A DNA stretch of 53,545 bases, taken from positions 1 to 53,545 of the forward strand of contig JAJTCL010000002.1 of assembly GCA_021323255.1 (NCBI GenBank), given 5' to 3'. The notes under the pieces were generated by a model. That model had not been told where the DNA came from, did no database searches, and saw nothing but the letters and a program-made list of their open reading frames with translations. Position 1 is the stretch's first letter. Each line of letters opens with the position of its first letter. Shown here piece by piece: positions 1 to 53,545 of the stretch. This DNA comes from Propionibacteriaceae bacterium (GTDB lineage Bacteria > Actinomycetota > Actinomycetes > Propionibacteriales > Propionibacteriaceae). The position numbers were made by a program, and so were the translations under genes.

Positions 1-402
1 CGACGGTTTGACCTGTAGGTCGGGCGCGGTCGGCTTCCGATAGAACCAGAGCGGAAAGTTGTCGGGCGGAAAGATCTCACAGAAGGTGACCGGTGTCGCA
101 TATTCGGTGTTGGTCACGACGTGACGGTCGTCGACGTTCAGCTCACGGAGAGCCTGACGGACGTACCGGCCGAACGGATCATCACCTACCCCGGTGATGA
201 TCGCGGCCCTACGACCGAGTCGCGCGGCGGCCACCGCTACGTTCGCTGTAGTGCCGCCAAGGAATTTGCCGAAGGTCTGCACGGCTTCCAGCCCGACGCC
301 CACCTGCAACGGATAGATGTCGACACCACTGCGACCAAAGGTGAGCACATCTAGCGGCGGCTCAACCCGTGCATCCGGACGGTCCTGAGGATCGCTGCTC
401 AT
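1..402 (-). CDS. iolC: 5-dehydro-2-deoxygluconokinase (PfkB family), 3' end truncated by the window edge
   Basis: Not in the ORF track. Manual translation MSSDPQDRPDARVEPPLDVLTFGRSGVDIYPLQVGVGL..FGKFLGGTTANVAVAAARLG..GDDPFG..TPVTFCEIFPPDNFPLWFYR matches the actinobacterial IolC N-terminus. RBS GAAAGGAAGGAG upstream. Confidence 0.9.
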   Translation of the reverse strand, partial: MSSDPQDRPDARVEPPLDVLTFGRSGVDIYPLQVGVGLEAVQTFGKFLGGTTANVAVAAARLGRRAAIITGVGDDPFGRYVRQALRELNVDDRHVVTNTEYATPVTFCEIFPPDNFPLWFYRKPTAPDLQVKPS

Positions 403-418
403 GGCTCTCCTTCCTTTC

Positions 419-534
419 GAGCTGCTCGCGCATCGCGCTTTGGATCCGCCGTTGTTGTCGTCGCTCGCAGAGGAAGAGCGCCTCCGCTCGCTCCTCCTCC
501 GTTAGGCGGCGCGCGATTTCCGACGCTCGCAGCT
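419..534. repeat. Dispersed structured element, family A, copy 1 (in the iolC leader)
   Basis: Colinear with 2127-2243 (about 13 mismatches in 116 nt by eye). Ends AGCTGC...GCAGCT. Confidence 0.9.
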
Positions 535-571
535 TTGAGATCAGATCGGGTCGCATTAGGGCTCTCGCAGC

Positions 572-618
572 ACGGTATTGGCCGTGGTGCCTGATGTCAA
601 TGATTTGTACAGACAAAT
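572..618 (-). promoter_or_regulatory. sigma70-type promoter of iolC with adjacent palindromic operator
   Basis: Minus strand TTGACA(600-595)-N17-TACCGT(577-572). Inverted repeat ATTTGT-ACAG-ACAAAT at 603-618. Confidence 0.65.
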
Positions 619-626
619 GGTCATGA

Positions 627-1031
627 CTACCCTACCGATGAGCTGAGGGTTCCATTCAGGAACTGGGCCTGACCCATACCGAACGACCAATCGGCATACT
701 TGTTGGCCATCACAGAAATCATCAAGTCCTCAGGCCGTACGCCGCATTCGGCCTCCAGCCGCTTCGCCAGTTCCGCATACGCGGCCACCTTTTGCCGGGT
801 CGACCTGCCCTGCTGAAAGATCTGGATGATCACAATGCCGTCCGAACGCTCCAACCCGAGGCCCGTGTCCTCGGCAATGATGTGACCGTCGTCGTGCTCG
901 GTGATGATCTGGTATCGATCGCGCGGCGGAGCGGCAAAAACGTCGAGCATCACGTCCTGGATGGTGTCAGCCAGTCTGCGGAGTTCCTCAGGCGTTCGAC
1001 CCTTCTGGACATCGATCCGGACCAGTGGCAT
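627..1031 (-). CDS. Tautomerase superfamily protein (malonate semialdehyde decarboxylase-like)
   Basis: Begins M-PLVRIDV (catalytic Pro-1), has DRYQIITEH and C-terminal DWSFG.GQAQF. Confidence 0.8.
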   Translation of the reverse strand: MPLVRIDVQKGRTPEELRRLADTIQDVMLDVFAAPPRDRYQIITEHDDGHIIAEDTGLGLERSDGIVIIQIFQQGRSTRQKVAAYAELAKRLEAECGVRPEDLMISVMANKYADWSFGMGQAQFLNGTLSSSVG

Positions 1032-1038
1032 GGTCACA

Positions 1039-1066
1039 ATTCTACTTTGTTAAGACATAATGTCAA
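1039..1066 (-). promoter_or_regulatory. Promoter (near-leaderless) of the tautomerase gene with an IolR-like box in the spacer
   Basis: Minus strand TTGACA-N16-TAGAAT, 7 nt before ATG. Spacer contains TGTCTTAACA. Confidence 0.65.
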
Positions 1067-1073
1067 AATGTGA

Positions 1074-2099
1074 TTAGGAGCCCAAGAGGAAGCCAGCGCC
1101 CCAGGCGAGGTGGGTCGCCGTCAACACCAGCGGTAGCCGCAGCCGAGCTGCCGCTGACATGGGCCTAGTGGTGATCAAGGAGCCACTGATGATCAACGCG
1201 AGATAGCCACCCGGGGCCAGGAACCCGGCACGAAGCGGCCGAGAGTTGCAGGCGACACCGATGACTCCTCCGATAGAGCCGACCAGTACGCCGACCAGGG
1301 TGAGCGGAGGGGCCAGGTAGCGGACCGTGGCCGTCTCGGGGTGGCGCCTGACCAACTCCCGGCGCCACCTCCCGGTCTCATACATCTGCTTCACCAGGGC
1401 TCGCAACGTGGAGCGCGGGCGATAGGTCACCCGGAGCTCCGGAGAGAACCAGATCTTGTGGCCGCTGGTCCGTAGCCGGTAGTTCAGCTCCCAATCTTGC
1501 GCGCGATGCATGCTCTCGTCGAAGCCGCCGACGGCGACGAGCGCTTCCTTCCGGAACACGCCGAGGAACACCGTCTCCGCCTCAGCTGCTGGTGAGGCGG
1601 CAAGGTGAAACGCTGAGCCGCCCAGTCCCAGCCGCGTCGTGTATGCGACGGCGACGGCTTCTTCAAACGGGGTGGATCCCTGCGCGTCCATGAGACCGCC
1701 GACGTTGGCGGCGCCGGTTTCGTCGAGCAATTCGACAGCTCGTCTGATGTAGCCGTCAGTCAGCTCACCGTGTCCATCGACCCGGGCGATGATCTCGTGT
1801 CTGGCGGCGGCGATGCCAAGGTTCAGGGCAGCGGGGGTACGTGCCGCTGGGTTGTCGACCACTCGGATCCGCGGGTCCGCCGCAGCCAGCGCCTGGGCGA
1901 TCTCGTGCGTGCGGTCGCTACTGGGCCCGACCGCAAGGACTACCTCGAGCTCACCGGGATAGTCCTGGTCGAGGACCCTGCGGATCGCCGCCTCGAGGTG
2001 GCGTTCCTCGTTCAGCACCGGCATGACGACCGAGACACCGGGCCAGACGGTGCTGACGCGATCCCCAGCGGTCTGCCCTCCCTCGTCAGTGAACGTCAC
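1074..2099 (-). CDS. Glycosyltransferase family 2
   Basis: VSVVMPVLNEE, RVDGH, GGFDE..AQDWELNYR motifs and C-terminal TM segments. Confidence 0.9.
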   Translation of the reverse strand: MTFTDEGGQTAGDRVSTVWPGVSVVMPVLNEERHLEAAIRRVLDQDYPGELEVVLAVGPSSDRTHEIAQALAAADPRIRVVDNPAARTPAALNLGIAAARHEIIARVDGHGELTDGYIRRAVELLDETGAANVGGLMDAQGSTPFEEAVAVAYTTRLGLGGSAFHLAASPAAEAETVFLGVFRKEALVAVGGFDESMHRAQDWELNYRLRTSGHKIWFSPELRVTYRPRSTLRALVKQMYETGRWRRELVRRHPETATVRYLAPPLTLVGVLVGSIGGVIGVACNSRPLRAGFLAPGGYLALIISGSLITTRPMSAAARLRLPLVLTATHLAWGAGFLLGS

Positions 2100-2126
2100 C
2101 CGATCATCTTGTCAGTCTTGATTTTT

Positions 2127-2243
2127 GAGCAGCTCGCGCATCGCGCTTGGAATCCGCCGCCGTCGTCGTCGCTCGCAGAGGAAGAACGCCTCTGCTCACT
2201 CCTCCTCCGTGCGGCGGCGCGCGATTCCCGACGCTCGCCGCTC
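2127..2243. repeat. Dispersed structured element, family A, copy 2 (uninterrupted)
   Basis: Fills the LCP-GT2 intergenic gap. Matches 419-534 and the host pieces at 49711-50126. Confidence 0.9.
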
Positions 2244-2249
2244 GGGTGG

Positions 2250-3713
2250 TCAGGCCGAACAGACCTTTCCAAGATCGTCGGTCTGCGCATCCCAGGAGGG
2301 GGACGCCGTAGGCTTGGGCTTTGGAGTGGCCTTGGGCGTAACGGCCGGCCTGGATTCGGCCACCCCAGCGTCCATGGCCTCGGAGGCCTCGATCTTCTTC
2401 TGAACAGTGCTACGTGCCAGCTCAAAGTCCGGCGAGCTCGGATCGATCAAGGGCGGCATCATGGCCACGCTCGACACTGGGAGGGCCTTGGCCTTGAGCG
2501 CTAGATCGATCATGGTGCCGACCTCCGACGTCGAGATGTCAGTGGCGACCACCTCTCGACTGGCTGCCGCGATCTTGTTGAACTTTGTCAGCACGGTGAT
2601 CGGCTCGAACTCGTTGAGCATCGCGCGCATGACGCACTTCTGTCGCAGCACCCGGTCGTAATCAGAGGAATCCGCGCGCGACCGAGCGAACCACAAGGCC
2701 TCATAGCCAGTGAGATGTCGGTTCTTGCCCGCTTCCACATAGGCAGAGACCTTCGTGCTACCACCCCCAATAGGAACTCGTCGGTAGACGTCCATGGTGA
2801 TGCCCCCGACCGAGTCCACCAGTGCCTGAAAGCCCTTGAGATCGATCAATGCCCAATAGTTGATCTTGAGACCGGTGGCACCTTCGACGGCTTCCTTGGT
2901 AGCTTGAGCGCCCGGATTCGGTACCCCTGGATAAAGATCGCGATGTTCGGCCGCGTAGGTGTAGATGGCGTTCAGCATGCAGGAGCCATCGGGGCAGCGA
3001 TAACCGTGCGGGAAACGATCATGCAGCGGTGAGTAGCTGGGAAAAGGCACCGCCTGCAAATTGCGCGGCAGGCTGATGAGCACCGTCCGCCCGGTCTCGC
3101 TGTCCACGCTCGCCACGGTCATACTGTCCGGCCGGACTCCGACGCGATTCTGTCCGGCGTCGCCGCCCATCAGCAAGACGTTGTAGCGCCCATGTTTCGC
3201 GACCTGGTCACCCCCGCCGGCAAAGACCGTGGTGGTCAGCTCATGTTGTGCCGACGCCATGGATGCGACGGCGATAAAACCGCCAAAGACGGCCAGCGCT
3301 ACCGTCACGGTGAGCGCTGAGAAGACGACCCGTCCCCAGCGGCCCTGTTCCCCAGGGTTCGCAAGCCGCCAGGCATCGACGATGAGCGCCACCCATCCCA
3401 GGCCGACAACGACGATGCCGATCTGGAGCGCCTTGAGGGTGGGAGCCAGCGTGAGCGTGGCTACGGCAGCCTTCGGTTGGATGAGCGCAAGCAGACCGGC
3501 AAGCAGCGCCAGCAACCACACAGTGACCCAGATTCGAAGGGCAATCCGACCCAGGATCCGGCTTCCGCCGGCTAGCTGAGCAGAACCCGGCAACACCAGC
3601 GTCATGGCTAGAAAGGCCAAGCCTCTGCGTCTCTTGACGCGTTCGCTTCGCTCGAAACATGTGGGCAACGAGGCCGGCGCACGCGGTGCAACATCCGCGG
3701 TGCGAACTGACAC
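2250..3713 (-). CDS. LCP (LytR-CpsA-Psr) family protein with N-terminal TM helices
   Basis: NVLLMGGD, RPDSM, SLPRN, ALWFARSR..SDYDRVLRQ motifs. Confidence 0.9.
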   Translation of the reverse strand: MSVRTADVAPRAPASLPTCFERSERVKRRRGLAFLAMTLVLPGSAQLAGGSRILGRIALRIWVTVWLLALLAGLLALIQPKAAVATLTLAPTLKALQIGIVVVGLGWVALIVDAWRLANPGEQGRWGRVVFSALTVTVALAVFGGFIAVASMASAQHELTTTVFAGGGDQVAKHGRYNVLLMGGDAGQNRVGVRPDSMTVASVDSETGRTVLISLPRNLQAVPFPSYSPLHDRFPHGYRCPDGSCMLNAIYTYAAEHRDLYPGVPNPGAQATKEAVEGATGLKINYWALIDLKGFQALVDSVGGITMDVYRRVPIGGGSTKVSAYVEAGKNRHLTGYEALWFARSRADSSDYDRVLRQKCVMRAMLNEFEPITVLTKFNKIAAASREVVATDISTSEVGTMIDLALKAKALPVSSVAMMPPLIDPSSPDFELARSTVQKKIEASEAMDAGVAESRPAVTPKATPKPKPTASPSWDAQTDDLGKVCSA

Positions 3714-3843
3714 CTTGGAAGCCTTTCGGTCTGCTGGCGGGGAAGAAATCGGGGAAGATCCCTGTCAGTATCTTCGGTCCGCATCCCTTGGGTGCTGAAG
3801 CCACGCCGACGAACTTGGACTCCGCCCGAGTACCTTTGCTGAC

Positions 3844-5127
3844 ATGTCTCCCGGCCGCGATGAGGATCTCGACTGGTTGTACGGGCGCGATCCCCAGCAA
3901 GCGGAGCCCGAACGGACACGTGTGATGCCGGACCCATACGGGACCGCCGCACCAGACTCACAGCAGAGGCGGGCGCCGTACCCGCGCACCCCTACTCACC
4001 AGACCCCACAGCCTCGCCCAGGCATCCCACCGTCCGGCCCGCCACGCGGACCTGGTGGGACGGCAGGCGGACCAAGGGCACCGCGGCCCGCCAGACCCGC
4101 AAAGCAACGGCGTCCGGTTCGGCGGTTCTTCCGGGTGCTGCTGATCTTGCTGCTGTTGTTCATCCTGTGGCTGATCGCCGTACCGGCGTACGCGTGGACC
4201 CAGATAGCCCGCGTTGACGCAGCACCATCCGGCCAGCGGCCTGCTGATCAACCAGGCAAGACCTTCCTGTTGGTGGGCTCAGACTCCCGAGCTGGGCTCA
4301 GCAGAGCCGAGCAAAGGCGACTCGGAACGGGTAGTACGGGCGGCCAGCGGACGGACACGATCATGCTGGTCTACGTCCCGCTGACCGGCAAGCCGGCGCT
4401 CATTTCAGTGCCGCGTGACTCTTATGTGGATGTTCCGAGCAATGGCAAGAACAGGATCAACGCCGCTTACGCCTTCGGCGGCCCTGAGCTGCTGGTACAG
4501 ACGGTCGAGCAGAACACCGGTCTTCGCATCGACGGTTATCTGGAGATCGGCTTCGGCGGCTTCGCCAATGTCGTCGATGCACTCGACGGCATCAGGATGT
4601 GCTTACCGAATGCGATCAAGGATCGCGACAGCCATATCGACCTGCCCAAGGGTTGCCAGACACTGAGTGGCACCAAAGCTCTCGGCTACGTGCGCATGCG
4701 CAAGGCCGATCCCCGTGGCGATTTCGGCCGCGTGGAGCGGCAGCGAGAGATGCTCGCTGCCGTGGCCGCGAAGGCAGCGTCCCCGGCCACCGTGCTGAAT
4801 CCGGTCCGTTATTGGAACTTTTGCATGGCTACTGCTGATGCGATCAAGCTCGGTCGCGACACCTCACTGCCTGAGACCCTGAGGTTGGCTTATGCCATGA
4901 AACGGATTTCTGGTGGCAACGGCCTCACGTTGACGGTACCGGTATCGAGCTCGGGCGCATCCACGTCAGTCGGCTCGGCGGTCTTGTGGGACGCCGCCAA
5001 GTCCAAGGCGATGTTCTCCGACATCAAGCGTGGAAGCATCTGCACGGGCCGGACCGTTGACACTGGAGGTCAACTCAATGAACAGCCCATCCCATGCGGC
5101 CTCTCGAGCCGCGGCTCGAACTCATGA
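3844..5127 (+). CDS. LCP family protein (C-terminal tail after ~5030 looks atypical)
   Basis: FLLVGSDSR, RTDTIML, SVPRD, INAAY, ALGYVRMR..GDFGRVERQR. Confidence 0.9.
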   Translation: MSPGRDEDLDWLYGRDPQQAEPERTRVMPDPYGTAAPDSQQRRAPYPRTPTHQTPQPRPGIPPSGPPRGPGGTAGGPRAPRPARPAKQRRPVRRFFRVLLILLLLFILWLIAVPAYAWTQIARVDAAPSGQRPADQPGKTFLLVGSDSRAGLSRAEQRRLGTGSTGGQRTDTIMLVYVPLTGKPALISVPRDSYVDVPSNGKNRINAAYAFGGPELLVQTVEQNTGLRIDGYLEIGFGGFANVVDALDGIRMCLPNAIKDRDSHIDLPKGCQTLSGTKALGYVRMRKADPRGDFGRVERQREMLAAVAAKAASPATVLNPVRYWNFCMATADAIKLGRDTSLPETLRLAYAMKRISGGNGLTLTVPVSSSGASTSVGSAVLWDAAKSKAMFSDIKRGSICTGRTVDTGGQLNEQPIPCGLSSRGSNS

Positions 5128-5396
5128 AATAGTCCTGGGTGTGTCTCGACCGGCGCCCAATCGCTGGTGTGTACGCTCACGCAGCAGGCAGTGCACGCGC
5201 GCCGAATGTCGCAGAACCAGTGACAGGCTCCTCCCGCCCACAACCTGGGCTTCCCCATCACGTGTAGGCGACGATCTCGTCTCGTCCGTAGCCCCGGACC
5301 TGCCCTACTCATTATGTTTTAAACATCATGAGCTCACGCTCATTGAATTCTCAGCTTCCGGGTTTGGCCGGAAAACCCAACTGAAAGGAATCACAG

Positions 5397-6416
5397 ATGA
5401 TTCGATCCGCAAAGGGCTCGGCGCTTGGCCGACCCCGCAAGGGCATGACCCTGACCGCCCTCGCAGCGGCTGCATTACTCGTACTGTCAGCATGTAGCGG
5501 CGGCGGCGCTCCCGAGACCCAACCAGAGAACCAGGGCGGTGGCGGTGGCGGCGGCGAGTCTGGTTACACGATCGCCATGATCACCCATGAGACGCCCGGC
5601 GATACGTTCTGGGATCGGATCAGGGCCGGGGCTGAGCAGGCGGCCAAGGACACTGGGTCGACATTGAAGTACTCAGCCGATCCCGACGCCACCAAGCAGG
5701 CCGTTCTTATACAGAACGCGATTGACTCCAAGGTCGATGGCATCGCGACCACGCTCGTCACCCCGGATGCCTTGATTCCCACGGTCCAGAAAGCCGTCCA
5801 GGCCGGAATTCCCGTGGACAGCTTCAACTCCGGCCTCGACTATTACAAGCAGGCGGGCGCGCTCACCCACTTTTCCTCCGATGAGCGACTCGCCGGTCAG
5901 GAGGCGGGCAAAAGGATGAAGGCGGCCGGCGCCGAGAAGATCCTCTGCACCATCCAACAGGCCGGGTCGGTCGCCCTTGAGGACCGCTGCGCCGGGGTTA
6001 AGGACAGCTTCCCCAACACTGAGAACCTGCAGGTGAACGGCGCCGACGACTCGGCCGTCACTTCGGCGATCCAGGCCAAGCTGAGTCAGGACAAGGACAT
6101 CAACTGGGTGATCACCCTCGGCGCACCGCAGGCCCTGGACACCCTGAAGGCCTTCGAGGGTTCCGGCAGTTCGGCGAAGGTAGGCACCTTCGACACCAAC
6201 CCGGATGCGGCGCAGGCTGTGAAGGACGGCAAGATCCAGTTTTACATCGACCAGCAGCCCTACCTGCAGGGCTACATGGCCGTCACACAGCTCTATCTCT
6301 TTAAGAAAAACGGCAATATCCTCGGTGGTGGCAAGCCGGTTCTGACCGGCCCGTCCTTCGTCGACAGCAGCAACATCGACACGATCCTGCCGTTCGTCCA
6401 GAACAACACCCGATAG
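5397..6416 (+). CDS. Sugar (probably inositol) ABC transporter substrate-binding lipoprotein
   Basis: Lipobox LSAC, ITHETPGDTFW, IDQQPYLQGY. RBS GAAAGGA. Confidence 0.9.
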   Translation: MIRSAKGSALGRPRKGMTLTALAAAALLVLSACSGGGAPETQPENQGGGGGGGESGYTIAMITHETPGDTFWDRIRAGAEQAAKDTGSTLKYSADPDATKQAVLIQNAIDSKVDGIATTLVTPDALIPTVQKAVQAGIPVDSFNSGLDYYKQAGALTHFSSDERLAGQEAGKRMKAAGAEKILCTIQQAGSVALEDRCAGVKDSFPNTENLQVNGADDSAVTSAIQAKLSQDKDINWVITLGAPQALDTLKAFEGSGSSAKVGTFDTNPDAAQAVKDGKIQFYIDQQPYLQGYMAVTQLYLFKKNGNILGGGKPVLTGPSFVDSSNIDTILPFVQNNTR

Positions 6417-6461
6417 CCTCGACACGATCCTGCCGTTCGTCCAGAACAACACCCGATAGCC
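6376..6461. repeat. Perfect 43-bp tandem duplication spanning the SBP stop codon
   Basis: TCGACACGATCCTGCCGTTCGTCCAGAACAACACCCGATAGCC at 6376-6418 and 6419-6461. Confidence 0.95.
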
Positions 6462-6474
6462 AAAAGCCTCCGCG

Positions 6475-6506
6475 GGTGGTCGGGCGAGTGCTTTCGCCCG
6501 ACCACC
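6475..6506 (+). terminator. 13-bp stem hairpin between SBP and permease (stabilising or attenuating stem-loop)
   Basis: GGTGGTCGGGCGA-N6-TCGCCCGACCACC, no U-tail. Confidence 0.6.
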
Positions 6507-6533
6507 GCGAAGACAACTCACCGGAGATGCAAC

Positions 6534-7595
6534 ATGAGTACACCTGTCAAGACCGCACCGCCTACGCCCGCTGAGGCCTCTAACCGCGTTCAAGTCAGCT
6601 GGACGACCCGACTGCTCGGCCGACCCGAGATCGGAGCCTTGGTCGCGGCCATCGTCATCTTCATCTTCTTCCTGATCGTCGCACCGGCATTCCGTACACC
6701 GGCCTCGTTCTTCACCGTCCTCTACCAGGCCTCCACCATCGGCATCGTGGCCGTCGCTGTCGGCATGCTGATGATCGGCGGTGAGTTCGACCTGTCCGCC
6801 GGCGTGCTCGTCACATCCGCGGGCCTGCTCAACGGCATGTTGTGCTACCAGCTCGGGCTGAACCTGTGGGTCGGCGTGATCATCTCGCTGGCCTTTTGCC
6901 TGGGCGTCGGATTCACTAACGGCTATCTGGTGATGCGCACCGGCATTCCCAGCTTCCTGATTACGCTGGGCACGTTCTTCGTGCTGCAGGGCGCCAACCT
7001 CGGCGTAACCAAGCTGGTCACCGGATCCGTGTCGAGCCCCAACATCAGCCAGATGGACGGCTACACGACGCTGAATTTCATCTTTGCGCACGAGTTCAAG
7101 ATCGGACCCGTGTCACTGTCGATCACCGTCATCTGGTGGTTGCTATTCGTATTCTTGTCGGCCTGGATCCTGCAGCGGACCAAGATCGGCAACTGGATCT
7201 TTGCGGTCGGAGGAAACGCCGCCAGTGCTCGAGCCGTCGGCGTGCCAGTGACCCGGGCAAAGATCGGCTTATTCATGACAGTGTCCTTCCTCTGCTGGTT
7301 CACCGGCATGCACTACCTTTACCGGTTCAACACACTGCAGGCCGGCAACGGCGTGGGGAACGAGTTCCTCTACATCATCGCCGCAGTCGTGGGCGGGACG
7401 CTGCTGACCGGCGGCTACGGCAATGCGTGGGGTGTGGCCATCGGGGCGTTCATCTTCGGTATGACCAGCCTGTGCATCGTATACGCCGGATGGGACCCGA
7501 ACTGGTTCAAGGCTTTCCTCGGTGTCATGCTGCTGCTCGCCGTGATGGTCAACCTGTACGTGAAGAGACTCTCGACTCTAAGAAAGGTGGGTTGA
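6534..7595 (+). CDS. Sugar ABC transporter permease (BPD_transp_2)
   Basis: IGGEFDLS, IPSFLITLG, GNWIFAVGGN..ARAVGV, AAVVGGTLLTGG. Confidence 0.92.
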   Translation: MSTPVKTAPPTPAEASNRVQVSWTTRLLGRPEIGALVAAIVIFIFFLIVAPAFRTPASFFTVLYQASTIGIVAVAVGMLMIGGEFDLSAGVLVTSAGLLNGMLCYQLGLNLWVGVIISLAFCLGVGFTNGYLVMRTGIPSFLITLGTFFVLQGANLGVTKLVTGSVSSPNISQMDGYTTLNFIFAHEFKIGPVSLSITVIWWLLFVFLSAWILQRTKIGNWIFAVGGNAASARAVGVPVTRAKIGLFMTVSFLCWFTGMHYLYRFNTLQAGNGVGNEFLYIIAAVVGGTLLTGGYGNAWGVAIGAFIFGMTSLCIVYAGWDPNWFKAFLGVMLLLAVMVNLYVKRLSTLRKVG

Positions 7596-7596
7596 C

Positions 7597-8424
7597 ATGA
7601 CCGACACCCTGCAAGAGCATGCCGATCCAACACTCCACAAGGGTGAGCCTCTTGTCGAGATGATCGATGTTGGCAAGGCCTACGGAGCAATCCGAGCCCT
7701 TAAGGGAATCAACATGGTCGTCAACGCCGGTGAGGTGACCTGTGTGCTTGGTGACAATGGAGCGGGCAAGTCAACGTTGATCAAGATTATTTCCGGCCTA
7801 CACCCCCACAACGAGGGAACCGTGAAGGTCGACGGCGAAGAGGTCCATTTCTCCTCGCCACGCGACTCGCTGAACCACGGCATTGCCACGGTGTATCAGG
7901 ATCTCGCCGTGGTCAGTCTGATGGAAGTCTGGCGGAACTTTTTCCTCGGCTCAGAGATGACGGGCAGCAAGCTCCCGCTCTCTGGGATGAAGATCAATGA
8001 CATGAAGCGCATTGCCGACGAGGAGTTGCGCAAGATGGGCATCGTCGTCAAAGACATCGACCAGCCCATCGGAACCTTGTCCGGCGGCCAGCGGCAGTGC
8101 GTCGCAATTGCGCGCGCGGTGTACTTCGGCGCTCGGGTCTTGATCTTGGACGAGCCCACCGCCGCACTCGGTGTCAAGCAGTCCGGGGTGGTGCTCAAGT
8201 ACACCGCGGCGGCCCGGGATGCTGGGCTCGGCGTTGTGTTCATCACCCACAACCCGCACCACGCCTTCCTGGTGGGCAACCACTTCATCATCTTGAAGCT
8301 GGGCCAGGCCGTGCTGGACAAGAAGCGTTCGGAGGTAACACTCGACGAGCTCACCCGCCAGATGGCTGGTGGCGACGAACTCACCGAGCTGGCACACGAG
8401 CTGGAGAGCGGCGCTCGGGGATGA
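7597..8424 (+). CDS. Sugar ABC transporter ATP-binding protein
   Basis: Walker A GDNGAGKS, signature LSGGQ, Walker B LILDEPT. Confidence 0.95.
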   Translation: MTDTLQEHADPTLHKGEPLVEMIDVGKAYGAIRALKGINMVVNAGEVTCVLGDNGAGKSTLIKIISGLHPHNEGTVKVDGEEVHFSSPRDSLNHGIATVYQDLAVVSLMEVWRNFFLGSEMTGSKLPLSGMKINDMKRIADEELRKMGIVVKDIDQPIGTLSGGQRQCVAIARAVYFGARVLILDEPTAALGVKQSGVVLKYTAAARDAGLGVVFITHNPHHAFLVGNHFIILKLGQAVLDKKRSEVTLDELTRQMAGGDELTELAHELESGARG

Positions 8425-8666
8425 TCCGCTTCGCGCTCCTTGGCTGCGGCCGCATTAGGCGGGTACATGCCGACTCGATCCAATGTCCATCCCCGGGCCG
8501 TGCTGGCCTGGGTACATGACTCGATCGAGTCGGCTGCGGATTGGATACCAAGCAATACGGCGCGGCGCTCTGCGAGAAGCCGATCGACCTGGCTTTGCCG
8601 CAGGTTGATCGGTGCTGGACAGCGATCGCTGGGCTGAATCCCGCTGTGTTGCCGGGCTCTCCCTGA
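8421..8666 (+). pseudogene. Degraded inositol 2-dehydrogenase (IolG-like Gfo/Idh/MocA)
   Basis: MIRFALLGCGRIRRVHADSI / frameshift / NVHPRAVLAWVHD.. / deletion / ALCEKPIDL...stop. ATG overlaps the ATPase stop. Confidence 0.8.
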
Positions 8667-8709
8667 ACGCCAGACTTCTGGTATTGCATTGCATGGAGGG
8701 AAAGCCTCG

Positions 8710-9909
8710 ATGAGCACCCACCCGGAGACCACGCGGCCCACAGCGCAGGAGATTGAAGGCTGGTACTCCGCCGCAGCGTGCTCGGTCGAGGAGTTCGCTG
8801 CGCTGGTGGAGACGAGAACCGACCCGGCCGACTACCCCTGGGCGGACGATGTCATTCAGAACGTCCTCATCTATGGCAGGAGGATTCAGTCCGCGTTAGT
8901 CAACGAAGAATCCCGCCGGGCAATTCAGACTGAGCTCGCGCAGGCGCTGCTGACCGGGCCGGGCATCGTCGTCTTCAGGCAAGCGTTTGACCCCTCGGTC
9001 GTGGATCGCGGGACCAAGGCATTCGAGGCCTTGATCGCGGCGCAGAAGGCAGCGGGCGTGCAGTCAGGGGATCACTTCGCCAAGCCAGGTGCAAACGATC
9101 GGGTCTGGGGCGCGCTGGACAAGCTGGCGGTTAGCGACCCGGCCGTCTTCGCTGATTACTACGACAATGACGTGTTGGCTCTGATCAGCACCGCGTGGCT
9201 CGGGCCCGAGTATCAAGTGACCTCGCAGATCAATGTCGTGAACCCGGGCGGGCAGGCTCAGGTGGCACATCGTGATTATCATCTCGGCTTCATGTCAGCC
9301 GAGCAGTCGGCACGATTCCCCGCACATGTGCACCAGCTGACGGCAGCGCTCACTTTGCAAGGGGCGGTGGCACATTGCGACATGCCGGTGGAAACTGGAC
9401 CAACGCTCTACCTTCCGCATTCGCAGAAGTACGGGCCGGGTTACCTCGCCTTTCACCAGCCGGACTTCACTTCCTACTTCGAGTCCCACTACGTTCAGTT
9501 GCCCCTAGTGAAAGGTGACGCGGCGTTCTTCAACCCGGCGCTCTTCCACGGAGCCGGCACGAATCGGACAGCTGACGTACGCCGGATGGCCAACCTGCTG
9601 CAGATCTCCTCAGCCTTCGGCCGTGCCATGGAAGCGGTCGATCGAACTGCCGTCTCGCGTGCCCTGTTCCAGGTGCTGGCCGCCCGGCTGGCGGCCGGGG
9701 CCAGCGAAGCTTCGATCAACAATGTGATCGCGGCTTCCGCCGAGGGCTACGCCTTTCCAACCAACCTCGACCGCGACCCGCCCGTCGACGGACTGGCGCC
9801 GCAAACGCAGGCCGAGCTTGTCTGGCAAGCCCTGAGCGAGGGCTGGAGCCTGGCCGCTTTCGGCAAGGCACTCGGGGAGCATGCTCACCGGCGGAAGAGT
9901 GAAGTCTGA
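8710..9909 (+). CDS. Phytanoyl-CoA dioxygenase (PhyH) family Fe(II)/2-oxoglutarate dioxygenase
   Basis: HRDYH (HxD), GPTLYLPHSQ and FHGAGTNR motifs. GGAGG upstream. Confidence 0.85.
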   Translation: MSTHPETTRPTAQEIEGWYSAAACSVEEFAALVETRTDPADYPWADDVIQNVLIYGRRIQSALVNEESRRAIQTELAQALLTGPGIVVFRQAFDPSVVDRGTKAFEALIAAQKAAGVQSGDHFAKPGANDRVWGALDKLAVSDPAVFADYYDNDVLALISTAWLGPEYQVTSQINVVNPGGQAQVAHRDYHLGFMSAEQSARFPAHVHQLTAALTLQGAVAHCDMPVETGPTLYLPHSQKYGPGYLAFHQPDFTSYFESHYVQLPLVKGDAAFFNPALFHGAGTNRTADVRRMANLLQISSAFGRAMEAVDRTAVSRALFQVLAARLAAGASEASINNVIAASAEGYAFPTNLDRDPPVDGLAPQTQAELVWQALSEGWSLAAFGKALGEHAHRRKSEV

Positions 9910-9914
9910 AGCCG

Positions 9915-10039
9915 ATGCTCCTCGAGGACAAGATCATCCTGATCAGGCCGCGAAAGCGGGCCTGGTGGACCTCAGGCGCAATGCGGCCTATGCTCACCGC
10001 TTCGACTGGGACCAGAACGTAGTCGGCTGCTATGACTGA
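9915..10039 (+). pseudogene. Collapsed SDR oxidoreductase remnant
   Basis: Three stitched pieces: MLLEDKIILI / AKAGLVDLRRNAAYAHRF / DWDQNVVGCYD*, i.e. SDR N-terminus, catalytic-Lys region and C-terminus. Confidence 0.7.
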
Positions 10040-10097
10040 GTAATCTGTGCGCGCCGGTGGCCTGCCCCGAGCTCCATTATCCTCGCCGGTTAGTCAG

Positions 10098-10150
10098 ATT
10101 GTCCTATTGACAGGACAATATGCCCCCGATACCTTTGCGGGAGCGCTGCC
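10098..10150 (+). promoter_or_regulatory. Promoter of the 10199 operon with two operator-like sites
   Basis: TTGACA(10107)-N17-TACCTT(10130). IR ATTGTCCT-N6-AGGACAAT (10098-10119). LacI-like GGGAGCGCTGCC just downstream. Confidence 0.6.
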
Positions 10151-10198
10151 AAGTGCCTATAGCGCCCCTGACCAGGTACCACTCGAAGGAGAGGATCC

Positions 10199-11398
10199 AT
10201 GACGATCGGCATCGCAGTGATCGGAGCGGGGATGGCGGGCCGGGCGCACGCAGCAGCGTACCGAAGTGCACCGACGCTGTACCGCTCCACATTGCCGGAC
10301 CTGCGATTCATCTCCATCGGAGACATCAGTCCCGAGCTCGGCTCGCTCGCTGCCCGGCGTTTCGGATACGAGCACAACGACACTTCCTGGCAGGCCATTG
10401 CGGAGAACCCCGACATCAATGTCGTCAGCGTGGTCGTGGCCAATTCCCTGCATCGTGAGATCGTTGAGGGTCTGGTCGCTGCCGGCAAGCACGTGCTCTG
10501 CGAAAAGCCGCTGAGCGACAACCTCGAGGATGCACGCGCCATGGCGGACCTCGCCCGCAGCGCTGACACTGTGGTCCGCATCGGCTTCACCTTCCGCCGG
10601 GCGCCTGGCGTTGCTGCTCTCCACGAGCTCGTCACCTCAGGCATGCTGGGTCGCATCCTGCACGTCCACGGCCGGTACTGGTGTGACTACGCGAGCGACC
10701 CGAAGGGGCCCATCAGTTGGCGGTACAAGGGAGCCCCGGGATCGGGGGCACTCGCCGACATCGGCAGCCACGTCGCCTATCTCGTCGAGTTCCTCGGCGG
10801 CGACGTTCAGGAGGTGAGCGGCGGCCGGTTCGCGACTGCCATCACGGAGCGGCCGGTACCCCTCGGCACCGTTGTCGGCCATGGGCAAGCCGCGCTAAGC
10901 GACACCTATGAGGCCGTCGAGAACGACGACTACGCCAGCTTCAGCGCCCAGTTCGAGCACGCCGTGGGCGTGGTGCAGGTCTCGCGTGTCGCCGCCGGCT
11001 ATCCGAACGGCCTCGCGCTCGAGGTCTTCGGTGACGCCGGTGCCGCGAGGTGGGAGCAGGAGCGTTCCGGCGAATTCCAGCTCACGTTGAACGAGGGCGC
11101 CGCCGGCACGCGCGGCTACCGGCGAGTGATCATCGGTCCGGACCACCCGTATTTCGCCGGGGGCCTGCCGATGGACGCACCCGGCGTGGGCATTGGGCAG
11201 AACGATGGCTTCGTCTTCCAGGCGCGCGCCTTTCTCGAAGAGGTCGCGGGCATCGACGAGCCTGATTCGCTGCCTCGCAATGCCTCGTTCGACGAGGGCG
11301 TACACAACATGGAGATCCTGGCAGCAGTCGCCGAATCGGCCGCCAATGGTGGCGCCACGGTCAAGGTCGCGCCACAGCGGGCGGAGGTGGAACGATGA
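10199..11398 (+). CDS. Gfo/Idh/MocA oxidoreductase
   Basis: IAVIGAGMAG, HVLCEKP, GALADIGSH. Confidence 0.92.
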   Translation: MTIGIAVIGAGMAGRAHAAAYRSAPTLYRSTLPDLRFISIGDISPELGSLAARRFGYEHNDTSWQAIAENPDINVVSVVVANSLHREIVEGLVAAGKHVLCEKPLSDNLEDARAMADLARSADTVVRIGFTFRRAPGVAALHELVTSGMLGRILHVHGRYWCDYASDPKGPISWRYKGAPGSGALADIGSHVAYLVEFLGGDVQEVSGGRFATAITERPVPLGTVVGHGQAALSDTYEAVENDDYASFSAQFEHAVGVVQVSRVAAGYPNGLALEVFGDAGAARWEQERSGEFQLTLNEGAAGTRGYRRVIIGPDHPYFAGGLPMDAPGVGIGQNDGFVFQARAFLEEVAGIDEPDSLPRNASFDEGVHNMEILAAVAESAANGGATVKVAPQRAEVER

Positions 11399-12402
11399 AG
11401 TTCGGGGTTTACAACGCGATCTTGCACGACCGGTCACTGCCGGAGGCGATCGAGGTGATCGCCAAGCTCGGCCTCACTGGCATCGAGCTCAACTCAGGCG
11501 GCTTCCTGCCGCCGGTACACATCCCCACCTTCGACGACATCCTCACCTCCGACACCGCGCGTGATGACTTCCTTGGACAGTTCGAAGGCACGGGCGTTGA
11601 GATCGCAGGCCTGAACTGCAATGGCAACCCGCTGCACCCCGATGCTGTGATCGGTCCCAAGCATGCCGAGGATGTACGGCGGAGCATCCGGCTCGCCAAT
11701 CGGCTGGGCCAGCACCGCGTTGTGACGATGTCTGGCCTGCCGGCCGGAGAGCCCGGCGGCAAACGGCCGAACTGGATAGTGAACGCATGGAACTCTGCCG
11801 CGCTCGACGTACTCGATTACCAATGGAGTGTCGCAGCGGAATTTTGGCGCGAGATCGACCGGGAGGCGGCCGACCTCGACGTGAAGGTCGCGCTCGAGCT
11901 GCACCCGCAGAATATCGTGTTCAACCCAGCCGGTATGCGCGAACTCGTGGAACGCACCGGTGCTACCAACGTCGGTGTGGAACTCGACGCCTCGCACTTG
12001 TTCTGGCAATGGATGGACCCGGTGGCCGTCGCACAAGACCTTGGTCCGCTGGTGTTCCACGCGGCAGCGAAGGACGTACGCATCAACCCTGCGGCCGCTG
12101 TTTACGGTGTGCTCGACAACAGGTTCCGCCGGCTGAGTCCGGATGAACCACGTACCAATCTTGGTGGCGATGAGTGGGCCAATGAATGGCCGCAGGACGC
12201 CGCGTGGGACTTCGTTGCACTCGGTCGCGGGCACGACGCCGTCTACTGGTCGACCTGGCTCGCTGCCTTGCACGCAATCGATCCCGACATGCTCGTCAAC
12301 ATCGAGCACGAGGACGTCTCACTCGGCCGCATCGAAGGCCTCGAGGTCGCGGCCGGGGTATTGCTCGATGCGGCCCGGCGGGCAGGCCTGTCGAATTCTT
12401 GA
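11395..12402 (+). CDS. Sugar phosphate isomerase/epimerase (xylose isomerase-like TIM barrel)
   Basis: LELHP, ELDASHLFWQ, HAAAKD, NIEHED. ATGA overlap with the upstream gene. Confidence 0.9.
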   Translation: MKFGVYNAILHDRSLPEAIEVIAKLGLTGIELNSGGFLPPVHIPTFDDILTSDTARDDFLGQFEGTGVEIAGLNCNGNPLHPDAVIGPKHAEDVRRSIRLANRLGQHRVVTMSGLPAGEPGGKRPNWIVNAWNSAALDVLDYQWSVAAEFWREIDREAADLDVKVALELHPQNIVFNPAGMRELVERTGATNVGVELDASHLFWQWMDPVAVAQDLGPLVFHAAAKDVRINPAAAVYGVLDNRFRRLSPDEPRTNLGGDEWANEWPQDAAWDFVALGRGHDAVYWSTWLAALHAIDPDMLVNIEHEDVSLGRIEGLEVAAGVLLDAARRAGLSNS

Positions 12403-12417
12403 GCTGCTCGCGGATCA

Positions 12418-12483
12418 CGGGTTGCCAACGCTGAGCTGATCGACGAGGTGTATCGAAGGGCCGGACTGTCACCTCGCAGCTAG
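12418..12483 (+). pseudogene. C-terminal remnant of another Gfo/Idh/MocA gene
   Basis: VANAELIDEVYRRAGLSPRS* resembles the C-terminal helix of this family. Confidence 0.45.
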
Positions 12484-12528
12484 GACGACGCGTTTGCCAT
12501 CTCACGATGGCTGGCGAGGCACCCTCGC

Positions 12529-13347
12529 TCAGGGCACTCGTTGTTCGTCTCGAGATTGCCAACGTGCAAAGGTGAAGGCTTCGCGGAAGCGCTCGAGTGC
12601 AAGCTCGCTATCACCGGATGCCCAGGCTTCCATTCCGACCGTGCCCTGATAGCCGATATCGTGTAGCGCCTGGGCAATGCGGGAATAGTTGATCTCCCCT
12701 GTCCCGGGCTCGCAACGGCCTGGAACATCGGCAACCTGGATTTCACCGATGTACGGTGCACACTTCTTGATCAACTCCACGAGGTTCCCCTCGCCGATCT
12801 GGGCATGGTAGATGTCCAGCATCAGCCGGAGATGAGGGTCGTCGACGGCAGCCACCAGCGCCAAAGTGTCGGTGGCTTTGGCGAATGGCGTACCTGGATG
12901 ATCAACGGCAGTGTTGAGATTCTCTAGACAGAAGATCACTCCCTCGCGCTGGCCGAGTTCCGCGATCCGCACCAGAGTGTCTTCGGCCTTGAGCCACATA
13001 TCTCCGGTGATCACTTCCACCGGCTTGATCGGCAGGCCACGGCCGTCCAACCCAGTGCCGTGCAGGTTAAGTCGAGGGACGCCGAGTTCTGCCGCAACTG
13101 GAATGGATTGCGCTGCGGTGGCGAGAAGTTCCTCGGCTCCCTCTGGATCAATGAGGTCGCCGGTGACATAGCCAGTCATCGAGGAGAACCTGGCTTCTGT
13201 CGACCGCAGACTATCGATGTCGTGTCGTGTCCAATCCCAGATCTCTACCTGAAAACCAAGATCATCGATCCGCCGCACGCGCTCGCTCATGGGCAGCTCG
13301 GTGAAGATCATCTCCGCGCAGGCGGCCAGCGTGAAGTCGGCCATCAT
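12529..13347 (-). CDS. Hydroxypyruvate isomerase family TIM-barrel protein
   Basis: LENLN, LDIYHAQIGEGN, QVADVPGRCEPGTGEINY. Confidence 0.9.
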   Translation of the reverse strand: MMADFTLAACAEMIFTELPMSERVRRIDDLGFQVEIWDWTRHDIDSLRSTEARFSSMTGYVTGDLIDPEGAEELLATAAQSIPVAAELGVPRLNLHGTGLDGRGLPIKPVEVITGDMWLKAEDTLVRIAELGQREGVIFCLENLNTAVDHPGTPFAKATDTLALVAAVDDPHLRLMLDIYHAQIGEGNLVELIKKCAPYIGEIQVADVPGRCEPGTGEINYSRIAQALHDIGYQGTVGMEAWASGDSELALERFREAFTFARWQSRDEQRVP

Positions 13348-14378
13348 CGCGCCAGCGTCGCGGCGGACCGATCAATGGGGATCGGCGCATGTGTTCGAAC
13401 CGACTCGATGCAGGCCAGTGCCACAGCGAGCGCACGACGTGCATCCCGGCCGGTCACGTATGGCTGGCGCGCTTGCTGTATCGCGGCGACGAATTCAACG
13501 AACTCTGCGGCATAGGCATCGCCCATCAGTTCGACATCACCGCGCGCCGTCTCTTGGTGCAGTCCGGTGGCATCGCGCAGCATCATGGCCGTGCGTGCGC
13601 CGTTGCCGGCAGTCACCATGCCGGCCGAGCCGAAGACTTCCGCCCGCACGTCGTAGCCGTACGCGGCGGAGAAGCTCGCTTCAGCGACCGCGCGGGCCCC
13701 ATTGTCGAACGTGATCACCACAATGGCCGTGTCGAGCAGACCGGACGCCTTGAAGTCCGGCGCCACCAATGCATCGGCCGTCGCATACACCTCGACCGGG
13801 TCAGCCTCGGGATTGAGCCACAGCAACGCGTCGAAGTCGTGGATCAACGTCTGCAGGAAGATAGTCCAGGGCGGCACTGCGCCCGGGTTCGCTAGGCCGG
13901 GGTCTCGGGTGAGGGAGCGAAGTAGTTGGGGCATACCAATCGCGCCGCGGACGATGGCGTCGTGGGTGGCTCGGAAGTCTCTGGCAAAGCGGCGATTGAA
14001 CCCCACCTGGAGGATGACTCCTGCTGCCTCGACTGCGGCAAGCGAGCGAGCCGACTCCTCCAATGTCAGTGAAGCTGGCTTCTCGCAGAAGATCGGCTTT
14101 CCAGCCGCCGCGCAGGCCACGATCAGGTCTGCATGCGCTTCGGCCGACGCGGCGATCACGACCGCTTCGACACTGTTGTCCTTGATCAGTTGGAGCGGGT
14201 CCGCGACAGCATCGGCGCCGAAGCGATCGGCAAGAGACCCAGCAGCGTCAGTACGAGTATCAGCCACCATGGTCAGCTGCGCGCCGGGCACCCGCTCGGC
14301 AAGAATCTGGGCATGTGAGGTGCCGATCCGGCCGGCGCCTATGAGCCCAACGCCGATCATCGGAGAAGAAGGTGTCAT
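13344..14378 (-). CDS. Inositol 2-dehydrogenase-like Gfo/Idh/MocA oxidoreductase
   Basis: GLIGAGRIG, FCEKP, GFNRRF, TRDP, IHDFD, YGYDVRAEVFG. Confidence 0.88.
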   Translation of the reverse strand: MTPSSPMIGVGLIGAGRIGTSHAQILAERVPGAQLTMVADTRTDAAGSLADRFGADAVADPLQLIKDNSVEAVVIAASAEAHADLIVACAAAGKPIFCEKPASLTLEESARSLAAVEAAGVILQVGFNRRFARDFRATHDAIVRGAIGMPQLLRSLTRDPGLANPGAVPPWTIFLQTLIHDFDALLWLNPEADPVEVYATADALVAPDFKASGLLDTAIVVITFDNGARAVAEASFSAAYGYDVRAEVFGSAGMVTAGNGARTAMMLRDATGLHQETARGDVELMGDAYAAEFVEFVAAIQQARQPYVTGRDARRALAVALACIESVRTHAPIPIDRSAATLAR

Positions 14379-14388
14379 GGAGGCCTCC

Positions 14389-14464
14389 TACTAGAGCGCT
14401 CTAGTATGTTACGACACTTCGGGAAGAAGTCAAACCTGTTGATCTCTGGGACTAGCGCGCTCTA
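14389..14464. promoter_or_regulatory. Pair of LacI-family operators in the divergent promoter
   Basis: Perfect palindrome TACTAGAGCGCTCTAGTA (14389-14406) and a variant CTAGCGCGCTCTAG starting at ~14452, both CG-centred. Confidence 0.85.
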
Positions 14465-14511
14465 GGCTTTCAAGGTCGAGAAGAGCTTCCTACGAATCAG
14501 GAAGGGCAACA

Positions 14512-15543
14512 ATGAGGGATGCCCCGGCACCCCGAGCGCGGCCCACGATGGAGGATGTGGCTGCTCGGGCCGGCGTTTCCCGGGCTCTTGTGTCGATCGT
14601 GTTCCGTAACCAACCTGGTGCCAGTGAGGCGACCAGGCAGCGGGTACGCGATGTAGCCAGCAAGCTGGGCTACGCACCCGACCAGCGTGCGCGGCTCCTC
14701 GGGCGCAAGCGCACCGGGCAACTCGGGGTGGCATTCGGCTTGCAGCATGGTTTCCACGGCGAGCTGGTGGAAGCAATGTACGCACCGGCCGAGCACACTG
14801 GATACGAGCTCGTCCTGACTGGATTTGCACCGTCACGCAGTGAGGGACGTGCCATCGACGATTTGCTTGCCTACCGGTGTGAGGCCGTCATCGTGGTGGG
14901 CCCGACGATGCGTACCCGGGACCTGGTCGCGCTCAGCAAACAGCTGCCGACTGTCGTGCTGGCGAGACGAGTTCCCGGCGGCGCGGTGGATGTCGTGCGG
15001 ACCGATGACATCGACGGCGCTCGCCAAGCAACCCAGCACCTCATTGCGCAAGGGCATCAGCGGATCCTGCACATCGACGGCGGGCGTGCACCGGGAGCGG
15101 CAGAGCGCCGCCGGGGGTACCGCCAGTCGTTGGTGGCCGCCGGGCTAGACCCCATGCCATTTATCGGCGGTGGCCTGACCGAGATGGACGGTGCCCGAGC
15201 CGGCAATACAGTCGCGGCTATGCTCCGCAGGCGGCGAGGCAAGCCCAGCGCAGTCTTCGCCTTCAACGACCAGTGCGCACTTGGGCTACTGCAGGCCGTA
15301 GGCGCTGCCGGTTTCACCGTCCCAGACGATCTGGCCGTGGTGGGCTACGACGACAGTCGTGTAGCCCGGTTGCCGTGGGTCGAGCTGACAACCATCGGTC
15401 AGGATGTCCGGGAGCTAGCCAAGAAGGCCGTTGATCAGGCCAGTGCTCGCATCCATCACCCAGCAGATCGACTCGAGACCATCGTTTCCCCTGAACTGGT
15501 GGTCAGGAGTACCTCACGCGCCACGAAATCGCCTAGGCGCTGA
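14512..15543 (+). CDS. LacI family transcriptional regulator
   Basis: PTMEDVAARAGVSRALVS HTH, FAFNDQCA, VPDDLAVVGYDD. Confidence 0.95.
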   Translation: MRDAPAPRARPTMEDVAARAGVSRALVSIVFRNQPGASEATRQRVRDVASKLGYAPDQRARLLGRKRTGQLGVAFGLQHGFHGELVEAMYAPAEHTGYELVLTGFAPSRSEGRAIDDLLAYRCEAVIVVGPTMRTRDLVALSKQLPTVVLARRVPGGAVDVVRTDDIDGARQATQHLIAQGHQRILHIDGGRAPGAAERRRGYRQSLVAAGLDPMPFIGGGLTEMDGARAGNTVAAMLRRRRGKPSAVFAFNDQCALGLLQAVGAAGFTVPDDLAVVGYDDSRVARLPWVELTTIGQDVRELAKKAVDQASARIHHPADRLETIVSPELVVRSTSRATKSPRR

Positions 15544-15565
15544 CTTAATCGGTGGCTGTACCCGC

Positions 15566-16255
15566 TTACGCCACCCGCTCGGTAGCAAGCTCCTCGGCAA
15601 GCATGTGTGCGAAGACGGCAGTCGTCGAAGTGTGATTGCCCAGGAAATCTCGGGGTCGGCCCATCGAGTCGCGACTGGCCCGGATGTAGTCCTCACTCCC
15701 TGGCCGAGGCTTGACGTGCAGGAACATCGGCAACCCGTAGCGCAGACAGATGAAGGCGACGAGCAGTCTTGCGACCCGGCCGTTGCCATTGGCGAAGGGA
15801 TGAACGCGCAAGCACTCGCCATGGGCGAGCGCGGCAAAGCTGATCAGCGCGAGTATCTCGTCTGGGGTGGTCGGTGACTTCCCCGTGGGCAGCCGAGCGT
15901 CCAGCTCCACGAAGACTGCGCCCAGCCCGGCGAGCACCGCATCAATCTCCTCACCCACCTGGCGCGCCCAGACGCCCATCTTTTCCAGATTGCCGTCCTT
16001 CAACCGCGCACCCAGTCCAACTTCGTAGTCGATCAGCTCTGGGACGGCCGGGTCGCCGCGAAGATGCCCGACATAGCCGGCAACCGGCACGTCACATCCG
16101 GCGTAGAGCCGCGCATGCCAGCGGCAGAGTTCCTCGCGAGTGGGCAGGACGCGATCAGTGGCAGTCGCGCGCAGCTCGGTGATGAGTTGCGTGACATTGC
16201 CTTGGATCAGCGAGAGATTCTTTGGGTCGTCTTCCTGCCACCACGGAGCTGTCAT
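15566..16255 (-). CDS. Fic-domain protein (putative toxin)
   Basis: HPFANGNGRVAR Fic motif. Translationally coupled to the upstream small gene. Confidence 0.85.
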   Translation of the reverse strand: MTAPWWQEDDPKNLSLIQGNVTQLITELRATATDRVLPTREELCRWHARLYAGCDVPVAGYVGHLRGDPAVPELIDYEVGLGARLKDGNLEKMGVWARQVGEEIDAVLAGLGAVFVELDARLPTGKSPTTPDEILALISFAALAHGECLRVHPFANGNGRVARLLVAFICLRYGLPMFLHVKPRPGSEDYIRASRDSMGRPRDFLGNHTSTTAVFAHMLAEELATERVA

Positions 16256-16635
16256 GCCAGCCCGGTACGCGCCGATCTATAGATCGTCGTCACGTCCGGG
16301 GCGGGGTGGGAACGGTCGGCAGCGACTCGATCGACTGTGGCGGCAGGCTGCATGGGTCCGGTTTGCAGCGGCTCCGGCAGGCCTTCTCCCGCCACGAAAC
16401 GCGCCAGACCGCGGGCCTGGATCCGCTCGTGTTGCTCCTGGGTTAGCTCGGCCAACCGATCTGCGGCAGCCCGCAGATCCTCGCTCAGCATCCCGCCGCG
16501 TGCGACGACCTCATGTTCGATTGCCTGCTCGATCAGCTCGTTCTGACTGATGCCCAATCGGGCGGCGACCTCAGCGGTCAGGGTCCGAAGCTTCTCGTTA
16601 CGCCAGCGCAGTGGGAATGCAGCTCGCGGTGCCAT
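16252..16635 (-). CDS. Ribbon-helix-helix-like protein, putative antitoxin of the Fic protein
   Basis: N-terminal AFPLRW..LRTLTAEVAARLGISQNELIEQAI (RHH pattern), ATGA overlap with fic, GGAGG RBS. Confidence 0.65.
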   Translation of the reverse strand: MAPRAAFPLRWRNEKLRTLTAEVAARLGISQNELIEQAIEHEVVARGGMLSEDLRAAADRLAELTQEQHERIQARGLARFVAGEGLPEPLQTGPMQPAATVDRVAADRSHPAPDVTTIYRSARTGLA

Positions 16636-16669
16636 GCCTCCAGCATGCTGTGATTCTGCGTGATGTCAA
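16636..16669 (-). promoter_or_regulatory. Own promoter of the RHH-fic pair with ATCAC direct repeats
   Basis: Minus strand TTGACATCACGCAGAATCACAGCATGCTGGAGGC-ATG. The -35 overlaps the vapC stop. Confidence 0.5.
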
Positions 16670-17094
16670 GACGAGCGTATGACATCAGGCTCATGCTTCG
16701 CTCCTGACAACACTTCAACTGCACACATGATCTGCGGCGCCCTGGAAAGACGTGCATCAGCGGTAACCAGCGTTGTCCCGAGCAGCTCAGCCAGTGCGAC
16801 ATAACTCGCGTCATAGGCCGTCAGGTTGTCACGCAGGTCCCAGCAACGTGTCAGAAGTTCGCGATGTGATGCCCGGCGAAGCGAGAGATCACGGAGGTCC
16901 GCAAGCGCCTCGCGCGCACGACGTTCATCCACCTTTCCAACGCGGAGCAGCCCGCGCAACGCGGATGTGACCTCAAGATCGACTAATTCTGGCGCGGCCA
17001 GCTCTTCCCCTCGCAGGCGGGCTCGCGCAGTGTCTCCCCAAACCCCGTCATCGACGAAGACAGCGACAAGAACACCCGCGTCAGTGACTATCAC
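16666..17094 (-). CDS. vapC: VapC PIN-domain toxin
   Basis: MIVTDAGVL, ELVDLE, LTAYDASYVALAE, LVTAD acidic PIN residues. GTG start overlaps the end of the antitoxin gene. Confidence 0.9.
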   Translation of the reverse strand: MIVTDAGVLVAVFVDDGVWGDTARARLRGEELAAPELVDLEVTSALRGLLRVGKVDERRAREALADLRDLSLRRASHRELLTRCWDLRDNLTAYDASYVALAELLGTTLVTADARLSRAPQIMCAVEVLSGAKHEPDVIRSS

Positions 17095-17311
17095 GATCCG
17101 CCCGGATGATGGCATTGATGTCGTCGAAACTTACCGATCCCCCAGATCGGCTAGCTGCGCGTTCAAGAACCTCATCAAGCGTTGGTCGATCAGCCTCTTC
17201 GATGAGGTGCTGCAGGAGGTATTCCTGCAGCGACTGATGCGCGGCGGTGGCCCGCTTCCGCAACACCGCATGGGTGCGTTCGGGCACACCCTTGATCTGG
17301 ATGCTCGTCAT
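17081..17311 (-). CDS. vapB: VapB/FitA-like RHH antitoxin
   Basis: MTSIQIKGVPERTHAVLRKRATAAHQSLQEYL, directly upstream of vapC. Confidence 0.88.
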   Translation of the reverse strand: MTSIQIKGVPERTHAVLRKRATAAHQSLQEYLLQHLIEEADRPTLDEVLERAASRSGGSVSFDDINAIIRADRDSH

Positions 17312-17346
17312 GGCGCCATTTTGGCGCCACTGGCGCCAAAATGCAA
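17311..17346 (-). promoter_or_regulatory. Leaderless vapBC promoter with autoregulatory operator
   Basis: TTGCAT-N17-CAAAAT-N6-ATG. Perfect 13-bp IR CATTTTGGCGCCA-C-TGGCGCCAAAATG (17317-17343), three TGGCGCCA copies. Confidence 0.75.
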
Positions 17347-17353
17347 GCAATCA

Positions 17354-18520
17354 TCAGTGCGGCAGTCCAGCCAACAGGTGCCGAGCCATGACGACTCGCT
17401 GGATCTGATTAGTGCCCTCATAAATCTGGGTGATCTTTGCGTCCCGCATCATCCGCTCTACAGGGAAGTCCTTGGTGTAGCCGTAGCCGCCGAGCAACTG
17501 AACGGCATCGGTGGTGATCTCCATTGCCACATCGGAGGCGAAGCACTTCGCAGCAGCCCCGAAATAGGTCAGATCGGCATCCCCGCGCTGAGATTTCGCG
17601 GCTGCGACGTAGCTGAGTTGGCGGGCAGCTTCCAGCTTCATGCCCATGTCGGCGAGCATGAACTGCAGACCCTGGAATTCGGCAAGCGCCTTGCCGAACT
17701 GCTTGCGCTCCGTGACATAGCCGAGCGCATAATCGAGAGCACCTTGGGCAATGCCCACCGCCTGCGCCGCGATGGTGACACGCGTGTGGTCGAGGGTGTG
17801 CATCGCCGTCTCGAAGCCGGTGCCTTCAGCGCCGATCATCCTGGACTCCGGGATGCGTACGCCGTCCAGGTACACCTCGCAGGTCGGAGAACCCTTGATG
17901 CCCAGTTTCTTCTCCGGTGCGCCGAAGGAGACTCCCCCGTCGGATTTCTCAACCACGAAAGCGCTGATGCCTTTGGAGCGGGCGTCTGGATCGGTCACCA
18001 CAAACACGGTGTAGAAGTCCGACAGCCCGGCGTTGGTGATCCAGCGCTTGACGCCGTTCAAAATGAAGTGGTCGCCATCGCGTACGGCGCGGGTCCGCAT
18101 GCTTACCGCGTCTGAGCCCGACTCCGGCTCCGACAGGCAGTAGGACGCCATCGCCTCGCCCTGTGCGATCGGCGGAAGGTAGGTCTGCTTGATCTCTTCC
18201 GTTGCGGCGAGCAGCCAGGGCAACGTGGCCAGCTTGTTGACGGCCGGAATCAGCGAGCTAGCTGCGCAGACACGGGCAATCTCCTCGATCACGATCACGG
18301 TCGCCAAGGCGTCGGCCCCGACCCCTGAGTAGGCCTCGGGGATGTGGGGCGCATGAAAGTCCGCTGCCACCAGCGCTTCGAGTGATGCCTTGGGAAACTC
18401 CGCCAACTCATCAGCCTCGGCAGCGTTCGGAGCGACCTTCTCCTCGCACAGCTCGCGGACCGCAGCGCGGAACGCCTCATGCTCCTCACTCGGGCGATAC
18501 ATGTCGCCGAAGTCGGTCAC
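17354..18520 (-). CDS. Acyl-CoA dehydrogenase (FadE25-like)
   Basis: YCLSEPESGSD, KRWITNAG, RKQFGK, GGYGY, QIYEGTNQIQR. Usual position near purE. Confidence 0.93.
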   Translation of the reverse strand: MTDFGDMYRPSEEHEAFRAAVRELCEEKVAPNAAEADELAEFPKASLEALVAADFHAPHIPEAYSGVGADALATVIVIEEIARVCAASSLIPAVNKLATLPWLLAATEEIKQTYLPPIAQGEAMASYCLSEPESGSDAVSMRTRAVRDGDHFILNGVKRWITNAGLSDFYTVFVVTDPDARSKGISAFVVEKSDGGVSFGAPEKKLGIKGSPTCEVYLDGVRIPESRMIGAEGTGFETAMHTLDHTRVTIAAQAVGIAQGALDYALGYVTERKQFGKALAEFQGLQFMLADMGMKLEAARQLSYVAAAKSQRGDADLTYFGAAAKCFASDVAMEITTDAVQLLGGYGYTKDFPVERMMRDAKITQIYEGTNQIQRVVMARHLLAGLPH

Positions 18521-18543
18521 GTGTTGAGCCTATTCGGCTCCGC

Positions 18544-19641
18544 TCAGATCGTGGGAGCTAGGGGATCCCACTCATCCGGTAGCAGTGGCGGCTTGTCGAC
18601 TGAACTCGCTACCTCGACAAAAGCACGTGATTCGACCGACTCCGCGATCGCGGTCATGGTGTCCAGAACGTGATAGCCCATCGCCCCTTGCGCGCGATGG
18701 GGTCGACCCTCCCGCAGAGCGCGAGCCATGTCCAAGACTCCGGTGCCACGGGAGGACACCGCTGTGGTGGTGGCTACCGTCTCCCAGTCCTCGCTGTCGC
18801 GCCGCCTGATGGCGATCGCGCCGTCAAAAAAGTTGGGATCAGGGAACAGCATCGTGGCGTCGGTGCCGTTGACTTCCAGCAGCATCCGAGGAAGCGCCGA
18901 GTCGAAAGAGAAGATGGTCTGTGCGGACTGGCCGGATTCGAACTGGGCCAGGGCGCTCACGTGGCTGGGTACTGTGACGTCAAACTCCTCCCCCGCCTTG
19001 GGCCCAGAGCCGATCACCCGCCGTTCTCGGGCCTTCGACCCAAGCGCAGCCACCGAGGAAACTGATCCGAAGACCTGGACGAGCACGGTGAGGTAATAAG
19101 GACCAAGGTCGAACAGCGGGCCGGCACCAGGCGCGTACAGGAACGCGGGGTTGGGATGCCACGACTCTGGCCCAGGCAATTGCAGCAGCGCCAGAGCCGT
19201 GAGCGGCGTTCCGATCAAGCCCTGCTCGATAAACCGGCAGGCCGTCTGCAACCCCGGACCTAGAAAGGTGTCCGGAGCGCAGCCAACGAGTAGCCCGGCC
19301 GCCTCAGCGTCTCGGAGCAGCCTCTCGCCGCTGGCGCGGTCGAGAGCTAGGGGCTTCTCGTTCCAGACGTGTTTGCCAACCCCGATTACCTGAGTCGCGA
19401 CCTCGGCATGAGCCGCCGGGATGGTGAGGTTGACGACGATCTCCACACCCGGGTGGTCGAGGACGGTAGCCACATCTCCCGCGGCTGGAACGTCATACTT
19501 GGCAGCCTTTTCCCGAGCAGCCTCGGGAACGATATCGCCGATCGCAAGCACCTCGGTGTCGGCAAAACTGGTGAGGTTCTCCAGATACGTGTCGCTGATC
19601 GTGCCGGCACCGATCAAACCAACGCCCATCGGACTAGCCAT
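18544..19641 (-). CDS. Gfo/Idh/MocA oxidoreductase
   Basis: GLIGAGTIS, HVWNEKP, GCAPDTFLG, GPLFDLGPYY. Confidence 0.92.
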   Translation of the reverse strand: MASPMGVGLIGAGTISDTYLENLTSFADTEVLAIGDIVPEAAREKAAKYDVPAAGDVATVLDHPGVEIVVNLTIPAAHAEVATQVIGVGKHVWNEKPLALDRASGERLLRDAEAAGLLVGCAPDTFLGPGLQTACRFIEQGLIGTPLTALALLQLPGPESWHPNPAFLYAPGAGPLFDLGPYYLTVLVQVFGSVSSVAALGSKARERRVIGSGPKAGEEFDVTVPSHVSALAQFESGQSAQTIFSFDSALPRMLLEVNGTDATMLFPDPNFFDGAIAIRRRDSEDWETVATTTAVSSRGTGVLDMARALREGRPHRAQGAMGYHVLDTMTAIAESVESRAFVEVASSVDKPPLLPDEWDPLAPTI

Positions 19642-19643
19642 GA

Positions 19644-20378
19644 TCAAGCTCGATCGGCGAGCAGGAACTGGCGGCTGGCCCGGACGGCTTCGAGAAGATC
19701 GGTTTCAGAGTCATCCAGCTCCACGACCCGGAGCGCCTCCGGAGCCGCATCGATGATGTCCCAGACCGGCACCACACCCGATCCCACCGGGACTTGTTTG
19801 CTCGTATCAAGGGTCCCGTCGCCATCCTTGATGTGCAGGGCGACGACCCGCTCACCCAGGCGGGTGAGGAGGGCGGGCACGTCGGCGCCGCCCGCGTACG
19901 CCCAGTAGGTGTCCACCTCGAGCACTACTTCCGGGGCCACCCGATCTGCCAGCACTTCCAGCGCATGGACTCCGCTGATCTTGGACTCCAGCTCGAAGTG
20001 ATGATTGTGATAACCGACCCGGAGGCCGTAGCCGGCAGCCTTCGCCGCCACGGCATTGAGCTCGCTTGCAATCTCGCTGACATCAGGCTCTGACTGCCAG
20101 CGAGTCGAGTCGACGTACGGCTCGATGATCGTCTGGATGCCGAGCTCCGCTGCCAGCTCACAAATCGCGTCGTGGTCCTTACCTAAGAGATGGATGTGCG
20201 CTGTCGGAGCAGTCAGGCCGTTCGTAGCCAACCCGGAGCGCAGTTCGTCGGCAAAATTGACGAAGGCGAACGGCTCGACCTGGGTGAATCCGAACGCCGC
20301 GAGCTTGGAGAGTGTGCCGTCGAAATCTTGGGCGAGGGCATCGCGCACGGTGTACAGCTGAACGGACAGCTCCGACAT
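19644..20378 (-). CDS. Sugar phosphate isomerase/epimerase
   Basis: MSELSVQLYTVRD, YHNHHFE, EVDTYW, HIKDG. RBS AGGAGG. True start is shorter than the track ORF. Confidence 0.9.
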   Translation of the reverse strand: MSELSVQLYTVRDALAQDFDGTLSKLAAFGFTQVEPFAFVNFADELRSGLATNGLTAPTAHIHLLGKDHDAICELAAELGIQTIIEPYVDSTRWQSEPDVSEIASELNAVAAKAAGYGLRVGYHNHHFELESKISGVHALEVLADRVAPEVVLEVDTYWAYAGGADVPALLTRLGERVVALHIKDGDGTLDTSKQVPVGSGVVPVWDIIDAAPEALRVVELDDSETDLLEAVRASRQFLLADRA

Positions 20379-20416
20379 TGACAACCTCCTGGTGCGGTGG
20401 GCCCTACCTTGCCTGC

Positions 20417-20471
20417 AAGTGGTCACAAACAACAAGAGAATCGCCGAATTCGTTGTGGCAAGTGACCACTT
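20417..20471. repeat. Imperfect intergenic hairpin
   Basis: Arms AAGTGGTCAC / GTGACCACTT with inner ACAAC / GTTGT. Confidence 0.4.
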
Positions 20472-20490
20472 TCGGGACGAGACCGAGCTG

Positions 20491-21249
20491 CTACGTCGGC
20501 TCCTCCAGGAGTTGACGGGCAAGCAAAGTACCGCCGGCGGTGGCAATCGGAAACACGACGACGCCTGCGAAGGGAATGGCGAGCAGCAGGAACGTAGGCA
20601 CGGCGAAACCAAGCACCCGAAACCGCCGTGCCCGCATCGCGGCGCGGCGATCCGAAAGCCGGAGCAGGCCGCGTCGTTCGAAGGGCGCCCCAACCAGCTC
20701 GATCGCGAGGATCCAGCCGCCAAAGGTCGCAGAGAGCACCGGCACGAGGGTCTGCCCCACGACCGGCACGAATCCGATCGCAAAGAGCATCAGCGCGCCG
20801 AGCATGGCGACCGCTATGAGCGTGACTGCCTGGCGCAAGGCCCGGAACAGACCGCGCGCCGCGCTCTCCTTGAGCTCGGGCACCTCACCGAAGCCTTGCT
20901 CGACAAATTCGGACAATTTGTCATAGAGCGGCGATCCGAGGGCAAGGGTCAATGCCGTGAATGAGATCACCATCAACAACACAGCGCCCCCGACGAGCGC
21001 GGCGCCGACCAGCACCCGGATCGTGGTGGCCAGGCCGCGAGCCCAACCCTCGGTGAACGGTGTAAGCCAATCGACAGCCGGCTCGAGCTGGGTGATCAGC
21101 GCAATCAGCAGCCCGGTGAAGATCACCGAAGTGATGGCCGGCGGGATGGCACCCAGCAGGAACAGCCGGGGCTGGCGAATAATCAGGCCCATCCCTCTGG
21201 TCAGCAACCCGGCACCGATCGCCAGCTCACCTACAGCAGGCCGCCGCAT
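20491..21249 (-). CDS. EI24/CysZ-like membrane protein
   Basis: GSPLYDKLSE.VE, PFERRG, multiple TM segments. Confidence 0.8.
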   Translation of the reverse strand: MRRPAVGELAIGAGLLTRGMGLIIRQPRLFLLGAIPPAITSVIFTGLLIALITQLEPAVDWLTPFTEGWARGLATTIRVLVGAALVGGAVLLMVISFTALTLALGSPLYDKLSEFVEQGFGEVPELKESAARGLFRALRQAVTLIAVAMLGALMLFAIGFVPVVGQTLVPVLSATFGGWILAIELVGAPFERRGLLRLSDRRAAMRARRFRVLGFAVPTFLLLAIPFAGVVVFPIATAGGTLLARQLLEEPT

Positions 21250-21259
21250 GTCGGTGTGA

Positions 21260-21790
21260 CTAGCGGAGCCCATTGCGCTTGTCCTGGGCGTTGGCCCGCA
21301 CGGTGGCGCCCTTGGCCTCCGCGGTCTGTCGAAGTTGATCTTGGAACTCAAGCATCCGTTGCCGCAGACCAGGATCACCGGCCGCCAGGATGCGTACTGC
21401 CAGAAGCCCGGCGTTGCGAGCATTGCCGATGGCAACCGCTGCCACTGGAACACCGGCCGGCATCTGGACGATCGACAACAGGGAATCCATCCCGTCGAGG
21501 TACTTCAGTGCTACCGGCACCCCGATCACCGGCAGCGGCGTGACCGCTGCCAGCATGCCGGGTAGGTGCGCTGCGCCGCCGGCTCCGGCAATGATCACCT
21601 CCAGCCCGCGGCCGTGAGCCGTACGCCCATAGGACATCATGGCGTCGGTCATTCGGTGCGCTGAGACCACATCGGCCTCATAGGCCACGTCGAACTCCTG
21701 CAGCGCCACCCCTGCAGCGCTCATCACCGGCCAGTCCGAATCCGAACCCATCACAATGCCGACCCGCGGCCGAGGAACCTCATCAGGCAC
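21260..21790 (-). CDS. purE: N5-CAIR mutase
   Basis: [36 protein letters not shown]. Confidence 0.97.
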
Positions 21791-22937
21791 TGAGATCTCC
21801 CATCAGGTACGCCGCGGCATGCCGAGCCCGCTTCCGTGTCTCAGCAAGATCATCTCCGAAGGTAGTGACATGGCCCACTTTGCGACCCGGGCGTACCTGC
21901 TTGCCGTACAGCTGCACCCGCAACCGCCGGTCACGGGCAAAACAATGCAGCAACGCTGACGGAAGATCTTCCAGCCTTCCGCCGAACACATTGGCCATCA
22001 CAATCCAGCTCTCCTTGCTGCTCGGGTCGCCCAGCGGTAGATCCAGCACCGCACGGAGATGGTTTTCAAACTGGGAGGTATGGGCCCCATCTATGGTCCA
22101 GTGGCCGGTGTTGTGCGGTCGCATGGCCAACTCGTTGACCACCACCGATCCATCGGCGCGCTGCATCAACTCCACTGCAAGCACCCCCACCACCCCGAGC
22201 TCATGAGCGATCATCAGGGCCAGTTGCTGGGCCGCGACGGCCTGCTCATCAGCCAGGTCTGGTGCAGGTGTGATCGTCTCCACACAGATGCCGTTTTGCT
22301 GTACTGATTCCGAGATCGGGTACGCTGCCGCCTGCCCAGACGGCGAGCGTACGACCAGCGCGCTCAGCTCGCGGGCAAAATCCACGAACTCCTCGCCGAT
22401 GATCTGTACACCGTCGGTCACCCCCGCGAAAGGCTTGCCCGCTTCCAGAGCCGAGTCGAGCCGCCACACCCCCTTGCCGTCGTATCCGCCGCGTGAGGTT
22501 TTCGCCACGATCGGCCAACCCAACTCCTCGCCGAACGCGGCCAAGGCCGCCTCATCGCTCACCACCCGACTGATCGGACAGGGAGCCCCCAACGCTGCCA
22601 GTCGATCACGCATGATCGCCTTGTCCTGAGCGTGGATCAGCGCCGCCGGTCCCGGCCGAACCACTACCCCTGCCGACTCAAGATCTCGCAGCAGGCCGGT
22701 GGGCACATGCTCATGGTCGAAGGTCACCACATCGCAACCGGCCGCAAAGCTCCGCACCGTCTCCGGGTCTGTGTAGTCGCCGACTGTGACGTCGTGCACT
22801 ACGGTCGCTGCCGAGGTCTCGGGCCCCTCCGCGAGCAATCGCACATTGATCCCAAGACCGATAGAGGCGGCGTGCATCATCCGAGCAAGTTGGCCACCGC
22901 CGATGATGCCCACGGTGAAGGTCGGCCCACGTCTCAC
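21783..22937 (-). CDS. purK: N5-CAIR synthetase
   Basis: [40 protein letters not shown]. Confidence 0.97.
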
Positions 22938-22953
22938 GCGCGGAAGCGTACCC

Positions 22954-23415
22954 TCACTGCAGCCTGAAGATCACCGAACGCTGCACGATGAAATTGACGG
23001 TGGTGGCGACGCCTTGGGCGATGACGAACGCGATGACTTGTACGGTGAGCCGGTTCAGGCCCTGCGAGGTGAGCACAGTGAACAGCACGCTGAACAGGCC
23101 AACTTGCAAGGCGAACGTCACCGCGTACAAGACCACCACCGCGATGAATCGGCGCGTCGAGGGCGAGGCCCGGAAGGTCCAGCGCCGGTTGATCAGGTAC
23201 GCGGTTGTCGTGCCGGCGATGAAGGAGATCGCCTTGGCCGCTGTGTGCCCCAGGCCCAAGGCCATCAAGATCACCAGCAGTCCGAAGTCGACAATCGCTG
23301 AGAAACCGCCGGTGATGATGAATCGGGTGAGCTGAGCCGGCAGAGGCAGGGTACTTTCGCGCTCGTCGACCGGCAGCTCGACCGGCTGCGGGATCTGGTG
23401 GGGATGTTCGGTCAT
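22954..23415 (-). CDS. GtrA family protein, Rv3789-like
   Basis: RFIITGG..VDFG, AYLINRRWTF, IAQG.AT.VNFIVQR.VIF. Confidence 0.88.
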   Translation of the reverse strand: MTEHPHQIPQPVELPVDERESTLPLPAQLTRFIITGGFSAIVDFGLLVILMALGLGHTAAKAISFIAGTTTAYLINRRWTFRASPSTRRFIAVVVLYAVTFALQVGLFSVLFTVLTSQGLNRLTVQVIAFVIAQGVATTVNFIVQRSVIFRLQ

Positions 23416-24203
23416 GAAACACCGTCCCGCCAGCTCGGCCAGCGCGGGGCCCGGCGATGGTTGAATGCCTCGATGCCCTCCACCCGGTCGGCTGAGAATG
23501 CGACCTCTTCCCAGGCCCGGCTCTCGATCTCCAGGCCGCGGGTCAGGTCGACGTCGAGGCCCTGCTGAAGCGAGTGCTTGGCGGCTCGCAAGCTGATCGG
23601 GGACTTGGCGGCAATCTCCTCGGCAAGCTGCAGTGCGCTGGCACGAGCTGCACCCTCGGGAACGAGCCGGTCGGCAAGGCCCATCCGCAGCGCCTCCTGG
23701 GCATCCACGCGGCGGCCGGTAAACAGCAGATCAGCGGCCCTGCCGAACCCGATCCGACGCGGCAGCAGCTGGGTGCCACCCTCACCTGGAATCAGCCCAA
23801 TGCCCACCTCGGGCAAGCCGAACACTGCGCTTGCCGATGCAACGATCAGATCAGCTGACAACGCCAGCTCGCAGCCACCGCCTAGCGCGAATCCCTCCAC
23901 CGCAGCAATCACCGGAACAGGCAACTCGCGCAGCGCCGCAAAGGCTTCCTGAAACACCGGTCGTTGTCGGCGAAGATCATCGTTGTCAAAGCCACGGCGT
24001 TCCTTGAGGTCAGCCCCGACGCAGAAGGCCTTCGCCAAGGCGCTGGAGATGATCACCACGCTTACCTGATCTTCGTCCGCAAGCTGACTCGCCGCCTCCC
24101 CCAGTCGAAGCACCTGGTCGGTGGACAATGCATTCATGGCCTCCGGGCGATTCATGATCACCTCGGCCACATGGCCCGAGGGTCGCCCGATCTGGACGGT
24201 CAT
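23412..24203 (-). CDS. Enoyl-CoA hydratase/isomerase
   Basis: FCVGADLKE, ALGGGCEL, FGLPEV. Confidence 0.92.
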   Translation of the reverse strand: MTVQIGRPSGHVAEVIMNRPEAMNALSTDQVLRLGEAASQLADEDQVSVVIISSALAKAFCVGADLKERRGFDNDDLRRQRPVFQEAFAALRELPVPVIAAVEGFALGGGCELALSADLIVASASAVFGLPEVGIGLIPGEGGTQLLPRRIGFGRAADLLFTGRRVDAQEALRMGLADRLVPEGAARASALQLAEEIAAKSPISLRAAKHSLQQGLDVDLTRGLEIESRAWEEVAFSADRVEGIEAFNHRRAPRWPSWRDGVS

Positions 24204-24742
24204 GAGCGAGCAGCAGGCGGGTGCTGAGTGCCCTGCGGACCAAAGAGCAGCTGGGTGACCTCACGGCTCACGTGCTCAACATCGGGCACATCCCGCAACA
24301 CGATCGTGCCGTCCTCGGCGGCGGTCTGGACGTTGAGGGAGCCACACCCGAGCATTCGATCCAGCAAGCTGCGCTCGTAGGAGACCTCATTGATCCGGTT
24401 CAGCGGCAGGTCCTTGCCGATTTTGTTGAGGATGCCGCTGCGCGTGATCAGTCGTCGGTTGGTAATGGTGTACGTGGTGGTCCGCCAGCGCAGGAACGGC
24501 AACAGCACCAGCCAGATCGCCAGCACGACACCGAGCAGGACGATGGCGAGCTGTCCGATGGGGCGAGCCTCGCGTGGGATCACAGCGGCTCCGGCTCCGA
24601 CGGCAGCAGCGATCAGGACGAAAGCAAGCGCTGGCAAAATCATCGCCTTGACGTGAGTCCTGGTATGGATGACCAGATGCTCGTCGGCACCGAGCAGTTT
24701 CGCCGGAAGAACCACGCCCTCCATGCTGACACACGCACTCAC
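24200..24742 (-). CDS. Bacterial PH-domain membrane protein (start uncertain)
   Basis: Two TM helices then WRTTTYTITNRRLITRSG..LLDRMLGCGSL. Confidence 0.85.
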   Translation of the reverse strand: MSACVSMEGVVLPAKLLGADEHLVIHTRTHVKAMILPALAFVLIAAAVGAGAAVIPREARPIGQLAIVLLGVVLAIWLVLLPFLRWRTTTYTITNRRLITRSGILNKIGKDLPLNRINEVSYERSLLDRMLGCGSLNVQTAAEDGTIVLRDVPDVEHVSREVTQLLFGPQGTQHPPAARS

Positions 24743-25558
24743 TTAGGACTGGAGATGAACGACGTCGCCGGCACCGTATACGGCCGATCCTGAAGTAGTC
24801 CGAATGACAAGTCGGCCGTCGGCATCGATGCGGTTGGCGATTCCCTCCACGCTCCGCCTCCCGCTCAGCTCCACCCGAACCTGACGACCGATCGTGTCGC
24901 AACGCGCTACGTAGGATGCCGCCAACGAAGCGTCATCACCGGCCTGCGCCTCCCAGCGGCCGTAGAGGAGTTCAAATGCGGCAAGCACAGTGGCGATGAC
25001 GGCTGTTCGCGACGGCAGCACCCCGGAGTGCTCGCGAGCAGCGATGGCAAGGGAGGTGGCACTCGGTACCGGCAATTGGTGGTCATCCAGGCTGACATTG
25101 ATGCCGATGCCGACTACACAGGCCGGGCCCCGAGAGGTGTCGACTCGTTCGGAGAGAATGCCGCAGAGCTTGCGGCCGGCAACCAGGACATCGTTCGGCC
25201 ACTTGAGAACCGCGGGCAGGTTGGCCACCCGACGCACACCGTCGGCGACCGCAAGGCCTGCCAACAATGACAACCAGGTCCAGCGGCGCGGGTCGATCCC
25301 ATCCGGTCGCAGGAGGATGGACATCGCAATCCCCGACCCCGGTGGAGCTGTCCAGGTTCGACCCTGCCTGCCGCGACCCGCCGATTGGTAGTCGGTGATC
25401 AGCACGGTGCCCGCCGCTCCGCCATCGCGGGCCCGGGCCGCCAGATCAGCGTTCGTGGAACCCGTCTCCGCTACCAGATCGACCGCCTGCCACAGACCAC
25501 CCGGCCTTACCAGCTCCTGTCGGAGCTCGGCAACGTCGATGGCGTCGTTCGGCGGCAT
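24743..25558 (-). CDS. birA: Biotin--[acetyl-CoA carboxylase] ligase
   Basis: GSTNAD, QSAGRGRQGRTW, KWPNDV, KLCGIL. Confidence 0.95.
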   Translation of the reverse strand: MPPNDAIDVAELRQELVRPGGLWQAVDLVAETGSTNADLAARARDGGAAGTVLITDYQSAGRGRQGRTWTAPPGSGIAMSILLRPDGIDPRRWTWLSLLAGLAVADGVRRVANLPAVLKWPNDVLVAGRKLCGILSERVDTSRGPACVVGIGINVSLDDHQLPVPSATSLAIAAREHSGVLPSRTAVIATVLAAFELLYGRWEAQAGDDASLAASYVARCDTIGRQVRVELSGRRSVEGIANRIDADGRLVIRTTSGSAVYGAGDVVHLQS

Positions 25559-25647
25559 GTTTGGACCCTAGCGCCCTGGAACGGAAGTAGTTGTCGGCGT
25601 TTCAGCAGGATCCACGTGGATCTTGGTAACTGGTTAGAGTCCCAGTC

Positions 25648-27234
25648 ATGGATCGCACGATGCCAGCGCCGGACATCCACACCACCGCCGGCAAGCTGGC
25701 CGATTTGGACCGCCGGATAGAGGAGGCTGTCCATGCAGGATCAGCAGCCGCCGTCGAGAAGCAACACGCCAGGGGTAAGAAGACAGCTCGGGAGCGGGTC
25801 CTGCTGTTGCTGGACCCGGATTCGTTCACGGAGCTGGACGAGTTTGCGCGGCATCGCTCGACGTCGTTCGGTATGGAGGACCGGCGCCCCTACGGTGACG
25901 GTGTTATCACCGGCTTCGGCACGATCGACGGACGGCCGGTCTGCGTGTTCAGCCAGGATGTGACCGTCTTCGGGGGCAGCTTGGGCCAGGTGTACGGGGA
26001 AAAGATCGTCAAGATCATCGACTTGGCGCTGAAGACCGGCTGTCCGATCATCGGCCTCAACGAGGGCGGCGGCGCCCGGATCCAAGAAGGTGTTGTCTCA
26101 CTTGGCCTGTATGGAGAGATCTTCAAGCGCAACACGCACGCCTCTGGTGTCATTCCGCAGATCTCATTGATCATGGGCGCGGCCGCGGGTGGCCACGTCT
26201 ACTCTCCCGCCCTTACCGACTTCGTCGTCATGGTCGACCAGACCTCCCAGATGTTCATCACCGGTCCGGACGTGATCAAGACTGTGACTGGTGAGAACGT
26301 ATCCATGGAGGAACTGGGCGGTGGGCGTACCCACAACACCAAGTCGGGGAACGCGCACTACCTGGCCGCGGATGAGGAAGACGCGATCTCGTATGTGCGG
26401 ACCTTGATCGGCTTCCTGCCGCAGAACAACCTCGAGGACGCTCCGGCCTTCGAGGTCGAGAACGCACGAGAGCCTGATGATATGGACCGGGATCTCGACA
26501 GTCTGATACCCGACTCGCCTAACCAGCCATACGACATGCACGAGGTCATCTCCCGGGTCCTTGACGACGCCGACTTCCTCGAGGTGCAGACCCTCTTCGC
26601 CCCCAACGTGGTCGTCGGCTTTGGCCGGATTGACGGGCACAGCGTCGGTGTCGTCGCCAATCAGCCACTTCACTTCGCCGGATGTTTGGATATCGACGCT
26701 TCGGAGAAGGCGGCGCGATTCGTCCGGACATGCGATGCGTTCAACATCCCGGTGATCACTTTCGTCGACGTGCCGGGCTTCCTCCCTGGTACTGATCAAG
26801 AATGGAATGGCATCATCCGGCGCGGCGCGAAGCTCATTTACGCCTACGCCGAGGCGACGGTACCGTTGGTCACGGTGATCACCCGCAAGGCTTACGGGGG
26901 CGCCTACGACGTCATGGGATCGAAGCATTTGGGCGCGGATTTCAACCTTGCTTGGCCCACCGCGCAAATCGCGGTCATGGGAGCACAAGGAGCGGTGAAC
27001 ATCTTGTATCGCAAGGAGCTCGCGGCAAGTGAGGATGCCGAGACGATGCGTGCCGACCTGATCACCGAATACGAAGACGAACTGGCGAATCCGTACCTTG
27101 CGGCCGAACGCGGCTATGTCGACGCGGTGATCAGCCCGCATGAAACCCGCATAGAGATCGCCCGAGCATTGCGGCTGCTGCGCACCAAACGCCAGACGCT
27201 ACCTCCGAAGAAGCATGGCAACATCCCACTATGA
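25648..27234 (+). CDS. pccB: Acyl-CoA carboxylase beta subunit (AccD5/PccB)
   Basis: [37 protein letters not shown]. Confidence 0.93.
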
Positions 27235-27449
27235 GCAGTGATCAGGAGGTGGCGTTTACCGTCGTCAAAGGCTCACCGACCGAAGACGAGCTGGCAGCAG
27301 TGGTGACCGTACTGACGACGCAATTCACCGCACAGCGCTCAGGCGAATCGAGGCCTGCCCGGTCAGGCTGGTCGGCGTACTGGCGATCACTACGCAGCCC
27401 CATCCAGCCGGGTCCTCGCGCCTGGCGTATGTCCGGACGGCCGCAATAG
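27231..27449 (+). CDS. Acyl-CoA carboxylase epsilon subunit
   Basis: [21 protein letters not shown], coupled to the beta subunit gene. Confidence 0.88.
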
Positions 27450-27543
27450 TCTCGCTGCCGACCCATGGCTACAGTGTTGCTACCAAATCTCCCGTCTGTC
27501 TTGACCCCGGGCGCTGCTTCTCGGCAGCTGGCAGAAAGGCCCA

Positions 27544-28143
27544 ATGGTGAGTGCTGTAGACGACATACTGGCCGAAGTTCCGATGGATCAGCTTGCCGCG
27601 CAACTCGGAGTTGATCAGGCCACCGCTGAACAGATGACGCGCCAGGCAATCCCCGCGCTGTTGGGCGGAATGCAGGCCAACACCGAGGATCCTGGCGGTG
27701 CCAGGTCGTTGGCTGGAGCCCTCGACCAACACCCGAGCGACCTGATCGATGGCGGAGTCGATCTCAACCAGGTGGATGCCGATGACGGTGAGAAGATCGT
27801 CGGCAACATCTTCGGCCCGAATCAAGATCAAGTGGCGCAGACTCTCGGCGGCGGCCTCGGTGGTGCTCAGACGGGCGATCTGATCAAGAAGCTGCTGCCG
27901 ATACTGGCACCTATCGTGCTCTCCTACCTGTCCAAGCGCTTCCTGGGTCAGAACCAATCCAGGGGCGGCCAGAATCCGCTTGACTCGATCTTGAGTGGCG
28001 GCGCCAGCGGGTCAAGCAACCCGCTCAATGACATGCTGAACTCAATGCTCGGAGGTGGCGCAGCGGGCAGAGCTTCCGGACAACCGGCTGGCGGCTCAAT
28101 CCTCGACATGCTGGGTGGCCTCCTCGGGGCCGGTCGCCGCTGA
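27544..28143 (+). CDS. DUF937-like protein
   Basis: LLGGMQAN, DGEKIVGNIFG, LLPILAPIV, Gly-rich tail. Confidence 0.8.
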   Translation: MVSAVDDILAEVPMDQLAAQLGVDQATAEQMTRQAIPALLGGMQANTEDPGGARSLAGALDQHPSDLIDGGVDLNQVDADDGEKIVGNIFGPNQDQVAQTLGGGLGGAQTGDLIKKLLPILAPIVLSYLSKRFLGQNQSRGGQNPLDSILSGGASGSSNPLNDMLNSMLGGGAAGRASGQPAGGSILDMLGGLLGAGRR

Positions 28144-28157
28144 ATCTCTGACCGTGG

Positions 28158-28709
28158 CTAGATGTCGCGCCATATTGCAGACTTGCGGATCTCGAATTCA
28201 GCGGCACTGATCATGCCGCTGTCACGCAGCGCGCGAAGTTCGGCCAGCACCTGCAGTGGATCGCGGTCTGGCCGCACTTCGCCGCGGATCGCCTCCTGGG
28301 CATCATCGGCGAGCATTTCACCCTGAGTACCGAGGATCTGGTCGATGGTGAGGGTGCCGTCTGCGGTAATGACACGGACAGTGCCGGAGACCTTGCGCGT
28401 GGAGCCCTCGATGGTCAGGACCTCGTGCAGCGGCACGCTGAAGGCCGCGGGCCCGGTGCTGCGGCGGGAGCGGAAGAGGACGCGTTCGCTGGTCAACACC
28501 AGCAAACCCATGTCCCCGGCGTAGCGGCCGTCCATCATCCTCAGCACTGTCTCGGAGTCGGTGAGCGAGGACTCCAGCCGCACCACGTGGACATCGGAGC
28601 GCTGGTCAGAGGCCATTGCAGCCGCCGCGGCCAGCAGGTCAGGGCGCAGGTTGTACCGGGCTAGGCGCTCGTGCACGCTAGGGGGCCGTAACCATCGGAA
28701 CCATGACAT
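28158..28709 (-). CDS. PH-like domain plus C-terminal SHOCT protein
   Basis: GLLVLTSERVLF and LAELRALRDSGMISAAEFE.RK. Confidence 0.75.
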   Translation of the reverse strand: MSWFRWLRPPSVHERLARYNLRPDLLAAAAAMASDQRSDVHVVRLESSLTDSETVLRMMDGRYAGDMGLLVLTSERVLFRSRRSTGPAAFSVPLHEVLTIEGSTRKVSGTVRVITADGTLTIDQILGTQGEMLADDAQEAIRGEVRPDRDPLQVLAELRALRDSGMISAAEFEIRKSAIWRDI

Positions 28710-28897
28710 CGCCGCACCCTCGCCGTCGGATGATCATCGATGATGACATCCGAGCCGCCACGACACCAAGTGGCAACTGCATCGGCCGTGCAAAACCCGC
28801 TGCTTGATGGTTGCCCTCGGCTCCCGAGGCACGGTTGCTGATCCCCGGTCACAGGTGGCGCCGACGGAGCAGGATCAGCACCTTCTACGCTGTGCCC

Positions 28898-30622
28898 ATG
28901 TCTCTGCGCTCTGGGGTTGGACCAGTTCCGGACGAGCAGTCCAGGCCGAGCATCCGCGAGGTCGATGTCATCGCGGATCGCTACGTCGATGAGTGCGTCA
29001 CCCGCTATCCCGAGATCGCAACATTCCTTGGGATTCCCGATCATGACGACACCTGGGGCGACTACTCGCCCGGCGGTCTTGCTGACCGGGTCGCGCACAT
29101 CCGCAGCACCATCGCAGCGCTGCACGCCGCCCCGCCCTGCGACGAGCGTGAGAACACTGCGAAGGAAGCCATGCTGGAGCGGCTTGGCCTAGAGGTGGAG
29201 TTGTACGACGCCCACATCACGGCCTCCCGGGTGAGCGTGATCGGCGGCCAAGCACAAGAAATCCGGTCCATCTTCGACTTGATGCCGACCGACTCCGAGG
29301 ATGCCTGGCACAACATAGCCGCCCGGCTTCGCTCAGTCCATCAGCCGCTCGATCAGGTCCGCGAAACCTTGAGCGCTGAGGCTCGCGAGGGAAACATCTC
29401 AGCGGTCCGGCAGATCAACGCGACGATTGAGCAGATCCGGTCCTGGACCGGTGAGACGGGCGATGACGATTTCTTTGCGGGGTTGATCGCCCGGGCTCCG
29501 GAGCACGATGCACAGTTGCTATCCGATCTCAGCGGTGCCGCCGACGAGGCGCGACAAGCGTTTTCCGCCTTCGCAGACTGGCTCGGCACCTCATTGGCAC
29601 CCCTTGCACCGAGTCTGGATGCGGTCGGCGAGGAGAGGTACGCGCTGGACTCACGTTATTTCCTCGGGGCGGTCATCGACCTCGAAGAGGCCTATCAGTG
29701 GGGATTCGAGGAATTGCATCGAATCCAGGAAGCCCAACGCGCCATCGCGAGAGACCTGGTGGCTGAGCCGGACATCAAGGCGGCGTACGCGGCGCTTGAT
29801 GCGGACCCGGCCCGCCGCATCGAGGGTGCCGAGGCATTCCGCACCTGGATGCAAAACCTTGCTGACGAAGCCGTGGCCAACCTGGCGGGCAAGCACTTCG
29901 ACATCCCGGATCCCATCAAGAGAATCGAATGTTGTATCGCTCCGACTCACGACGGTTCCATCTACTACACCGACCCAGCCGAGGACTTCTCCCGACCAGG
30001 GCAGATGTGGTGGGCGGTGCCGGAGGGGATCGACACCTTCTCCACCTGGAAGGAAGTCACGACCGTCTACCACGAGGGCGTACCCGGTCATCACCTGCAG
30101 GTCGCGCAGAATGCGTACCGGTCGGAGCTGCTGAATCGGTGGCAGCGCAAGCTCTTCTTCTGCTCGGGCCATGGCGAGGGCTGGGCCCTTTACGCCGAAC
30201 GGCTGATGGATGACCTTGGATACCTGGAGCCCGGCGACCGGATGGGAATGCTGGATGCCCAAGCCTTCCGTACCATCCGGGTGATCATCGACATCGGCAT
30301 GCATCTGCAGCTGCAGATTCCCAAGATCAATGCGTGGCGCTTCAGGCCTGGAGAACGTTGGACTCCAGCCGCCGGGTTCGAGTTCATGAAGGACAACTGC
30401 TCGGCCGACGAGCCGACACTGCGGTTCGAACTCAACCGGTATCTCGGCTGGCCGGGCCAGGCGCCGTCCTACAAGGTCGGTGAGCGGATCTGGTTGGAGG
30501 CTCGCGAGGACGCCCGCCGGCGCAGCGGCGCCGACTTCGACCTCAGCAAGTTCCACTCCGATGCCTTGAATCTTGGGCCGATGGGACTAGACCCGCTCCG
30601 TGCCGCCCTTGCTCGGATTTGA
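28898..30622 (+). CDS. DUF885 family putative metallopeptidase
   Basis: YHEGVPGHHLQ, EGWALYAE, RYLGWPGQAPSYKVG. Start chosen after a TACGCT -10-like box. Confidence 0.88.
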   Translation: MSLRSGVGPVPDEQSRPSIREVDVIADRYVDECVTRYPEIATFLGIPDHDDTWGDYSPGGLADRVAHIRSTIAALHAAPPCDERENTAKEAMLERLGLEVELYDAHITASRVSVIGGQAQEIRSIFDLMPTDSEDAWHNIAARLRSVHQPLDQVRETLSAEAREGNISAVRQINATIEQIRSWTGETGDDDFFAGLIARAPEHDAQLLSDLSGAADEARQAFSAFADWLGTSLAPLAPSLDAVGEERYALDSRYFLGAVIDLEEAYQWGFEELHRIQEAQRAIARDLVAEPDIKAAYAALDADPARRIEGAEAFRTWMQNLADEAVANLAGKHFDIPDPIKRIECCIAPTHDGSIYYTDPAEDFSRPGQMWWAVPEGIDTFSTWKEVTTVYHEGVPGHHLQVAQNAYRSELLNRWQRKLFFCSGHGEGWALYAERLMDDLGYLEPGDRMGMLDAQAFRTIRVIIDIGMHLQLQIPKINAWRFRPGERWTPAAGFEFMKDNCSADEPTLRFELNRYLGWPGQAPSYKVGERIWLEAREDARRRSGADFDLSKFHSDALNLGPMGLDPLRAALARI

Positions 30623-30628
30623 CCACTG

Positions 30629-31246
30629 ATGGCTTCGCCGGTCCGGCTCGTTCTGGCGTCGGCATCCGATGCCCGGCTCAGGACGCTGCGCAATGCAGGG
30701 TTGGATCCTGAGGTCATCGTCTCGGGGGTTGACGAAGACACAGAGCCTGTCGACGGAGTGCCCGAGCTCACCATGCGACTCGCCAGGCTCAAGGCGGAGG
30801 CCGTCAGTGCCCGAATTGATCATGGATCCCAGGCGACGTTGGTGATTGGCTGCGATTCGCTTCTGGAGCTCGACGGTGTGCCCTACGGCAAGCCCAGAAC
30901 GCCGACTGAGGCCGTGCGACGCTGGCAACGGCTGCGCGGGCGCGCCGGCCAGTTGCACACCGGTCACCACGTGATCATGCAGCGCGGTGCGGATACCACC
31001 CTTCGCACCGCTGTGGCGTCCACAATGGTGTACTTCGCCGAGATCACTGATCACGAGATCGAGGCCTATGTCGCCAGCCTGGAGCCTCTGCAGGTCGCAG
31101 GCGGCTTCACCATCGATGGTCTGGGCGGGCCATTTGTCACCGGAATCGAGGGTGATCACCACAACGTAGTTGGGCTCAGCCTGCCGCTGCTCCGCACCAT
31201 GCTGAACGAGCTCGGCATCTCGTGGCCGAGCCTGTGGCAAGTTTGA
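30629..31246 (+). CDS. maf: Maf nucleoside triphosphate pyrophosphatase
   Basis: LVLASAS.AR, KAEAV, GCDS, GKP, NVVGLSLP. Confidence 0.93.
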   Translation: MASPVRLVLASASDARLRTLRNAGLDPEVIVSGVDEDTEPVDGVPELTMRLARLKAEAVSARIDHGSQATLVIGCDSLLELDGVPYGKPRTPTEAVRRWQRLRGRAGQLHTGHHVIMQRGADTTLRTAVASTMVYFAEITDHEIEAYVASLEPLQVAGGFTIDGLGGPFVTGIEGDHHNVVGLSLPLLRTMLNELGISWPSLWQV

Positions 31247-31355
31247 TGGCTCGGCTCGCTTTCAGCTCGCTCCGCGCGGAGCGTGCTTTGTAGCCGCCTA
31301 TCCGCACGGTCATTGCTGAAGGGTTGCTGAAGGACCGGCACCGTTCGCCTGGGCC

Positions 31356-31549
31356 AACACTGAATCGGTAACCGTGAAGAGCAACGACGGCTTCGTCGAG
31401 AGCTACCTGCTGAGCGACGACACGACGATGCGCGAGGACAGGGATGACGCAGCGCTGTTGACATCGACGCCTCGGACCGGGTCCTGGTGGTTGCCACGAA
31501 AGACGGCTCGACTCTGAACGCTCGCCGGGTGGTCGTAGCTGACAACTGA
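31356..31549 (+). pseudogene. Frameshifted C-terminal fragment of a beta-rich (DUF5666-like) protein
   Basis: ESVTVKSNDGFVESYLLSDDTTMRE.. / DIDASDRVLVVATKDGSTLNARRVVVADN*. No start codon found. Confidence 0.5.
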
Positions 31550-31561
31550 TCCGGGCTTCAG

Positions 31562-32648
31562 TTACAGACCCGCTACGGTAAGCACGATCAAGATCAAATT
31601 CAGTGCCGTGACAATGCCGATCACCAACCAGGTGACACCAATGGTGGCTCGTCTGGTGGGCACCAGGTGCATCAGATCCGGATCTGAGGCGATTCGAACC
31701 AGCGGAACCAGCGCAAAGGGAATCCCGAACGATCAGCACTCGGCGCCAGAGAATCGGTATTCGCCGGTGCAACAGGCCGTCCATGATCACAGCGCCGGCG
31801 TAGCCGCCTACCGAGGTGGAAGCCAGGCCCGAGGCGAGCAGGGCCAACGCAAACAGCCCGGCGATCAGGGGGCCCAACTCAGCTCCGAGGGCGCTATGGG
31901 CGGCCTGCAATCCCTCCACATTCAGACCGCTCAGCGTGCTCGCAGCGAGCAACAGCATGCCAACGTTGACGGTTCCCGCCACTAGCATCGCCAGACCGAC
32001 GTCCAGCCGGATGGTCTTGAGCATCGGTACGGCGCAGTCGGGGTCGGCACGTCCGTGCCGGTCACGGATCAAGGCGGAATGCAGGTAGATGGCGTGCGGC
32101 ATGACCGTTGCGCCGAGCATGCCGACTGCGAGGACTGCACTCTCGGTGCCGCTGAGTGCCGGCACCAGCCCAGCAAGAGCCTGGCCGGGGTCCGGGGGTG
32201 AGGCGACCAGGCCCGCGAGAAAACCGACGGTAACCACGGCCAGCATGCCGGTGATGACTCGCTCGAAAGTCTGCTGGCTCCTGGTGTTCTGCAAGAACAG
32301 CAATCCGGTCGACACCACGGTGGTGATGAGCGCCCCGGTCACCAGCGGCAGCCCGAAGAGCAAGTTGAGCGCGACCGCGCCACCCACAATCTCTGCCAGA
32401 TCGGTTGCCATGGCAACCAGCTCAGCCTGGATCCAGTAACAGATCCGCGGCAACGTGGAATTGCGGCGAGCCACGAGCGCCGGCAATGTCTCCCCGGTCA
32501 GCCAACCCACCTTGGCCGACAGATACTGCACCAGACCAGCCATCAGGGTTGCCCCGACGCCGGGATCGACGTACGCAACGGCTGCGACGAAGGCCGGACC
32601 CAGCAGCCGGGTGCGCTGCAGCAGCGCCTCTCTCTGCAACAACGTCAA
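31562..32648 (-). pseudogene. mntH: Nramp/MntH Mn2+ transporter with two internal deletions
   Basis: YVDPG joined directly to VGATLMA (DPGN motif broken). ATDLAE and VMPH intact. A second junction near 31733 shifts frame to SFGIPFALVPL...AGL*. Confidence 0.8.
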
Positions 32649-32727
32649 CTCATGTGTCCTGACCTGATTGCCGACCCTGCCCCGAGGAGGCTATCGGCGA
32701 CACCCTCAGGGCTGGAACCCAACGGTG

Positions 32728-33147
32728 TCACAAGGGCCGCAGCAAGACCGCGGACGCCCGGTCATCGCCGGTAAAGCTGCCGCTCCATCCGTGACCGGTG
32801 AAGGTCATGGTGTTCGCCGCCGGACTGTCCGCGGTGATCATGAAACCGGCCTCCGGCAGCGCGCGGCGGAGGTAGGAACTCAGCTCCGCCGGCGACGGAG
32901 ACGAAACGACAGCCGTGACATTGTTGGGCTGATCGACCTTCGCCCTGAGCGCGGCGGTACGCGGCAGTGAGAACTGTCGAACCGGTCCGTTGAGGTAGCC
33001 AAGTGCGGCGAGGGTGATTCCGTCGGGGGGTATCGATGGCGGTCGAGCAGCTGAGACAGCCGGCGATGGCAGGTTGGAATCGCTCGAACTGCCGTTACTG
33101 CATCCCGCAAGCAGGCAACCAAGAAGCGCCACGACGACTGTCAGCAT
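32728..33147 (-). CDS. Putative lipoprotein
   Basis: Hydrophobic stretch plus LAGC lipobox. The longer N-terminus in the track is translated repeat. Confidence 0.7.
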   Translation of the reverse strand: MLTVVVALLGCLLAGCSNGSSSDSNLPSPAVSAARPPSIPPDGITLAALGYLNGPVRQFSLPRTAALRAKVDQPNNVTAVVSSPSPAELSSYLRRALPEAGFMITADSPAANTMTFTGHGWSGSFTGDDRASAVLLRPL

Positions 33148-33160
33148 GTGGCACCAGGTC

Positions 33161-33318
33161 TGCTGCTCGTGCATCGCGCATGGGATCCGCCGCCGTCGTC
33201 TCTCGCAGAGGAAAGAACGGCTCGCCCCGTGTCCATGGCTCGCTCCGCTCGGAGAGGTTGGCGCTCCGGCGCCAGCGTGCCCCCGCGCGGCGGCGCGCAA
33301 TTCCCCACGCTCGCAGCA
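33161..33318. repeat. Family A element, copy 3, with an internal insert (33229-33280)
   Basis: Ends TGCTGCTCGTGCATCGCGC..GCGCAATTCCCCACGCTCGCAGCA. Insert starts GTGTCCATGGCTCGCTCCGCTCG. Confidence 0.8.
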
Positions 33319-33406
33319 AGTCCCGATCCGCACGCGCTCCAAGGTAATGTGCTCCGGCTCACGGTCGCCGCAGCTGGAGGAAGGGGATCGCTAATGTAGC
33401 GTCTTG

Positions 33407-34306
33407 ATGTCTAAAACCACGGAGGTTGCTGTTCGCCGCAGCCGAGTCCCGGCAACCGTCCGCGCTGTGCGACCCCGCCAGTGGGTCAAGAACCTCCTCG
33501 TGCTGGCCGCTCCGTTGGCCGCTGGGCGACTCCTCGAGCCAGCTGTGATCAAAGGCACTGCGCTGGCCTTCGTCGCGTTCTGCCTGATCAGCGCAGCCGT
33601 CTACCTCGTCAACGATGTACGCGACGTCGCCGAGGACCGGCAACATCCCACAAAGCGCTTCCGGCCGATCGCTGCCGGCGAACTGAAACCTGCCACCGCC
33701 CTGGTGTTGGCAGCTGTGCTGGGAGCGTGCGGGCTGGCCCTCGGTTTCGTCGTCTCCACGCCGTTGGGGATCACCATGGTGGTCTATGTGGCTCTGCAGC
33801 TGCTGTACTCCGCGTACCTCAAACATCTTCCGGTAGTGGACTTGGCGATGGTGGCCAGCGCCTTCCTGTTGCGGGCGATCGCCGGAGGTGTCGCTACCGG
33901 CATCCCGCTGAGTCAGTGGTTCTTGCTGGTTGCTGCTTTTGGTTCGTTCTTCATGGTTGCCGGCAAACGGTATTCGGAGATGAAGGCGCTGGGTGGCGAG
34001 GCCGGTACCCGGCGCTCGCTGACCCGATACTCCGAGTCGTACCTCCGCTTCGCCTGGATGATGGCCGCGGTGATGGTACTCATCTCCTACAGCCTGTGGG
34101 CGTTCGAGAATCGCGGCAACGGAGCGCTCGGCGTCCCCTGGACCGCAATTTCGATTGCCCCCTTCACCCTGGCGCTGCTCCAGTACGCTCTCGAGGTCGA
34201 CGCCGGCACCGCGGACGAGCCGGAGGAGGTCGTCCTGAATGATCGTGTGCTGCAAGGACTCGGCGTGGTGTGGGTCGCAGTGATCTCCGCGGCGGTCTTC
34301 TTCTAA
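33407..34306 (+). CDS. Decaprenyl-phosphate phosphoribosyltransferase (UbiA family, Rv3806c-like)
   Basis: RPRQWVKN, YLVNDVRD..DRQHPTKRFRPIAAG, GKRYSE. Confidence 0.92.
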   Translation: MSKTTEVAVRRSRVPATVRAVRPRQWVKNLLVLAAPLAAGRLLEPAVIKGTALAFVAFCLISAAVYLVNDVRDVAEDRQHPTKRFRPIAAGELKPATALVLAAVLGACGLALGFVVSTPLGITMVVYVALQLLYSAYLKHLPVVDLAMVASAFLLRAIAGGVATGIPLSQWFLLVAAFGSFFMVAGKRYSEMKALGGEAGTRRSLTRYSESYLRFAWMMAAVMVLISYSLWAFENRGNGALGVPWTAISIAPFTLALLQYALEVDAGTADEPEEVVLNDRVLQGLGVVWVAVISAAVFF

Positions 34307-34326
34307 ACGAAAGAGCAGGTTGGCCA

Positions 34327-35772
34327 ATGAGCGACGAAGCCGTGCCGGCGATCAAGCCCTCCTTGCCCGAGGAGCAGCCGATGATTCCGCAGCCGCTGGT
34401 GGAGTTGCACGGCTGGGGTCGAGCAGCCGGAACGATGTCGCATCTGGCACAGATCGACTCGGTGGCCGACGCCGTGTCCGCGCTACGCAAGTCCGACAGC
34501 CGCGGGGTGGTGCCGAGGGGCCTCGGCCGCAGCTACGGCGACGCAGCCCAGAATGCCGGCGGCACTGCGCTGGATCTCACCAAGATGAACCGCATCCTCT
34601 CCTTGGACGCGTCGGGCGATCCGGCGACTGTGACGGTCCAGGCCGGGGTCAGCCTTGATTCGTTGATGCGCGCGCTGCTGCCCTTCGGGCTCTGGGTTCC
34701 GGTACTTCCTGGCACCCGACAGGTGACCGTCGGCGGCGCTATCGCCGCAGATGTGCACGGAAAGAATCATCACACCCAAGGCAGCTTCGGAAATCATGTG
34801 CGCGCCTTGGACCTGCTGATGGCAGACGGGGAAATGCGCACGCTGACCCCGGACGGCGACACCAGCACACTGTTCTGGGCAACAGTCGGCGGAATGGGTC
34901 TGACTGGCGCGATCCTGCGCGCCACCGTGGCACTCCAGCCCACTGAAACCGCCTACTTCACCGTCGACACCCATCGAGCCGCGAATATCGACGACCTGAT
35001 GCAGCAAATGTCACAAGGGGATGAGAACTACACCTACTCCGTTGCATGGTTCGATGCCGTGACCAGGGGCCGCCACATGGGTCGAGGGGTGCTCACTCGT
35101 GGGAACAAAGCCCAGCTCGCGGCGCTGCCGACCAAACTGAGGCGCGATCCTTTGAAGTTCGTGGCGCCGTCGCTGGGAACTCTCCCGGAGATCTTTCCCA
35201 ACCGAATGATCAACAAGGCAACGGCAAAAGCGTTTAGCACTGCGTGGTATCTCAAAGCACCGAAGGATCGCGTCGGTGAGCTGCAGAACATTACGCAGTT
35301 CTTTCATCCGTTGGACATGGTGGCCGAGTGGAACCGGGTCTACGGACCCAATGGGTTTCTGCAATATCAGTTCGTGGTGCCGTTCGAGGCCGCGGAGGTG
35401 TTTCGGCGCTGCCTGGAGATGATCGTCAGTTCCGGCCACCTGTCGTGTCTCAATGTGCTCAAGCGGTTCGGTCCCGGCAATCCCTCGCCACTGTCATTTC
35501 CGATGCCAGGGTGGACCTTGACTGTTGACTTGCCCATCGAGCACGGGCTGGACAAATTGTGCGACGCCCTTGACAACGAAGTCGTTGGGGCTGGTGGCCG
35601 GGTCTACCTTGCCAAGGACTCCCGACTCAGCGCCGCGATGTTCCGTCGGATGTATCCGCGATTGGACGACTTTCTGGAGGTGCGCCGCGAAGTGGATCCG
35701 ACCGGGATCTTCAACTCCGATCTTGCTCGCCGGCTCGAGCTGAGCAAGCCGACGACCGGAGGTACGACATGA
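34327..35772 (+). CDS. dprE1: Decaprenylphosphoryl-beta-D-ribose oxidase
   Basis: RGLGRSYGD.AQN, PGTRQVTVGGAIAADVHGKNHH, GFLQYQF, YLAKDSR. Confidence 0.9.
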   Translation: MSDEAVPAIKPSLPEEQPMIPQPLVELHGWGRAAGTMSHLAQIDSVADAVSALRKSDSRGVVPRGLGRSYGDAAQNAGGTALDLTKMNRILSLDASGDPATVTVQAGVSLDSLMRALLPFGLWVPVLPGTRQVTVGGAIAADVHGKNHHTQGSFGNHVRALDLLMADGEMRTLTPDGDTSTLFWATVGGMGLTGAILRATVALQPTETAYFTVDTHRAANIDDLMQQMSQGDENYTYSVAWFDAVTRGRHMGRGVLTRGNKAQLAALPTKLRRDPLKFVAPSLGTLPEIFPNRMINKATAKAFSTAWYLKAPKDRVGELQNITQFFHPLDMVAEWNRVYGPNGFLQYQFVVPFEAAEVFRRCLEMIVSSGHLSCLNVLKRFGPGNPSPLSFPMPGWTLTVDLPIEHGLDKLCDALDNEVVGAGGRVYLAKDSRLSAAMFRRMYPRLDDFLEVRREVDPTGIFNSDLARRLELSKPTTGGTT

Positions 35773-36521
35773 TCAATGCGTTAGGCGAACCGCAGTCGTT
35801 GCTGCTGCTCGGCGGCACCTCAGACATCGCCTTGGCCATAGCCCGACGTTATGCTCGCCCGGGGCTGCGCGTGGCGCTCGCCGCGCGGCCGAGTGAACGT
35901 CGGAGCGCTGCCGCGACCGAGCTCGCCGACCTCGGCTGCGAGGTCACTGAAGTCGATCTTGAGGCTCGTGATCATGCATCCCACGCTACGACCGTCGAGC
36001 AGGCTTTCGCCGGCGGCGACATCGACATCGCTGTAATCGCCTTCGGCCTGCTCGGTGACCCGGAGCAGGCATGGCACGACCCCGACCTGGCCCTCGAGCT
36101 TGCCGAGGTCAACTACACCGCGCCGGTACACCTCGGGGTGCTGCTGGGTCAGCGCATGCTGGCCCAGGCGCACGGCTGGATTGTGGCGCTGTCCAGCGTG
36201 GCGGGTGAGCGGGTACGCCGCTCGAACTTCGTTTACGGCTCAACAAAGGCCGGCCTCGACGGCTTCTTCCTAGGTCTGGGTGAAGCGCTACGCGAGTACG
36301 GCGCGCGCGTGCTTGTCGTCCGGCCAGGTTTCGTCAAATCGAAGATGACCTCAGGGCTCGAAGAAGTACCCCTTGCGGTGACGCCGGACCAGGTAGCAGA
36401 GGCGGTCACCGACGCCATCAAAAGCAAACGGGAGCTCATCTGGGTGCCCGGACCACTGCGCGTCGTGATGTCGGGCCTGCGACACGTACCGCGACCACTC
36501 TTTCGCAAATTACCGATTTAG
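35769..36521 (+). CDS. dprE2: Decaprenylphosphoryl-2-keto-D-ribose reductase
   Basis: MINALGEPQSLLLLGGTSDI, SSVAGERVRRSNFVYGSTKAGLDGF. Confidence 0.92.
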   Translation: MINALGEPQSLLLLGGTSDIALAIARRYARPGLRVALAARPSERRSAAATELADLGCEVTEVDLEARDHASHATTVEQAFAGGDIDIAVIAFGLLGDPEQAWHDPDLALELAEVNYTAPVHLGVLLGQRMLAQAHGWIVALSSVAGERVRRSNFVYGSTKAGLDGFFLGLGEALREYGARVLVVRPGFVKSKMTSGLEEVPLAVTPDQVAEAVTDAIKSKRELIWVPGPLRVVMSGLRHVPRPLFRKLPI

Positions 36522-36602
36522 CGACCGTGTCGGCACTTGGATGCTGAGGCGTACTCGTATCGCGAGCTGCGTCTGTTGGAAACGCACGTGCTTTGCTGAG
36601 CC

Positions 36603-38117
36603 TTATACCGGCGGTATGCCGTGCCGCCGGGTGGAGAAGTGACGGTCCTTGGTAGCGGCTGCGGCGAAGCGGGCGACCAATTCGCGGCGTACCTCGCGCG
36701 GCTCCACGATCGCATCGACGACCAGCTCGCTGGCCAGCCGCAGGATGTCGATGTCGATCTCGTAATCCTTCCGCAGCCGCTCGACGTAGCTGATCCGCTC
36801 AGCCTCGTCCTTGATCTCGGCGATCTTGTTCGCATAAACAGCATTGATCGCCGCCTCAGGACCCATCACAGCGATCTTGGCGGTCGGCAAGGCCAAGCAG
36901 GCATCGGGGCCGAACCCCGGGCCAGCCATGGCATAAAGTCCAGCGCCGTAGGCCTTCCGGATGATCAACGAGACAGTCGGCACGGTGGCCTCCGCTACTG
37001 CGGTGATCATCTTCGCACCGTGCCGGATGATCCCTTGCCGCTCCACAGCGCTGCCGATCATGAATCCGGGCACGTCTGCCAAGTACAGCAGGGGGATGCT
37101 GAACGCGTCGCAGTGCCAGATGAAGCGCGCGCCCTTATCGGCGGAGTCGACGAACAGTACTCCGCCCTTGACGGCCGGCTGGTTGGCCACGATGCCGATC
37201 ACTTCCCCCTCCAGCAGCGCGAAGCCCGTCACCAGCTCAGGAGCAAACAGCGGCTTGATCTCAAAAAAGGAACCTTCGTCCACGATCGCTTCGACGATCC
37301 TGCGGATGTCGTAGCCAGCAGACTCCTGTGACGGTACAAGATCATCGGCGAAGTCTCGGGCCGGATCCAGCGGGTCGTAGGCCGGCAGCGGGCTGCGCCA
37401 GTTCAGCGGCAGGTAAGAGAAATAGTGCTGGGCCTGCTCGATCGCCTCGGTATCGTCGGCGGCCAACTGGTCCCCGCATCCGGAGATCGTTGCGTGCATC
37501 CGGGCGCCGCCCATCTCCTCGAGTGTGACTTTCTCCCCCACCACCATCTCGGCCATCCGCGGCGACCCCAGGTACATCGAGGCATTCGCCTCGACCATGA
37601 TCACGACGTCGCAGAAAGACGGAATGTAGGCTCCGCCGGCTGCGCTCGGGCCGAAGAGGCAGCAGATCTGGGGAACCTTGCCGGACAATGCGACCTGGTT
37701 GTGGAAGATCCGGCCCGCACCCCTTCGGCCAGGAAACAGGGCAACCTGATCGGTGATCCGCGCACCTGCCGAATCGATGAACCAGAAGATCGGTAGCTCG
37801 TCTCGCAGCGCCACCTCGGTCATCCGGATGATCTTCTCTACCGTCCGGGCGCCCCAGGAGCCGGCCTTGACGCCTGGATCATTGGCGACCACCAGGGCCG
37901 GCCGCCCTTGAACCAGACCACGGCCGGTGACGACGCCGTCGGCCGGCAGGTCGTCGGCCAGTGCGTTGCCGAGCTGGCCGTCCTCAACAAAGGTGCAGTC
38001 GTCGAACAGCAGATCGATCCGCTCACGCACGAAGAGCTTGTTCGCGCTGGCCAGCTTGGCCTCCGCCCGTTCCGTCGGAGCCAGCGTACGGTCACGCGCG
38101 GCGCTGATTCGATCCAT
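36603..38117 (-). CDS. Acyl-CoA carboxylase beta subunit (methylcrotonyl-CoA carboxylase-like)
   Basis: DSAGARI, AAGGAY, ADVPGFMIG, RKAYGAG. Confidence 0.9.
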   Translation of the reverse strand: MDRISAARDRTLAPTERAEAKLASANKLFVRERIDLLFDDCTFVEDGQLGNALADDLPADGVVTGRGLVQGRPALVVANDPGVKAGSWGARTVEKIIRMTEVALRDELPIFWFIDSAGARITDQVALFPGRRGAGRIFHNQVALSGKVPQICCLFGPSAAGGAYIPSFCDVVIMVEANASMYLGSPRMAEMVVGEKVTLEEMGGARMHATISGCGDQLAADDTEAIEQAQHYFSYLPLNWRSPLPAYDPLDPARDFADDLVPSQESAGYDIRRIVEAIVDEGSFFEIKPLFAPELVTGFALLEGEVIGIVANQPAVKGGVLFVDSADKGARFIWHCDAFSIPLLYLADVPGFMIGSAVERQGIIRHGAKMITAVAEATVPTVSLIIRKAYGAGLYAMAGPGFGPDACLALPTAKIAVMGPEAAINAVYANKIAEIKDEAERISYVERLRKDYEIDIDILRLASELVVDAIVEPREVRRELVARFAAAATKDRHFSTRRHGIPPV

Positions 38118-38123
38118 GATCGA

Positions 38124-39293
38124 CTACTCCACCGGAAGTCCGAGCTGCCGAGCGATCAGTAGCCGCTGTACCTCGGAGGTGCCTTCGCCGATCTCAAGAA
38201 CCTTCGCATCCCGATAGAAACGTGCCACCGGATACTCCTCCATGAACCCGTAGCCGCCGAAGATCTGAGTAGCGACCCGCGCTGCGCTGACCGCGGACTC
38301 TGTGGCATAAAGCTTGGCGATCGCAGCGGCCCGATGGAAATCCCGTGCACTGGCACCCTGATCGCGCATAGCGGCAGCTGCGTATACCAGCTGATGGGCT
38401 GCCGCGGCCATCACGTCAAGATCAGCAATCTGGAAGGCGACACCCTGCTTGCTGCCAATCGGAACTCCGAACGTGGTGCGCTGCTTCGCGTATTCGGTCG
38501 ACAGTTCGAGACAAGCTCGGATGCATCCCAATGCCAGCGCGGCAATCGCGACGCGCCCGCCATCCAGGATCGACAAGAATTCGTGATAGCCCTCTCCCCG
38601 CTCGCCCAGTAGATGATCTTCGGGCACAGAGACGTCAGTGAAGGTAAGCGGATGGGTGTCTGAGGCGTGCCAGCCGAGCTTCAGATAGCTGGAACCGACC
38701 ACGAAACCGGGTGTGCCGGTAGGCACGACGATGGCCGATATCTCGGGTCTGCCATCCTCGCGGGTGCCGGTACGGGCTGTGATCGTGCAGAGAGAAGTGA
38801 TGTCAGTGCCGGAATTGGTAATGAACTGCTTGCTGCCGTTGATCACCCATTCATGATCACGCAGGATGGCGCGGGTCCGGATGGCGCCGGCGTCCGAGCC
38901 AGCTTCTGGCTCGGTGAGACCGAAGGCGGCGAGCGCGCGGCCGGCAAGCAGATCAGGCAACCACCGCGCCTTCTGCTCCGGCGTGCCGAAGTGAGCGATC
39001 GGATTGATGCCCAGCCCTACAGCAGCCTCCAGCGTGATTCCGAGCGACTGGTCCACCTTGCCGATCTCTTCGATCGCAATGCACAGGCTGGTGAAGTCAC
39101 CTGCCCCGCCGTACTCCTCCGGTCCTCCGAGTCCAAAGAGGCCGAGATCACCCATGAGCTTGATTGCTTCCAGCGGTGCCTCGTGGGCGGCGTTCCAGCG
39201 CTCGACATGGGGCGCCAGATCGCGTGCAGCGAAATCAGCAACCGCGGCCCGGAAGTCGTTGTGCTCCTCGCCGAGGGAGAACGTACCGGTCAT
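38124..39293 (-). CDS. Acyl-CoA dehydrogenase
   Basis: FGLTEPEAGSD, KQFITNSG, GGYGFMEE, EIGEGTSEVQR. Confidence 0.93.
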   Translation of the reverse strand: MTGTFSLGEEHNDFRAAVADFAARDLAPHVERWNAAHEAPLEAIKLMGDLGLFGLGGPEEYGGAGDFTSLCIAIEEIGKVDQSLGITLEAAVGLGINPIAHFGTPEQKARWLPDLLAGRALAAFGLTEPEAGSDAGAIRTRAILRDHEWVINGSKQFITNSGTDITSLCTITARTGTREDGRPEISAIVVPTGTPGFVVGSSYLKLGWHASDTHPLTFTDVSVPEDHLLGERGEGYHEFLSILDGGRVAIAALALGCIRACLELSTEYAKQRTTFGVPIGSKQGVAFQIADLDVMAAAAHQLVYAAAAMRDQGASARDFHRAAAIAKLYATESAVSAARVATQIFGGYGFMEEYPVARFYRDAKVLEIGEGTSEVQRLLIARQLGLPVE

Positions 39294-39332
39294 CAGGCTC
39301 TTCCCGTCGTCGCTGACCTTGTCAGCATAGCT

Positions 39333-39352
39333 TGACGCTTACGTAAACGTCA
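39333..39352. promoter_or_regulatory. LiuR-like (MerR family) operator
   Basis: Near-perfect palindrome TGACGCTTACGTAAACGTCA between the divergent acyl-CoA dehydrogenase and MerR genes. Confidence 0.8.
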
Positions 39353-39386
39353 TGTCTAGACTTCGGTGGGAAGGAAGGCGCGCACG

Positions 39387-39776
39387 ATGAGTGAACGAAC
39401 GTGGAGCATTGGGGAGCTCGCCGAGGAGTTCGACACGACTCTGCGGACCATCCGGTTCTATGAGGACCGCGGACTCCTCGCGCCCGAGCGACAGGGCACC
39501 ACTCGGGTCTTCCATGCTCGGGATCGGGTACGGCTGCAACTCATCCTGCGCGGCAAGCGGCTCGGGTTCACCCTCGACGAGATCGCCCACGTGATCAACA
39601 TGTACGACGAAACGCCAGGCGAGCGCGGCCAGCTAGCATTCCTGATCGCCGATATCGGCAAGCGCCGGGAAGCGCTCTTGGCAAAACGCCGGGATGTGAA
39701 TGAGGCGCTCGCGGAGCTAGATGATCTTGAGGAGCGCTGCCGGGCCGACCTGGATCGCCTCAGCGATTCCCGGTGA
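39387..39776 (+). CDS. MerR family regulator, LiuR-like
   Basis: WSIGELAEEFDTTLRTIRFYEDRGLL.P.R, LILRGKRLGFTLDEI. Confidence 0.9.
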   Translation: MSERTWSIGELAEEFDTTLRTIRFYEDRGLLAPERQGTTRVFHARDRVRLQLILRGKRLGFTLDEIAHVINMYDETPGERGQLAFLIADIGKRREALLAKRRDVNEALAELDDLEERCRADLDRLSDSR

Positions 39777-39800
39777 TGAGGAGCTGAACCGGCAAACGGG

Positions 39801-40355
39801 TTACTCCAAGGCGAGGGAAGCCGCGGCGTCTTGCTGGCCGGTGACGTCCCAGAGATGGTGGATCACATCGTGCAAGAAGTACTGGATGAAGGTCAGGACC
39901 GTGAATTCCGCACCGTCGGACCTGAACCCACGTCGTGAGTATTGATCGGGCGTGAGCGAGCGGATCCGGGCAACGAAAACTTGCGCAGCAGCCTCGAGCT
40001 CGTCGGCAACCACCTCGGGGTCCTGCTCGCTGTACCGTTCCGCGATGGCTGTCTCATCCTGGTCCCAGCTGGCGAAAGTCGGTGTGTCCTCGCTGAGCAG
40101 CTGAGCAAGGCGGGCATCGAAAAGCCGGTAGACGTCGCGAACATGGGCGCCGTATTCCAGAGGCGACCAGACGTCGGGCTGCGGGCGCGCTGACACCGCC
40201 GGGCTCGAGCGCAGGATCTGAACCCACTCTTCGGCGGCGACGAAGGCACGCTCGGCAAATTGTGCGGGATCGATCTCGCCAGCCGACAGACCACATTGGT
40301 CACACCGTCGCCTCAGCGTCCAGGTCCAGTCTTTGGTGTCCGGTGGAGGTTGCAC
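39801..40355 (-). CDS. DinB superfamily protein
   Basis: PDTKDWTW..C..CG, WSPLEYGAHVRD, HDVIHHLWD. Confidence 0.85.
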   Translation of the reverse strand: MQPPPDTKDWTWTLRRRCDQCGLSAGEIDPAQFAERAFVAAEEWVQILRSSPAVSARPQPDVWSPLEYGAHVRDVYRLFDARLAQLLSEDTPTFASWDQDETAIAERYSEQDPEVVADELEAAAQVFVARIRSLTPDQYSRRGFRSDGAEFTVLTFIQYFLHDVIHHLWDVTGQQDAAASLALE

Positions 40356-40411
40356 GGCTAAAGCCTAGTGCGCCTCCCCCTCACTATCCGGGCCCTTGTC
40401 AAGCCCATCCA

Positions 40412-40499
40412 ATGTCCACAAGCCAGCGGCGTCGACTGTGGAGAAGTTGATCATTTCGGTGCATGACTAAGGCCATCTTGTGGACAGCCCGGTGGACAA
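40412..40499. promoter_or_regulatory. Cluster of four DnaA-box-like 9-mers
   Basis: ATGTCCACA(40412), TGTGGAGAA(40437), TGTGGACAG(40479), GGTGGACAA(40491). Each is 8/9 to TTGTCCACA or its complement. Confidence 0.6.
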
Positions 40500-40569
40500 C
40501 AAAATTGCTGGATTTTCTTTTCTGGATTGGGTTGCGGGGCGCCTGACAAGGCTGTAGAAATCTCTTACG

Positions 40570-40752
40570 CACTTCCGCAAGGAAGGGCGCGACTGGGACA
40601 GAACCGAGAATTCGCACGGTGAGGCAACTCGCCGCAGCGGCCGGTGACGGGTTGCTGGGATTCGTCGGGTCGCCTGGTCAGCTGGAGACGTCGCTTAACT
40701 CCGGCTAACTAGTGGGCCCCTGCAACTCATACTTGGAGGGGCCCACGCTATT
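40570..40752 (+). ncRNA. Unidentified structured ncRNA candidate
   Basis: Two GCAA-capped hairpins, a GUGA-capped hairpin, an enclosing stem, a further hairpin and a terminal GC stem. Promoter-like TTGCGG-N17-TAGAAA upstream. Confidence 0.65.
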
Positions 40753-40755
40753 TAT
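40712..40755 (+). terminator. Terminator-like hairpin ending the ncRNA candidate
   Basis: GTGGGCCCCT...AGGGGCCCAC followed by GCTATTTAT. Confidence 0.6.
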
Positions 40756-40763
40756 CTGAGCCC

Positions 40764-40951
40764 GCTGCTCGCGCTCTGTTCGATGGCTCGCTCCGCTCGC
40801 GGCGGATCGCGCCGCGAAGTCGCCTACTTCGTCGTCGCTCCCCGACGAAAGGCGTGTCGGCTCGTTCCTCCTCAGCACGGCGACGCGCGATCCGATTTGG
40901 GTCCTCGCACCTCCTCACCACCGAAGAGCCGCGATTCTCGACGCTCGCAGC
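40764..40951. repeat. Decayed family A element (copy 4) containing a full B-type insert (40777-40894)
   Basis: Outer ends GCTGCTCGCGC / GCGATTCTCGACGCTCGCAGC. Insert colinear with 49898-50016. Confidence 0.8.
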
Positions 40952-41081
40952 CCACAGGCCACGGCGCTCACTGGAGGAATTCGCTTTCTCCCCGTGGCAC
41001 GCTCAATGTCGACACGGCGTGAATCCGCGCTGCGTGAGACGGCATTAGAGTGGCAAGAGGCGGTTTGGACGGGGAGGACGC

Positions 41082-42848
41082 GTGAGAATCAGCAAGGTGC
41101 TTGTCGCCAACCGGGGCGAGATCGCCGTACGCGTGATCCGGGCGGCCGCAGACGCAGGACTGGCCAGTGTCGCCATCTACGCCGAACCGGACTCCGAGTC
41201 GCTGTTCGTCTCGCTCGCGGACGAGGCGTACGCGCTGGGCGGCGCCACACCGGCAGAGACGTATCTAGACGTCACCAAGATCATCGACATCGCGGCTCGC
41301 AGCGGTGCTGACGCGATTCACCCTGGGTACGGCTTTCTAGCCGAGAACGCCTCATTCGCTGAGGCTGTCATCGCGGCCGGGCTGATCTGGATCGGTCCGC
41401 CGCCCGCAGCCATAGACGCTCTGGGCGATAAGGTCCAGGCCCGACACATCGCACAAAAGGTCGGCGCTCCGCTGGTCCCCGGTACCTCGGACCCAGTCGA
41501 CAACGCTGATGAGGTCATCGGCTTCGCGACCGAGCACGGGTTGCCCATTGCGATCAAGGCCGCCTTCGGCGGCGGCGGCAGAGGCCTGAAGGTCGCCCGC
41601 CAGATGGAGGAGATCCCCGAGCTCTTCGACTCCGCGACACGTGAGGCAGTCACCGCCTTCGGGCGCGGTGAATGCTTCGTCGAGCGCTATCTCGACAAGC
41701 CGCGCCATGTTGAGACCCAGTGCCTGGCCGACAGCCATGGCAACGTCGTAGTCGTCTCGACCCGAGACTGCTCCCTCCAGCGCCGCCACCAGAAGTTGGT
41801 GGAGGAGGCGCCGGCTCCCTTCCTCTCCACCGAACAGATGGAACGCCTCTATACCTCATCCAAGGCGATCCTCGCCGAGGCCGGCTACCTGGGAGCCGGC
41901 ACTTGTGAGTTTCTGGTTGGGCAAGACGGGACCATCTCCTTCCTCGAGGTCAACACTCGGCTCCAAGTCGAACACCCGGTGTCGGAGGAAGTCACCGGAC
42001 TCGATCTCGTCCGGGAAATGTTTCGCATCGCCGAGGGGGAACCGCTGGGATACGAAGACCCATCCGTGACCGGCCACTCCATCGAGTTCCGGATCAACGC
42101 CGAGGACGCAGGCCGGAACTTCATGCCTGCACCGGGAACACTGACCGCTTGGCGACCGCCGTCAGGACCGGGTGTCCGGGTCGATGAGGGCTACGTCACT
42201 GGGATGACCGTTCCTGGCAGCTTCGACTCACTCATCGCCAAGATCATCATCACCGGTGCGGATCGCCAGCAGGCACTGGAGCGATCACGCCGGGCACTGA
42301 AAGAACTCGTGATCGAGGGTATGCCGACGGTTGTCCCATTCCATCAGGCTGTCCTGGAGGACCCGGCCTATACCGCTGAGGATGGGCACTTCGGCGTACA
42401 CACCCGCTGGATCGAGACCGAGTTCAGTGGGCAGATTGCACCGTACGCAGGTGTGCTCGGCGAGGCTCCCGAGCTACTCCCGCGCTACAAGGTCGTCGTC
42501 GAGGTCAATGGCAAGCGGTTGGAGGTGCTGGTACCCGCGGGCCTGGGAGCCGCCAACGGGTCCACCACCGCTGCCCGGTCGAAGAAGCCCGTCAAACGCC
42601 AAAGCGGAGCGGCGACGAAGACGCCCTCTGGCAATGCGCTCACCTCGCCCATGCAGGGCACCATCGTGAAGGTGGCGGTCGCTGATGGTGACATCGTCGA
42701 GGCTGGCGACCTGGTCGTGGTCCTCGAGGCGATGAAGATGGAGCAGCCACTGACAGCACACCGGAGCGGCATGGTGAAGAACCTCAATGCCCAGGTAGGT
42801 GCAACGGTGACCAGCGGCTCTCCGCTCTGCGAAATCATCGACTCTTGA
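41082..42848 (+). CDS. bccA: Acetyl/propionyl-CoA carboxylase alpha subunit (biotin carboxylase plus BCCP)
   Basis: [41 protein letters not shown]. Confidence 0.96.
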
Positions 42849-42976
42849 GGGTCGACAGTCGGTACCGGCGACCGGTTGTACCCTTGCCTCCGAAGAGCCC
42901 CCTGGCGGTCTAAAAGGTCAGTAAGAAGACGCCGCGACAAGGGGAAACCGCAGGAGGCGAAGGCACACTGTGACCC

Positions 42977-43774
42977 ATGGCTGAACTCTTGGTGTTGCTG
43001 ATTGTGGTGGCACTGATCGTGGGCGGTGTCGCCCTCTACCGCAGGTATGCGATCCAGCAGCGCCAGGCTGCGGAGCAAGCGGCACTGGAAACCCAACTCT
43101 CCACATCCAAGCGGGCAGCTGACGAAGATGTCACCAAGTTTGGCGAGGAACTGCAGCGGCTGGACTCCGATGTCGCCGGGCATCCACTCGACGAGGCGAT
43201 GCAACAGGACTACCAGCGCGCTTTGGACGCTTACGACAACGCGAAGATGTCGCTGGACGCGGTTACCAGACCAGAGGAAATCCGGCACGTCACCGAGATC
43301 TTGGAGGATGGGCGATACGCCGTCGCATGTGTCAAGGCACGAGTCGCGGGTGAGCCGCTGCCTGCCAAACGTCCACCCTGTTTCTTCAATCCCGCGCACG
43401 GCCCCTCTTCCCAAGACGTCACCTGGGCACCTCCCGGAGGCGTCGCGCGCTCGGTGCCAGCGTGTCCTGCTGACGCGGAACGGGTACTTGCCGGAGCCGA
43501 TCCCTACATTCGCACTGTCCAGGTCGGCGCCCAGCGCGTTCCTTACTGGGAAGGCGGTCCCGCGTACGCGCCGTGGGCGCAGGGTTACTACAGCCGCTGG
43601 AGCGGCAGTGACATGCTCTCCGGCATGTTGATCGGCGGCCTGCTGTTCGGTGGCATGGGCAACATGTTCTCCGGCGTCGGCGAGGGCATGGGTGACCTCA
43701 TGGGTGGGATCGGCGAGGGCGCGAGCGATATCGGAGGCGGTATCGGCGACATGTTCGGAGACATGTTCGAGTAG
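42977..43774 (+). CDS. Conserved actinobacterial membrane-anchored hypothetical protein
   Basis: N-terminal TM, coiled region, PCFFNPAHGPS..VPACPADA, Gly-rich tail. Confidence 0.75.
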   Translation: MAELLVLLIVVALIVGGVALYRRYAIQQRQAAEQAALETQLSTSKRAADEDVTKFGEELQRLDSDVAGHPLDEAMQQDYQRALDAYDNAKMSLDAVTRPEEIRHVTEILEDGRYAVACVKARVAGEPLPAKRPPCFFNPAHGPSSQDVTWAPPGGVARSVPACPADAERVLAGADPYIRTVQVGAQRVPYWEGGPAYAPWAQGYYSRWSGSDMLSGMLIGGLLFGGMGNMFSGVGEGMGDLMGGIGEGASDIGGGIGDMFGDMFE

Positions 43775-43776
43775 GG

Positions 43777-44610
43777 CTAACCGAGCAGGGTCGACCGAAG
43801 CTCAGTGAGCGTTTCCGAACACCCGCGATCGATCTTCACGTTCGCGAGCTCGTCGCCGCGGGTCGCTCCTCGATTGATGATCATCACCAGCCGTTGCTGC
43901 TTCGCGTTGTGCCGGACGAAACGCAAGCCGGACATCACTGTCAGCGAGGAGCCCAAGACCACCAGGACCTCGCCACGCTCCAGGAGCGCGTACGCCGCCT
44001 CGACTCGCGGCTTCGGAACCGACTCGCCGAAGAACACCACGTCGGGCTTGAGCGGTCCACCGCAGTGCGCGCAGCCGACCAGCCTGAACTGCCGCCAATC
44101 CTGGACAACCGCATCGCCGTCCGGCCGCAGTTCGGCGTGCTCCAGTGTGTGCCGCTCGCCGAGTTTCGGATTCGCGGCCTGCAACCGGCGCTGCAGCTCG
44201 CTGCGCTCCGAGCGATCCCCGCAGTCCAGACAGACCACGCTGGCGATATCGCCATGGAGGTTGATCACCCGGCTACTGCCGGCGGCTGAATGCAGCCCGT
44301 CCACGTTTTGCGTGATCACTCCGGTCAGTCCGACGGCTTCCAGGTCGGCCAGGGCACGATGTCCGGGATTCGGTGCCGCGCGGCCGATGCGGCGCCAGCC
44401 CAGGTAGGAACGGGCCCAGTAGCGACGCTGGGCATCGGCAGAGCCGAGGAACTCGTTGTATTGCATCGGCGTGGCACGTATCGAGGTCGGTCCGCGATAA
44501 TCCGGGATCCCGGAGTCGGTCGATATGCCCGCACCAGTGAGGGCGACCCAGCTGCGGCCGCGGAGCAGTTCTGCGGCCGCGGTAACGGCGGCCGGCGCTG
44601 CCACTGTCAC
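43777..44610 (-). CDS. Sir2 family NAD-dependent deacylase
   Basis: GAGISTDSGIPDYRG, TQNVDGLH, two CxxC, KPDVVFFGE. Confidence 0.93.
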   Translation of the reverse strand: MTVAAPAAVTAAAELLRGRSWVALTGAGISTDSGIPDYRGPTSIRATPMQYNEFLGSADAQRRYWARSYLGWRRIGRAAPNPGHRALADLEAVGLTGVITQNVDGLHSAAGSSRVINLHGDIASVVCLDCGDRSERSELQRRLQAANPKLGERHTLEHAELRPDGDAVVQDWRQFRLVGCAHCGGPLKPDVVFFGESVPKPRVEAAYALLERGEVLVVLGSSLTVMSGLRFVRHNAKQQRLVMIINRGATRGDELANVKIDRGCSETLTELRSTLLG

Positions 44611-44684
44611 GCAAGAACCGTACCGTGCAAGATCAAGATGCGGGAATCCTCGATTCGGCTGACTCAGTTGCGGGCAGTACCGGC

Positions 44685-46097
44685 TCAGCTGATCGTGCCG
44701 GTGCCCTTCAGCCGCCGGGCAGCCTCGGCGATGGAGCCGGTCATCGAGGGATACACGGTGAACGACTCCGCCACTTGATCTACGGTGAGCCGTTGCGCCA
44801 CAGCAATCGCCACCGGATAGATCAGCTCACTGGCGCGCGGGGCGACTACTACCCCACCGATCACGATGCCGGTCACTTTGCGGCAGATGAGCTTGACGAA
44901 GCCGTCACGGCTGGCCTGCATCTTGGCGCGGGCATTGCCCCGAAGCGGCAGAGACACTACACGGGCGGGCACCTCACCGGAGTCGACCTGCTGTTGAGTT
45001 ACCCCTACCGTGGCGATCTCAGGCGCGGTGAACACGTTCGACGACACTGTCTTGAGGTCGAGGGGAGACACGGCGTCGCCCAACGTATGCCACATGGCGA
45101 TCCGGCCCTGCATGGCAGCCACTGAGGCGAGCATGAGCACGCCGGTGCAGTCTCCCGCCGCATACACCCCCCGTGCCGAGGTGCGTGACACCCGATCGAC
45201 CTCGATAAAGCCGCCCCGGTCCAGCTTGACCCCGGCCCCCTCCAGACCGATGGCTGCCGTGTTCGGTATGGACCCAACGGCAAGCAGGCAGTGCGAGCCG
45301 ACGACAGTCCGCCCATCGGTCAGGGTCACCGTCACCTGGTGGCCGCTGCGCTCGACCGACTGCGCGCGTGATCGCGACAAGACAGTCATGCCGCGCCGGA
45401 CGAAGACATCCTCGAGCACCTGAGCCGCATCAGCGTCTTCGCCTGGGAGGACGCGGTCTCGCGAGGAGACGAGAACTACCTGGCAGCCGAGTGCGTCGTA
45501 CGCGCTGGCAAACTCCGCACCAGTGACCCCTGACCCAACAACGATCAGCCGTTCCGGCAACTCGGTCAGCCCGTAGACCTGCGTCCAGGTAAGGATCCGC
45601 TCGCCGTCGGGCTTGGCATCAGGGAGTTCGCGGGGGTGTGCTCCCGTTGCGATCAAGATCATGTCGGCGGGAAAGGACTGTTCACCATCTGCGGTCTCGG
45701 CGATCACCCGCTCGGGACCATCAAGCCTGCCGCGGCCGGCAACCAAGGTGACGTTCTCGCCGAGCAAGCGCTCTTCGATGTCGCACGATTGCCTTCTGGC
45801 GAGATCGAGGACCCGCTGGTTGACCGCTGCCAGGTGGACACTTACACCGGCGTCGACATCTCCTTGATCAAGCGGACCAAACCGCATCCCCAGATCGGCC
45901 GACTGGCGGACGTCCGCCATCACTTCGGCTGTGGCGATCAAGGTCTTCGAAGGCACGCAGTCGGTGAGCACCGCCGAGCCACCAAGACCATCACTGTCCA
46001 CCAGAGTGACCTCGCCACCCAGTTGGCTGGCGACCAACGCTGCCTCGTAACCGCCAGGACCTCCGCCGACAATCACTACTCGGGTCACCTTCGGCAT
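44685..46097 (-). CDS. lpdA: NAD(P)H-quinone dehydrogenase (LpdA-type flavoprotein disulfide reductase homolog)
   Basis: GGGPGGY, GGSAVLTDCVPSK (single Cys), C-terminal VYPSMTGSIAEAAR. Confidence 0.9.
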   Translation of the reverse strand: MPKVTRVVIVGGGPGGYEAALVASQLGGEVTLVDSDGLGGSAVLTDCVPSKTLIATAEVMADVRQSADLGMRFGPLDQGDVDAGVSVHLAAVNQRVLDLARRQSCDIEERLLGENVTLVAGRGRLDGPERVIAETADGEQSFPADMILIATGAHPRELPDAKPDGERILTWTQVYGLTELPERLIVVGSGVTGAEFASAYDALGCQVVLVSSRDRVLPGEDADAAQVLEDVFVRRGMTVLSRSRAQSVERSGHQVTVTLTDGRTVVGSHCLLAVGSIPNTAAIGLEGAGVKLDRGGFIEVDRVSRTSARGVYAAGDCTGVLMLASVAAMQGRIAMWHTLGDAVSPLDLKTVSSNVFTAPEIATVGVTQQQVDSGEVPARVVSLPLRGNARAKMQASRDGFVKLICRKVTGIVIGGVVVAPRASELIYPVAIAVAQRLTVDQVAESFTVYPSMTGSIAEAARRLKGTGTIS

Positions 46098-46143
46098 TCT
46101 TCCATCTCGCTGACGGCAGCACGGACCAGATAACCTCGCTGCT

Positions 46144-46584
46144 GTGCTGTACGCGGCGTACGGAAGCAACCTGGATCCAGGTCAAATGGCCGACCGTTGC
46201 CCGCATTCACCGCAGCGCGGCACCGGATGGGTTGAGGGCTGGCGCGTCACCTTTGGCGGCGAGGGTTGGGATGGTGCGCTGCCAACGTTGGTCGAGGATC
46301 CAGACAATCAGGTCTTTGTCGCCGTGTACGACGTGACGCCCGGTGACGAAAGCACCCTCGACGAATGGGAGAGCGCGGACACCGGGCTGTATCGCAAGGT
46401 CCGGGTACGGGTGGCGACGCTCGACGGCGAGGTGGCTGCCTGGGTCTATGTCTTGAATGACTTCGAGGGCGGTATCCCGAGCGCCCGGACCATTGGGATC
46501 CTTGCCGATGCGGCCGAGGCGGCCGGCGCTCCCACGGACTATGTCGCGGAGCTGCGCTCGCGTCCCTGCGTCAGCGGCTGGTGA
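46144..46584 (+). CDS. Gamma-glutamylcyclotransferase family protein
   Basis: YAAYGSNL, LDEWE, divergent from lpdA. Confidence 0.88.
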   Translation: MLYAAYGSNLDPGQMADRCPHSPQRGTGWVEGWRVTFGGEGWDGALPTLVEDPDNQVFVAVYDVTPGDESTLDEWESADTGLYRKVRVRVATLDGEVAAWVYVLNDFEGGIPSARTIGILADAAEAAGAPTDYVAELRSRPCVSGW

Positions 46585-46607
46585 GCTTGCGCAGTTAATG
46601 TCGTGCC

Positions 46608-47423
46608 ATGCCCAACGTTGGCCTGCCATCCGATCCGTACGCGCTCGCGAAGCTCGCTGCAGCAGCCATCCTGGAACGCTTCGACATTCCCCAAGTCGAT
46701 GCTGCTTTCGTGCTGGGATCAGGATGGTCGGCCGCCGCCGATAATCTTGGCGAGTTGATGGGCAGCTGCGAGCTGGCTGAACTGCCGGGCTGTGCACCGC
46801 CGACCGTGGTCGGTCACGGCGGGGAGCTTCGGATCGTCTCGACGTCCAGGGGCAAGATCGGGGCGATCTTCACTGGGCGCACCCATCTCTACGAAGGCTT
46901 TGGAGTGGACCAGGTAGTGCACGGGGTGCGCTCGGCCATCGCCGCTGGCGCCGCAGTGATCGTCCTGACGAACGGGTGCGGTGGACTCAACCCTCAATGG
47001 CCGCCCGGCTCGACCGTGCTGATCCGCGACTTCATCAACTTGACTGGCACCTCACCACTGCTGGGGGCCCGCTTCATCGACATGTCGATGCCGTACTCGG
47101 CGCGACTACGTGATCTTGCTCGTTCGGTGGATCCAGACCTGCCAGAGGGCGTGTACGTCCAGTTTCGCGGACCTCAGTTCGAAACTCCGGCCGAGGTACG
47201 GATGGCTGGGGTGCTGGGCGGCGACCTGGTCGGCATGTCGACCACACTCGAAACCATCGCAGCCAGCGAGCTCGGCGCAGAGGTACTCGGCATCTCTCTG
47301 GTCACGAACCTGGCGGCAGGCATCTCACCCCACCCGCTCAGCCATGAAGAGGTGCTCGAGGCCGGACGAGAAGCTGGGCCGCGGCTAAGGCGGTTGCTCG
47401 GGGGAATAGCGGCTGCCTTGTGA
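46608..47423 (+). CDS. punA: Purine-nucleoside phosphorylase
   Basis: VLGSG, GRTHLYEG, GPQFETPAE, VGMST, LVTNLAAG. Confidence 0.93.
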   Translation: MPNVGLPSDPYALAKLAAAAILERFDIPQVDAAFVLGSGWSAAADNLGELMGSCELAELPGCAPPTVVGHGGELRIVSTSRGKIGAIFTGRTHLYEGFGVDQVVHGVRSAIAAGAAVIVLTNGCGGLNPQWPPGSTVLIRDFINLTGTSPLLGARFIDMSMPYSARLRDLARSVDPDLPEGVYVQFRGPQFETPAEVRMAGVLGGDLVGMSTTLETIAASELGAEVLGISLVTNLAAGISPHPLSHEEVLEAGREAGPRLRRLLGGIAAAL

Positions 47424-49090
47424 CATCGACGGCGCCTAGCCTTTCCGACGACCTCGCTCGCGCAATTACCAGCTGGACCGCCCAAGACCCTGATCCGCAG
47501 ACCCGCAAGCAGGTGGATGATCTGCTGATCGCGGCCGACTCTGGGGACACGCGTGCGATGGCGGAGCTTGTCGACGCATTCGCCTCCCGACTGCAGTTCG
47601 GAACGGCTGGGTTGCGCGGCGCACTGGGTCCTGGACCGAATCGAATGAATAGAGTGGTCGTCGGCCAGGCCGCAGCCGGGCTCGCCAGCTACCTTCTTGA
47701 TCATGGCCTGGCTGGCGGAAACGTGATCATCGGCTTCGATGCTCGGCACAACTCCGCCGTCTTCGCCCGAGACACGGCGGAGATCATGTCCGGTGCTGGC
47801 TTCCAGGCCATGATCACGCCAGGGCCATTGCCGACACCCGTTGTGGCATTCGGCGTCCGCCATTTCGGCTGCGTGGCTGGCGTTGTCGTCACCGCATCGC
47901 ACAATCCGCCTCAGGACAACGGATACAAGGTCTATCTCGGGGATGGCTCGCAGATCGTGCCGCCTGCTGACTTGGAGATCTCCTCGAGGATCGAGGAGGT
48001 AACCAAGCACAGCCTGTACGACGTGCCGCGCTCCCAGTCCTACGCAGTTCTCGGAGAGGAGTTGCCGACCGCATACCTGGCTCGGGTCGCTTCCCTGGTA
48101 CCGCGAAGCGCGCCCCGCGACCTGCGCTGGGTCTACACCCCGCTGCATGGCGTGGGCGGCTCGCTGGTCGAACAAGCGGTCGAGGCCTGCGGGCTACCTG
48201 CTGCTCACGTAGTTGTCGAGCAAGCCAGCCCCGATCCGAGATTCCCGACAGTGGCATTTCCCAATCCAGAGGAACCTGGTGCCATCGACCTCGCTCTAGC
48301 ACAGGCACGCCAGATCAGTGCCGATCTGGTGATCGCCAACGACCCCGACGCCGACCGCTGCGCGATAGCCGTGGTCGTCGACGGGGAGTGGCGGCTGCTG
48401 AGTGGCGACGAGCTCGGTGTTCTGCTTGGCGAGGACGCCCTGCGGCGTGGCGTCCGCGGTACCTATGCCTGTTCGATCGTTTCCAGCTCTCTACTCTCGG
48501 CTATGGCCGCGACATACCGGCAACCCTTCGTCCACACCCTGACCGGGTTCAAGTGGATCGGGCGGGTGCCCGGGCTGGCGTACGGCTATGAGGAGGCTCT
48601 CGGCTATTGCATCGATCCGGAAGCGGTTCCTGACAAGGACGGGATCTCCGCGCTCATCATGGTGCTGACCCTCGCCGCCGGCCTCAAGGCGGAGGGACGG
48701 AGCATCGCGGATCGGCTGGACGACATCGCCCACCGCTACGGGGTCTACGAAACCCACCAGATGTCGGTACGTGTCCAGGATCCCAAGATCATCACGGCAG
48801 CCATGGCTCGACTTCGGGCGCACCCGCCCCGGATCCTTGCTGGGCAACCCACCAGAGTGCTCGATCTGGACCTTGGGTCAGATGAATTGCCGCCCACCGA
48901 TGCAGTCTTGATCACGAGTGAAATGATCAAGGTCGTGGTCCGGCCGTCCGGTACCGAGCCGAAACTCAAGTGCTACCTGGAAGCCCGTCTGGACACTTCC
49001 CGCAGCACCGACCTCGCTGCGGCCAGAGCCGAGGCGCGATCAACGCTCGCGACGATTCGGTCCGACATGTCTGCAGTGCTCGGCCTGTGA
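47420..49090 (+). CDS. Phospho-sugar mutase (phosphomannomutase)
   Basis: FGTAGLRG, TASHNP, DPDADR, YEEA, RPSGTEPK. Confidence 0.93.
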   Translation: MTSTAPSLSDDLARAITSWTAQDPDPQTRKQVDDLLIAADSGDTRAMAELVDAFASRLQFGTAGLRGALGPGPNRMNRVVVGQAAAGLASYLLDHGLAGGNVIIGFDARHNSAVFARDTAEIMSGAGFQAMITPGPLPTPVVAFGVRHFGCVAGVVVTASHNPPQDNGYKVYLGDGSQIVPPADLEISSRIEEVTKHSLYDVPRSQSYAVLGEELPTAYLARVASLVPRSAPRDLRWVYTPLHGVGGSLVEQAVEACGLPAAHVVVEQASPDPRFPTVAFPNPEEPGAIDLALAQARQISADLVIANDPDADRCAIAVVVDGEWRLLSGDELGVLLGEDALRRGVRGTYACSIVSSSLLSAMAATYRQPFVHTLTGFKWIGRVPGLAYGYEEALGYCIDPEAVPDKDGISALIMVLTLAAGLKAEGRSIADRLDDIAHRYGVYETHQMSVRVQDPKIITAAMARLRAHPPRILAGQPTRVLDLDLGSDELPPTDAVLITSEMIKVVVRPSGTEPKLKCYLEARLDTSRSTDLAAARAEARSTLATIRSDMSAVLGL

Positions 49091-49127
49091 CGGGCCCCCC
49101 GTCGACTCAGCGAATTAAGCTGTCGGC

Positions 49128-49712
49128 ATGCGCGGTGCGAGGTGGGCAACCGTGCTCAGTGCGGTACTGGCCACGCCACTGCTGCTGCTCCTGATCTTCG
49201 TCAGACTCGACTATGAGCCTTTCTTCCTGCCACTGCTGACAAATCCGGACGGCACACCCACGACGCTGATGCTGGGAGTTCTGCTGAGCGTTCCAGTCGG
49301 ACTCGTGATCAATCTGCTCCCCCGCCTCCGCCGGCCAGCGGGCAGATCGGCGCGATTCGTCCCAACACCGGCACATGTCATCGTCGGACTGGCGATGCTC
49401 AGCATCGTCATGCTCACCACAGCCGAGTTTGGACTCAATGAACTCAGACCTTTTGTGGCGCCGCTCGGTCCGGCTGCATTCCTTGGCCAGGTCGCATTCC
49501 TGCTCATGGTGGTGGCCTTGCCCGTCGGCGTCTTGCTCAATCGTCTACCTCGTTTTGCCGCGGCTAGGTGGGACTGCAGCCCTCAGGGCCGGACGGTTAT
49601 TTCGGCCAATGTGATTGTCGGTGCGGTCCTGATCCTGTTGATGATCATGCTGCTCAGCGCCTTTGCCCTCGAGGCGACGGCCTGCAGCGTAGGTGTACCG
49701 AACTGCGATTGA
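49128..49712 (+). CDS. Hypothetical multi-pass membrane protein
   Basis: About five hydrophobic segments, internal repeat PVG..(I/L)N.LPR, ends ACSVGVPNCD. Confidence 0.7.
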   Translation: MRGARWATVLSAVLATPLLLLLIFVRLDYEPFFLPLLTNPDGTPTTLMLGVLLSVPVGLVINLLPRLRRPAGRSARFVPTPAHVIVGLAMLSIVMLTTAEFGLNELRPFVAPLGPAAFLGQVAFLLMVVALPVGVLLNRLPRFAAARWDCSPQGRTVISANVIVGAVLILLMIMLLSAFALEATACSVGVPNCD

Positions 49713-50126
49713 GCGGCGAGCGTCGGCAATCGCGCGCCGCCGCACGGAGCCAGGCTGGCGCGCAGCTGCCCTGGACGATCGAGCGAGCAGACATGCTTTT
49801 CGTCCGCGAGCGGGTGGGGAAGGCAGCGGCCAACAAGCGCCAGCCTCAGCGAGCGGAGCGAGCAATGCCGTGAGGAGCGAGCGGAGGCGTTTTTCTCTGT
49901 TTGATTGCTCGCTGCCGCTCGCTGCGGATCGCGCCAGGAAGCCGCCTACTTTGTCGTCGCTCACAGACGAAGAGCATGTCGGCTCGCTCCTCCGCAGCAC
50001 GGCGGCGCGCGATCCGGTGCGAGCGACGACGACGGCGGCGGATTCTCGATGTTCGCGCCGCCGATCTCCCAACAAATTGCGCGAGCGCGGAGCGAGCAAT
50101 CAAACACAGCGCGATGCGCGAGCAGC
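49711..50126. mobile_element. Family A element, copy 5 (inverted), interrupted by three B-type inserts
   Basis: Host pieces 49711-49749, 49872-49899, 50018-50045, 50108-50126 rejoin into the reverse complement of 2127-2243. Mobility is inferred. Confidence 0.8.
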
Positions 50127-50252
50127 CCTGGAATGTTGACCAGAGTCACGCGAATTCACCGGCATATTGGCGCAAATTTCATCTTCTGCGCTAGAATCTG
50201 TGGCACCTGTGTGGGGGTCACGTGGATTTTTTTTGCTCGGGGAAGGAGACCC

Positions 50253-51605
50253 ATGGCCGAACAGACGCACGTCCAGGCGTCTGAAGTGCACGAGGTTCTG
50301 GCGCGACATGTGCAGACCGATGGCATGAAGCTGGTGCTCGATTTGCGACACAGCCGAGGTAGCCGGCTGGTCGATGCTCACACCGGTGAGCGCTACCTCG
50401 ACATGTACACCTTCTTCGCCTCGGCTCCGCTTGGGGTCAATCCGCCGGGCATCGCTGACGACCCGACGTTCATGGTCGAGCTTGCCGAGATCGCGGTCAA
50501 CAAGCCGGCGAATCCGGACATGTACAGCACCGCGTACGCAGAATTCGTCGAGACCTTCGTCCGCGTGCTCGGCGATCCCGCCCTGCCCCACCTGTTCTTC
50601 ATCGAAGGTGGCGCCTTGGCCGTCGAAAACGCACTCAAGGTTGCATTTGACTGGAAGAGCCGGAAGAACGAGGCAGCCGGGCGCGATTCAAACCTGGGTA
50701 GCCAGATCATGCATCTGACGCATGCCTTTCACGGGCGCAGTGGCTACACCTTGTCCCTGACCAACACCGAACCCAACAAGACCGATCGCTTTCCCAGATT
50801 CGGCTGGCCCAGAATCGACGTGCCCGCGATCATCCATCCACTCGGCGATCATCTCGAGGAGGTCATAGCCGCCGAAGAACGCGCGCTGCAGCAGGCGGAA
50901 CGCGCGTTCGCCGCGCACCCGCACGACATAGCGGCGTTCATTGCCGAGCCGATCCAGGGCGAGGGAGGGGACAACCACATGCGAGCTGAGTTCCTGCAAG
51001 CCATGCTCACACTGGTGCACTCCCACGATGCGCTGTTCATCTTGGACGAGGTGCAGACGGGGGTCGGTACCACGGGAACCCCCTGGGCCTACCAGCAGCT
51101 GGGGATTCAGCCCGACGTCGTGGCTTTCTCCAAGAAGGCGCAGGTCGGCGGCATCATGGCTGGCGGTCGAGTCGACGAGGTCCCGGACAACGTGTTTCAG
51201 ATCTCGGGACGGATCAACTCGACCTGGGGTGGCGGGCTTGTCGACATGGTGCGGTCACGCCGGTCCCTGGAGATCATCGAGTCCGAGGGTTTGATCGAGC
51301 AGGCGGGGCCGAAAGGTGAGCAACTCGTGGCCGGACTCGAGAAGCTTCGCGACGACTCGGGGCTGATCAGCAACGTCCGCGGTCGCGGTTTGTTCGTTGC
51401 CTTTGACCTCCAAACCCGCGACGAGCGCGATGCCGTCGTCACTGATCTGCGCACGGTCGAGAGGGTCATCGTGCTGCCCTGCGGCGAGCGCTCGATCCGC
51501 TTCCGTCCGGCGCTGTCGGTGAGTCAGGATGAGATTGACGAAGCCGTCGGAGCAACTCGGCGCTCCGTGGTACGCGTCGTTAGTGAGGAGCTGCAGTACA
51601 CATGA
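50253..51605 (+). CDS. lat: L-lysine 6-transaminase
   Basis: GALAVENALK.AFDWK, AFHGRSGYT, EPIQGEGG, DEVQTG, FSKK, RINSTWGG. RBS GAAGGAG. Confidence 0.93.
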   Translation: MAEQTHVQASEVHEVLARHVQTDGMKLVLDLRHSRGSRLVDAHTGERYLDMYTFFASAPLGVNPPGIADDPTFMVELAEIAVNKPANPDMYSTAYAEFVETFVRVLGDPALPHLFFIEGGALAVENALKVAFDWKSRKNEAAGRDSNLGSQIMHLTHAFHGRSGYTLSLTNTEPNKTDRFPRFGWPRIDVPAIIHPLGDHLEEVIAAEERALQQAERAFAAHPHDIAAFIAEPIQGEGGDNHMRAEFLQAMLTLVHSHDALFILDEVQTGVGTTGTPWAYQQLGIQPDVVAFSKKAQVGGIMAGGRVDEVPDNVFQISGRINSTWGGGLVDMVRSRRSLEIIESEGLIEQAGPKGEQLVAGLEKLRDDSGLISNVRGRGLFVAFDLQTRDERDAVVTDLRTVERVIVLPCGERSIRFRPALSVSQDEIDEAVGATRRSVVRVVSEELQYT

Positions 51606-53067
51606 ATGGAGATAAGTCGAGGGAGCCGGTCCCCCAGAGAGCGCCCGCGCTTCGCGGGCCGGTGACGTCGGTGATCGATGGCGCGCCAGTGACTGGTGGC
51701 CATACGCTGCCAAGCACAAACCCGGCCCGCCTTGATGAAATTGTCGGCGAGGTGTCCTTCGGCGATGCCTCCACCTTCGCCCACGCGGCTGAGTCAGCCA
51801 AGAAAGCCCAAGAGGAGTGGGCGGCCATACCTGCGCCGATCCGGGGCCGCGCCGTCGCACACATTGGCCGGCAGATCGAAGGCAACGCGGCGGCACTGGC
51901 ACGGCTGGTCACGGCCGAGATCGGCAAGCCGTACGGAGAAGCGCTGGGTGAAGTGCGCGAGATCATCGACACCTGCGACTTCTTCCTCGGAGAAGGCCGT
52001 CGACTTTACGGGCAGACCGTGCCCAGCGAGATGCCGGACAAGCAGCTGTTCACCTTCCGCCGGCCGGTCGGCACCGTCGCAGTGATCACAGCCGGCAACT
52101 TCCCGGTCGCCGTGCCGGCGTGGTACATCGTTCCGGCCCTGCTGGCGGGCAACACAGTCGTATGGAAGCCCGCCGAATACGCAGCAGTAACCAGCGCGGT
52201 GTTTCACGAACTCTTCGTACGAGGCGGCGGGCTGCCCGACGGTGTCTTCAATGTCGTGCACGCCGATGGCGCCGCGACGTTTTCGGGGTTGCAGCAATCA
52301 CTGGAGGGTGGTCTTGTCGACAAGGTGGGCTTCACCGGCTCGTCTGCCGTCGGCAGAGAGATCGGCGGCTTGACCGGGCGCTACCTGCAGACCGCGTGCC
52401 TGGAGCTGGGTGGCAAGAACCCGTTGCTGGTCACGCCGAGCGCCGATCTTGATCTTGCGGTGGAAGGCGCGCTCTTCTCAGGTTTCGGCACTGCAGGGCA
52501 GCGTTGCACCTCGCTCGGCACGGTCATCGTGCACGAGTCAGTCCATGAGCAATTCTTGACCAGGTTCAATGCGGCCGTCGCCGGCGCCAGGGTCGGGGAC
52601 CCCACACAGGACGTGGCTTCGTGGGTGATCCGAGCACCGGGCTGTACTATCACCCGATGGTGGTCGACGGCGTGCGCCGCGGTGACCGGATATTCATGGA
52701 GGAGACCTTCGGGCCGATCGTCGGCGTGACGACCTACCAGTCGCTCAACGAGGCCATCGAACTGGCGAACGCGCCGGGATTCGGACTTTCCTCTTCCATT
52801 TACACCACTGATCCCAAGGACGCGTTCACCTTCCGTGACAAGATCGGCGCCGGCATGGTGTCGATCAACAACTCGACCTCGGGCGCCGAGGCCCATCTGC
52901 CGTTCGGGGGCAACGGCAAGTCGGGTAACGGGTCTCGGCAGTCTGGCATCTGGGTGCTGGATCAGTTCACCCGCTGGCAAGCGATGAACTGGGACTATTC
53001 TGGCCGATTGCAGAAAGCTCAGATGGACATCGTCGAGCTGACTCCGGACACCACCTTCCGCATCTAG
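51602..53067 (+). pseudogene. Aldehyde dehydrogenase (piperideine-6-carboxylate dehydrogenase-like), frameshifted
   Basis: FTGS, LELGGKN, GQRCT in the first frame. Jump near 52614 from GDPTQDV to GFVGDPSTGLYYHP..EETFGP in another frame. Confidence 0.8.
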
Positions 53068-53075
53068 AACCTTTG

Positions 53076-53545
53076 ATGGACCCCCTGGACCGTCACTTCC
53101 GCAACTCCCTCGCCGAGTTGTCAGCATCGGTGGTCGCCACGGCGACCATCGATGCTGACAACTCGGCGTGGTGGTGGGAGCTGTTCAGGGCTCAGGCGAC
53201 CAGTCGGCATCTGGATTTCGTGGCACGGGAACTGCAACGCGAGGGGCGCGGGTTCTACACCATCGGCTCATCTGGGCATGAGAGCAACGCCATGGTCGCG
53301 ATGGGTCTGCGGCATAGTGATCCGGCTTTGCTGCACTACCGCTCCGGGGCCTTTTACCTGGCTCGCGCCCATCAGGTGCCGGGAGCGACGCCCGTCCGCG
53401 ATGTGCTCCAAGGGCTGATGGGCTTGGCGGATGAGCCGATTGCCGGCGCCCGCCACAAAGTCTTCGGCCATCCCGATCTGGCTGTGATCCCGCAAACCTC
53501 GACGATCGCCTCGCATCTGCCAAGAGCGGTCGGCCTGGCAATCGC
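53076..53545 (+). CDS. TPP-dependent 2-oxoacid dehydrogenase E1-like protein (truncated by the window edge)
   Basis: Not in the ORF track. MDPLDRHF..ELFRAQATSRHLD..FYTIGSSGHE..LLHYRSGAF..RHKVFG..PQTSTIASHLPRAVG. Confidence 0.85.
   Translation, partial: MDPLDRHFRNSLAELSASVVATATIDADNSAWWWELFRAQATSRHLDFVARELQREGRGFYTIGSSGHESNAMVAMGLRHSDPALLHYRSGAFYLARAHQVPGATPVRDVLQGLMGLADEPIAGARHKVFGHPDLAVIPQTSTIASHLPRAVGLAI
53111..53168. repeat. 58-nt near-perfect palindrome (REP-like) inside the CDS
   Basis: CGCCGAGTTGTCAGCATCGGTGGTCGCC-AC-GGCGACCATCGATGCTGACAACTCGGCG, one G-T pair. Confidence 0.9.

Follow-up and report, generated by a model that had tools for sequence, protein, structure and literature searches.

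We describe a non-coding repeat, spread through one genus of Propionibacteriaceae, whose purine-rich strand is predicted to fold as a G-A rod and which is probably a non-autonomous mobile element, transferred as a folded DNA single strand by an enzyme acting in trans. The window in which it was recognised is a stretch of 53,545 nt (contig JAJTCL010000002.1, positions 1 to 53,545) of the source genome (G000).

The repeat family in the window and in the genus

All five copies announced by the original prediction were found in place, between called genes (Table 1). The predicted unit of about 117 nt was near in size; the A-type core measures 113-114 nt, at copy 1 the insertion also takes in a 10-nt A-rich spacer and so reaches 123 nt (411-533), and copies 3-5 combine several subfamilies. 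A GNA-loop mini-hairpin lies at 33238-33251 in copy 3, and copy 5 begins directly 3' of the stop codon of the ORF at 49128-49712, with TTGA at 49709-49712 repeated at 50136-50139. As predicted, no transposase was seen in the window among 41 ORF queries, which represent most, not all, of its 49 called genes.

Table 1. Positions of the five element copies and of their parts in the window.
Feature	Position	Strand	Remark
Copy 1, A-type core of 113 nt: clamp with one GA/GA step, stems P1 and P2, four-step GA zipper, apical hairpin	421..533	-	
A-rich 3' spacer of copy 1, part of the 123-nt insertion	411..420	-	missing at the empty site in G138, G114, G110 and G003
Copy 2, A-type core 2129-2241, terminal arms extended by two pairs	2127..2243	-	
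A-rich 3' spacer of copy 2	2115..2126	-	
Copy 3, degenerate A-type, remnant of a C-type insert in the left arm (about 33233-33276)	33162..33317	-	
Copy 4, A-type clamp ends enclosing a B-type core (40804-40893) and a GNA-loop tail (from 40786)	40764..40951	-	
Copy 5, outer A-type element with three nested pieces	49713..50126	+	
C-type element with its own four-step GA zipper and GNA-loop tail (49849-49863), in the left zipper arm of copy 5	49750..49867	+	
B-type element with tail, inverted, nested at the apical hairpin of copy 5	49899..50017	-	
D-type remnant with tail, nested at the 3' bulge of copy 5	50047..50107	+	

Scanning the genome and its relatives bore out the predicted dispersed, non-coding family. 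The source genome has 142 element loci, of which 3 lie in called genes, and the family was found in 103 of 120 other genomes of the genus; nhmmer returned 167 matches in the genome and none in the reversed-genome control. Beyond this one genus the element is essentially absent. A loose zipper pattern, run on 300 genomes of the phylum, found outside the genus only coding Glu/Asp runs (judged by eye), copy 1 had no match among plasmids and phages, and the core pattern had none among viral contigs. The covariance models of Rfam 15 gave nothing at the gathering score over the window and nothing up to E=10 on the five copies.

The family comprises subfamilies A, B, C and D, with nested insertion at preferred positions and tandem arrays whose units run head-to-tail. 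Types B, C and D lack the terminal clamp, and C keeps the four steps with different spacer pairs. By direct reading, A copies carry a conserved, unpaired CGTC near the 5' end, and B, C and D tails form a GNA-loop hairpin followed by AATC (loops: GGA 60, GAA 16, GCA 11, GTA 5). This tail corresponds to the d(GCGNAGC) motif with an added tandem GA/GA step. The likeness to the DNA mini-hairpins of that name is confined to the tail; the tail motif also occurs at 31 viral-contig loci of very different GC content, and the zipper core was next to it at 0 of these 31. A separate MITE-like family, with near-perfect inverted ends of 17 nt and a GA zipper inside, is also present in the source genome.

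The predicted G-A zipper of the purine-rich strand

The tandem GA/GA steps predicted for the purine-rich strand were confirmed as four steps separated by 1-2 Watson-Crick pairs, with a fifth in the terminal clamp, and the swapped stems described for the B-type inserts were present. When copy 2 was folded with RNA parameters, the predicted fold was exactly the zipper structure. A strict hairpin scan found 17 stems with at least three GA/GA steps, compared with 0-1 for each of ten other dinucleotides; with TC, which reads the identical stems on the opposite strand, the same scan gave 9.

Conservation at the level of structure on one strand, as originally proposed, was seen in several comparisons. 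Covarying pairs amounted to 11 of 33 within the genome and 31 of 33 across the genus (0/500 shuffles, and far above slid controls), figures in which events are overcounted, related copies sharing changes. In 40 copies the GA positions were conserved at 95%, the paired positions at 90% and the loop at 79%. Among 281 distinct cores, 912 of 1124 GA/GA steps were intact and only 5 had become GA/TC or TC/GA. The terminal arms were matched copy by copy, position 6 being paired at 0.86 (0.41 expected), and the ends of the element, which differ at the GA/GA step, vary from copy to copy with compensation. The original prediction hinged on further copies, on conserved GA positions and on the lack of a catalogued match, and this is what the 142 loci, the 95% conservation and the Rfam search gave.

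The purine strand was the better folder in 39 of 40 copies with RNA parameters and in 38 of 40 with DNA parameters, and on it G-T outnumbered A-C by 64:25. Compared with its shuffles it reached z values of -2.4 and -3.3 with RNA parameters. With standard DNA parameters neither strand folded better than its own shuffles (z -0.3 to -0.7), and that parameter set may simply lack terms for sheared G-A pairs. According to the part of PMC13037366 that deals with it, DNA stabilises the GNA signature far more than RNA does. The folded strand may be DNA or RNA: its GNA-triloop tail speaks for DNA, and the sense bias described below would allow RNA.

Filled and empty sites and their surroundings

Copies are gained and lost at intergenic sites. 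The original prediction had called for empty orthologous sites, and these were present, as read from assembled contigs on which all strain and junction comparisons were made; no circle or excision product was seen in these contigs. Four relatives lack copy 1, which is inserted cleanly (Table 1); copy 2 is absent in a near-identical strain (run X2), where 13 other letters stand in place of 2115-2241; the site of copy 3 is empty in G138 and G110, and the whole site of copy 5 is empty in G114, G138 and G088. The copy 4 site was filled in all four relatives compared, with different inner content. Of the orthologous sites, 15 of 30 and 24 of 38 had no match in close relatives. Many of the "empty" sites relative to G114 are in fact collapsed remnants, and hairpin deletion therefore explains part of the polymorphism; such remnants measure 27-49 nt. 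Alleles of copy 2 are common to strains across species boundaries, and a single site was observed with both orientations.

The three clean junctions in the window show repeats of 2-4 nt. Across 107 copies there was no fixed target duplication; repeats of at least 4 nt were found in 37 of them, compared with 29 ± 4 after shuffling, and their offset was not fixed. The unit is polar, with a flush 5' arm and an A-rich spacer at the 3' end only: at +10 to +12, A reaches about 70% 3' of the element, compared with about 24% 5' of it. The 3' spacer showed no second hairpin (3.42, compared with 3.38 in the swap control).

Copies occur in both orientations, with no enrichment between convergent genes, and 27 of 105 copies lie between divergent starts, as background predicts. 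The purine strand was the sense strand at 42 of 62 co-directional sites (42:20, p 0.007), and where a stop codon adjoins, its median distance is 21-25 nt. Neither strand has a T-run after the hairpin. A preference for the lagging-strand template is typical of IS200/IS605-type elements, as indicated in a portion of PMC6006769; no replichore bias was found for the element in two complete genomes (11/22 and 16/27, with an assumed origin position). No mobile family recurred among 240 neighbours in the source genome, and Pfam, run on 52 of these and on 20 from relatives, gave housekeeping families, 13 of the 72 being without assignment. Contigs from two soil RNA libraries span copy 1 and the genes on both sides, which is not proof of transcription; depth over the element is not readable as expression because other copies pile up there.

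Mobilisation, rival explanations and significance

The original prediction took the family for a mobile element selected as a single-stranded structure and mobilised in trans. The dispersed family, the one-strand fold and the empty sites were borne out; mobilisation in trans is a hypothesis, the partners that it suggested do not track the element, and no copies flanked GIY-YIG or reverse transcriptase genes at the loci checked. Y1_Tnp/RAYT was found neither in the source genome, nor in 44 genomes, nor in five that include the complete, element-rich G158 and G140 (controls positive in 6 of 14); a very divergent RAYT could be missed because PF01797 aligns partly to some TnpA-REP classes, on the evidence of the section of PMC6006769 concerned. 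The only GIY-YIG frames in the source genome are of 693 and 571 aa, and among 30 element-rich genomes 4 had frames of Ssn size, as did 1 of 14 without the element, with an adjoining element at 0 of 3 loci checked. Reverse transcriptase was not found in the source genome (94% complete); it is present in 15 of 22 genomes with the element and in 6 of 9 without it, and 0 of 20 of its loci carry an element. IS110 is absent from both complete element-rich genomes (element at 0 of 30 IS110 loci), and 25 of 27 genomes have DUF559, whether or not they carry the element (element at 1 of 30 DUF559 loci). Y2_Tnp was found in 0 of 5 genomes, with no positive control either, and the integron integrase TIGR02249 stayed below cut-off in 5 of 5 genomes, as it did in the control genomes. 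An HUH-motif scan of the source genome gave one irrelevant match, and inspection by eye of that genome and of 1.2 Mb of G114 yielded no credible end pair enclosing a transposase-size ORF.

The element works like REPIN/BIME or MIRU, yet differs from them in what defines them. With REP, BIME and REPIN, as portrayed in passages of PMC3116915 and PMC8266576, it shares the format of an intergenic multicopy hairpin of about 100 nt, nesting, tandem units, presence/absence differences, conserved stem mismatches and a strand-specific fold; REPINs nest and form tandem units (part of PMC3116915), and the conserved mismatches of REP are recognition determinants (part of PMC8266576). In contrast, no Y1_Tnp gene occurs in any genus genome searched, the element alignments lack a 5' GTAG/GTGG tag before a palindrome of 20-40 nt, and the element is one long hairpin, not an inverted doublet of short REPs; where a REP has one bulge, the element has four to five tandem GA/GA steps. 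For high-GC Actinobacteria, the relevant lines of PMC6006769 report only IS200-type members of the RAYT-related family. MIRUs resemble the element as small actinobacterial intergenic repeats with tandem arrays and short direct repeats at filled sites (so described in part of PMC3184786). They differ in that the element is 113-123 nt instead of 40-100, occurs in both orientations, lies between divergent genes in 27 of 105 cases and often sits far from start codons. The published insertion rule of MIRUs, at overlapping stop/start sites with 4-nt repeats and a coupled internal ORF, does not hold for the family. DTGA, which we take to be the MIRU insertion target, flanked 0 of 29 A copies on both sides; copy 5 alone fits, its TTGA being repeated at the stop codon. 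Model R1 had no match in 140 other genomes of the class, among which MIRU-rich mycobacteria may not be represented.

The CGTC of the A copies and the GNA-loop hairpin with AATC of the tails recall the SRM/Ssn system (cf. NTS, PMC11893778). However, the published SRM pattern matched 31 times in the source genome and on none of the 142 element loci, and the rare GIY-YIG frames of ssnA size were not accompanied by an element at the 3 loci checked. attC sites are of similar length, and in them too it is the fold of one strand, not the sequence, that is conserved; unlike them, the element lies between housekeeping genes, not gene cassettes, and attC core boxes, in the form we presume for them, were not seen in it by eye. 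IntI is counted among the folded-ssDNA enzymes in part of PMC8266576.

Transcription of the purine strand, folding as a G-A rod and copying back by a borrowed reverse transcriptase, in the manner of a bacterial SINE or retrozyme, is an unlikely route. It would suit the polar unit with its A-rich 3' end and variable short repeats, a zipper that is the minimum-energy fold with RNA parameters, the G-U tolerance, the sense bias and, short of proving transcription, the RNA-library contigs over copy 1 and its flanking genes; but no such enzyme was found in the source genome (94% complete), its genes in other genomes occur with or without the element and carry it at none of 20 loci, a third of the co-directional copies are antisense, no Rfam ribozyme matched and the GNA triloop is a DNA-favoured motif. 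That the copies are host-selected stabilisers or attenuators in untranslated regions, repeated by happenstance, is very improbable: if nearby stop codons, the sense bias and the strong RNA fold would agree with it, close relatives differ at about half or more of the orthologous sites, one site was seen with either orientation, the share between divergent starts is that of the background and no T-run follows the hairpin.

It is also improbable that no dedicated enzyme takes part, the fold stalling replication or surviving DNA uptake, with spread, nesting and collapse by template switching, gene conversion and inter-strain recombination. No search found a partner, the copy-by-copy matching of the arms is expected of template switching, and the collapsed remnants and the copy 2 alleles that cross species boundaries agree with this. 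However, template switching should also turn GA/GA into GA/TC, a change that is nearly missing from the steps counted above, the work of an enzyme is suggested by how cleanly the 123 nt of copy 1 were gained or lost and by the preference for certain nesting points, and the sites of the copies are unrelated and share no flanking homology. That the element is an ordinary MITE of a DDE transposase, its clamp arms serving as terminal inverted repeats, we regard as extremely unlikely and largely refuted, the arms covarying per copy and the repeats lying at no fixed offset. Size and short inverted ends would allow it, as would the internal GA zipper of the 17-nt-ended family; yet the ends are unlike at the GA/GA step and compensate in each copy, no fixed-length duplication exists, three of the types have no clamp and no credible end pair around a transposase-size ORF was seen by eye in the source genome or in 1.2 Mb of G114.

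In the reading that we favour, a folded single strand mobilised in trans, the duplex would open and the purine strand would fold. What a strand-transfer enzyme would recognise is the shape (zipper, clamp and GNA-loop tail) and not a fixed inverted repeat, and its cuts would fall at the base of the 5' arm and where the A-rich spacer ends. The released unit of about 123 nt, probably a circle, would be rejoined at a new site over 2-4 matching bases, and insertion beside or inside an existing copy would produce arrays and composites. The fold would then be selected in copies that must stay movable, not necessarily for the host.

Tandem G-A pairs are mostly known from synthetic oligonucleotides and satellites, and the family provides rare comparative evidence that selection keeps them in a bacterial genome even though all the pairs next to them change. 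It has long been asked how small orphan repeats, MIRUs among them, spread with no gene of their own, and for this question the genus offers an unusually clean test bed: more than 100 element-bearing and some element-free genomes, with complete ones in either group, near-identical strains that differ in having a filled or an empty allele, and defined nesting points. We consider it possible, if doubtful, that the family represents a new class of mobile DNA, whose identity is the shape of a one-strand sheared G-A zipper, read by an enzyme outside Y1/RAYT, Ssn, RT and IS110 or by a hijacked host recombinase. If so, this shape principle could explain other orphan repeats, MIRUs included, and a new enzyme that reads the fold would give a new DNA tool, specific for both strand and structure.

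Copies, fold and distribution

All five predicted copies lie in the window where they had been placed, and the claim of a dispersed family holds for the whole assembly (G000). An iterated profile gave 167 matches, 45 of them full length, in its 3.37 Mb and none in the reversed assembly; merging with the profiles of the other subfamilies brought the copy number to 142 loci (21.7 kb in total), 3 of which overlap a called gene. Rfam, searched for an already catalogued repeat, returned no match. In the proposed scan of relatives, a covariance model of the element (R1) matched 103 of 120 further members of the genus, which we take to be Microlunatus sensu lato. Among 100 genomes drawn from the order, R1 was positive in 7 of 8 genus members and, weakly (E 8.7e-4), in one other genome; it matched none of 140 genomes of the class. 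Exact-pattern matches in named genomes were, among the 80 of 118 listed, all in MAGs labelled Propionibacteriaceae or Actinomycetota, and the sequencing runs containing the window are mostly soil metagenomes. A weak match outside the family (L316, G176:C1:1928605-1928708) retains a GA-G-GA-G-GA / GA-C-GA-C-GA zipper enclosing a different stem, and 24 nt at the stop codon of a gene (window 12401-12424) match the end of the element, possibly as a remnant.

Window copies and parts of the A-type element
Feature	Window position	Strand	Composition
Copy 1	421-533		
Copy 2	2127-2243		
Copy 3	33162-33317		
Copy 4	40764-40951		
Copy 5	49713-50126		
Terminal clamp		purine	5-7 pairs, GA/GA, 3 pairs
After clamp		purine	unpaired stretch with CGTC
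Stems		purine	P1, then P2
Zipper		purine	four GA/GA steps; separators 1, 1 and 2 pairs
Apex		purine	apical stem, pyrimidine loop, then 3' bulge

The P1-P2-zipper-apex layout is common to types B, C and D, whose stems differ; the clamp is missing from them, and at their end is a mini-hairpin that contains a GA/GA step (tandem G-A pairs) and a loop of three bases. This loop reads GGA 60 times in G000, GAA 16, GCA 11 and GTA 5, every other triplet occurring at most 6 times. Minimal clamps of 27-29 nt are also present. Type C elements nest within the left arm of an A or B zipper in 17 of 24 listed contexts (46 found), and type D elements at the 3' bulge in at least 14 of 24 listed (27 found). Elements also join head to tail (29 distinct junctions, spacers of 8-17 nt), and they have a polarity, the A-rich spacer being confined to the 3' side. 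The tail mini-hairpin with a variable middle loop base, without the zipper core, occurs in 31 IMG/VR viral-contig loci (L505-L535; 28-68% GC).

The element is conserved as a fold. When 22 G000 copies were aligned by MAFFT and the structure was assigned by hand, 96% of cells paired and 11 of 33 pairs showed both-sided changes, a covariation that none of 500 shuffles reached, slid controls being far lower; genus-wide, in an alignment of 47 distinct rows that was fitted to the model, such changes affected 31 of 33 pairs. The covariation suspected from swapped stems is present, as is conservation of the GA positions: over 40 copies it is 95% for these 20 positions, 90% for paired positions, 79% for the loop and 72% for the 3' bulge. 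Among 281 distinct cores, selected with a minimum of 10 of 12 pairs and 3 GA, the GA/GA steps are intact in 912 of 1124 cases, Watson-Crick in 21 and GA/TC or TC/GA in just 5. Modelled as RNA, the purine-rich strand is the lower-energy one in 39 of 40 copies, and modelled as DNA in 38 of 40; on it G-T outnumbers A-C by 64 to 25 (47 to 25 minus one inherited column).

Gain, loss and genomic placement

Polymorphism was evident when G000 was compared with 1.2 Mb of a relative about 90% identical (G114): the orthologous site gave no match for 15 of the 30 loci in G114 and for 24 of the 38 in G000, several of these sites being collapsed remnants, and all 29 filled pairs had the same orientation. 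The empty sites sought by the original prediction were found for copies 1, 3 and 5. At copy 1 the element is present in G000 and G088, and G138, G114, G110 and G003 have a clean empty site. The two forms differ by 123 nt, made up of the core and an A-rich spacer of 10 nt, with a repeat of two bases; G022 shows a 6-bp duplication at this site. The copy 3 site is empty in G138 and G110 (4-nt repeat in G088), the copy 5 site is empty in G114, G138 and G088 (3-4 nt repeat), and the copy 4 site is filled in all four relatives compared. At copy 2 both orientations occur among relatives. In a single contig from a run with a near-identical strain (X2; one difference over ~1,890 aligned bases), 13 letters matching the left end of the opposite-orientation allele replace 2115-2241, which may reflect gain, loss or allele exchange. 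In a set of 107 non-redundant A copies, the terminal arms match one another copy by copy and no fixed-length target duplication was found.

The 105 scored loci lie between co-directional (62), divergent (27) and convergent (16) genes, the latter two shares resembling the background values of 30% and 14%. The purine-rich strand is sense at 42 co-directional sites and antisense at 20. Two complete genomes, their origin taken to lie near base 1, showed no replichore bias, and the neighbours are housekeeping genes (52 of 240 G000 neighbours scanned).

G000 contains numerous further families of intergenic repeats, in clusters of 58, 29, 18, 14, 13, 11, 11 and 10 intergenic regions. Several are palindromic or abound in hairpins with GNA loops, and one (C417, C276, C287) has A-type clamp ends and a different interior. 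Window 36515-36605, between convergent genes, is a repeat hot spot, with a different palindromic repeat in G000 and G114 and A-type elements in G138, G088 and G110 (four in tandem in G110). Elsewhere in the window, a perfect 43-bp tandem duplication at the 3' end of a sugar-binding protein gene (6376-6461) is either recent or an assembly artefact. An NRAMP/MntH-like ORF (31176-32648) may be degraded; its family match is limited to residues 33-308, the codon model does not call it, and its alignment with relatives is interrupted around 31733 and 32560. A PIN-domain ORF adjoining a small unassigned ORF (16252-17115) is possibly a toxin-antitoxin pair.

Partner genes and mode of movement

We consider it somewhat probable that this non-autonomous element is moved as folded single-stranded DNA, which would be the mobile form and may circularise, by a putative strand-transfer enzyme supplied in trans, at cut positions that are likewise putative. 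None of the candidate partners searched for tracks the element. Y1_Tnp, of the RAYT/Y1 HUH kind, is absent from G000, from a set of 44 genomes and from a set of 5 that includes two complete element-rich ones; absence from G000 alone proves little, because this assembly is 94% complete. Of 30 element-rich genomes, 4 have GIY-YIG frames of Ssn size, as does 1 of 14 that lack the element, and the 3 such loci checked carry no copy. IS110 is lacking in the complete element-rich genomes G158 and G140, and DUF559 is nearly everywhere (25 of 27 genomes), whether or not the element is present. Spread with no enzyme at all seems unlikely to us.

Movement through an RNA intermediate is also improbable: reverse transcriptases, another suggested partner, occur in 15 of 22 element-bearing and 6 of 9 element-free genomes, with no element adjacent at 20 loci. 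The element fold is better than shuffles under RNA parameters and gains nothing over them under standard DNA parameters, a model result that counts against a DNA reading of the folded strand. We weighed the GNA tail towards DNA, because according to the review PMC13037366 the stability of DNA mini-hairpins is not accounted for by prediction parameters, and the RNA form measured there is far weaker. A role as a host RNA is quite unlikely, and a plain MITE very unlikely. A separate MITE-like element (G000:C118:5565-5729, ~165 nt, 5 profile matches in G000) combines near-perfect terminal inverted repeats of 17 nt with an internal GA/GA zipper of three steps; at the position corresponding to window 49085-49130, G088 carries it (L221) and G000, G114 and G138 lack it. 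GA zippers therefore also ride in a TIR-type element.

The family works like REPIN/BIME (PMC3116915, PMC8266576, PMC6006769) and MIRU (PMC3184786, PMC12548453), but its RAYT, GTAG tag and coupled-insertion tests were negative, and it departs from the SRM pattern published in PMC11893778. PMC3733652 describes one Pseudomonas REP family with unpaired GA residues and makes no mycobacter-, actinobacter- or MIRU mention; bearing on the MIRU question, PMC2267715 lists mycobacterial stem-loop families. The family is apparently undescribed so far, no description being found in the non-subscription papers searched, which do not include the original MIRU paper. Altogether, the family is real, genus-restricted, structurally unusual and actively polymorphic, and is best filed among small non-autonomous palindromic repeats, with an orphan mobiliser.

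What the first reader, a model, noticed from the sequence alone, without database searches (positions are those of the whole stretch)
40570..40755. Unannotated ~180-nt multi-stem ncRNA candidate with GNRA loops and its own terminator
Seen (manual fold): CUUCC-GCAA-GGAAG (40572-85). An enclosing helix GACUGGG/CCUGGUC, CCGA/UCGG, GAAUUC/GGAUUC surrounds CGGUGAG-GCAA-CUCGCCG (40617-34) and CAGCGGCC..GUGA..GGUUGCUG (40635-57). Then AGCUGGAG/CUCCGGCU (40680-706) with an 11-nt loop, and a terminal GUGGGCCCCU/AGGGGCCCAC stem. The G-U pairs and GNRA loops work on the + strand only, which favours an RNA. It ends ~330 nt before bccA, so it looks like a stand-alone transcript. I do not recognise it as SRP, RNase P, tmRNA, 6C, Ms1 or a riboswitch.
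Basis: partly seen in the sequence, partly recalled or inferred. Interest (0 to 1): 0.75.

Follow-up and report, generated by a model that had tools for sequence, protein, structure and literature searches.

The report
Abundant actinomycete RNA with anticodon-like loop
This is a stand-alone, folded non-coding RNA gene, shared by many soil actinomycetes and matching no catalogued RNA family, that turns up in soil RNA libraries, is likely very abundant, is likely controlled by the replication-start protein DnaA, and likely works as a decoy by showing a tRNA-like loop to a still unknown protein.

Summary
The ~190-nt RNA (40567-~40755, +) folds as described (z -4.1), has no Rfam match, and its helices covary across 30 relatives. 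The link to bccA is incidental: neighbours change freely. New features: (1) a loop-loop pseudoknot paired in 30 of 30 relatives; (2) a 3' hairpin with a near-invariant loop CUCAUAC, equal to the host's CAU-tRNA anticodon loop except A38>C; (3) a promoter whose -10 box lacks the usual -7 T in 184 of 184 pattern-matched copies, with DnaA-box-like sites upstream in 155 of 184; (4) a family found in 54 of 151 sampled Actinomycetes genomes, 1-4 copies each, about 90-440 nt, where distant members keep only promoter, a GNRA-rich body and the 3' hairpin; not found in the Streptomyces-like and Mycobacterium-like genomes sampled; (5) contigs in six soil/rhizosphere RNA libraries cover it at summed depths of thousands to a million, with none on the promoter. 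It is not Ms1, raiA, 6S, CoRP or a riboswitch by the tests run. Mechanism is inferred: most likely a stable protein decoy presenting an anticodon-like loop.

The parts
40412..40499 (.). Four DnaA-box-like 9-mers (40412-20, 40437-45, 40479-87, 40491-99), each one mismatch from the recalled actinomycete consensus
   Evidence: only cluster of 3 or more within 130 nt in the 3.37-Mb assembly; enriched upstream of family promoters
40532..40560 (+). Predicted promoter: -35 TTGCGG (40532-37), 17-nt spacer, -10 TAGAAA (40555-60) lacking the -7 T
   Evidence: conserved in alignment; family tallies
40567..40755 (+). The ncRNA (predicted start A40567/C40568; predicted end about 8 nt after the terminal stem)
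   Evidence: RNA-library contigs from 40568
40568..40589 (+). P1 5' hairpin with GCAA loop
40591..40679 (+). P2-P4 irregular rod ending in a three-way junction with P5 (40617-34, GCAA loop) and P6 (40635-57)
40644..40694 (+). Loop-loop pseudoknot: GUGACG (40644-49, P6 loop) with CGUCGC (40689-94, P7 loop; P7 = 40680-706)
   Evidence: 6 pairs, 100% paired in 30 of 30 BLAST-found relatives, 2 pairs with two-sided changes
40712..40746 (+). P8 terminal hairpin with the near-invariant 7-nt loop CUCAUAC (40726-32) closed by A-U; anticodon-arm-like top; likely also the terminator
39801..40355 (-). Divergent DinB-family gene; neighbour conserved only within the genus (22 of 30 loci), not part of the system

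Best explanation
It is a stand-alone non-coding RNA gene whose transcript is likely stable and very abundant and likely acts in trans as a protein decoy or scaffold, showing the anticodon-like loop of its 3' hairpin to a conserved protein that normally reads tRNA loops, while its promoter is likely tuned by DnaA and CarD. Shown: fold, covariation, pseudoknot, family, independence from neighbours, promoter motif, box enrichment, presence in RNA libraries. Inferred: high abundance, DnaA/CarD control, and that the loop is the working part. The partner (an anticodon nuclease, TilS, t6A synthase, MetRS or a ribosome-linked factor) is untested.
For: The loop is the one element kept across bodies of about 90-440 nt that share little else: exact CUCAUAC in 169 of 173 promoter-linked copies, and in all 30 BLAST-found rows, which were not selected for it, while the stem beside it covaries. 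G-U outnumbers A-C 53 to 2 in that stem, so it pairs as + strand RNA. The loop pairs with its own body no better than with shuffled bodies, so it faces a trans partner. It equals the host CAU-tRNA loop at 6 of 7 bases, with the A-U closing pair of the third CAU tRNA (156 of 166); several lineage variants also copy host U36-A37 anticodon loops (CUCGUAC and CUCGUAA vs tRNA-Thr(CGU)). Tandem paralogs with own promoters and a ~75-nt mini-copy fit a titrating RNA. Neighbours vary. DnaA-like boxes: 155 of 184 upstream vs 9 of 184 downstream, 6 of 139 far upstream, 1 of 18 tRNA-gene upstreams; other box pairs in this genome lie at dnaB, the dnaA 3' region and ssd. -7 is never T in 184 copies; such promoters are CarD-activated in another phylum (PMC7703639, abstract); a CarD-size gene is present. 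RNA-library contigs cover the gene but not the promoter in six studies.
Against: No partner is identified and no neighbour co-travels. Some true members have loops that break the tRNA pattern (CCCUUAC, CUCUUGG, CUCAUGC, UGCCUAG), and C38 differs from every host CAU tRNA seen. Loop counts are inflated by search patterns that demanded the loop and by kinship. One run shows a joint at 40720, i.e. molecules ending before the loop. Contig depth sums relatives and cannot rank genes or give strand (tool warning). DnaA consensus and dnaA/dnaB labels are my recall from translations, not family scans.
Confidence: 0.4

Rival explanations
1. An RNA-polymerase-binding RNA of a new type, working like Ms1 or CoRP to store or tune polymerase in slow growth.
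For: Abundant, structured, stand-alone, poorly conserved body, like CoRP; PMC11077062 (passages) predicts further unknown RNAP-binding RNAs in actinobacteria.
Against: The genome has a separate intergenic region with Ms1 synteny (oxidoreductase to ssd/CpaE), and PMC9130861 (passages, supplement rows) lists Ms1 candidates in Microlunatus, Nocardioides and Kribbella; that group proposes one such RNA per species. No 6S-like rod with central bubble.
Confidence: 0.2
2. The hairpin is a processing signal: a nuclease cuts its 5' arm near 40720, leaving a stable ~153-nt RNA (perhaps circular) and releasing a ~35-nt anticodon-arm mimic.
For: Run X3 has two contigs joining 40720 to 40568 without microhomology (depth 4535). 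A cut there leaves exactly a 5-pair stem plus 7-nt loop, and the U at that boundary is conserved.
Against: The joint is in 1 of 6 RNA runs and may be a library ligation product. RtcB ligase does not track the RNA (absent from this assembly and 0 of 3 in a family with the RNA in 3 of 3; 12 of 12 in a family with it in 2 of 12). A functional body would be expected to be more conserved than it is.
Confidence: 0.17
3. A base-pairing sRNA whose C-rich loop pairs with AUGAG or Shine-Dalgarno-like sites of mRNAs.
For: The loop is complementary to GUAUGAG, which includes a start codon; variants stay complementary to purine-rich sites; C-rich terminator loops act so in other sRNAs (recalled).
Against: GTATGAG is not unusual in the genome (164 seen, 137 expected) and sits at only 7 candidate starts of unrelated genes; a complete same-genus genome has one GTATGAGT, so rRNA is no perfect target; 5-7 bp from a closed loop is weak. 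Conservation of target sites was not tested.
Confidence: 0.15
4. A cis-acting leader or riboswitch for the downstream gene, or a selfish mobile repeat.
For: pxpA-like genes follow closely on the same strand in 9 of 20 downstream ORFs scanned from close relatives; the gene moves between loci and duplicates.
Against: Downstream genes differ in identity and orientation across taxa; single full copy per genome here; no transposase link; not found in phage or plasmid collections.
Confidence: 0.05

Closest known systems
Ms1 RNA (RF02566) / scr3559
   Same: Actinobacterial, stand-alone, structured, abundant
   Different: No model match; different synteny; a separate Ms1-synteny region exists in this genome; multi-branched fold with pseudoknot and fixed terminal loop
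raiA motif RNA (RF03072)
   Same: About 200 nt, pseudoknotted, abundant, present in Nocardioides, function unknown (PMC12968392, listing only)
   Different: No match here; raiA sits at separate loci in 2 of 5 genomes tested that carry this RNA
CoRP RNA and scr0792
   Same: Abundant intergenic actinobacterial RNAs outside Rfam; CoRP is cleaved (PMC11077062, passages)
tRNA(CAU) anticodon arm and tRNA-mimic RNAs
   Same: 7-nt loop identical at 6 of 7 bases, A-U closing pair
   Different: No cloverleaf, no acceptor stem or CCA, not called by ARAGORN or Rfam; 14-16 bp stem
6S RNA; 6C RNA
   Same: Abundant trans-acting RNAs
   Different: No Rfam match; no rod with central bubble; no twin C-rich loops

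Membership tests
Any Rfam 15 family | Match above gathering score | tested here: not met
   Searches (window; 20 homolog loci; 12 divergent loci, E<=0.5): no hit over the RNA
Ms1 | RF02566 match | tested here: not met
   the model does hit 3 of 3 genomes of another family but is known to be narrow
Ms1 | Synteny with HAD hydrolase / oxidoreductase / CpaE | tested here: not met
   neighbours; such synteny lies elsewhere, contig C396
Ms1 / 6S / CoRP | Binds RNA polymerase | not testable with these tools
   needs RIP-seq or gradient
raiA motif | RF03072 match | tested here: not met
   none in this genome; separate loci in G050 and G064
tRNA | Cloverleaf with acceptor stem | tested here: not met
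tRNA anticodon-arm mimic | 7-nt Y-U-N-N-N-R-N loop matching a host tRNA loop | tested here: met
   broken in a few lineages
tRNA anticodon-arm mimic | Bound or cut by a tRNA-reading protein | not testable with these tools
   no partner known
Riboswitch / cis leader | Fixed class of downstream gene on the same strand | tested here: not met
Base-pairing sRNA | Conserved complementary mRNA sites | tested here: inconclusive
   no enrichment; cross-genome conservation of sites not tested
Mobile-element RNA (TnpB/IscB guide, retron, type III antitoxin) | Linked nuclease, transposase, reverse transcriptase or toxin gene | tested here: not met
   89 flanking ORFs, no recurring such gene (one integrase, one PIN domain)

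The most novel reading that the evidence does not exclude
A widespread, uncatalogued class of actinomycete RNA that is among the most plentiful non-ribosomal RNAs of soil, is switched by the replication initiator DnaA, and delivers a tRNA anticodon-arm mimic (on a variable pseudoknotted scaffold, or cut out of it) to jam a tRNA-reading enzyme or the translation machinery, so linking replication state to translation in dormant soil bacteria.
Probability: 0.25. Interest if true: 0.95.

Novelty: categorically new. Interest (0 to 1): 0.84.

Why it matters
Even with no mechanism, this is a new, broadly spread structured RNA family with signs of very high abundance in soil communities, apparently missed because it was not found in the Streptomyces-like and Mycobacterium-like genomes sampled. 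It offers a concrete candidate for the predicted further abundant regulatory RNAs of actinobacteria, a rare ncRNA under likely DnaA control, and a natural anticodon-loop mimic. Cultured carriers (Kribbella, Nocardioides, Terrabacter, Knoellia) make it directly testable. I put the chance that it is already described in material I could not see at about 15%.

Tried and rejected
No RNA-library contig covers 40730-40759 in the three RNA runs laid finely, while run X19 (kind not on record) spans the stretch; I do not use this as evidence of the 3' end, because strong hairpins are lost in library making and low tips are pruned from contigs, and loose adapter ends stand at 40705. The phylum-wide pattern search was mis-specified (it missed the window's own copy) and is uninformative. 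Viral pattern hits were not the hairpin; phage and plasmid BLAST gave nothing. Weak hairpin-model hits (E above about 1e-5) included ordinary terminators, so one search's 73 of 151 is an upper figure. An antisense ORF from the loop's AUG has no conserved length. Cis pairing of the loop: rejected. RtcB as partner: no co-occurrence. Box-plus-promoter pattern in 5 genomes lacking the RNA: none. Earlier findings of this scan: none returned. Ten paper searches found no description; supplements of PMC5737381 and PMC11109978 (motif catalogues) could not be read and may bear on novelty.

Full report
Observation. The stretch lies between a divergent DinB-family gene and bccA. Rfam gives nothing at gathering score over the window and only two chance hits at E<=10, neither on the RNA. 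It is single copy in the assembly; the 40770-40895 stretch behind it is a separate dispersed repeat.

Conservation and structure. BLAST found it in 29 of 61 genomes (own included; 22 of 36 in the genus). On the 30-row alignment, 33 of 63 pairs show two-sided changes (shuffled 18.7 +/- 2.5; slid controls 15-24) and 87% of cells pair. An 80-row model-fitted alignment gives two-sided changes at 54 of 57 pairs (leans to the model, includes 5 weak hits).

Family. The full model finds 54 of 151 class genomes; the hairpin model 67 of 121 in the order, by family 5/35, 35/35, 21/35, 3/3, 2/12, and 0 of 150 in a phylum draw of which 139 were other classes. It was not found in the sampled families that carry 6-7 SsgA genes or Rfam-grade Ms1, i.e. 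likely Streptomyces and Mycobacterium relatives. Distant members keep the promoter, a GC-rich multi-helix body with many GNRA loops (294 of 970 predicted loops) and the 3' hairpin; promoter-to-hairpin lengths run from 86 to 442 nt; up to 3-4 copies stand in tandem, each with a promoter. This genome has a second, ~75-nt copy on contig C364.

Independence. DinB lies upstream in 22 of 30 close loci, bccA downstream in 5 of 30, a pxpA-like gene in 9 of 20 other downstream ORFs scanned; across distant taxa 89 flanking ORFs show no common family or orientation. So it is not a leader of bccA.

The terminal loop. CUCAUAC is invariant in all 30 BLAST-found rows, in 166 of 168 strong hairpins within two mismatches and 169 of 173 promoter-linked copies; the last two counts are partly selected for it. 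The closing pair is A-U in 156 of 166. G-U beats A-C 53 to 2. The loop does not pair in cis. Host CAU tRNAs have CUCAUAA; the third CAU tRNA (by elimination Ile2, my inference) also closes with A-U. Lineage variants: CUCGUAC, CUCGUAA, CUCCUAC (still anticodon-loop-like) and CCCUUAC, CUCUUGG, CUCAUGC, UGCCUAG (less so or not). A short pyrimidine tail follows, so the hairpin likely also terminates, though the scan finds no U-tract.

Promoter. Among 184 distinct copies matching a loose -35/17-18/-10 pattern, the last base of the -10 hexamer is A (118) or C (66), never T. PMC7703639 (abstract) reports that 90-99% of non-alphaproteobacterial promoters have that T and that CarD activates those lacking it; PMC10232725 (abstract) ties CarD action in mycobacteria to open-complex stability; a CarD-size gene is present. 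DnaA-box-like 9-mers (consensus recalled) lie within 130 nt upstream in 155 of 184 (mean 1.94) against 9 of 184, 6 of 139 and 1 of 18 in controls. The window's four are the only cluster of three or more in the assembly; other pairs lie before dnaB, behind dnaA and before ssd (dnaA and dnaB recognised by eye from translations). Kin are not independent, but the signal spans many families.

Expression. 18 soil or rhizosphere RNA runs hold the sequence; I laid 6 of them, from 6 studies. All cover about 40575-40705; in the four laid widely the summed contig depth in 40613-40713 is 6,619 to 923,991, with 0 on the promoter region and at most 254 on flanking genes. The tool warns that such depth sums relatives, gives no strand and cannot rank genes; I take it as evidence of transcription and only as a strong hint of great abundance. 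Run X3 has two contigs joining 40720 back to 40568, which fits the predicted 5' end and points to molecules ending in the 5' arm of the hairpin; it is 1 run of 6 and may be a library product.

Comparison. Not Ms1 (a separate Ms1-synteny region on C396; synteny terms from PMC9130861, passages and supplement rows), not raiA, no Rfam hit in 32 homolog loci. CoRP and scr0792 (PMC11077062, passages) differ in size, taxon and context. Ten paper searches and term searches in PMC11109978 and PMC7807495 main texts found no description; two large motif supplements were unreadable.

Mechanism and verdict. Shown: a conserved, transcribed, stand-alone structured RNA family outside Rfam. Inferred: a stable decoy or scaffold whose anticodon-like loop binds a conserved protein, under DnaA/CarD-tuned transcription (0.4); rivals are RNAP binding (0.2), processing to a shorter or circular form with release of an anticodon-arm mimic (0.17), mRNA pairing (0.15), cis or selfish element (0.05). 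Interest 0.84.

Noticed in passing
window 40770-40895 and 49895-50016: A dispersed ~120-nt repeat with about 60 long copies in the assembly (76 BLAST hits, 62 of at least 80 nt), palindromic, followed here by CCUCCUC-loop hairpins that weakly resemble ar14. REP/MITE-like; low RNA-library cover.
   Followed up: partly
L190 (G000:C364:4035-4066 and about 4245-4316): A mini-paralog of the RNA with a different -10 box and no DnaA-like boxes, plus an orphan CUCAUAC hairpin just upstream of a divergent serine-dehydratase-like gene.
   Followed up: partly
L197 (G000:C396:1786-2330): Intergenic region with Ms1 synteny (oxidoreductase to ssd/CpaE) that Rfam's Ms1 model misses; two DnaA-box-like sites lie before ssd.
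   Followed up: partly
L066:1580-2472: One family member lies 124 nt upstream of the methionyl-tRNA synthetase gene on the same strand; a single case among the loci scanned.
   Followed up: no
L206, L214, L215, L218, L257, L258, L260, L261, L263, L264: Orphan hairpins with the family stem and loop (or lineage variant loop) at gene ends without body or promoter: decayed copies or mRNA sites for the same partner.
   Followed up: partly
L038:899-1354: A tyrosine integrase fragment lies 139 nt behind one member; the RNA's 3' end may serve as an integration site.
   Followed up: no
window 42977-43774: 265-aa predicted membrane-anchored protein after bccA with no Pfam family.
   Followed up: no
L190:707-763 (-): msiK RNA motif above gathering score on the same contig as the mini-paralog.
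   Followed up: no

Follow-up and report, generated by a model that had tools for sequence, protein, structure and literature searches.

Several classes of small hairpin repeat described in bacteria resemble the family examined here. REPINs and REP-BIMEs are, like its members, intergenic hairpins of about 100 nt that lie near gene 3' ends, form tandem arrays, and are found inserted in or next to other copies (PMC3116915, PMC3333891). PMC3116915 documents tandem arrays as well as clusters that arose when REPINs inserted into others already present, and for BIMEs a model involving an ssDNA circle is proposed in PMC3333891. The MIRUs of actinobacteria, as presented in PMC3184786, are GC-rich repeats of 40–100 nt at gene ends, with tetranucleotide direct repeats, a variable tandem number and no named enzyme, and the host repeat at our focal locus similarly has a TTGA repeat at a stop codon. 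ERIC sequences and other bacterial MITEs share with the family a length of about 120 nt, an imperfectly palindromic sequence, an intergenic location and lineage-specific expansion (PMC10969869, PMC2267715). REPs of the CGTC type are said to have no dedicated transposase, and the spread of such repeats is treated as an open question in PMC3733652. The GIY-YIG enzyme SsnA cuts ssDNA a few bases from a hairpin, in variable sequence (PMC11893778). The terminal module of our family, together with the AATC that follows it, is identical to one arm of CGTC-type repeats in Alphaproteobacteria. Finally, attC sites are also folded ssDNA sites located after stop codons, and some attC-like hairpins, examined by eye, have the same mini-hairpin at the apex. 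ERIC copies with internal insertions at set positions are known, and the small dispersed repeats of cyanobacteria are a further comparison.

Nested miniature repeats are already known. What is surprising in the family reported here is subfamily-specific nesting at a single nucleotide, a one-strand fold based on G.A pairs, and the missing enzyme. In the openly accessible papers searched, no account of this family or of subfamily-specific nesting sites was found.

The focal block

The window is the whole stretch of DNA analysed, 53,545 nt in length, and corresponds to contig C19 of the source genome, G000, that of a soil actinobacterium (3.37 Mb in 483 contigs, 94 % complete). The focal block occupies positions 49711–50137. 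On its left is an ORF of 194 aa (49128–49712, forward strand) that is hydrophobic, belongs to no NCBIfam family and is present in only some relatives; on its right is the gene for L-lysine 6-transaminase (50253–51605, forward strand; TIGR03251 above cut-off). The ORF lies between a phosphomutase gene and the lysine transaminase gene, and is internally deleted in some relatives. All parts of the block are in the forward orientation except the second insert.

The initial annotation described the block as one copy of a miniature element split by three related inserts, and excision of the inserts does restore a nearly complete reverse complement of the copy at 2127–2243. The pieces at 49711–49749 (the 5' arm, up to site s1), 49872–49899 (to site s5, at the apical loop), 50018–50045 (to site s3) and 50108–50126 join to give 114 nt, which aligns to that reverse complement with 107 identities among 113 aligned bases, 6 mismatches and 3 short gaps (score 185). 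The host, subfamily H, extends to about 50137, so that its fourth piece with the tail covers 50108–50137. A plain host is found at the same locus in G127/L037 and in L292. A 4-bp direct repeat, TTGA, borders the host at 49709–49712, where it holds the stop codon of the upstream membrane-protein ORF, and at 50136–50139; the empty locus L293 has one TTGA.

Insert 1 (49750–49871) is a full-length copy of subfamily A located at s1, with the target GA kept on its right, and a contig from run X2 bridges it. Its mini-hairpin (49849–49863) consists of GC-GA-GC, a GGA loop and GC-GA-GC, followed by AAT and a variable tail of 5–7 nt. Insert 2 (49900–50017, reverse strand) is a variant of subfamily C that is inverted at s5. 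It is 98 % identical to the inverted C at C115, where the host carries an A variant different from the focal A, and it has a mini-hairpin with a 4-nt GGCA loop at 49907–49922. Insert 3 is made up of the 5' end of an E element at s3 (50046–50066), the start of a short F element nested in E (50067–50086), and the 3' end of E (50087–50107), the last consisting of half a mini-hairpin, AAT and a 7-nt tail. This was seen by alignment with the full E+F copies at C296 and C105, and relative to the copy at C105 about 113 nt is missing between the repeated mini-hairpin arms, leaving a hybrid. Insert 3 is consequently a deletion relic of F nested in E, and the number of insertions in the block is four rather than three.

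Sequence matches place the inserts in the same genome-wide family as the host, and, as originally noted, two lie in one orientation and one is inverted; inserts 1 and 3 are oriented as the host, and insert 2 is the inverted one. Two further features had been read differently. A 16-bp inverted repeat (49898–49913/50091–50106), attributed to the leaders of two inserts, is present, but these are conserved 3' ends on the folding strand; the repeat arises trivially because two copies share a 3' end in opposite orientation, and is not a terminal repeat of the transposon type. Likewise, the TG thought to be the only possible duplication is indeed found on both sides of insert 2, as a 2-bp TG/CA repeat at 49898–49899 and 50018–50019, but the 4-bp TTGA flanks the host when the window is compared with the empty allele L293. 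The terminal motif shared by the copies occurs 103 times in the genome with up to 2 mismatches and once in a dinucleotide shuffle, and is therefore not due to chance.

Assembly and empty sites

Mis-assembly of separate repeat copies is unlikely, because unitigs from several studies tile the junctions: unitigs from runs X1, X4, X2, X6 and X8, which represent five studies, overlap across every junction with 0–3 differences. None spans the whole block, however, at three of the junctions one side is covered by fewer than 31 letters, and the source sample itself may be among the runs. The left flank, host and A junction are covered by an X2 unitig (49600–49861), the end of A and the end of C by an X4 unitig (49838–49929), the start of C by X1, X4 and X8 unitigs (to 50045), the E junction by an X6 unitig (50003–50062), and the right flank by an X4 unitig (50087–50500).

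Relatives with fewer inserts were also found, as orthologous loci that are empty, occupied by a plain host or differently filled. Among the 30 transaminase-gene loci fetched, the upstream gene is present and the element absent in G048, G102 and G130, while G127 has an uninterrupted host, with a different tail, at the same stop codon. Three of the four metagenome matches are empty and one has a plain host. The locus L293, from a near-identical strain, is nearly identical to the window and contains a single TTGA where the window has TTGA, the block and TTGA; the 427-bp block is absent.

Composition and distribution of the family

In G000, iterative BLAST identified 152 loci, totalling 23 kb or 0.7 % of the genome. 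The repeats are small and non-coding, and fall into subfamilies H (the host), A, B, D, C, E and a short, two-hairpin F. At least five subfamilies differ mainly in a 10-bp stem, yet target different nucleotides. The exact terminal motif was found in 48 of 126 genomes of the genus and is abundant in about 35 of these genomes, and the reversed control gave 0 matches. Diverged families with the same architecture and covarying stems are present in other members of the genus, including closed genomes; two copies in the closed genome G032 are ordinary. Records bearing the family are labelled Propionibacteriaceae or Actinomycetota soil MAGs. A pattern search of 398 genomes of the class outside the genus did not find the central hairpin, and no copies were found in the phages, plasmids and viral contigs searched. 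Coverage of the element by the RNA run X15 is too fragmentary to be informative.

Nesting at fixed sites

A genome-wide comparison of nested and free copies, suggested at the outset, showed that 44 of the 45 copies of A, B, D and E in G000 are nested, in a family that makes up 0.7 % of the genome or about 5.7 % of its non-coding DNA. All 16 copies of A are at s1, 9 of 10 copies of B are at s2, all 4 copies of D are at the 3' end of C, and 11 copies of E are at s3 with 4 more at the end of a second C type (assignments in G000 were pattern-based, with three copies assigned by reading the sequences). In contrast to these, the 14 C copies include 7 that are free, 3 in tandem and 4 nested. In relatives, 16 of 18 A, 17 of 18 B, 22 of 23 E and 5 of 9 D are nested, and D forms free arrays in L244. 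The self-targeting proposed earlier is thus stronger than was claimed, in that four subfamilies are almost never free and each uses a single position, but it is not a matter of one family entering its own copies. It is a hierarchy, in which H and C colonize ordinary intergenic DNA, and A, B, D, E and a C variant parasitize them at subfamily-specific sites. Such copies may act as safe places to land, as was originally suggested.

Insertion into orthologous hosts recurs independently, as orthologous loci in relatives are empty, hold a plain host or are differently filled. The C115 locus has a plain H in G102, H+B in G048, H+A in G103, and H+A+C with a tandem H+E+F in G000. A plain H in G048 or G102 corresponds to H+A in G000 at C310, C19:33160 and C435, and to H+B at C30 and C161. 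Rare host bases located 5–11 nt from the junction agree with the local orthologue. Insertions of A, B and E are present in hosts of both subtypes, and the arms of these hosts are concordant, although for A the diagnostic bases are 3–8 nt from the junction. Filled hosts are no more mosaic than others, with discordant arms in 2 of 26 filled and 6 of 61 unfilled hosts (p=1.0). Many orthologues of G000 loci that appear empty look like deletions; the hosts are old and also decay.

Two other explanations of the filled sites were considered and set aside. Movement of a composite as one unit finds no support: at C19 and C115 the C copies are 98 % alike, but the A copies beside them differ, and the C115 orthologue is a plain host. 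Long co-conversion was suggested by a first count (4/31), but not by the fuller parse given above.

A predicted fold on one strand

Standard DNA folding without GA terms gave no significant z-scores (between -1.4 and 0.2). When a term for tandem GA pairs was added, in a simple hairpin score devised for this analysis, z rose from 1.6 to 6.2 for the host and from -1.0 to 3.4 for insert 2 (25 dinucleotide shuffles each), and the degraded focal A reached only 1.3. The GA strand outscores its complement in 65 of the 70 copies scored, which were the first 14 of each of five subfamilies. In the Watson-Crick stems there are 165 compensatory cells, and G.T exceeds A.C by 147 to 53 when one mis-registered stem is left out and by 150 to 109 when that stem is included. 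Copies that are within 4 % of one another in the paired core differ by 9–36 % in the loop, 23–39 % in the bulge and 33–65 % in the tail. We infer that the conserved feature is a fold on one DNA strand, and the GA-rich strand is predicted to form a rod closed by sheared tandem G.A pairs that ends in a GNA mini-hairpin.

The ends of the inserts have the form GC-GA-GC, a GNA loop and GC-GA-GC. The G and the A of the mini-hairpin loop are invariant in 127 of 127 copies, while all four nucleotides occur at the middle base; 4-nt GNNA loops are also found, and a covarying variant of the arms was seen 6 times. The GNA mini-hairpin is a DNA-type motif. The review in PMC13037366 describes GCGNAGC/GCGNNAGC hairpins as far more stable in DNA than in RNA, attributes mini-hairpin formation to GNA triplets only, and reports that the GNA mini-hairpin is resistant to SSB and serves as a mark of ssDNA origins and of the N4 promoter.

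Loop length differs among C copies. All 7 inverted nested copies that were read (49907–49922 in the window, and C115, C55, C90, L213, L002 and L077) have a 4-nt mini-hairpin loop, and free C copies have mostly 3-nt loops. The possibility of a hammerhead-like core was examined by eye and rejected, as the invariant GAAA is missing.

Junctions, tails and genomic placement

Inserts have a common layout, namely 0–2 nt, a long stem, the mini-hairpin, AAT and a tail of 6–7 nt. In arrays the tail joins directly to the stem of the next copy, so that the unit acts as would a circle made of the core and 7 nt. Unfilled hosts keep the target GA (85/101 at the A site and 64/66 at the B site), while nested A and B mostly replace it with other bases. 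Some copies retain GA on one side, which is the right side at the focal A but the left at C310 and C150.

Among 92 hosts, the host ends show a modest excess of short direct repeats 7–10 nt past the stem; at offset 7, short junction homologies were found in 15 of 92 against 6.2 expected, counts that include orthologous duplicates. The 4-bp direct repeat at a gene end, present at the focal host, does not seem to be general among these 92. Many loci are close to the end of a gene, with 20 of the 32 scored no more than 25 nt from a stop codon. There is no sense-strand bias relative to flanking genes (14:11), an early indication of such a bias (26:12) having disappeared with stricter gene calls. 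Transposons that move as ssDNA usually show replication-strand bias, and here, by a weak proxy, there was none (33:32).

Search for a mobilizing enzyme

The Y1 transposase profile PF01797 had no match in any of 126 genomes of the genus, 68 of which are at least 90 % complete; the control for this profile matched in 6/14. Integron integrase (TIGR02249) did not exceed the cut-off in 14 genomes and the Y2 transposase (PF04986) was not found in 5, but no control genome exceeded the cut-off or matched, respectively, either. RVT_1 was not found in G000, the one genome searched for it. Six IS110 matches are present in G000. Their flanks, two of which were read from the wrong ORF, look unlike the element ends by eye, and the contigs that contain them carry no element.

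Small GIY-YIG genes resembling Ssn, read at 14 loci and at 8 more, are flanked by another repeat or by none, and were not found in several element-rich genomes. None of the 152 loci matches the degenerate SRM motif. G000 contains 55 copies of the Ssn-type flanking repeat without an assembled gene, and gaps in a MAG can therefore hide such genes. The flanks of Ssn-like genes (L267–L280 and L353; for example, L275 from G048) have inverted clusters of a 19–20-nt repeat unlike the published CGTC/NTS motif.

No element was found within about 2 kb of 18 of the 20 tyrosine recombinase matches and 3 of the 4 serine recombinase matches checked. Genomes of the element-rich clade have 19–30 tyrosine recombinase matches, compared with 4–12 in six other members of the genus; of the G000 matches, the ones checked mostly adjoin tRNA genes and show no linkage to the repeats. 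DUF559/AbiEi-like genes were also considered and rejected, as their flanks differ and only 1 of 10 has an element, beside a fragment. No recurring family of neighbouring genes was found in G000, at 75 motif positions of G103 or in other members, and clustering of the neighbours returned only orthologous housekeeping genes.

Comparison with known systems

The family works like orphan repeats of the REPIN/MIRU type, and lacks the features that define REPIN/RAYT, Ssn/SRM, classical MITE and attC systems. Unlike REPIN/RAYT systems, it is not accompanied by a Y1 transposase in the 126 genomes of the genus and does not consist of two inverted REPs; the consensus ends are asymmetric, and both a tetranucleotide tag of the GTAG type and a conserved C|T cut are lacking. 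Each subfamily here nests at one fixed position, while REPIN clusters, in the published text consulted, are described without obvious organization. The units are rods of 110–125 nt, compared with 20–40 nt for CGTC-type REPs, and the Ssn system differs in that none of the 152 loci fits the SRM and the Ssn homologues of the genus are flanked by a different repeat. With regard to MIRUs, the central hairpin of our family is absent from the 398 other genomes of the class, the 4-bp repeat does not seem to be general, and ordered nesting is not mentioned for MIRUs in the text of PMC3184786 consulted. The family also differs from ERIC and MITEs in having asymmetric ends with neither conserved terminal inverted repeats nor a TA duplication, in folding on one strand only, and in having inserts that are relatives of the host; moreover, the terminal stem of H varies with compensation and there is no duplication of fixed length, as distinct from MITEs of the DDE type. 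In contrast to attC sites, no R or L boxes were seen in the family, and the upstream gene exists without the element.

How the elements may move

The focal block is best read as a stack in which small hairpin repeats entered one host repeat four times independently, with every subfamily at its fixed position, and we consider the chances about even that the repeats move as folded ssDNA units that are cut and joined by an enzyme acting in trans. The predicted rod would be bound by a nuclease or transferase that cuts poorly conserved sequence about 10 nt past the mini-hairpin. The unit released would run from stem to tail, one core plus a linker of 6–7 nt, probably as a circle, and would be inserted in a folded host, where the outer stem of the insert would determine the position. 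Host repair would then leave differences of 0–3 nt at the junctions. Were the reaction to take place at the end of a copy itself, it would produce head-to-tail arrays, and recombination between repeated arms could erode a stack, as may have occurred in insert 3. The address is probably in the outer stem, given that A and D share a spacer and use different sites. No guide sequence in a common register that would explain the choice of site was found, as the 6–8-nt target matches of each subfamily are in differing registers. Several results weigh against this model. Most A and B insertions have other bases in place of the target GA, an outcome not expected of clean HUH strand transfer. The search for an enzyme or a linked gene family gave none, the weak proxy showed no replication-strand bias, standard folding gave no significant z-scores and the focal A scored low even with GA terms; nor was a circle or excision product seen in the assembled contigs.

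An alternative that we regard as unlikely is that each nested subfamily arose once and then spread among hosts by short-patch gene conversion, a form of homing in which there is no site-reading enzyme and the junction bases come from the founder. It would account for the single site per subfamily, the near absence of free copies and the same GA replacement in most of them. However, host markers as near to the junction as 3–10 nt agree with the local orthologue or with the distal arm and not with a donor, which leaves too little homology for conversion of the RecA type. The junctions also vary, in that the focal A has kept GA on its right side and C310 and C150 have kept it on the left, and C inserts both freely and at s5 while D forms the free arrays in L244. 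The replacement of usually two target bases, together with an A/C-rich, variable 3' tail and the location of many copies just past stop codons (20/32 within 25 nt), would in turn fit structured RNAs copied back by target-primed reverse transcription, a process expected to give small target losses and an A-rich variable tail. This we consider improbable, as RVT_1 is absent from G000, the only genome searched, the window has no Rfam match, there is no sense-strand bias, and the GNA and GGYA loops are DNA-type.

Movement of the units in trans by an IS110-family recombinase and its bridge RNA, via double-stranded circles with a 2-nt core, would fit the 2-bp repeat at the inverted C and the resemblance of the arrays to circle junctions. 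G000 has its six IS110 matches, and IS110 elements that target REP stem-loops are reported in PMC3184786 and bioRxiv 10.64898/2026.03.19.712850. Against this, the flanks of the G000 matches are unlike the element ends by eye, and IS110-bearing contigs have no element. Donors of bridge-RNA systems need a conserved junction sequence, but in this family conservation is among the lowest at the donor junction and the tail is hypervariable. The fold of GA on one strand would also be left unexplained, and we give this explanation little credence. Equally hard to credit is the absence of any dedicated enzyme, with replication switching templates onto stable ssDNA hairpins and host repair finishing the process. 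It is consistent with the lack of a linked gene in the genomes examined and with the modest enrichment of short junction homologies at host ends (15/92 against 6.2 expected at offset 7, orthologous duplicates included). Nucleotide-exact, subfamily-specific sites and the fixed distance of 10 nt from the mini-hairpin instead point to a measuring protein.

If the elements do move as folded ssDNA units, they may represent an ssDNA mobility system not described before, a tentative suggestion that we hold to be possible but doubtful. In such a system, G.A-folded elements of about 120 nt would carry a code in the outer stem that directs them to one nucleotide in another element, and the enzyme would belong to none of the Y1, Ssn, IS110, integron and reverse-transcriptase families. 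The insertion reaction would then be re-addressable, and other orphan actinobacterial repeats, such as MIRUs, might spread in the same way. The exact empty and filled sites, the at least five subfamilies and a G.A-dependent fold missed by standard programs constrain the mechanism and make it testable, and could reveal a new site-specific ssDNA enzyme. Scoring of tandem GA pairs may also expose hidden structure in other bacterial repeats.

Related repeats and other copies in the window

In relatives, as many as six copies are arrayed head to tail, and some arrays consist of the 26-nt terminal module alone (L226, L244 and L166); both kinds of array could serve as VNTR markers. Copies of F in G000 (C1:6143, C151, C221, C378 and C441) and of a related family in other members (L322, L328 and L340) are located at stop/start overlaps with an apparent ATGA repeat, as in MIRUs, and some short F or related-family copies carry a nested H-like element. 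Inspection by eye of the loci L153, L174, L180, L199 and L149 showed the 19-mer with the tandem-GA/GNA mini-hairpin in two settings in other phyla. It caps attC-like sites in MAGs of Gemmatimonadaceae and others, and in Alphaproteobacteria and Chloroflexus it makes up an arm of REP dimers of the CGTC type.

The window, for which an Rfam search gave no match, also contains copies of the family on the reverse strand. Uninterrupted H copies are at 2127–2243 (the reference copy, which G048 shares at the orthologous locus) and 415–534 (identified as a family match). At 33160–33318, a host has an internally deleted A at s1, and the G102 orthologue is a plain H. A C copy followed by a remnant of a host 3' end is at 40765–40896. 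Two other repeats were noted in the window, a perfect tandem duplication of 43 bp where an ORF ends (6376–6461) and a 31-bp inverted repeat with a 2-nt spacer and 94 % complementarity (53108–53171).
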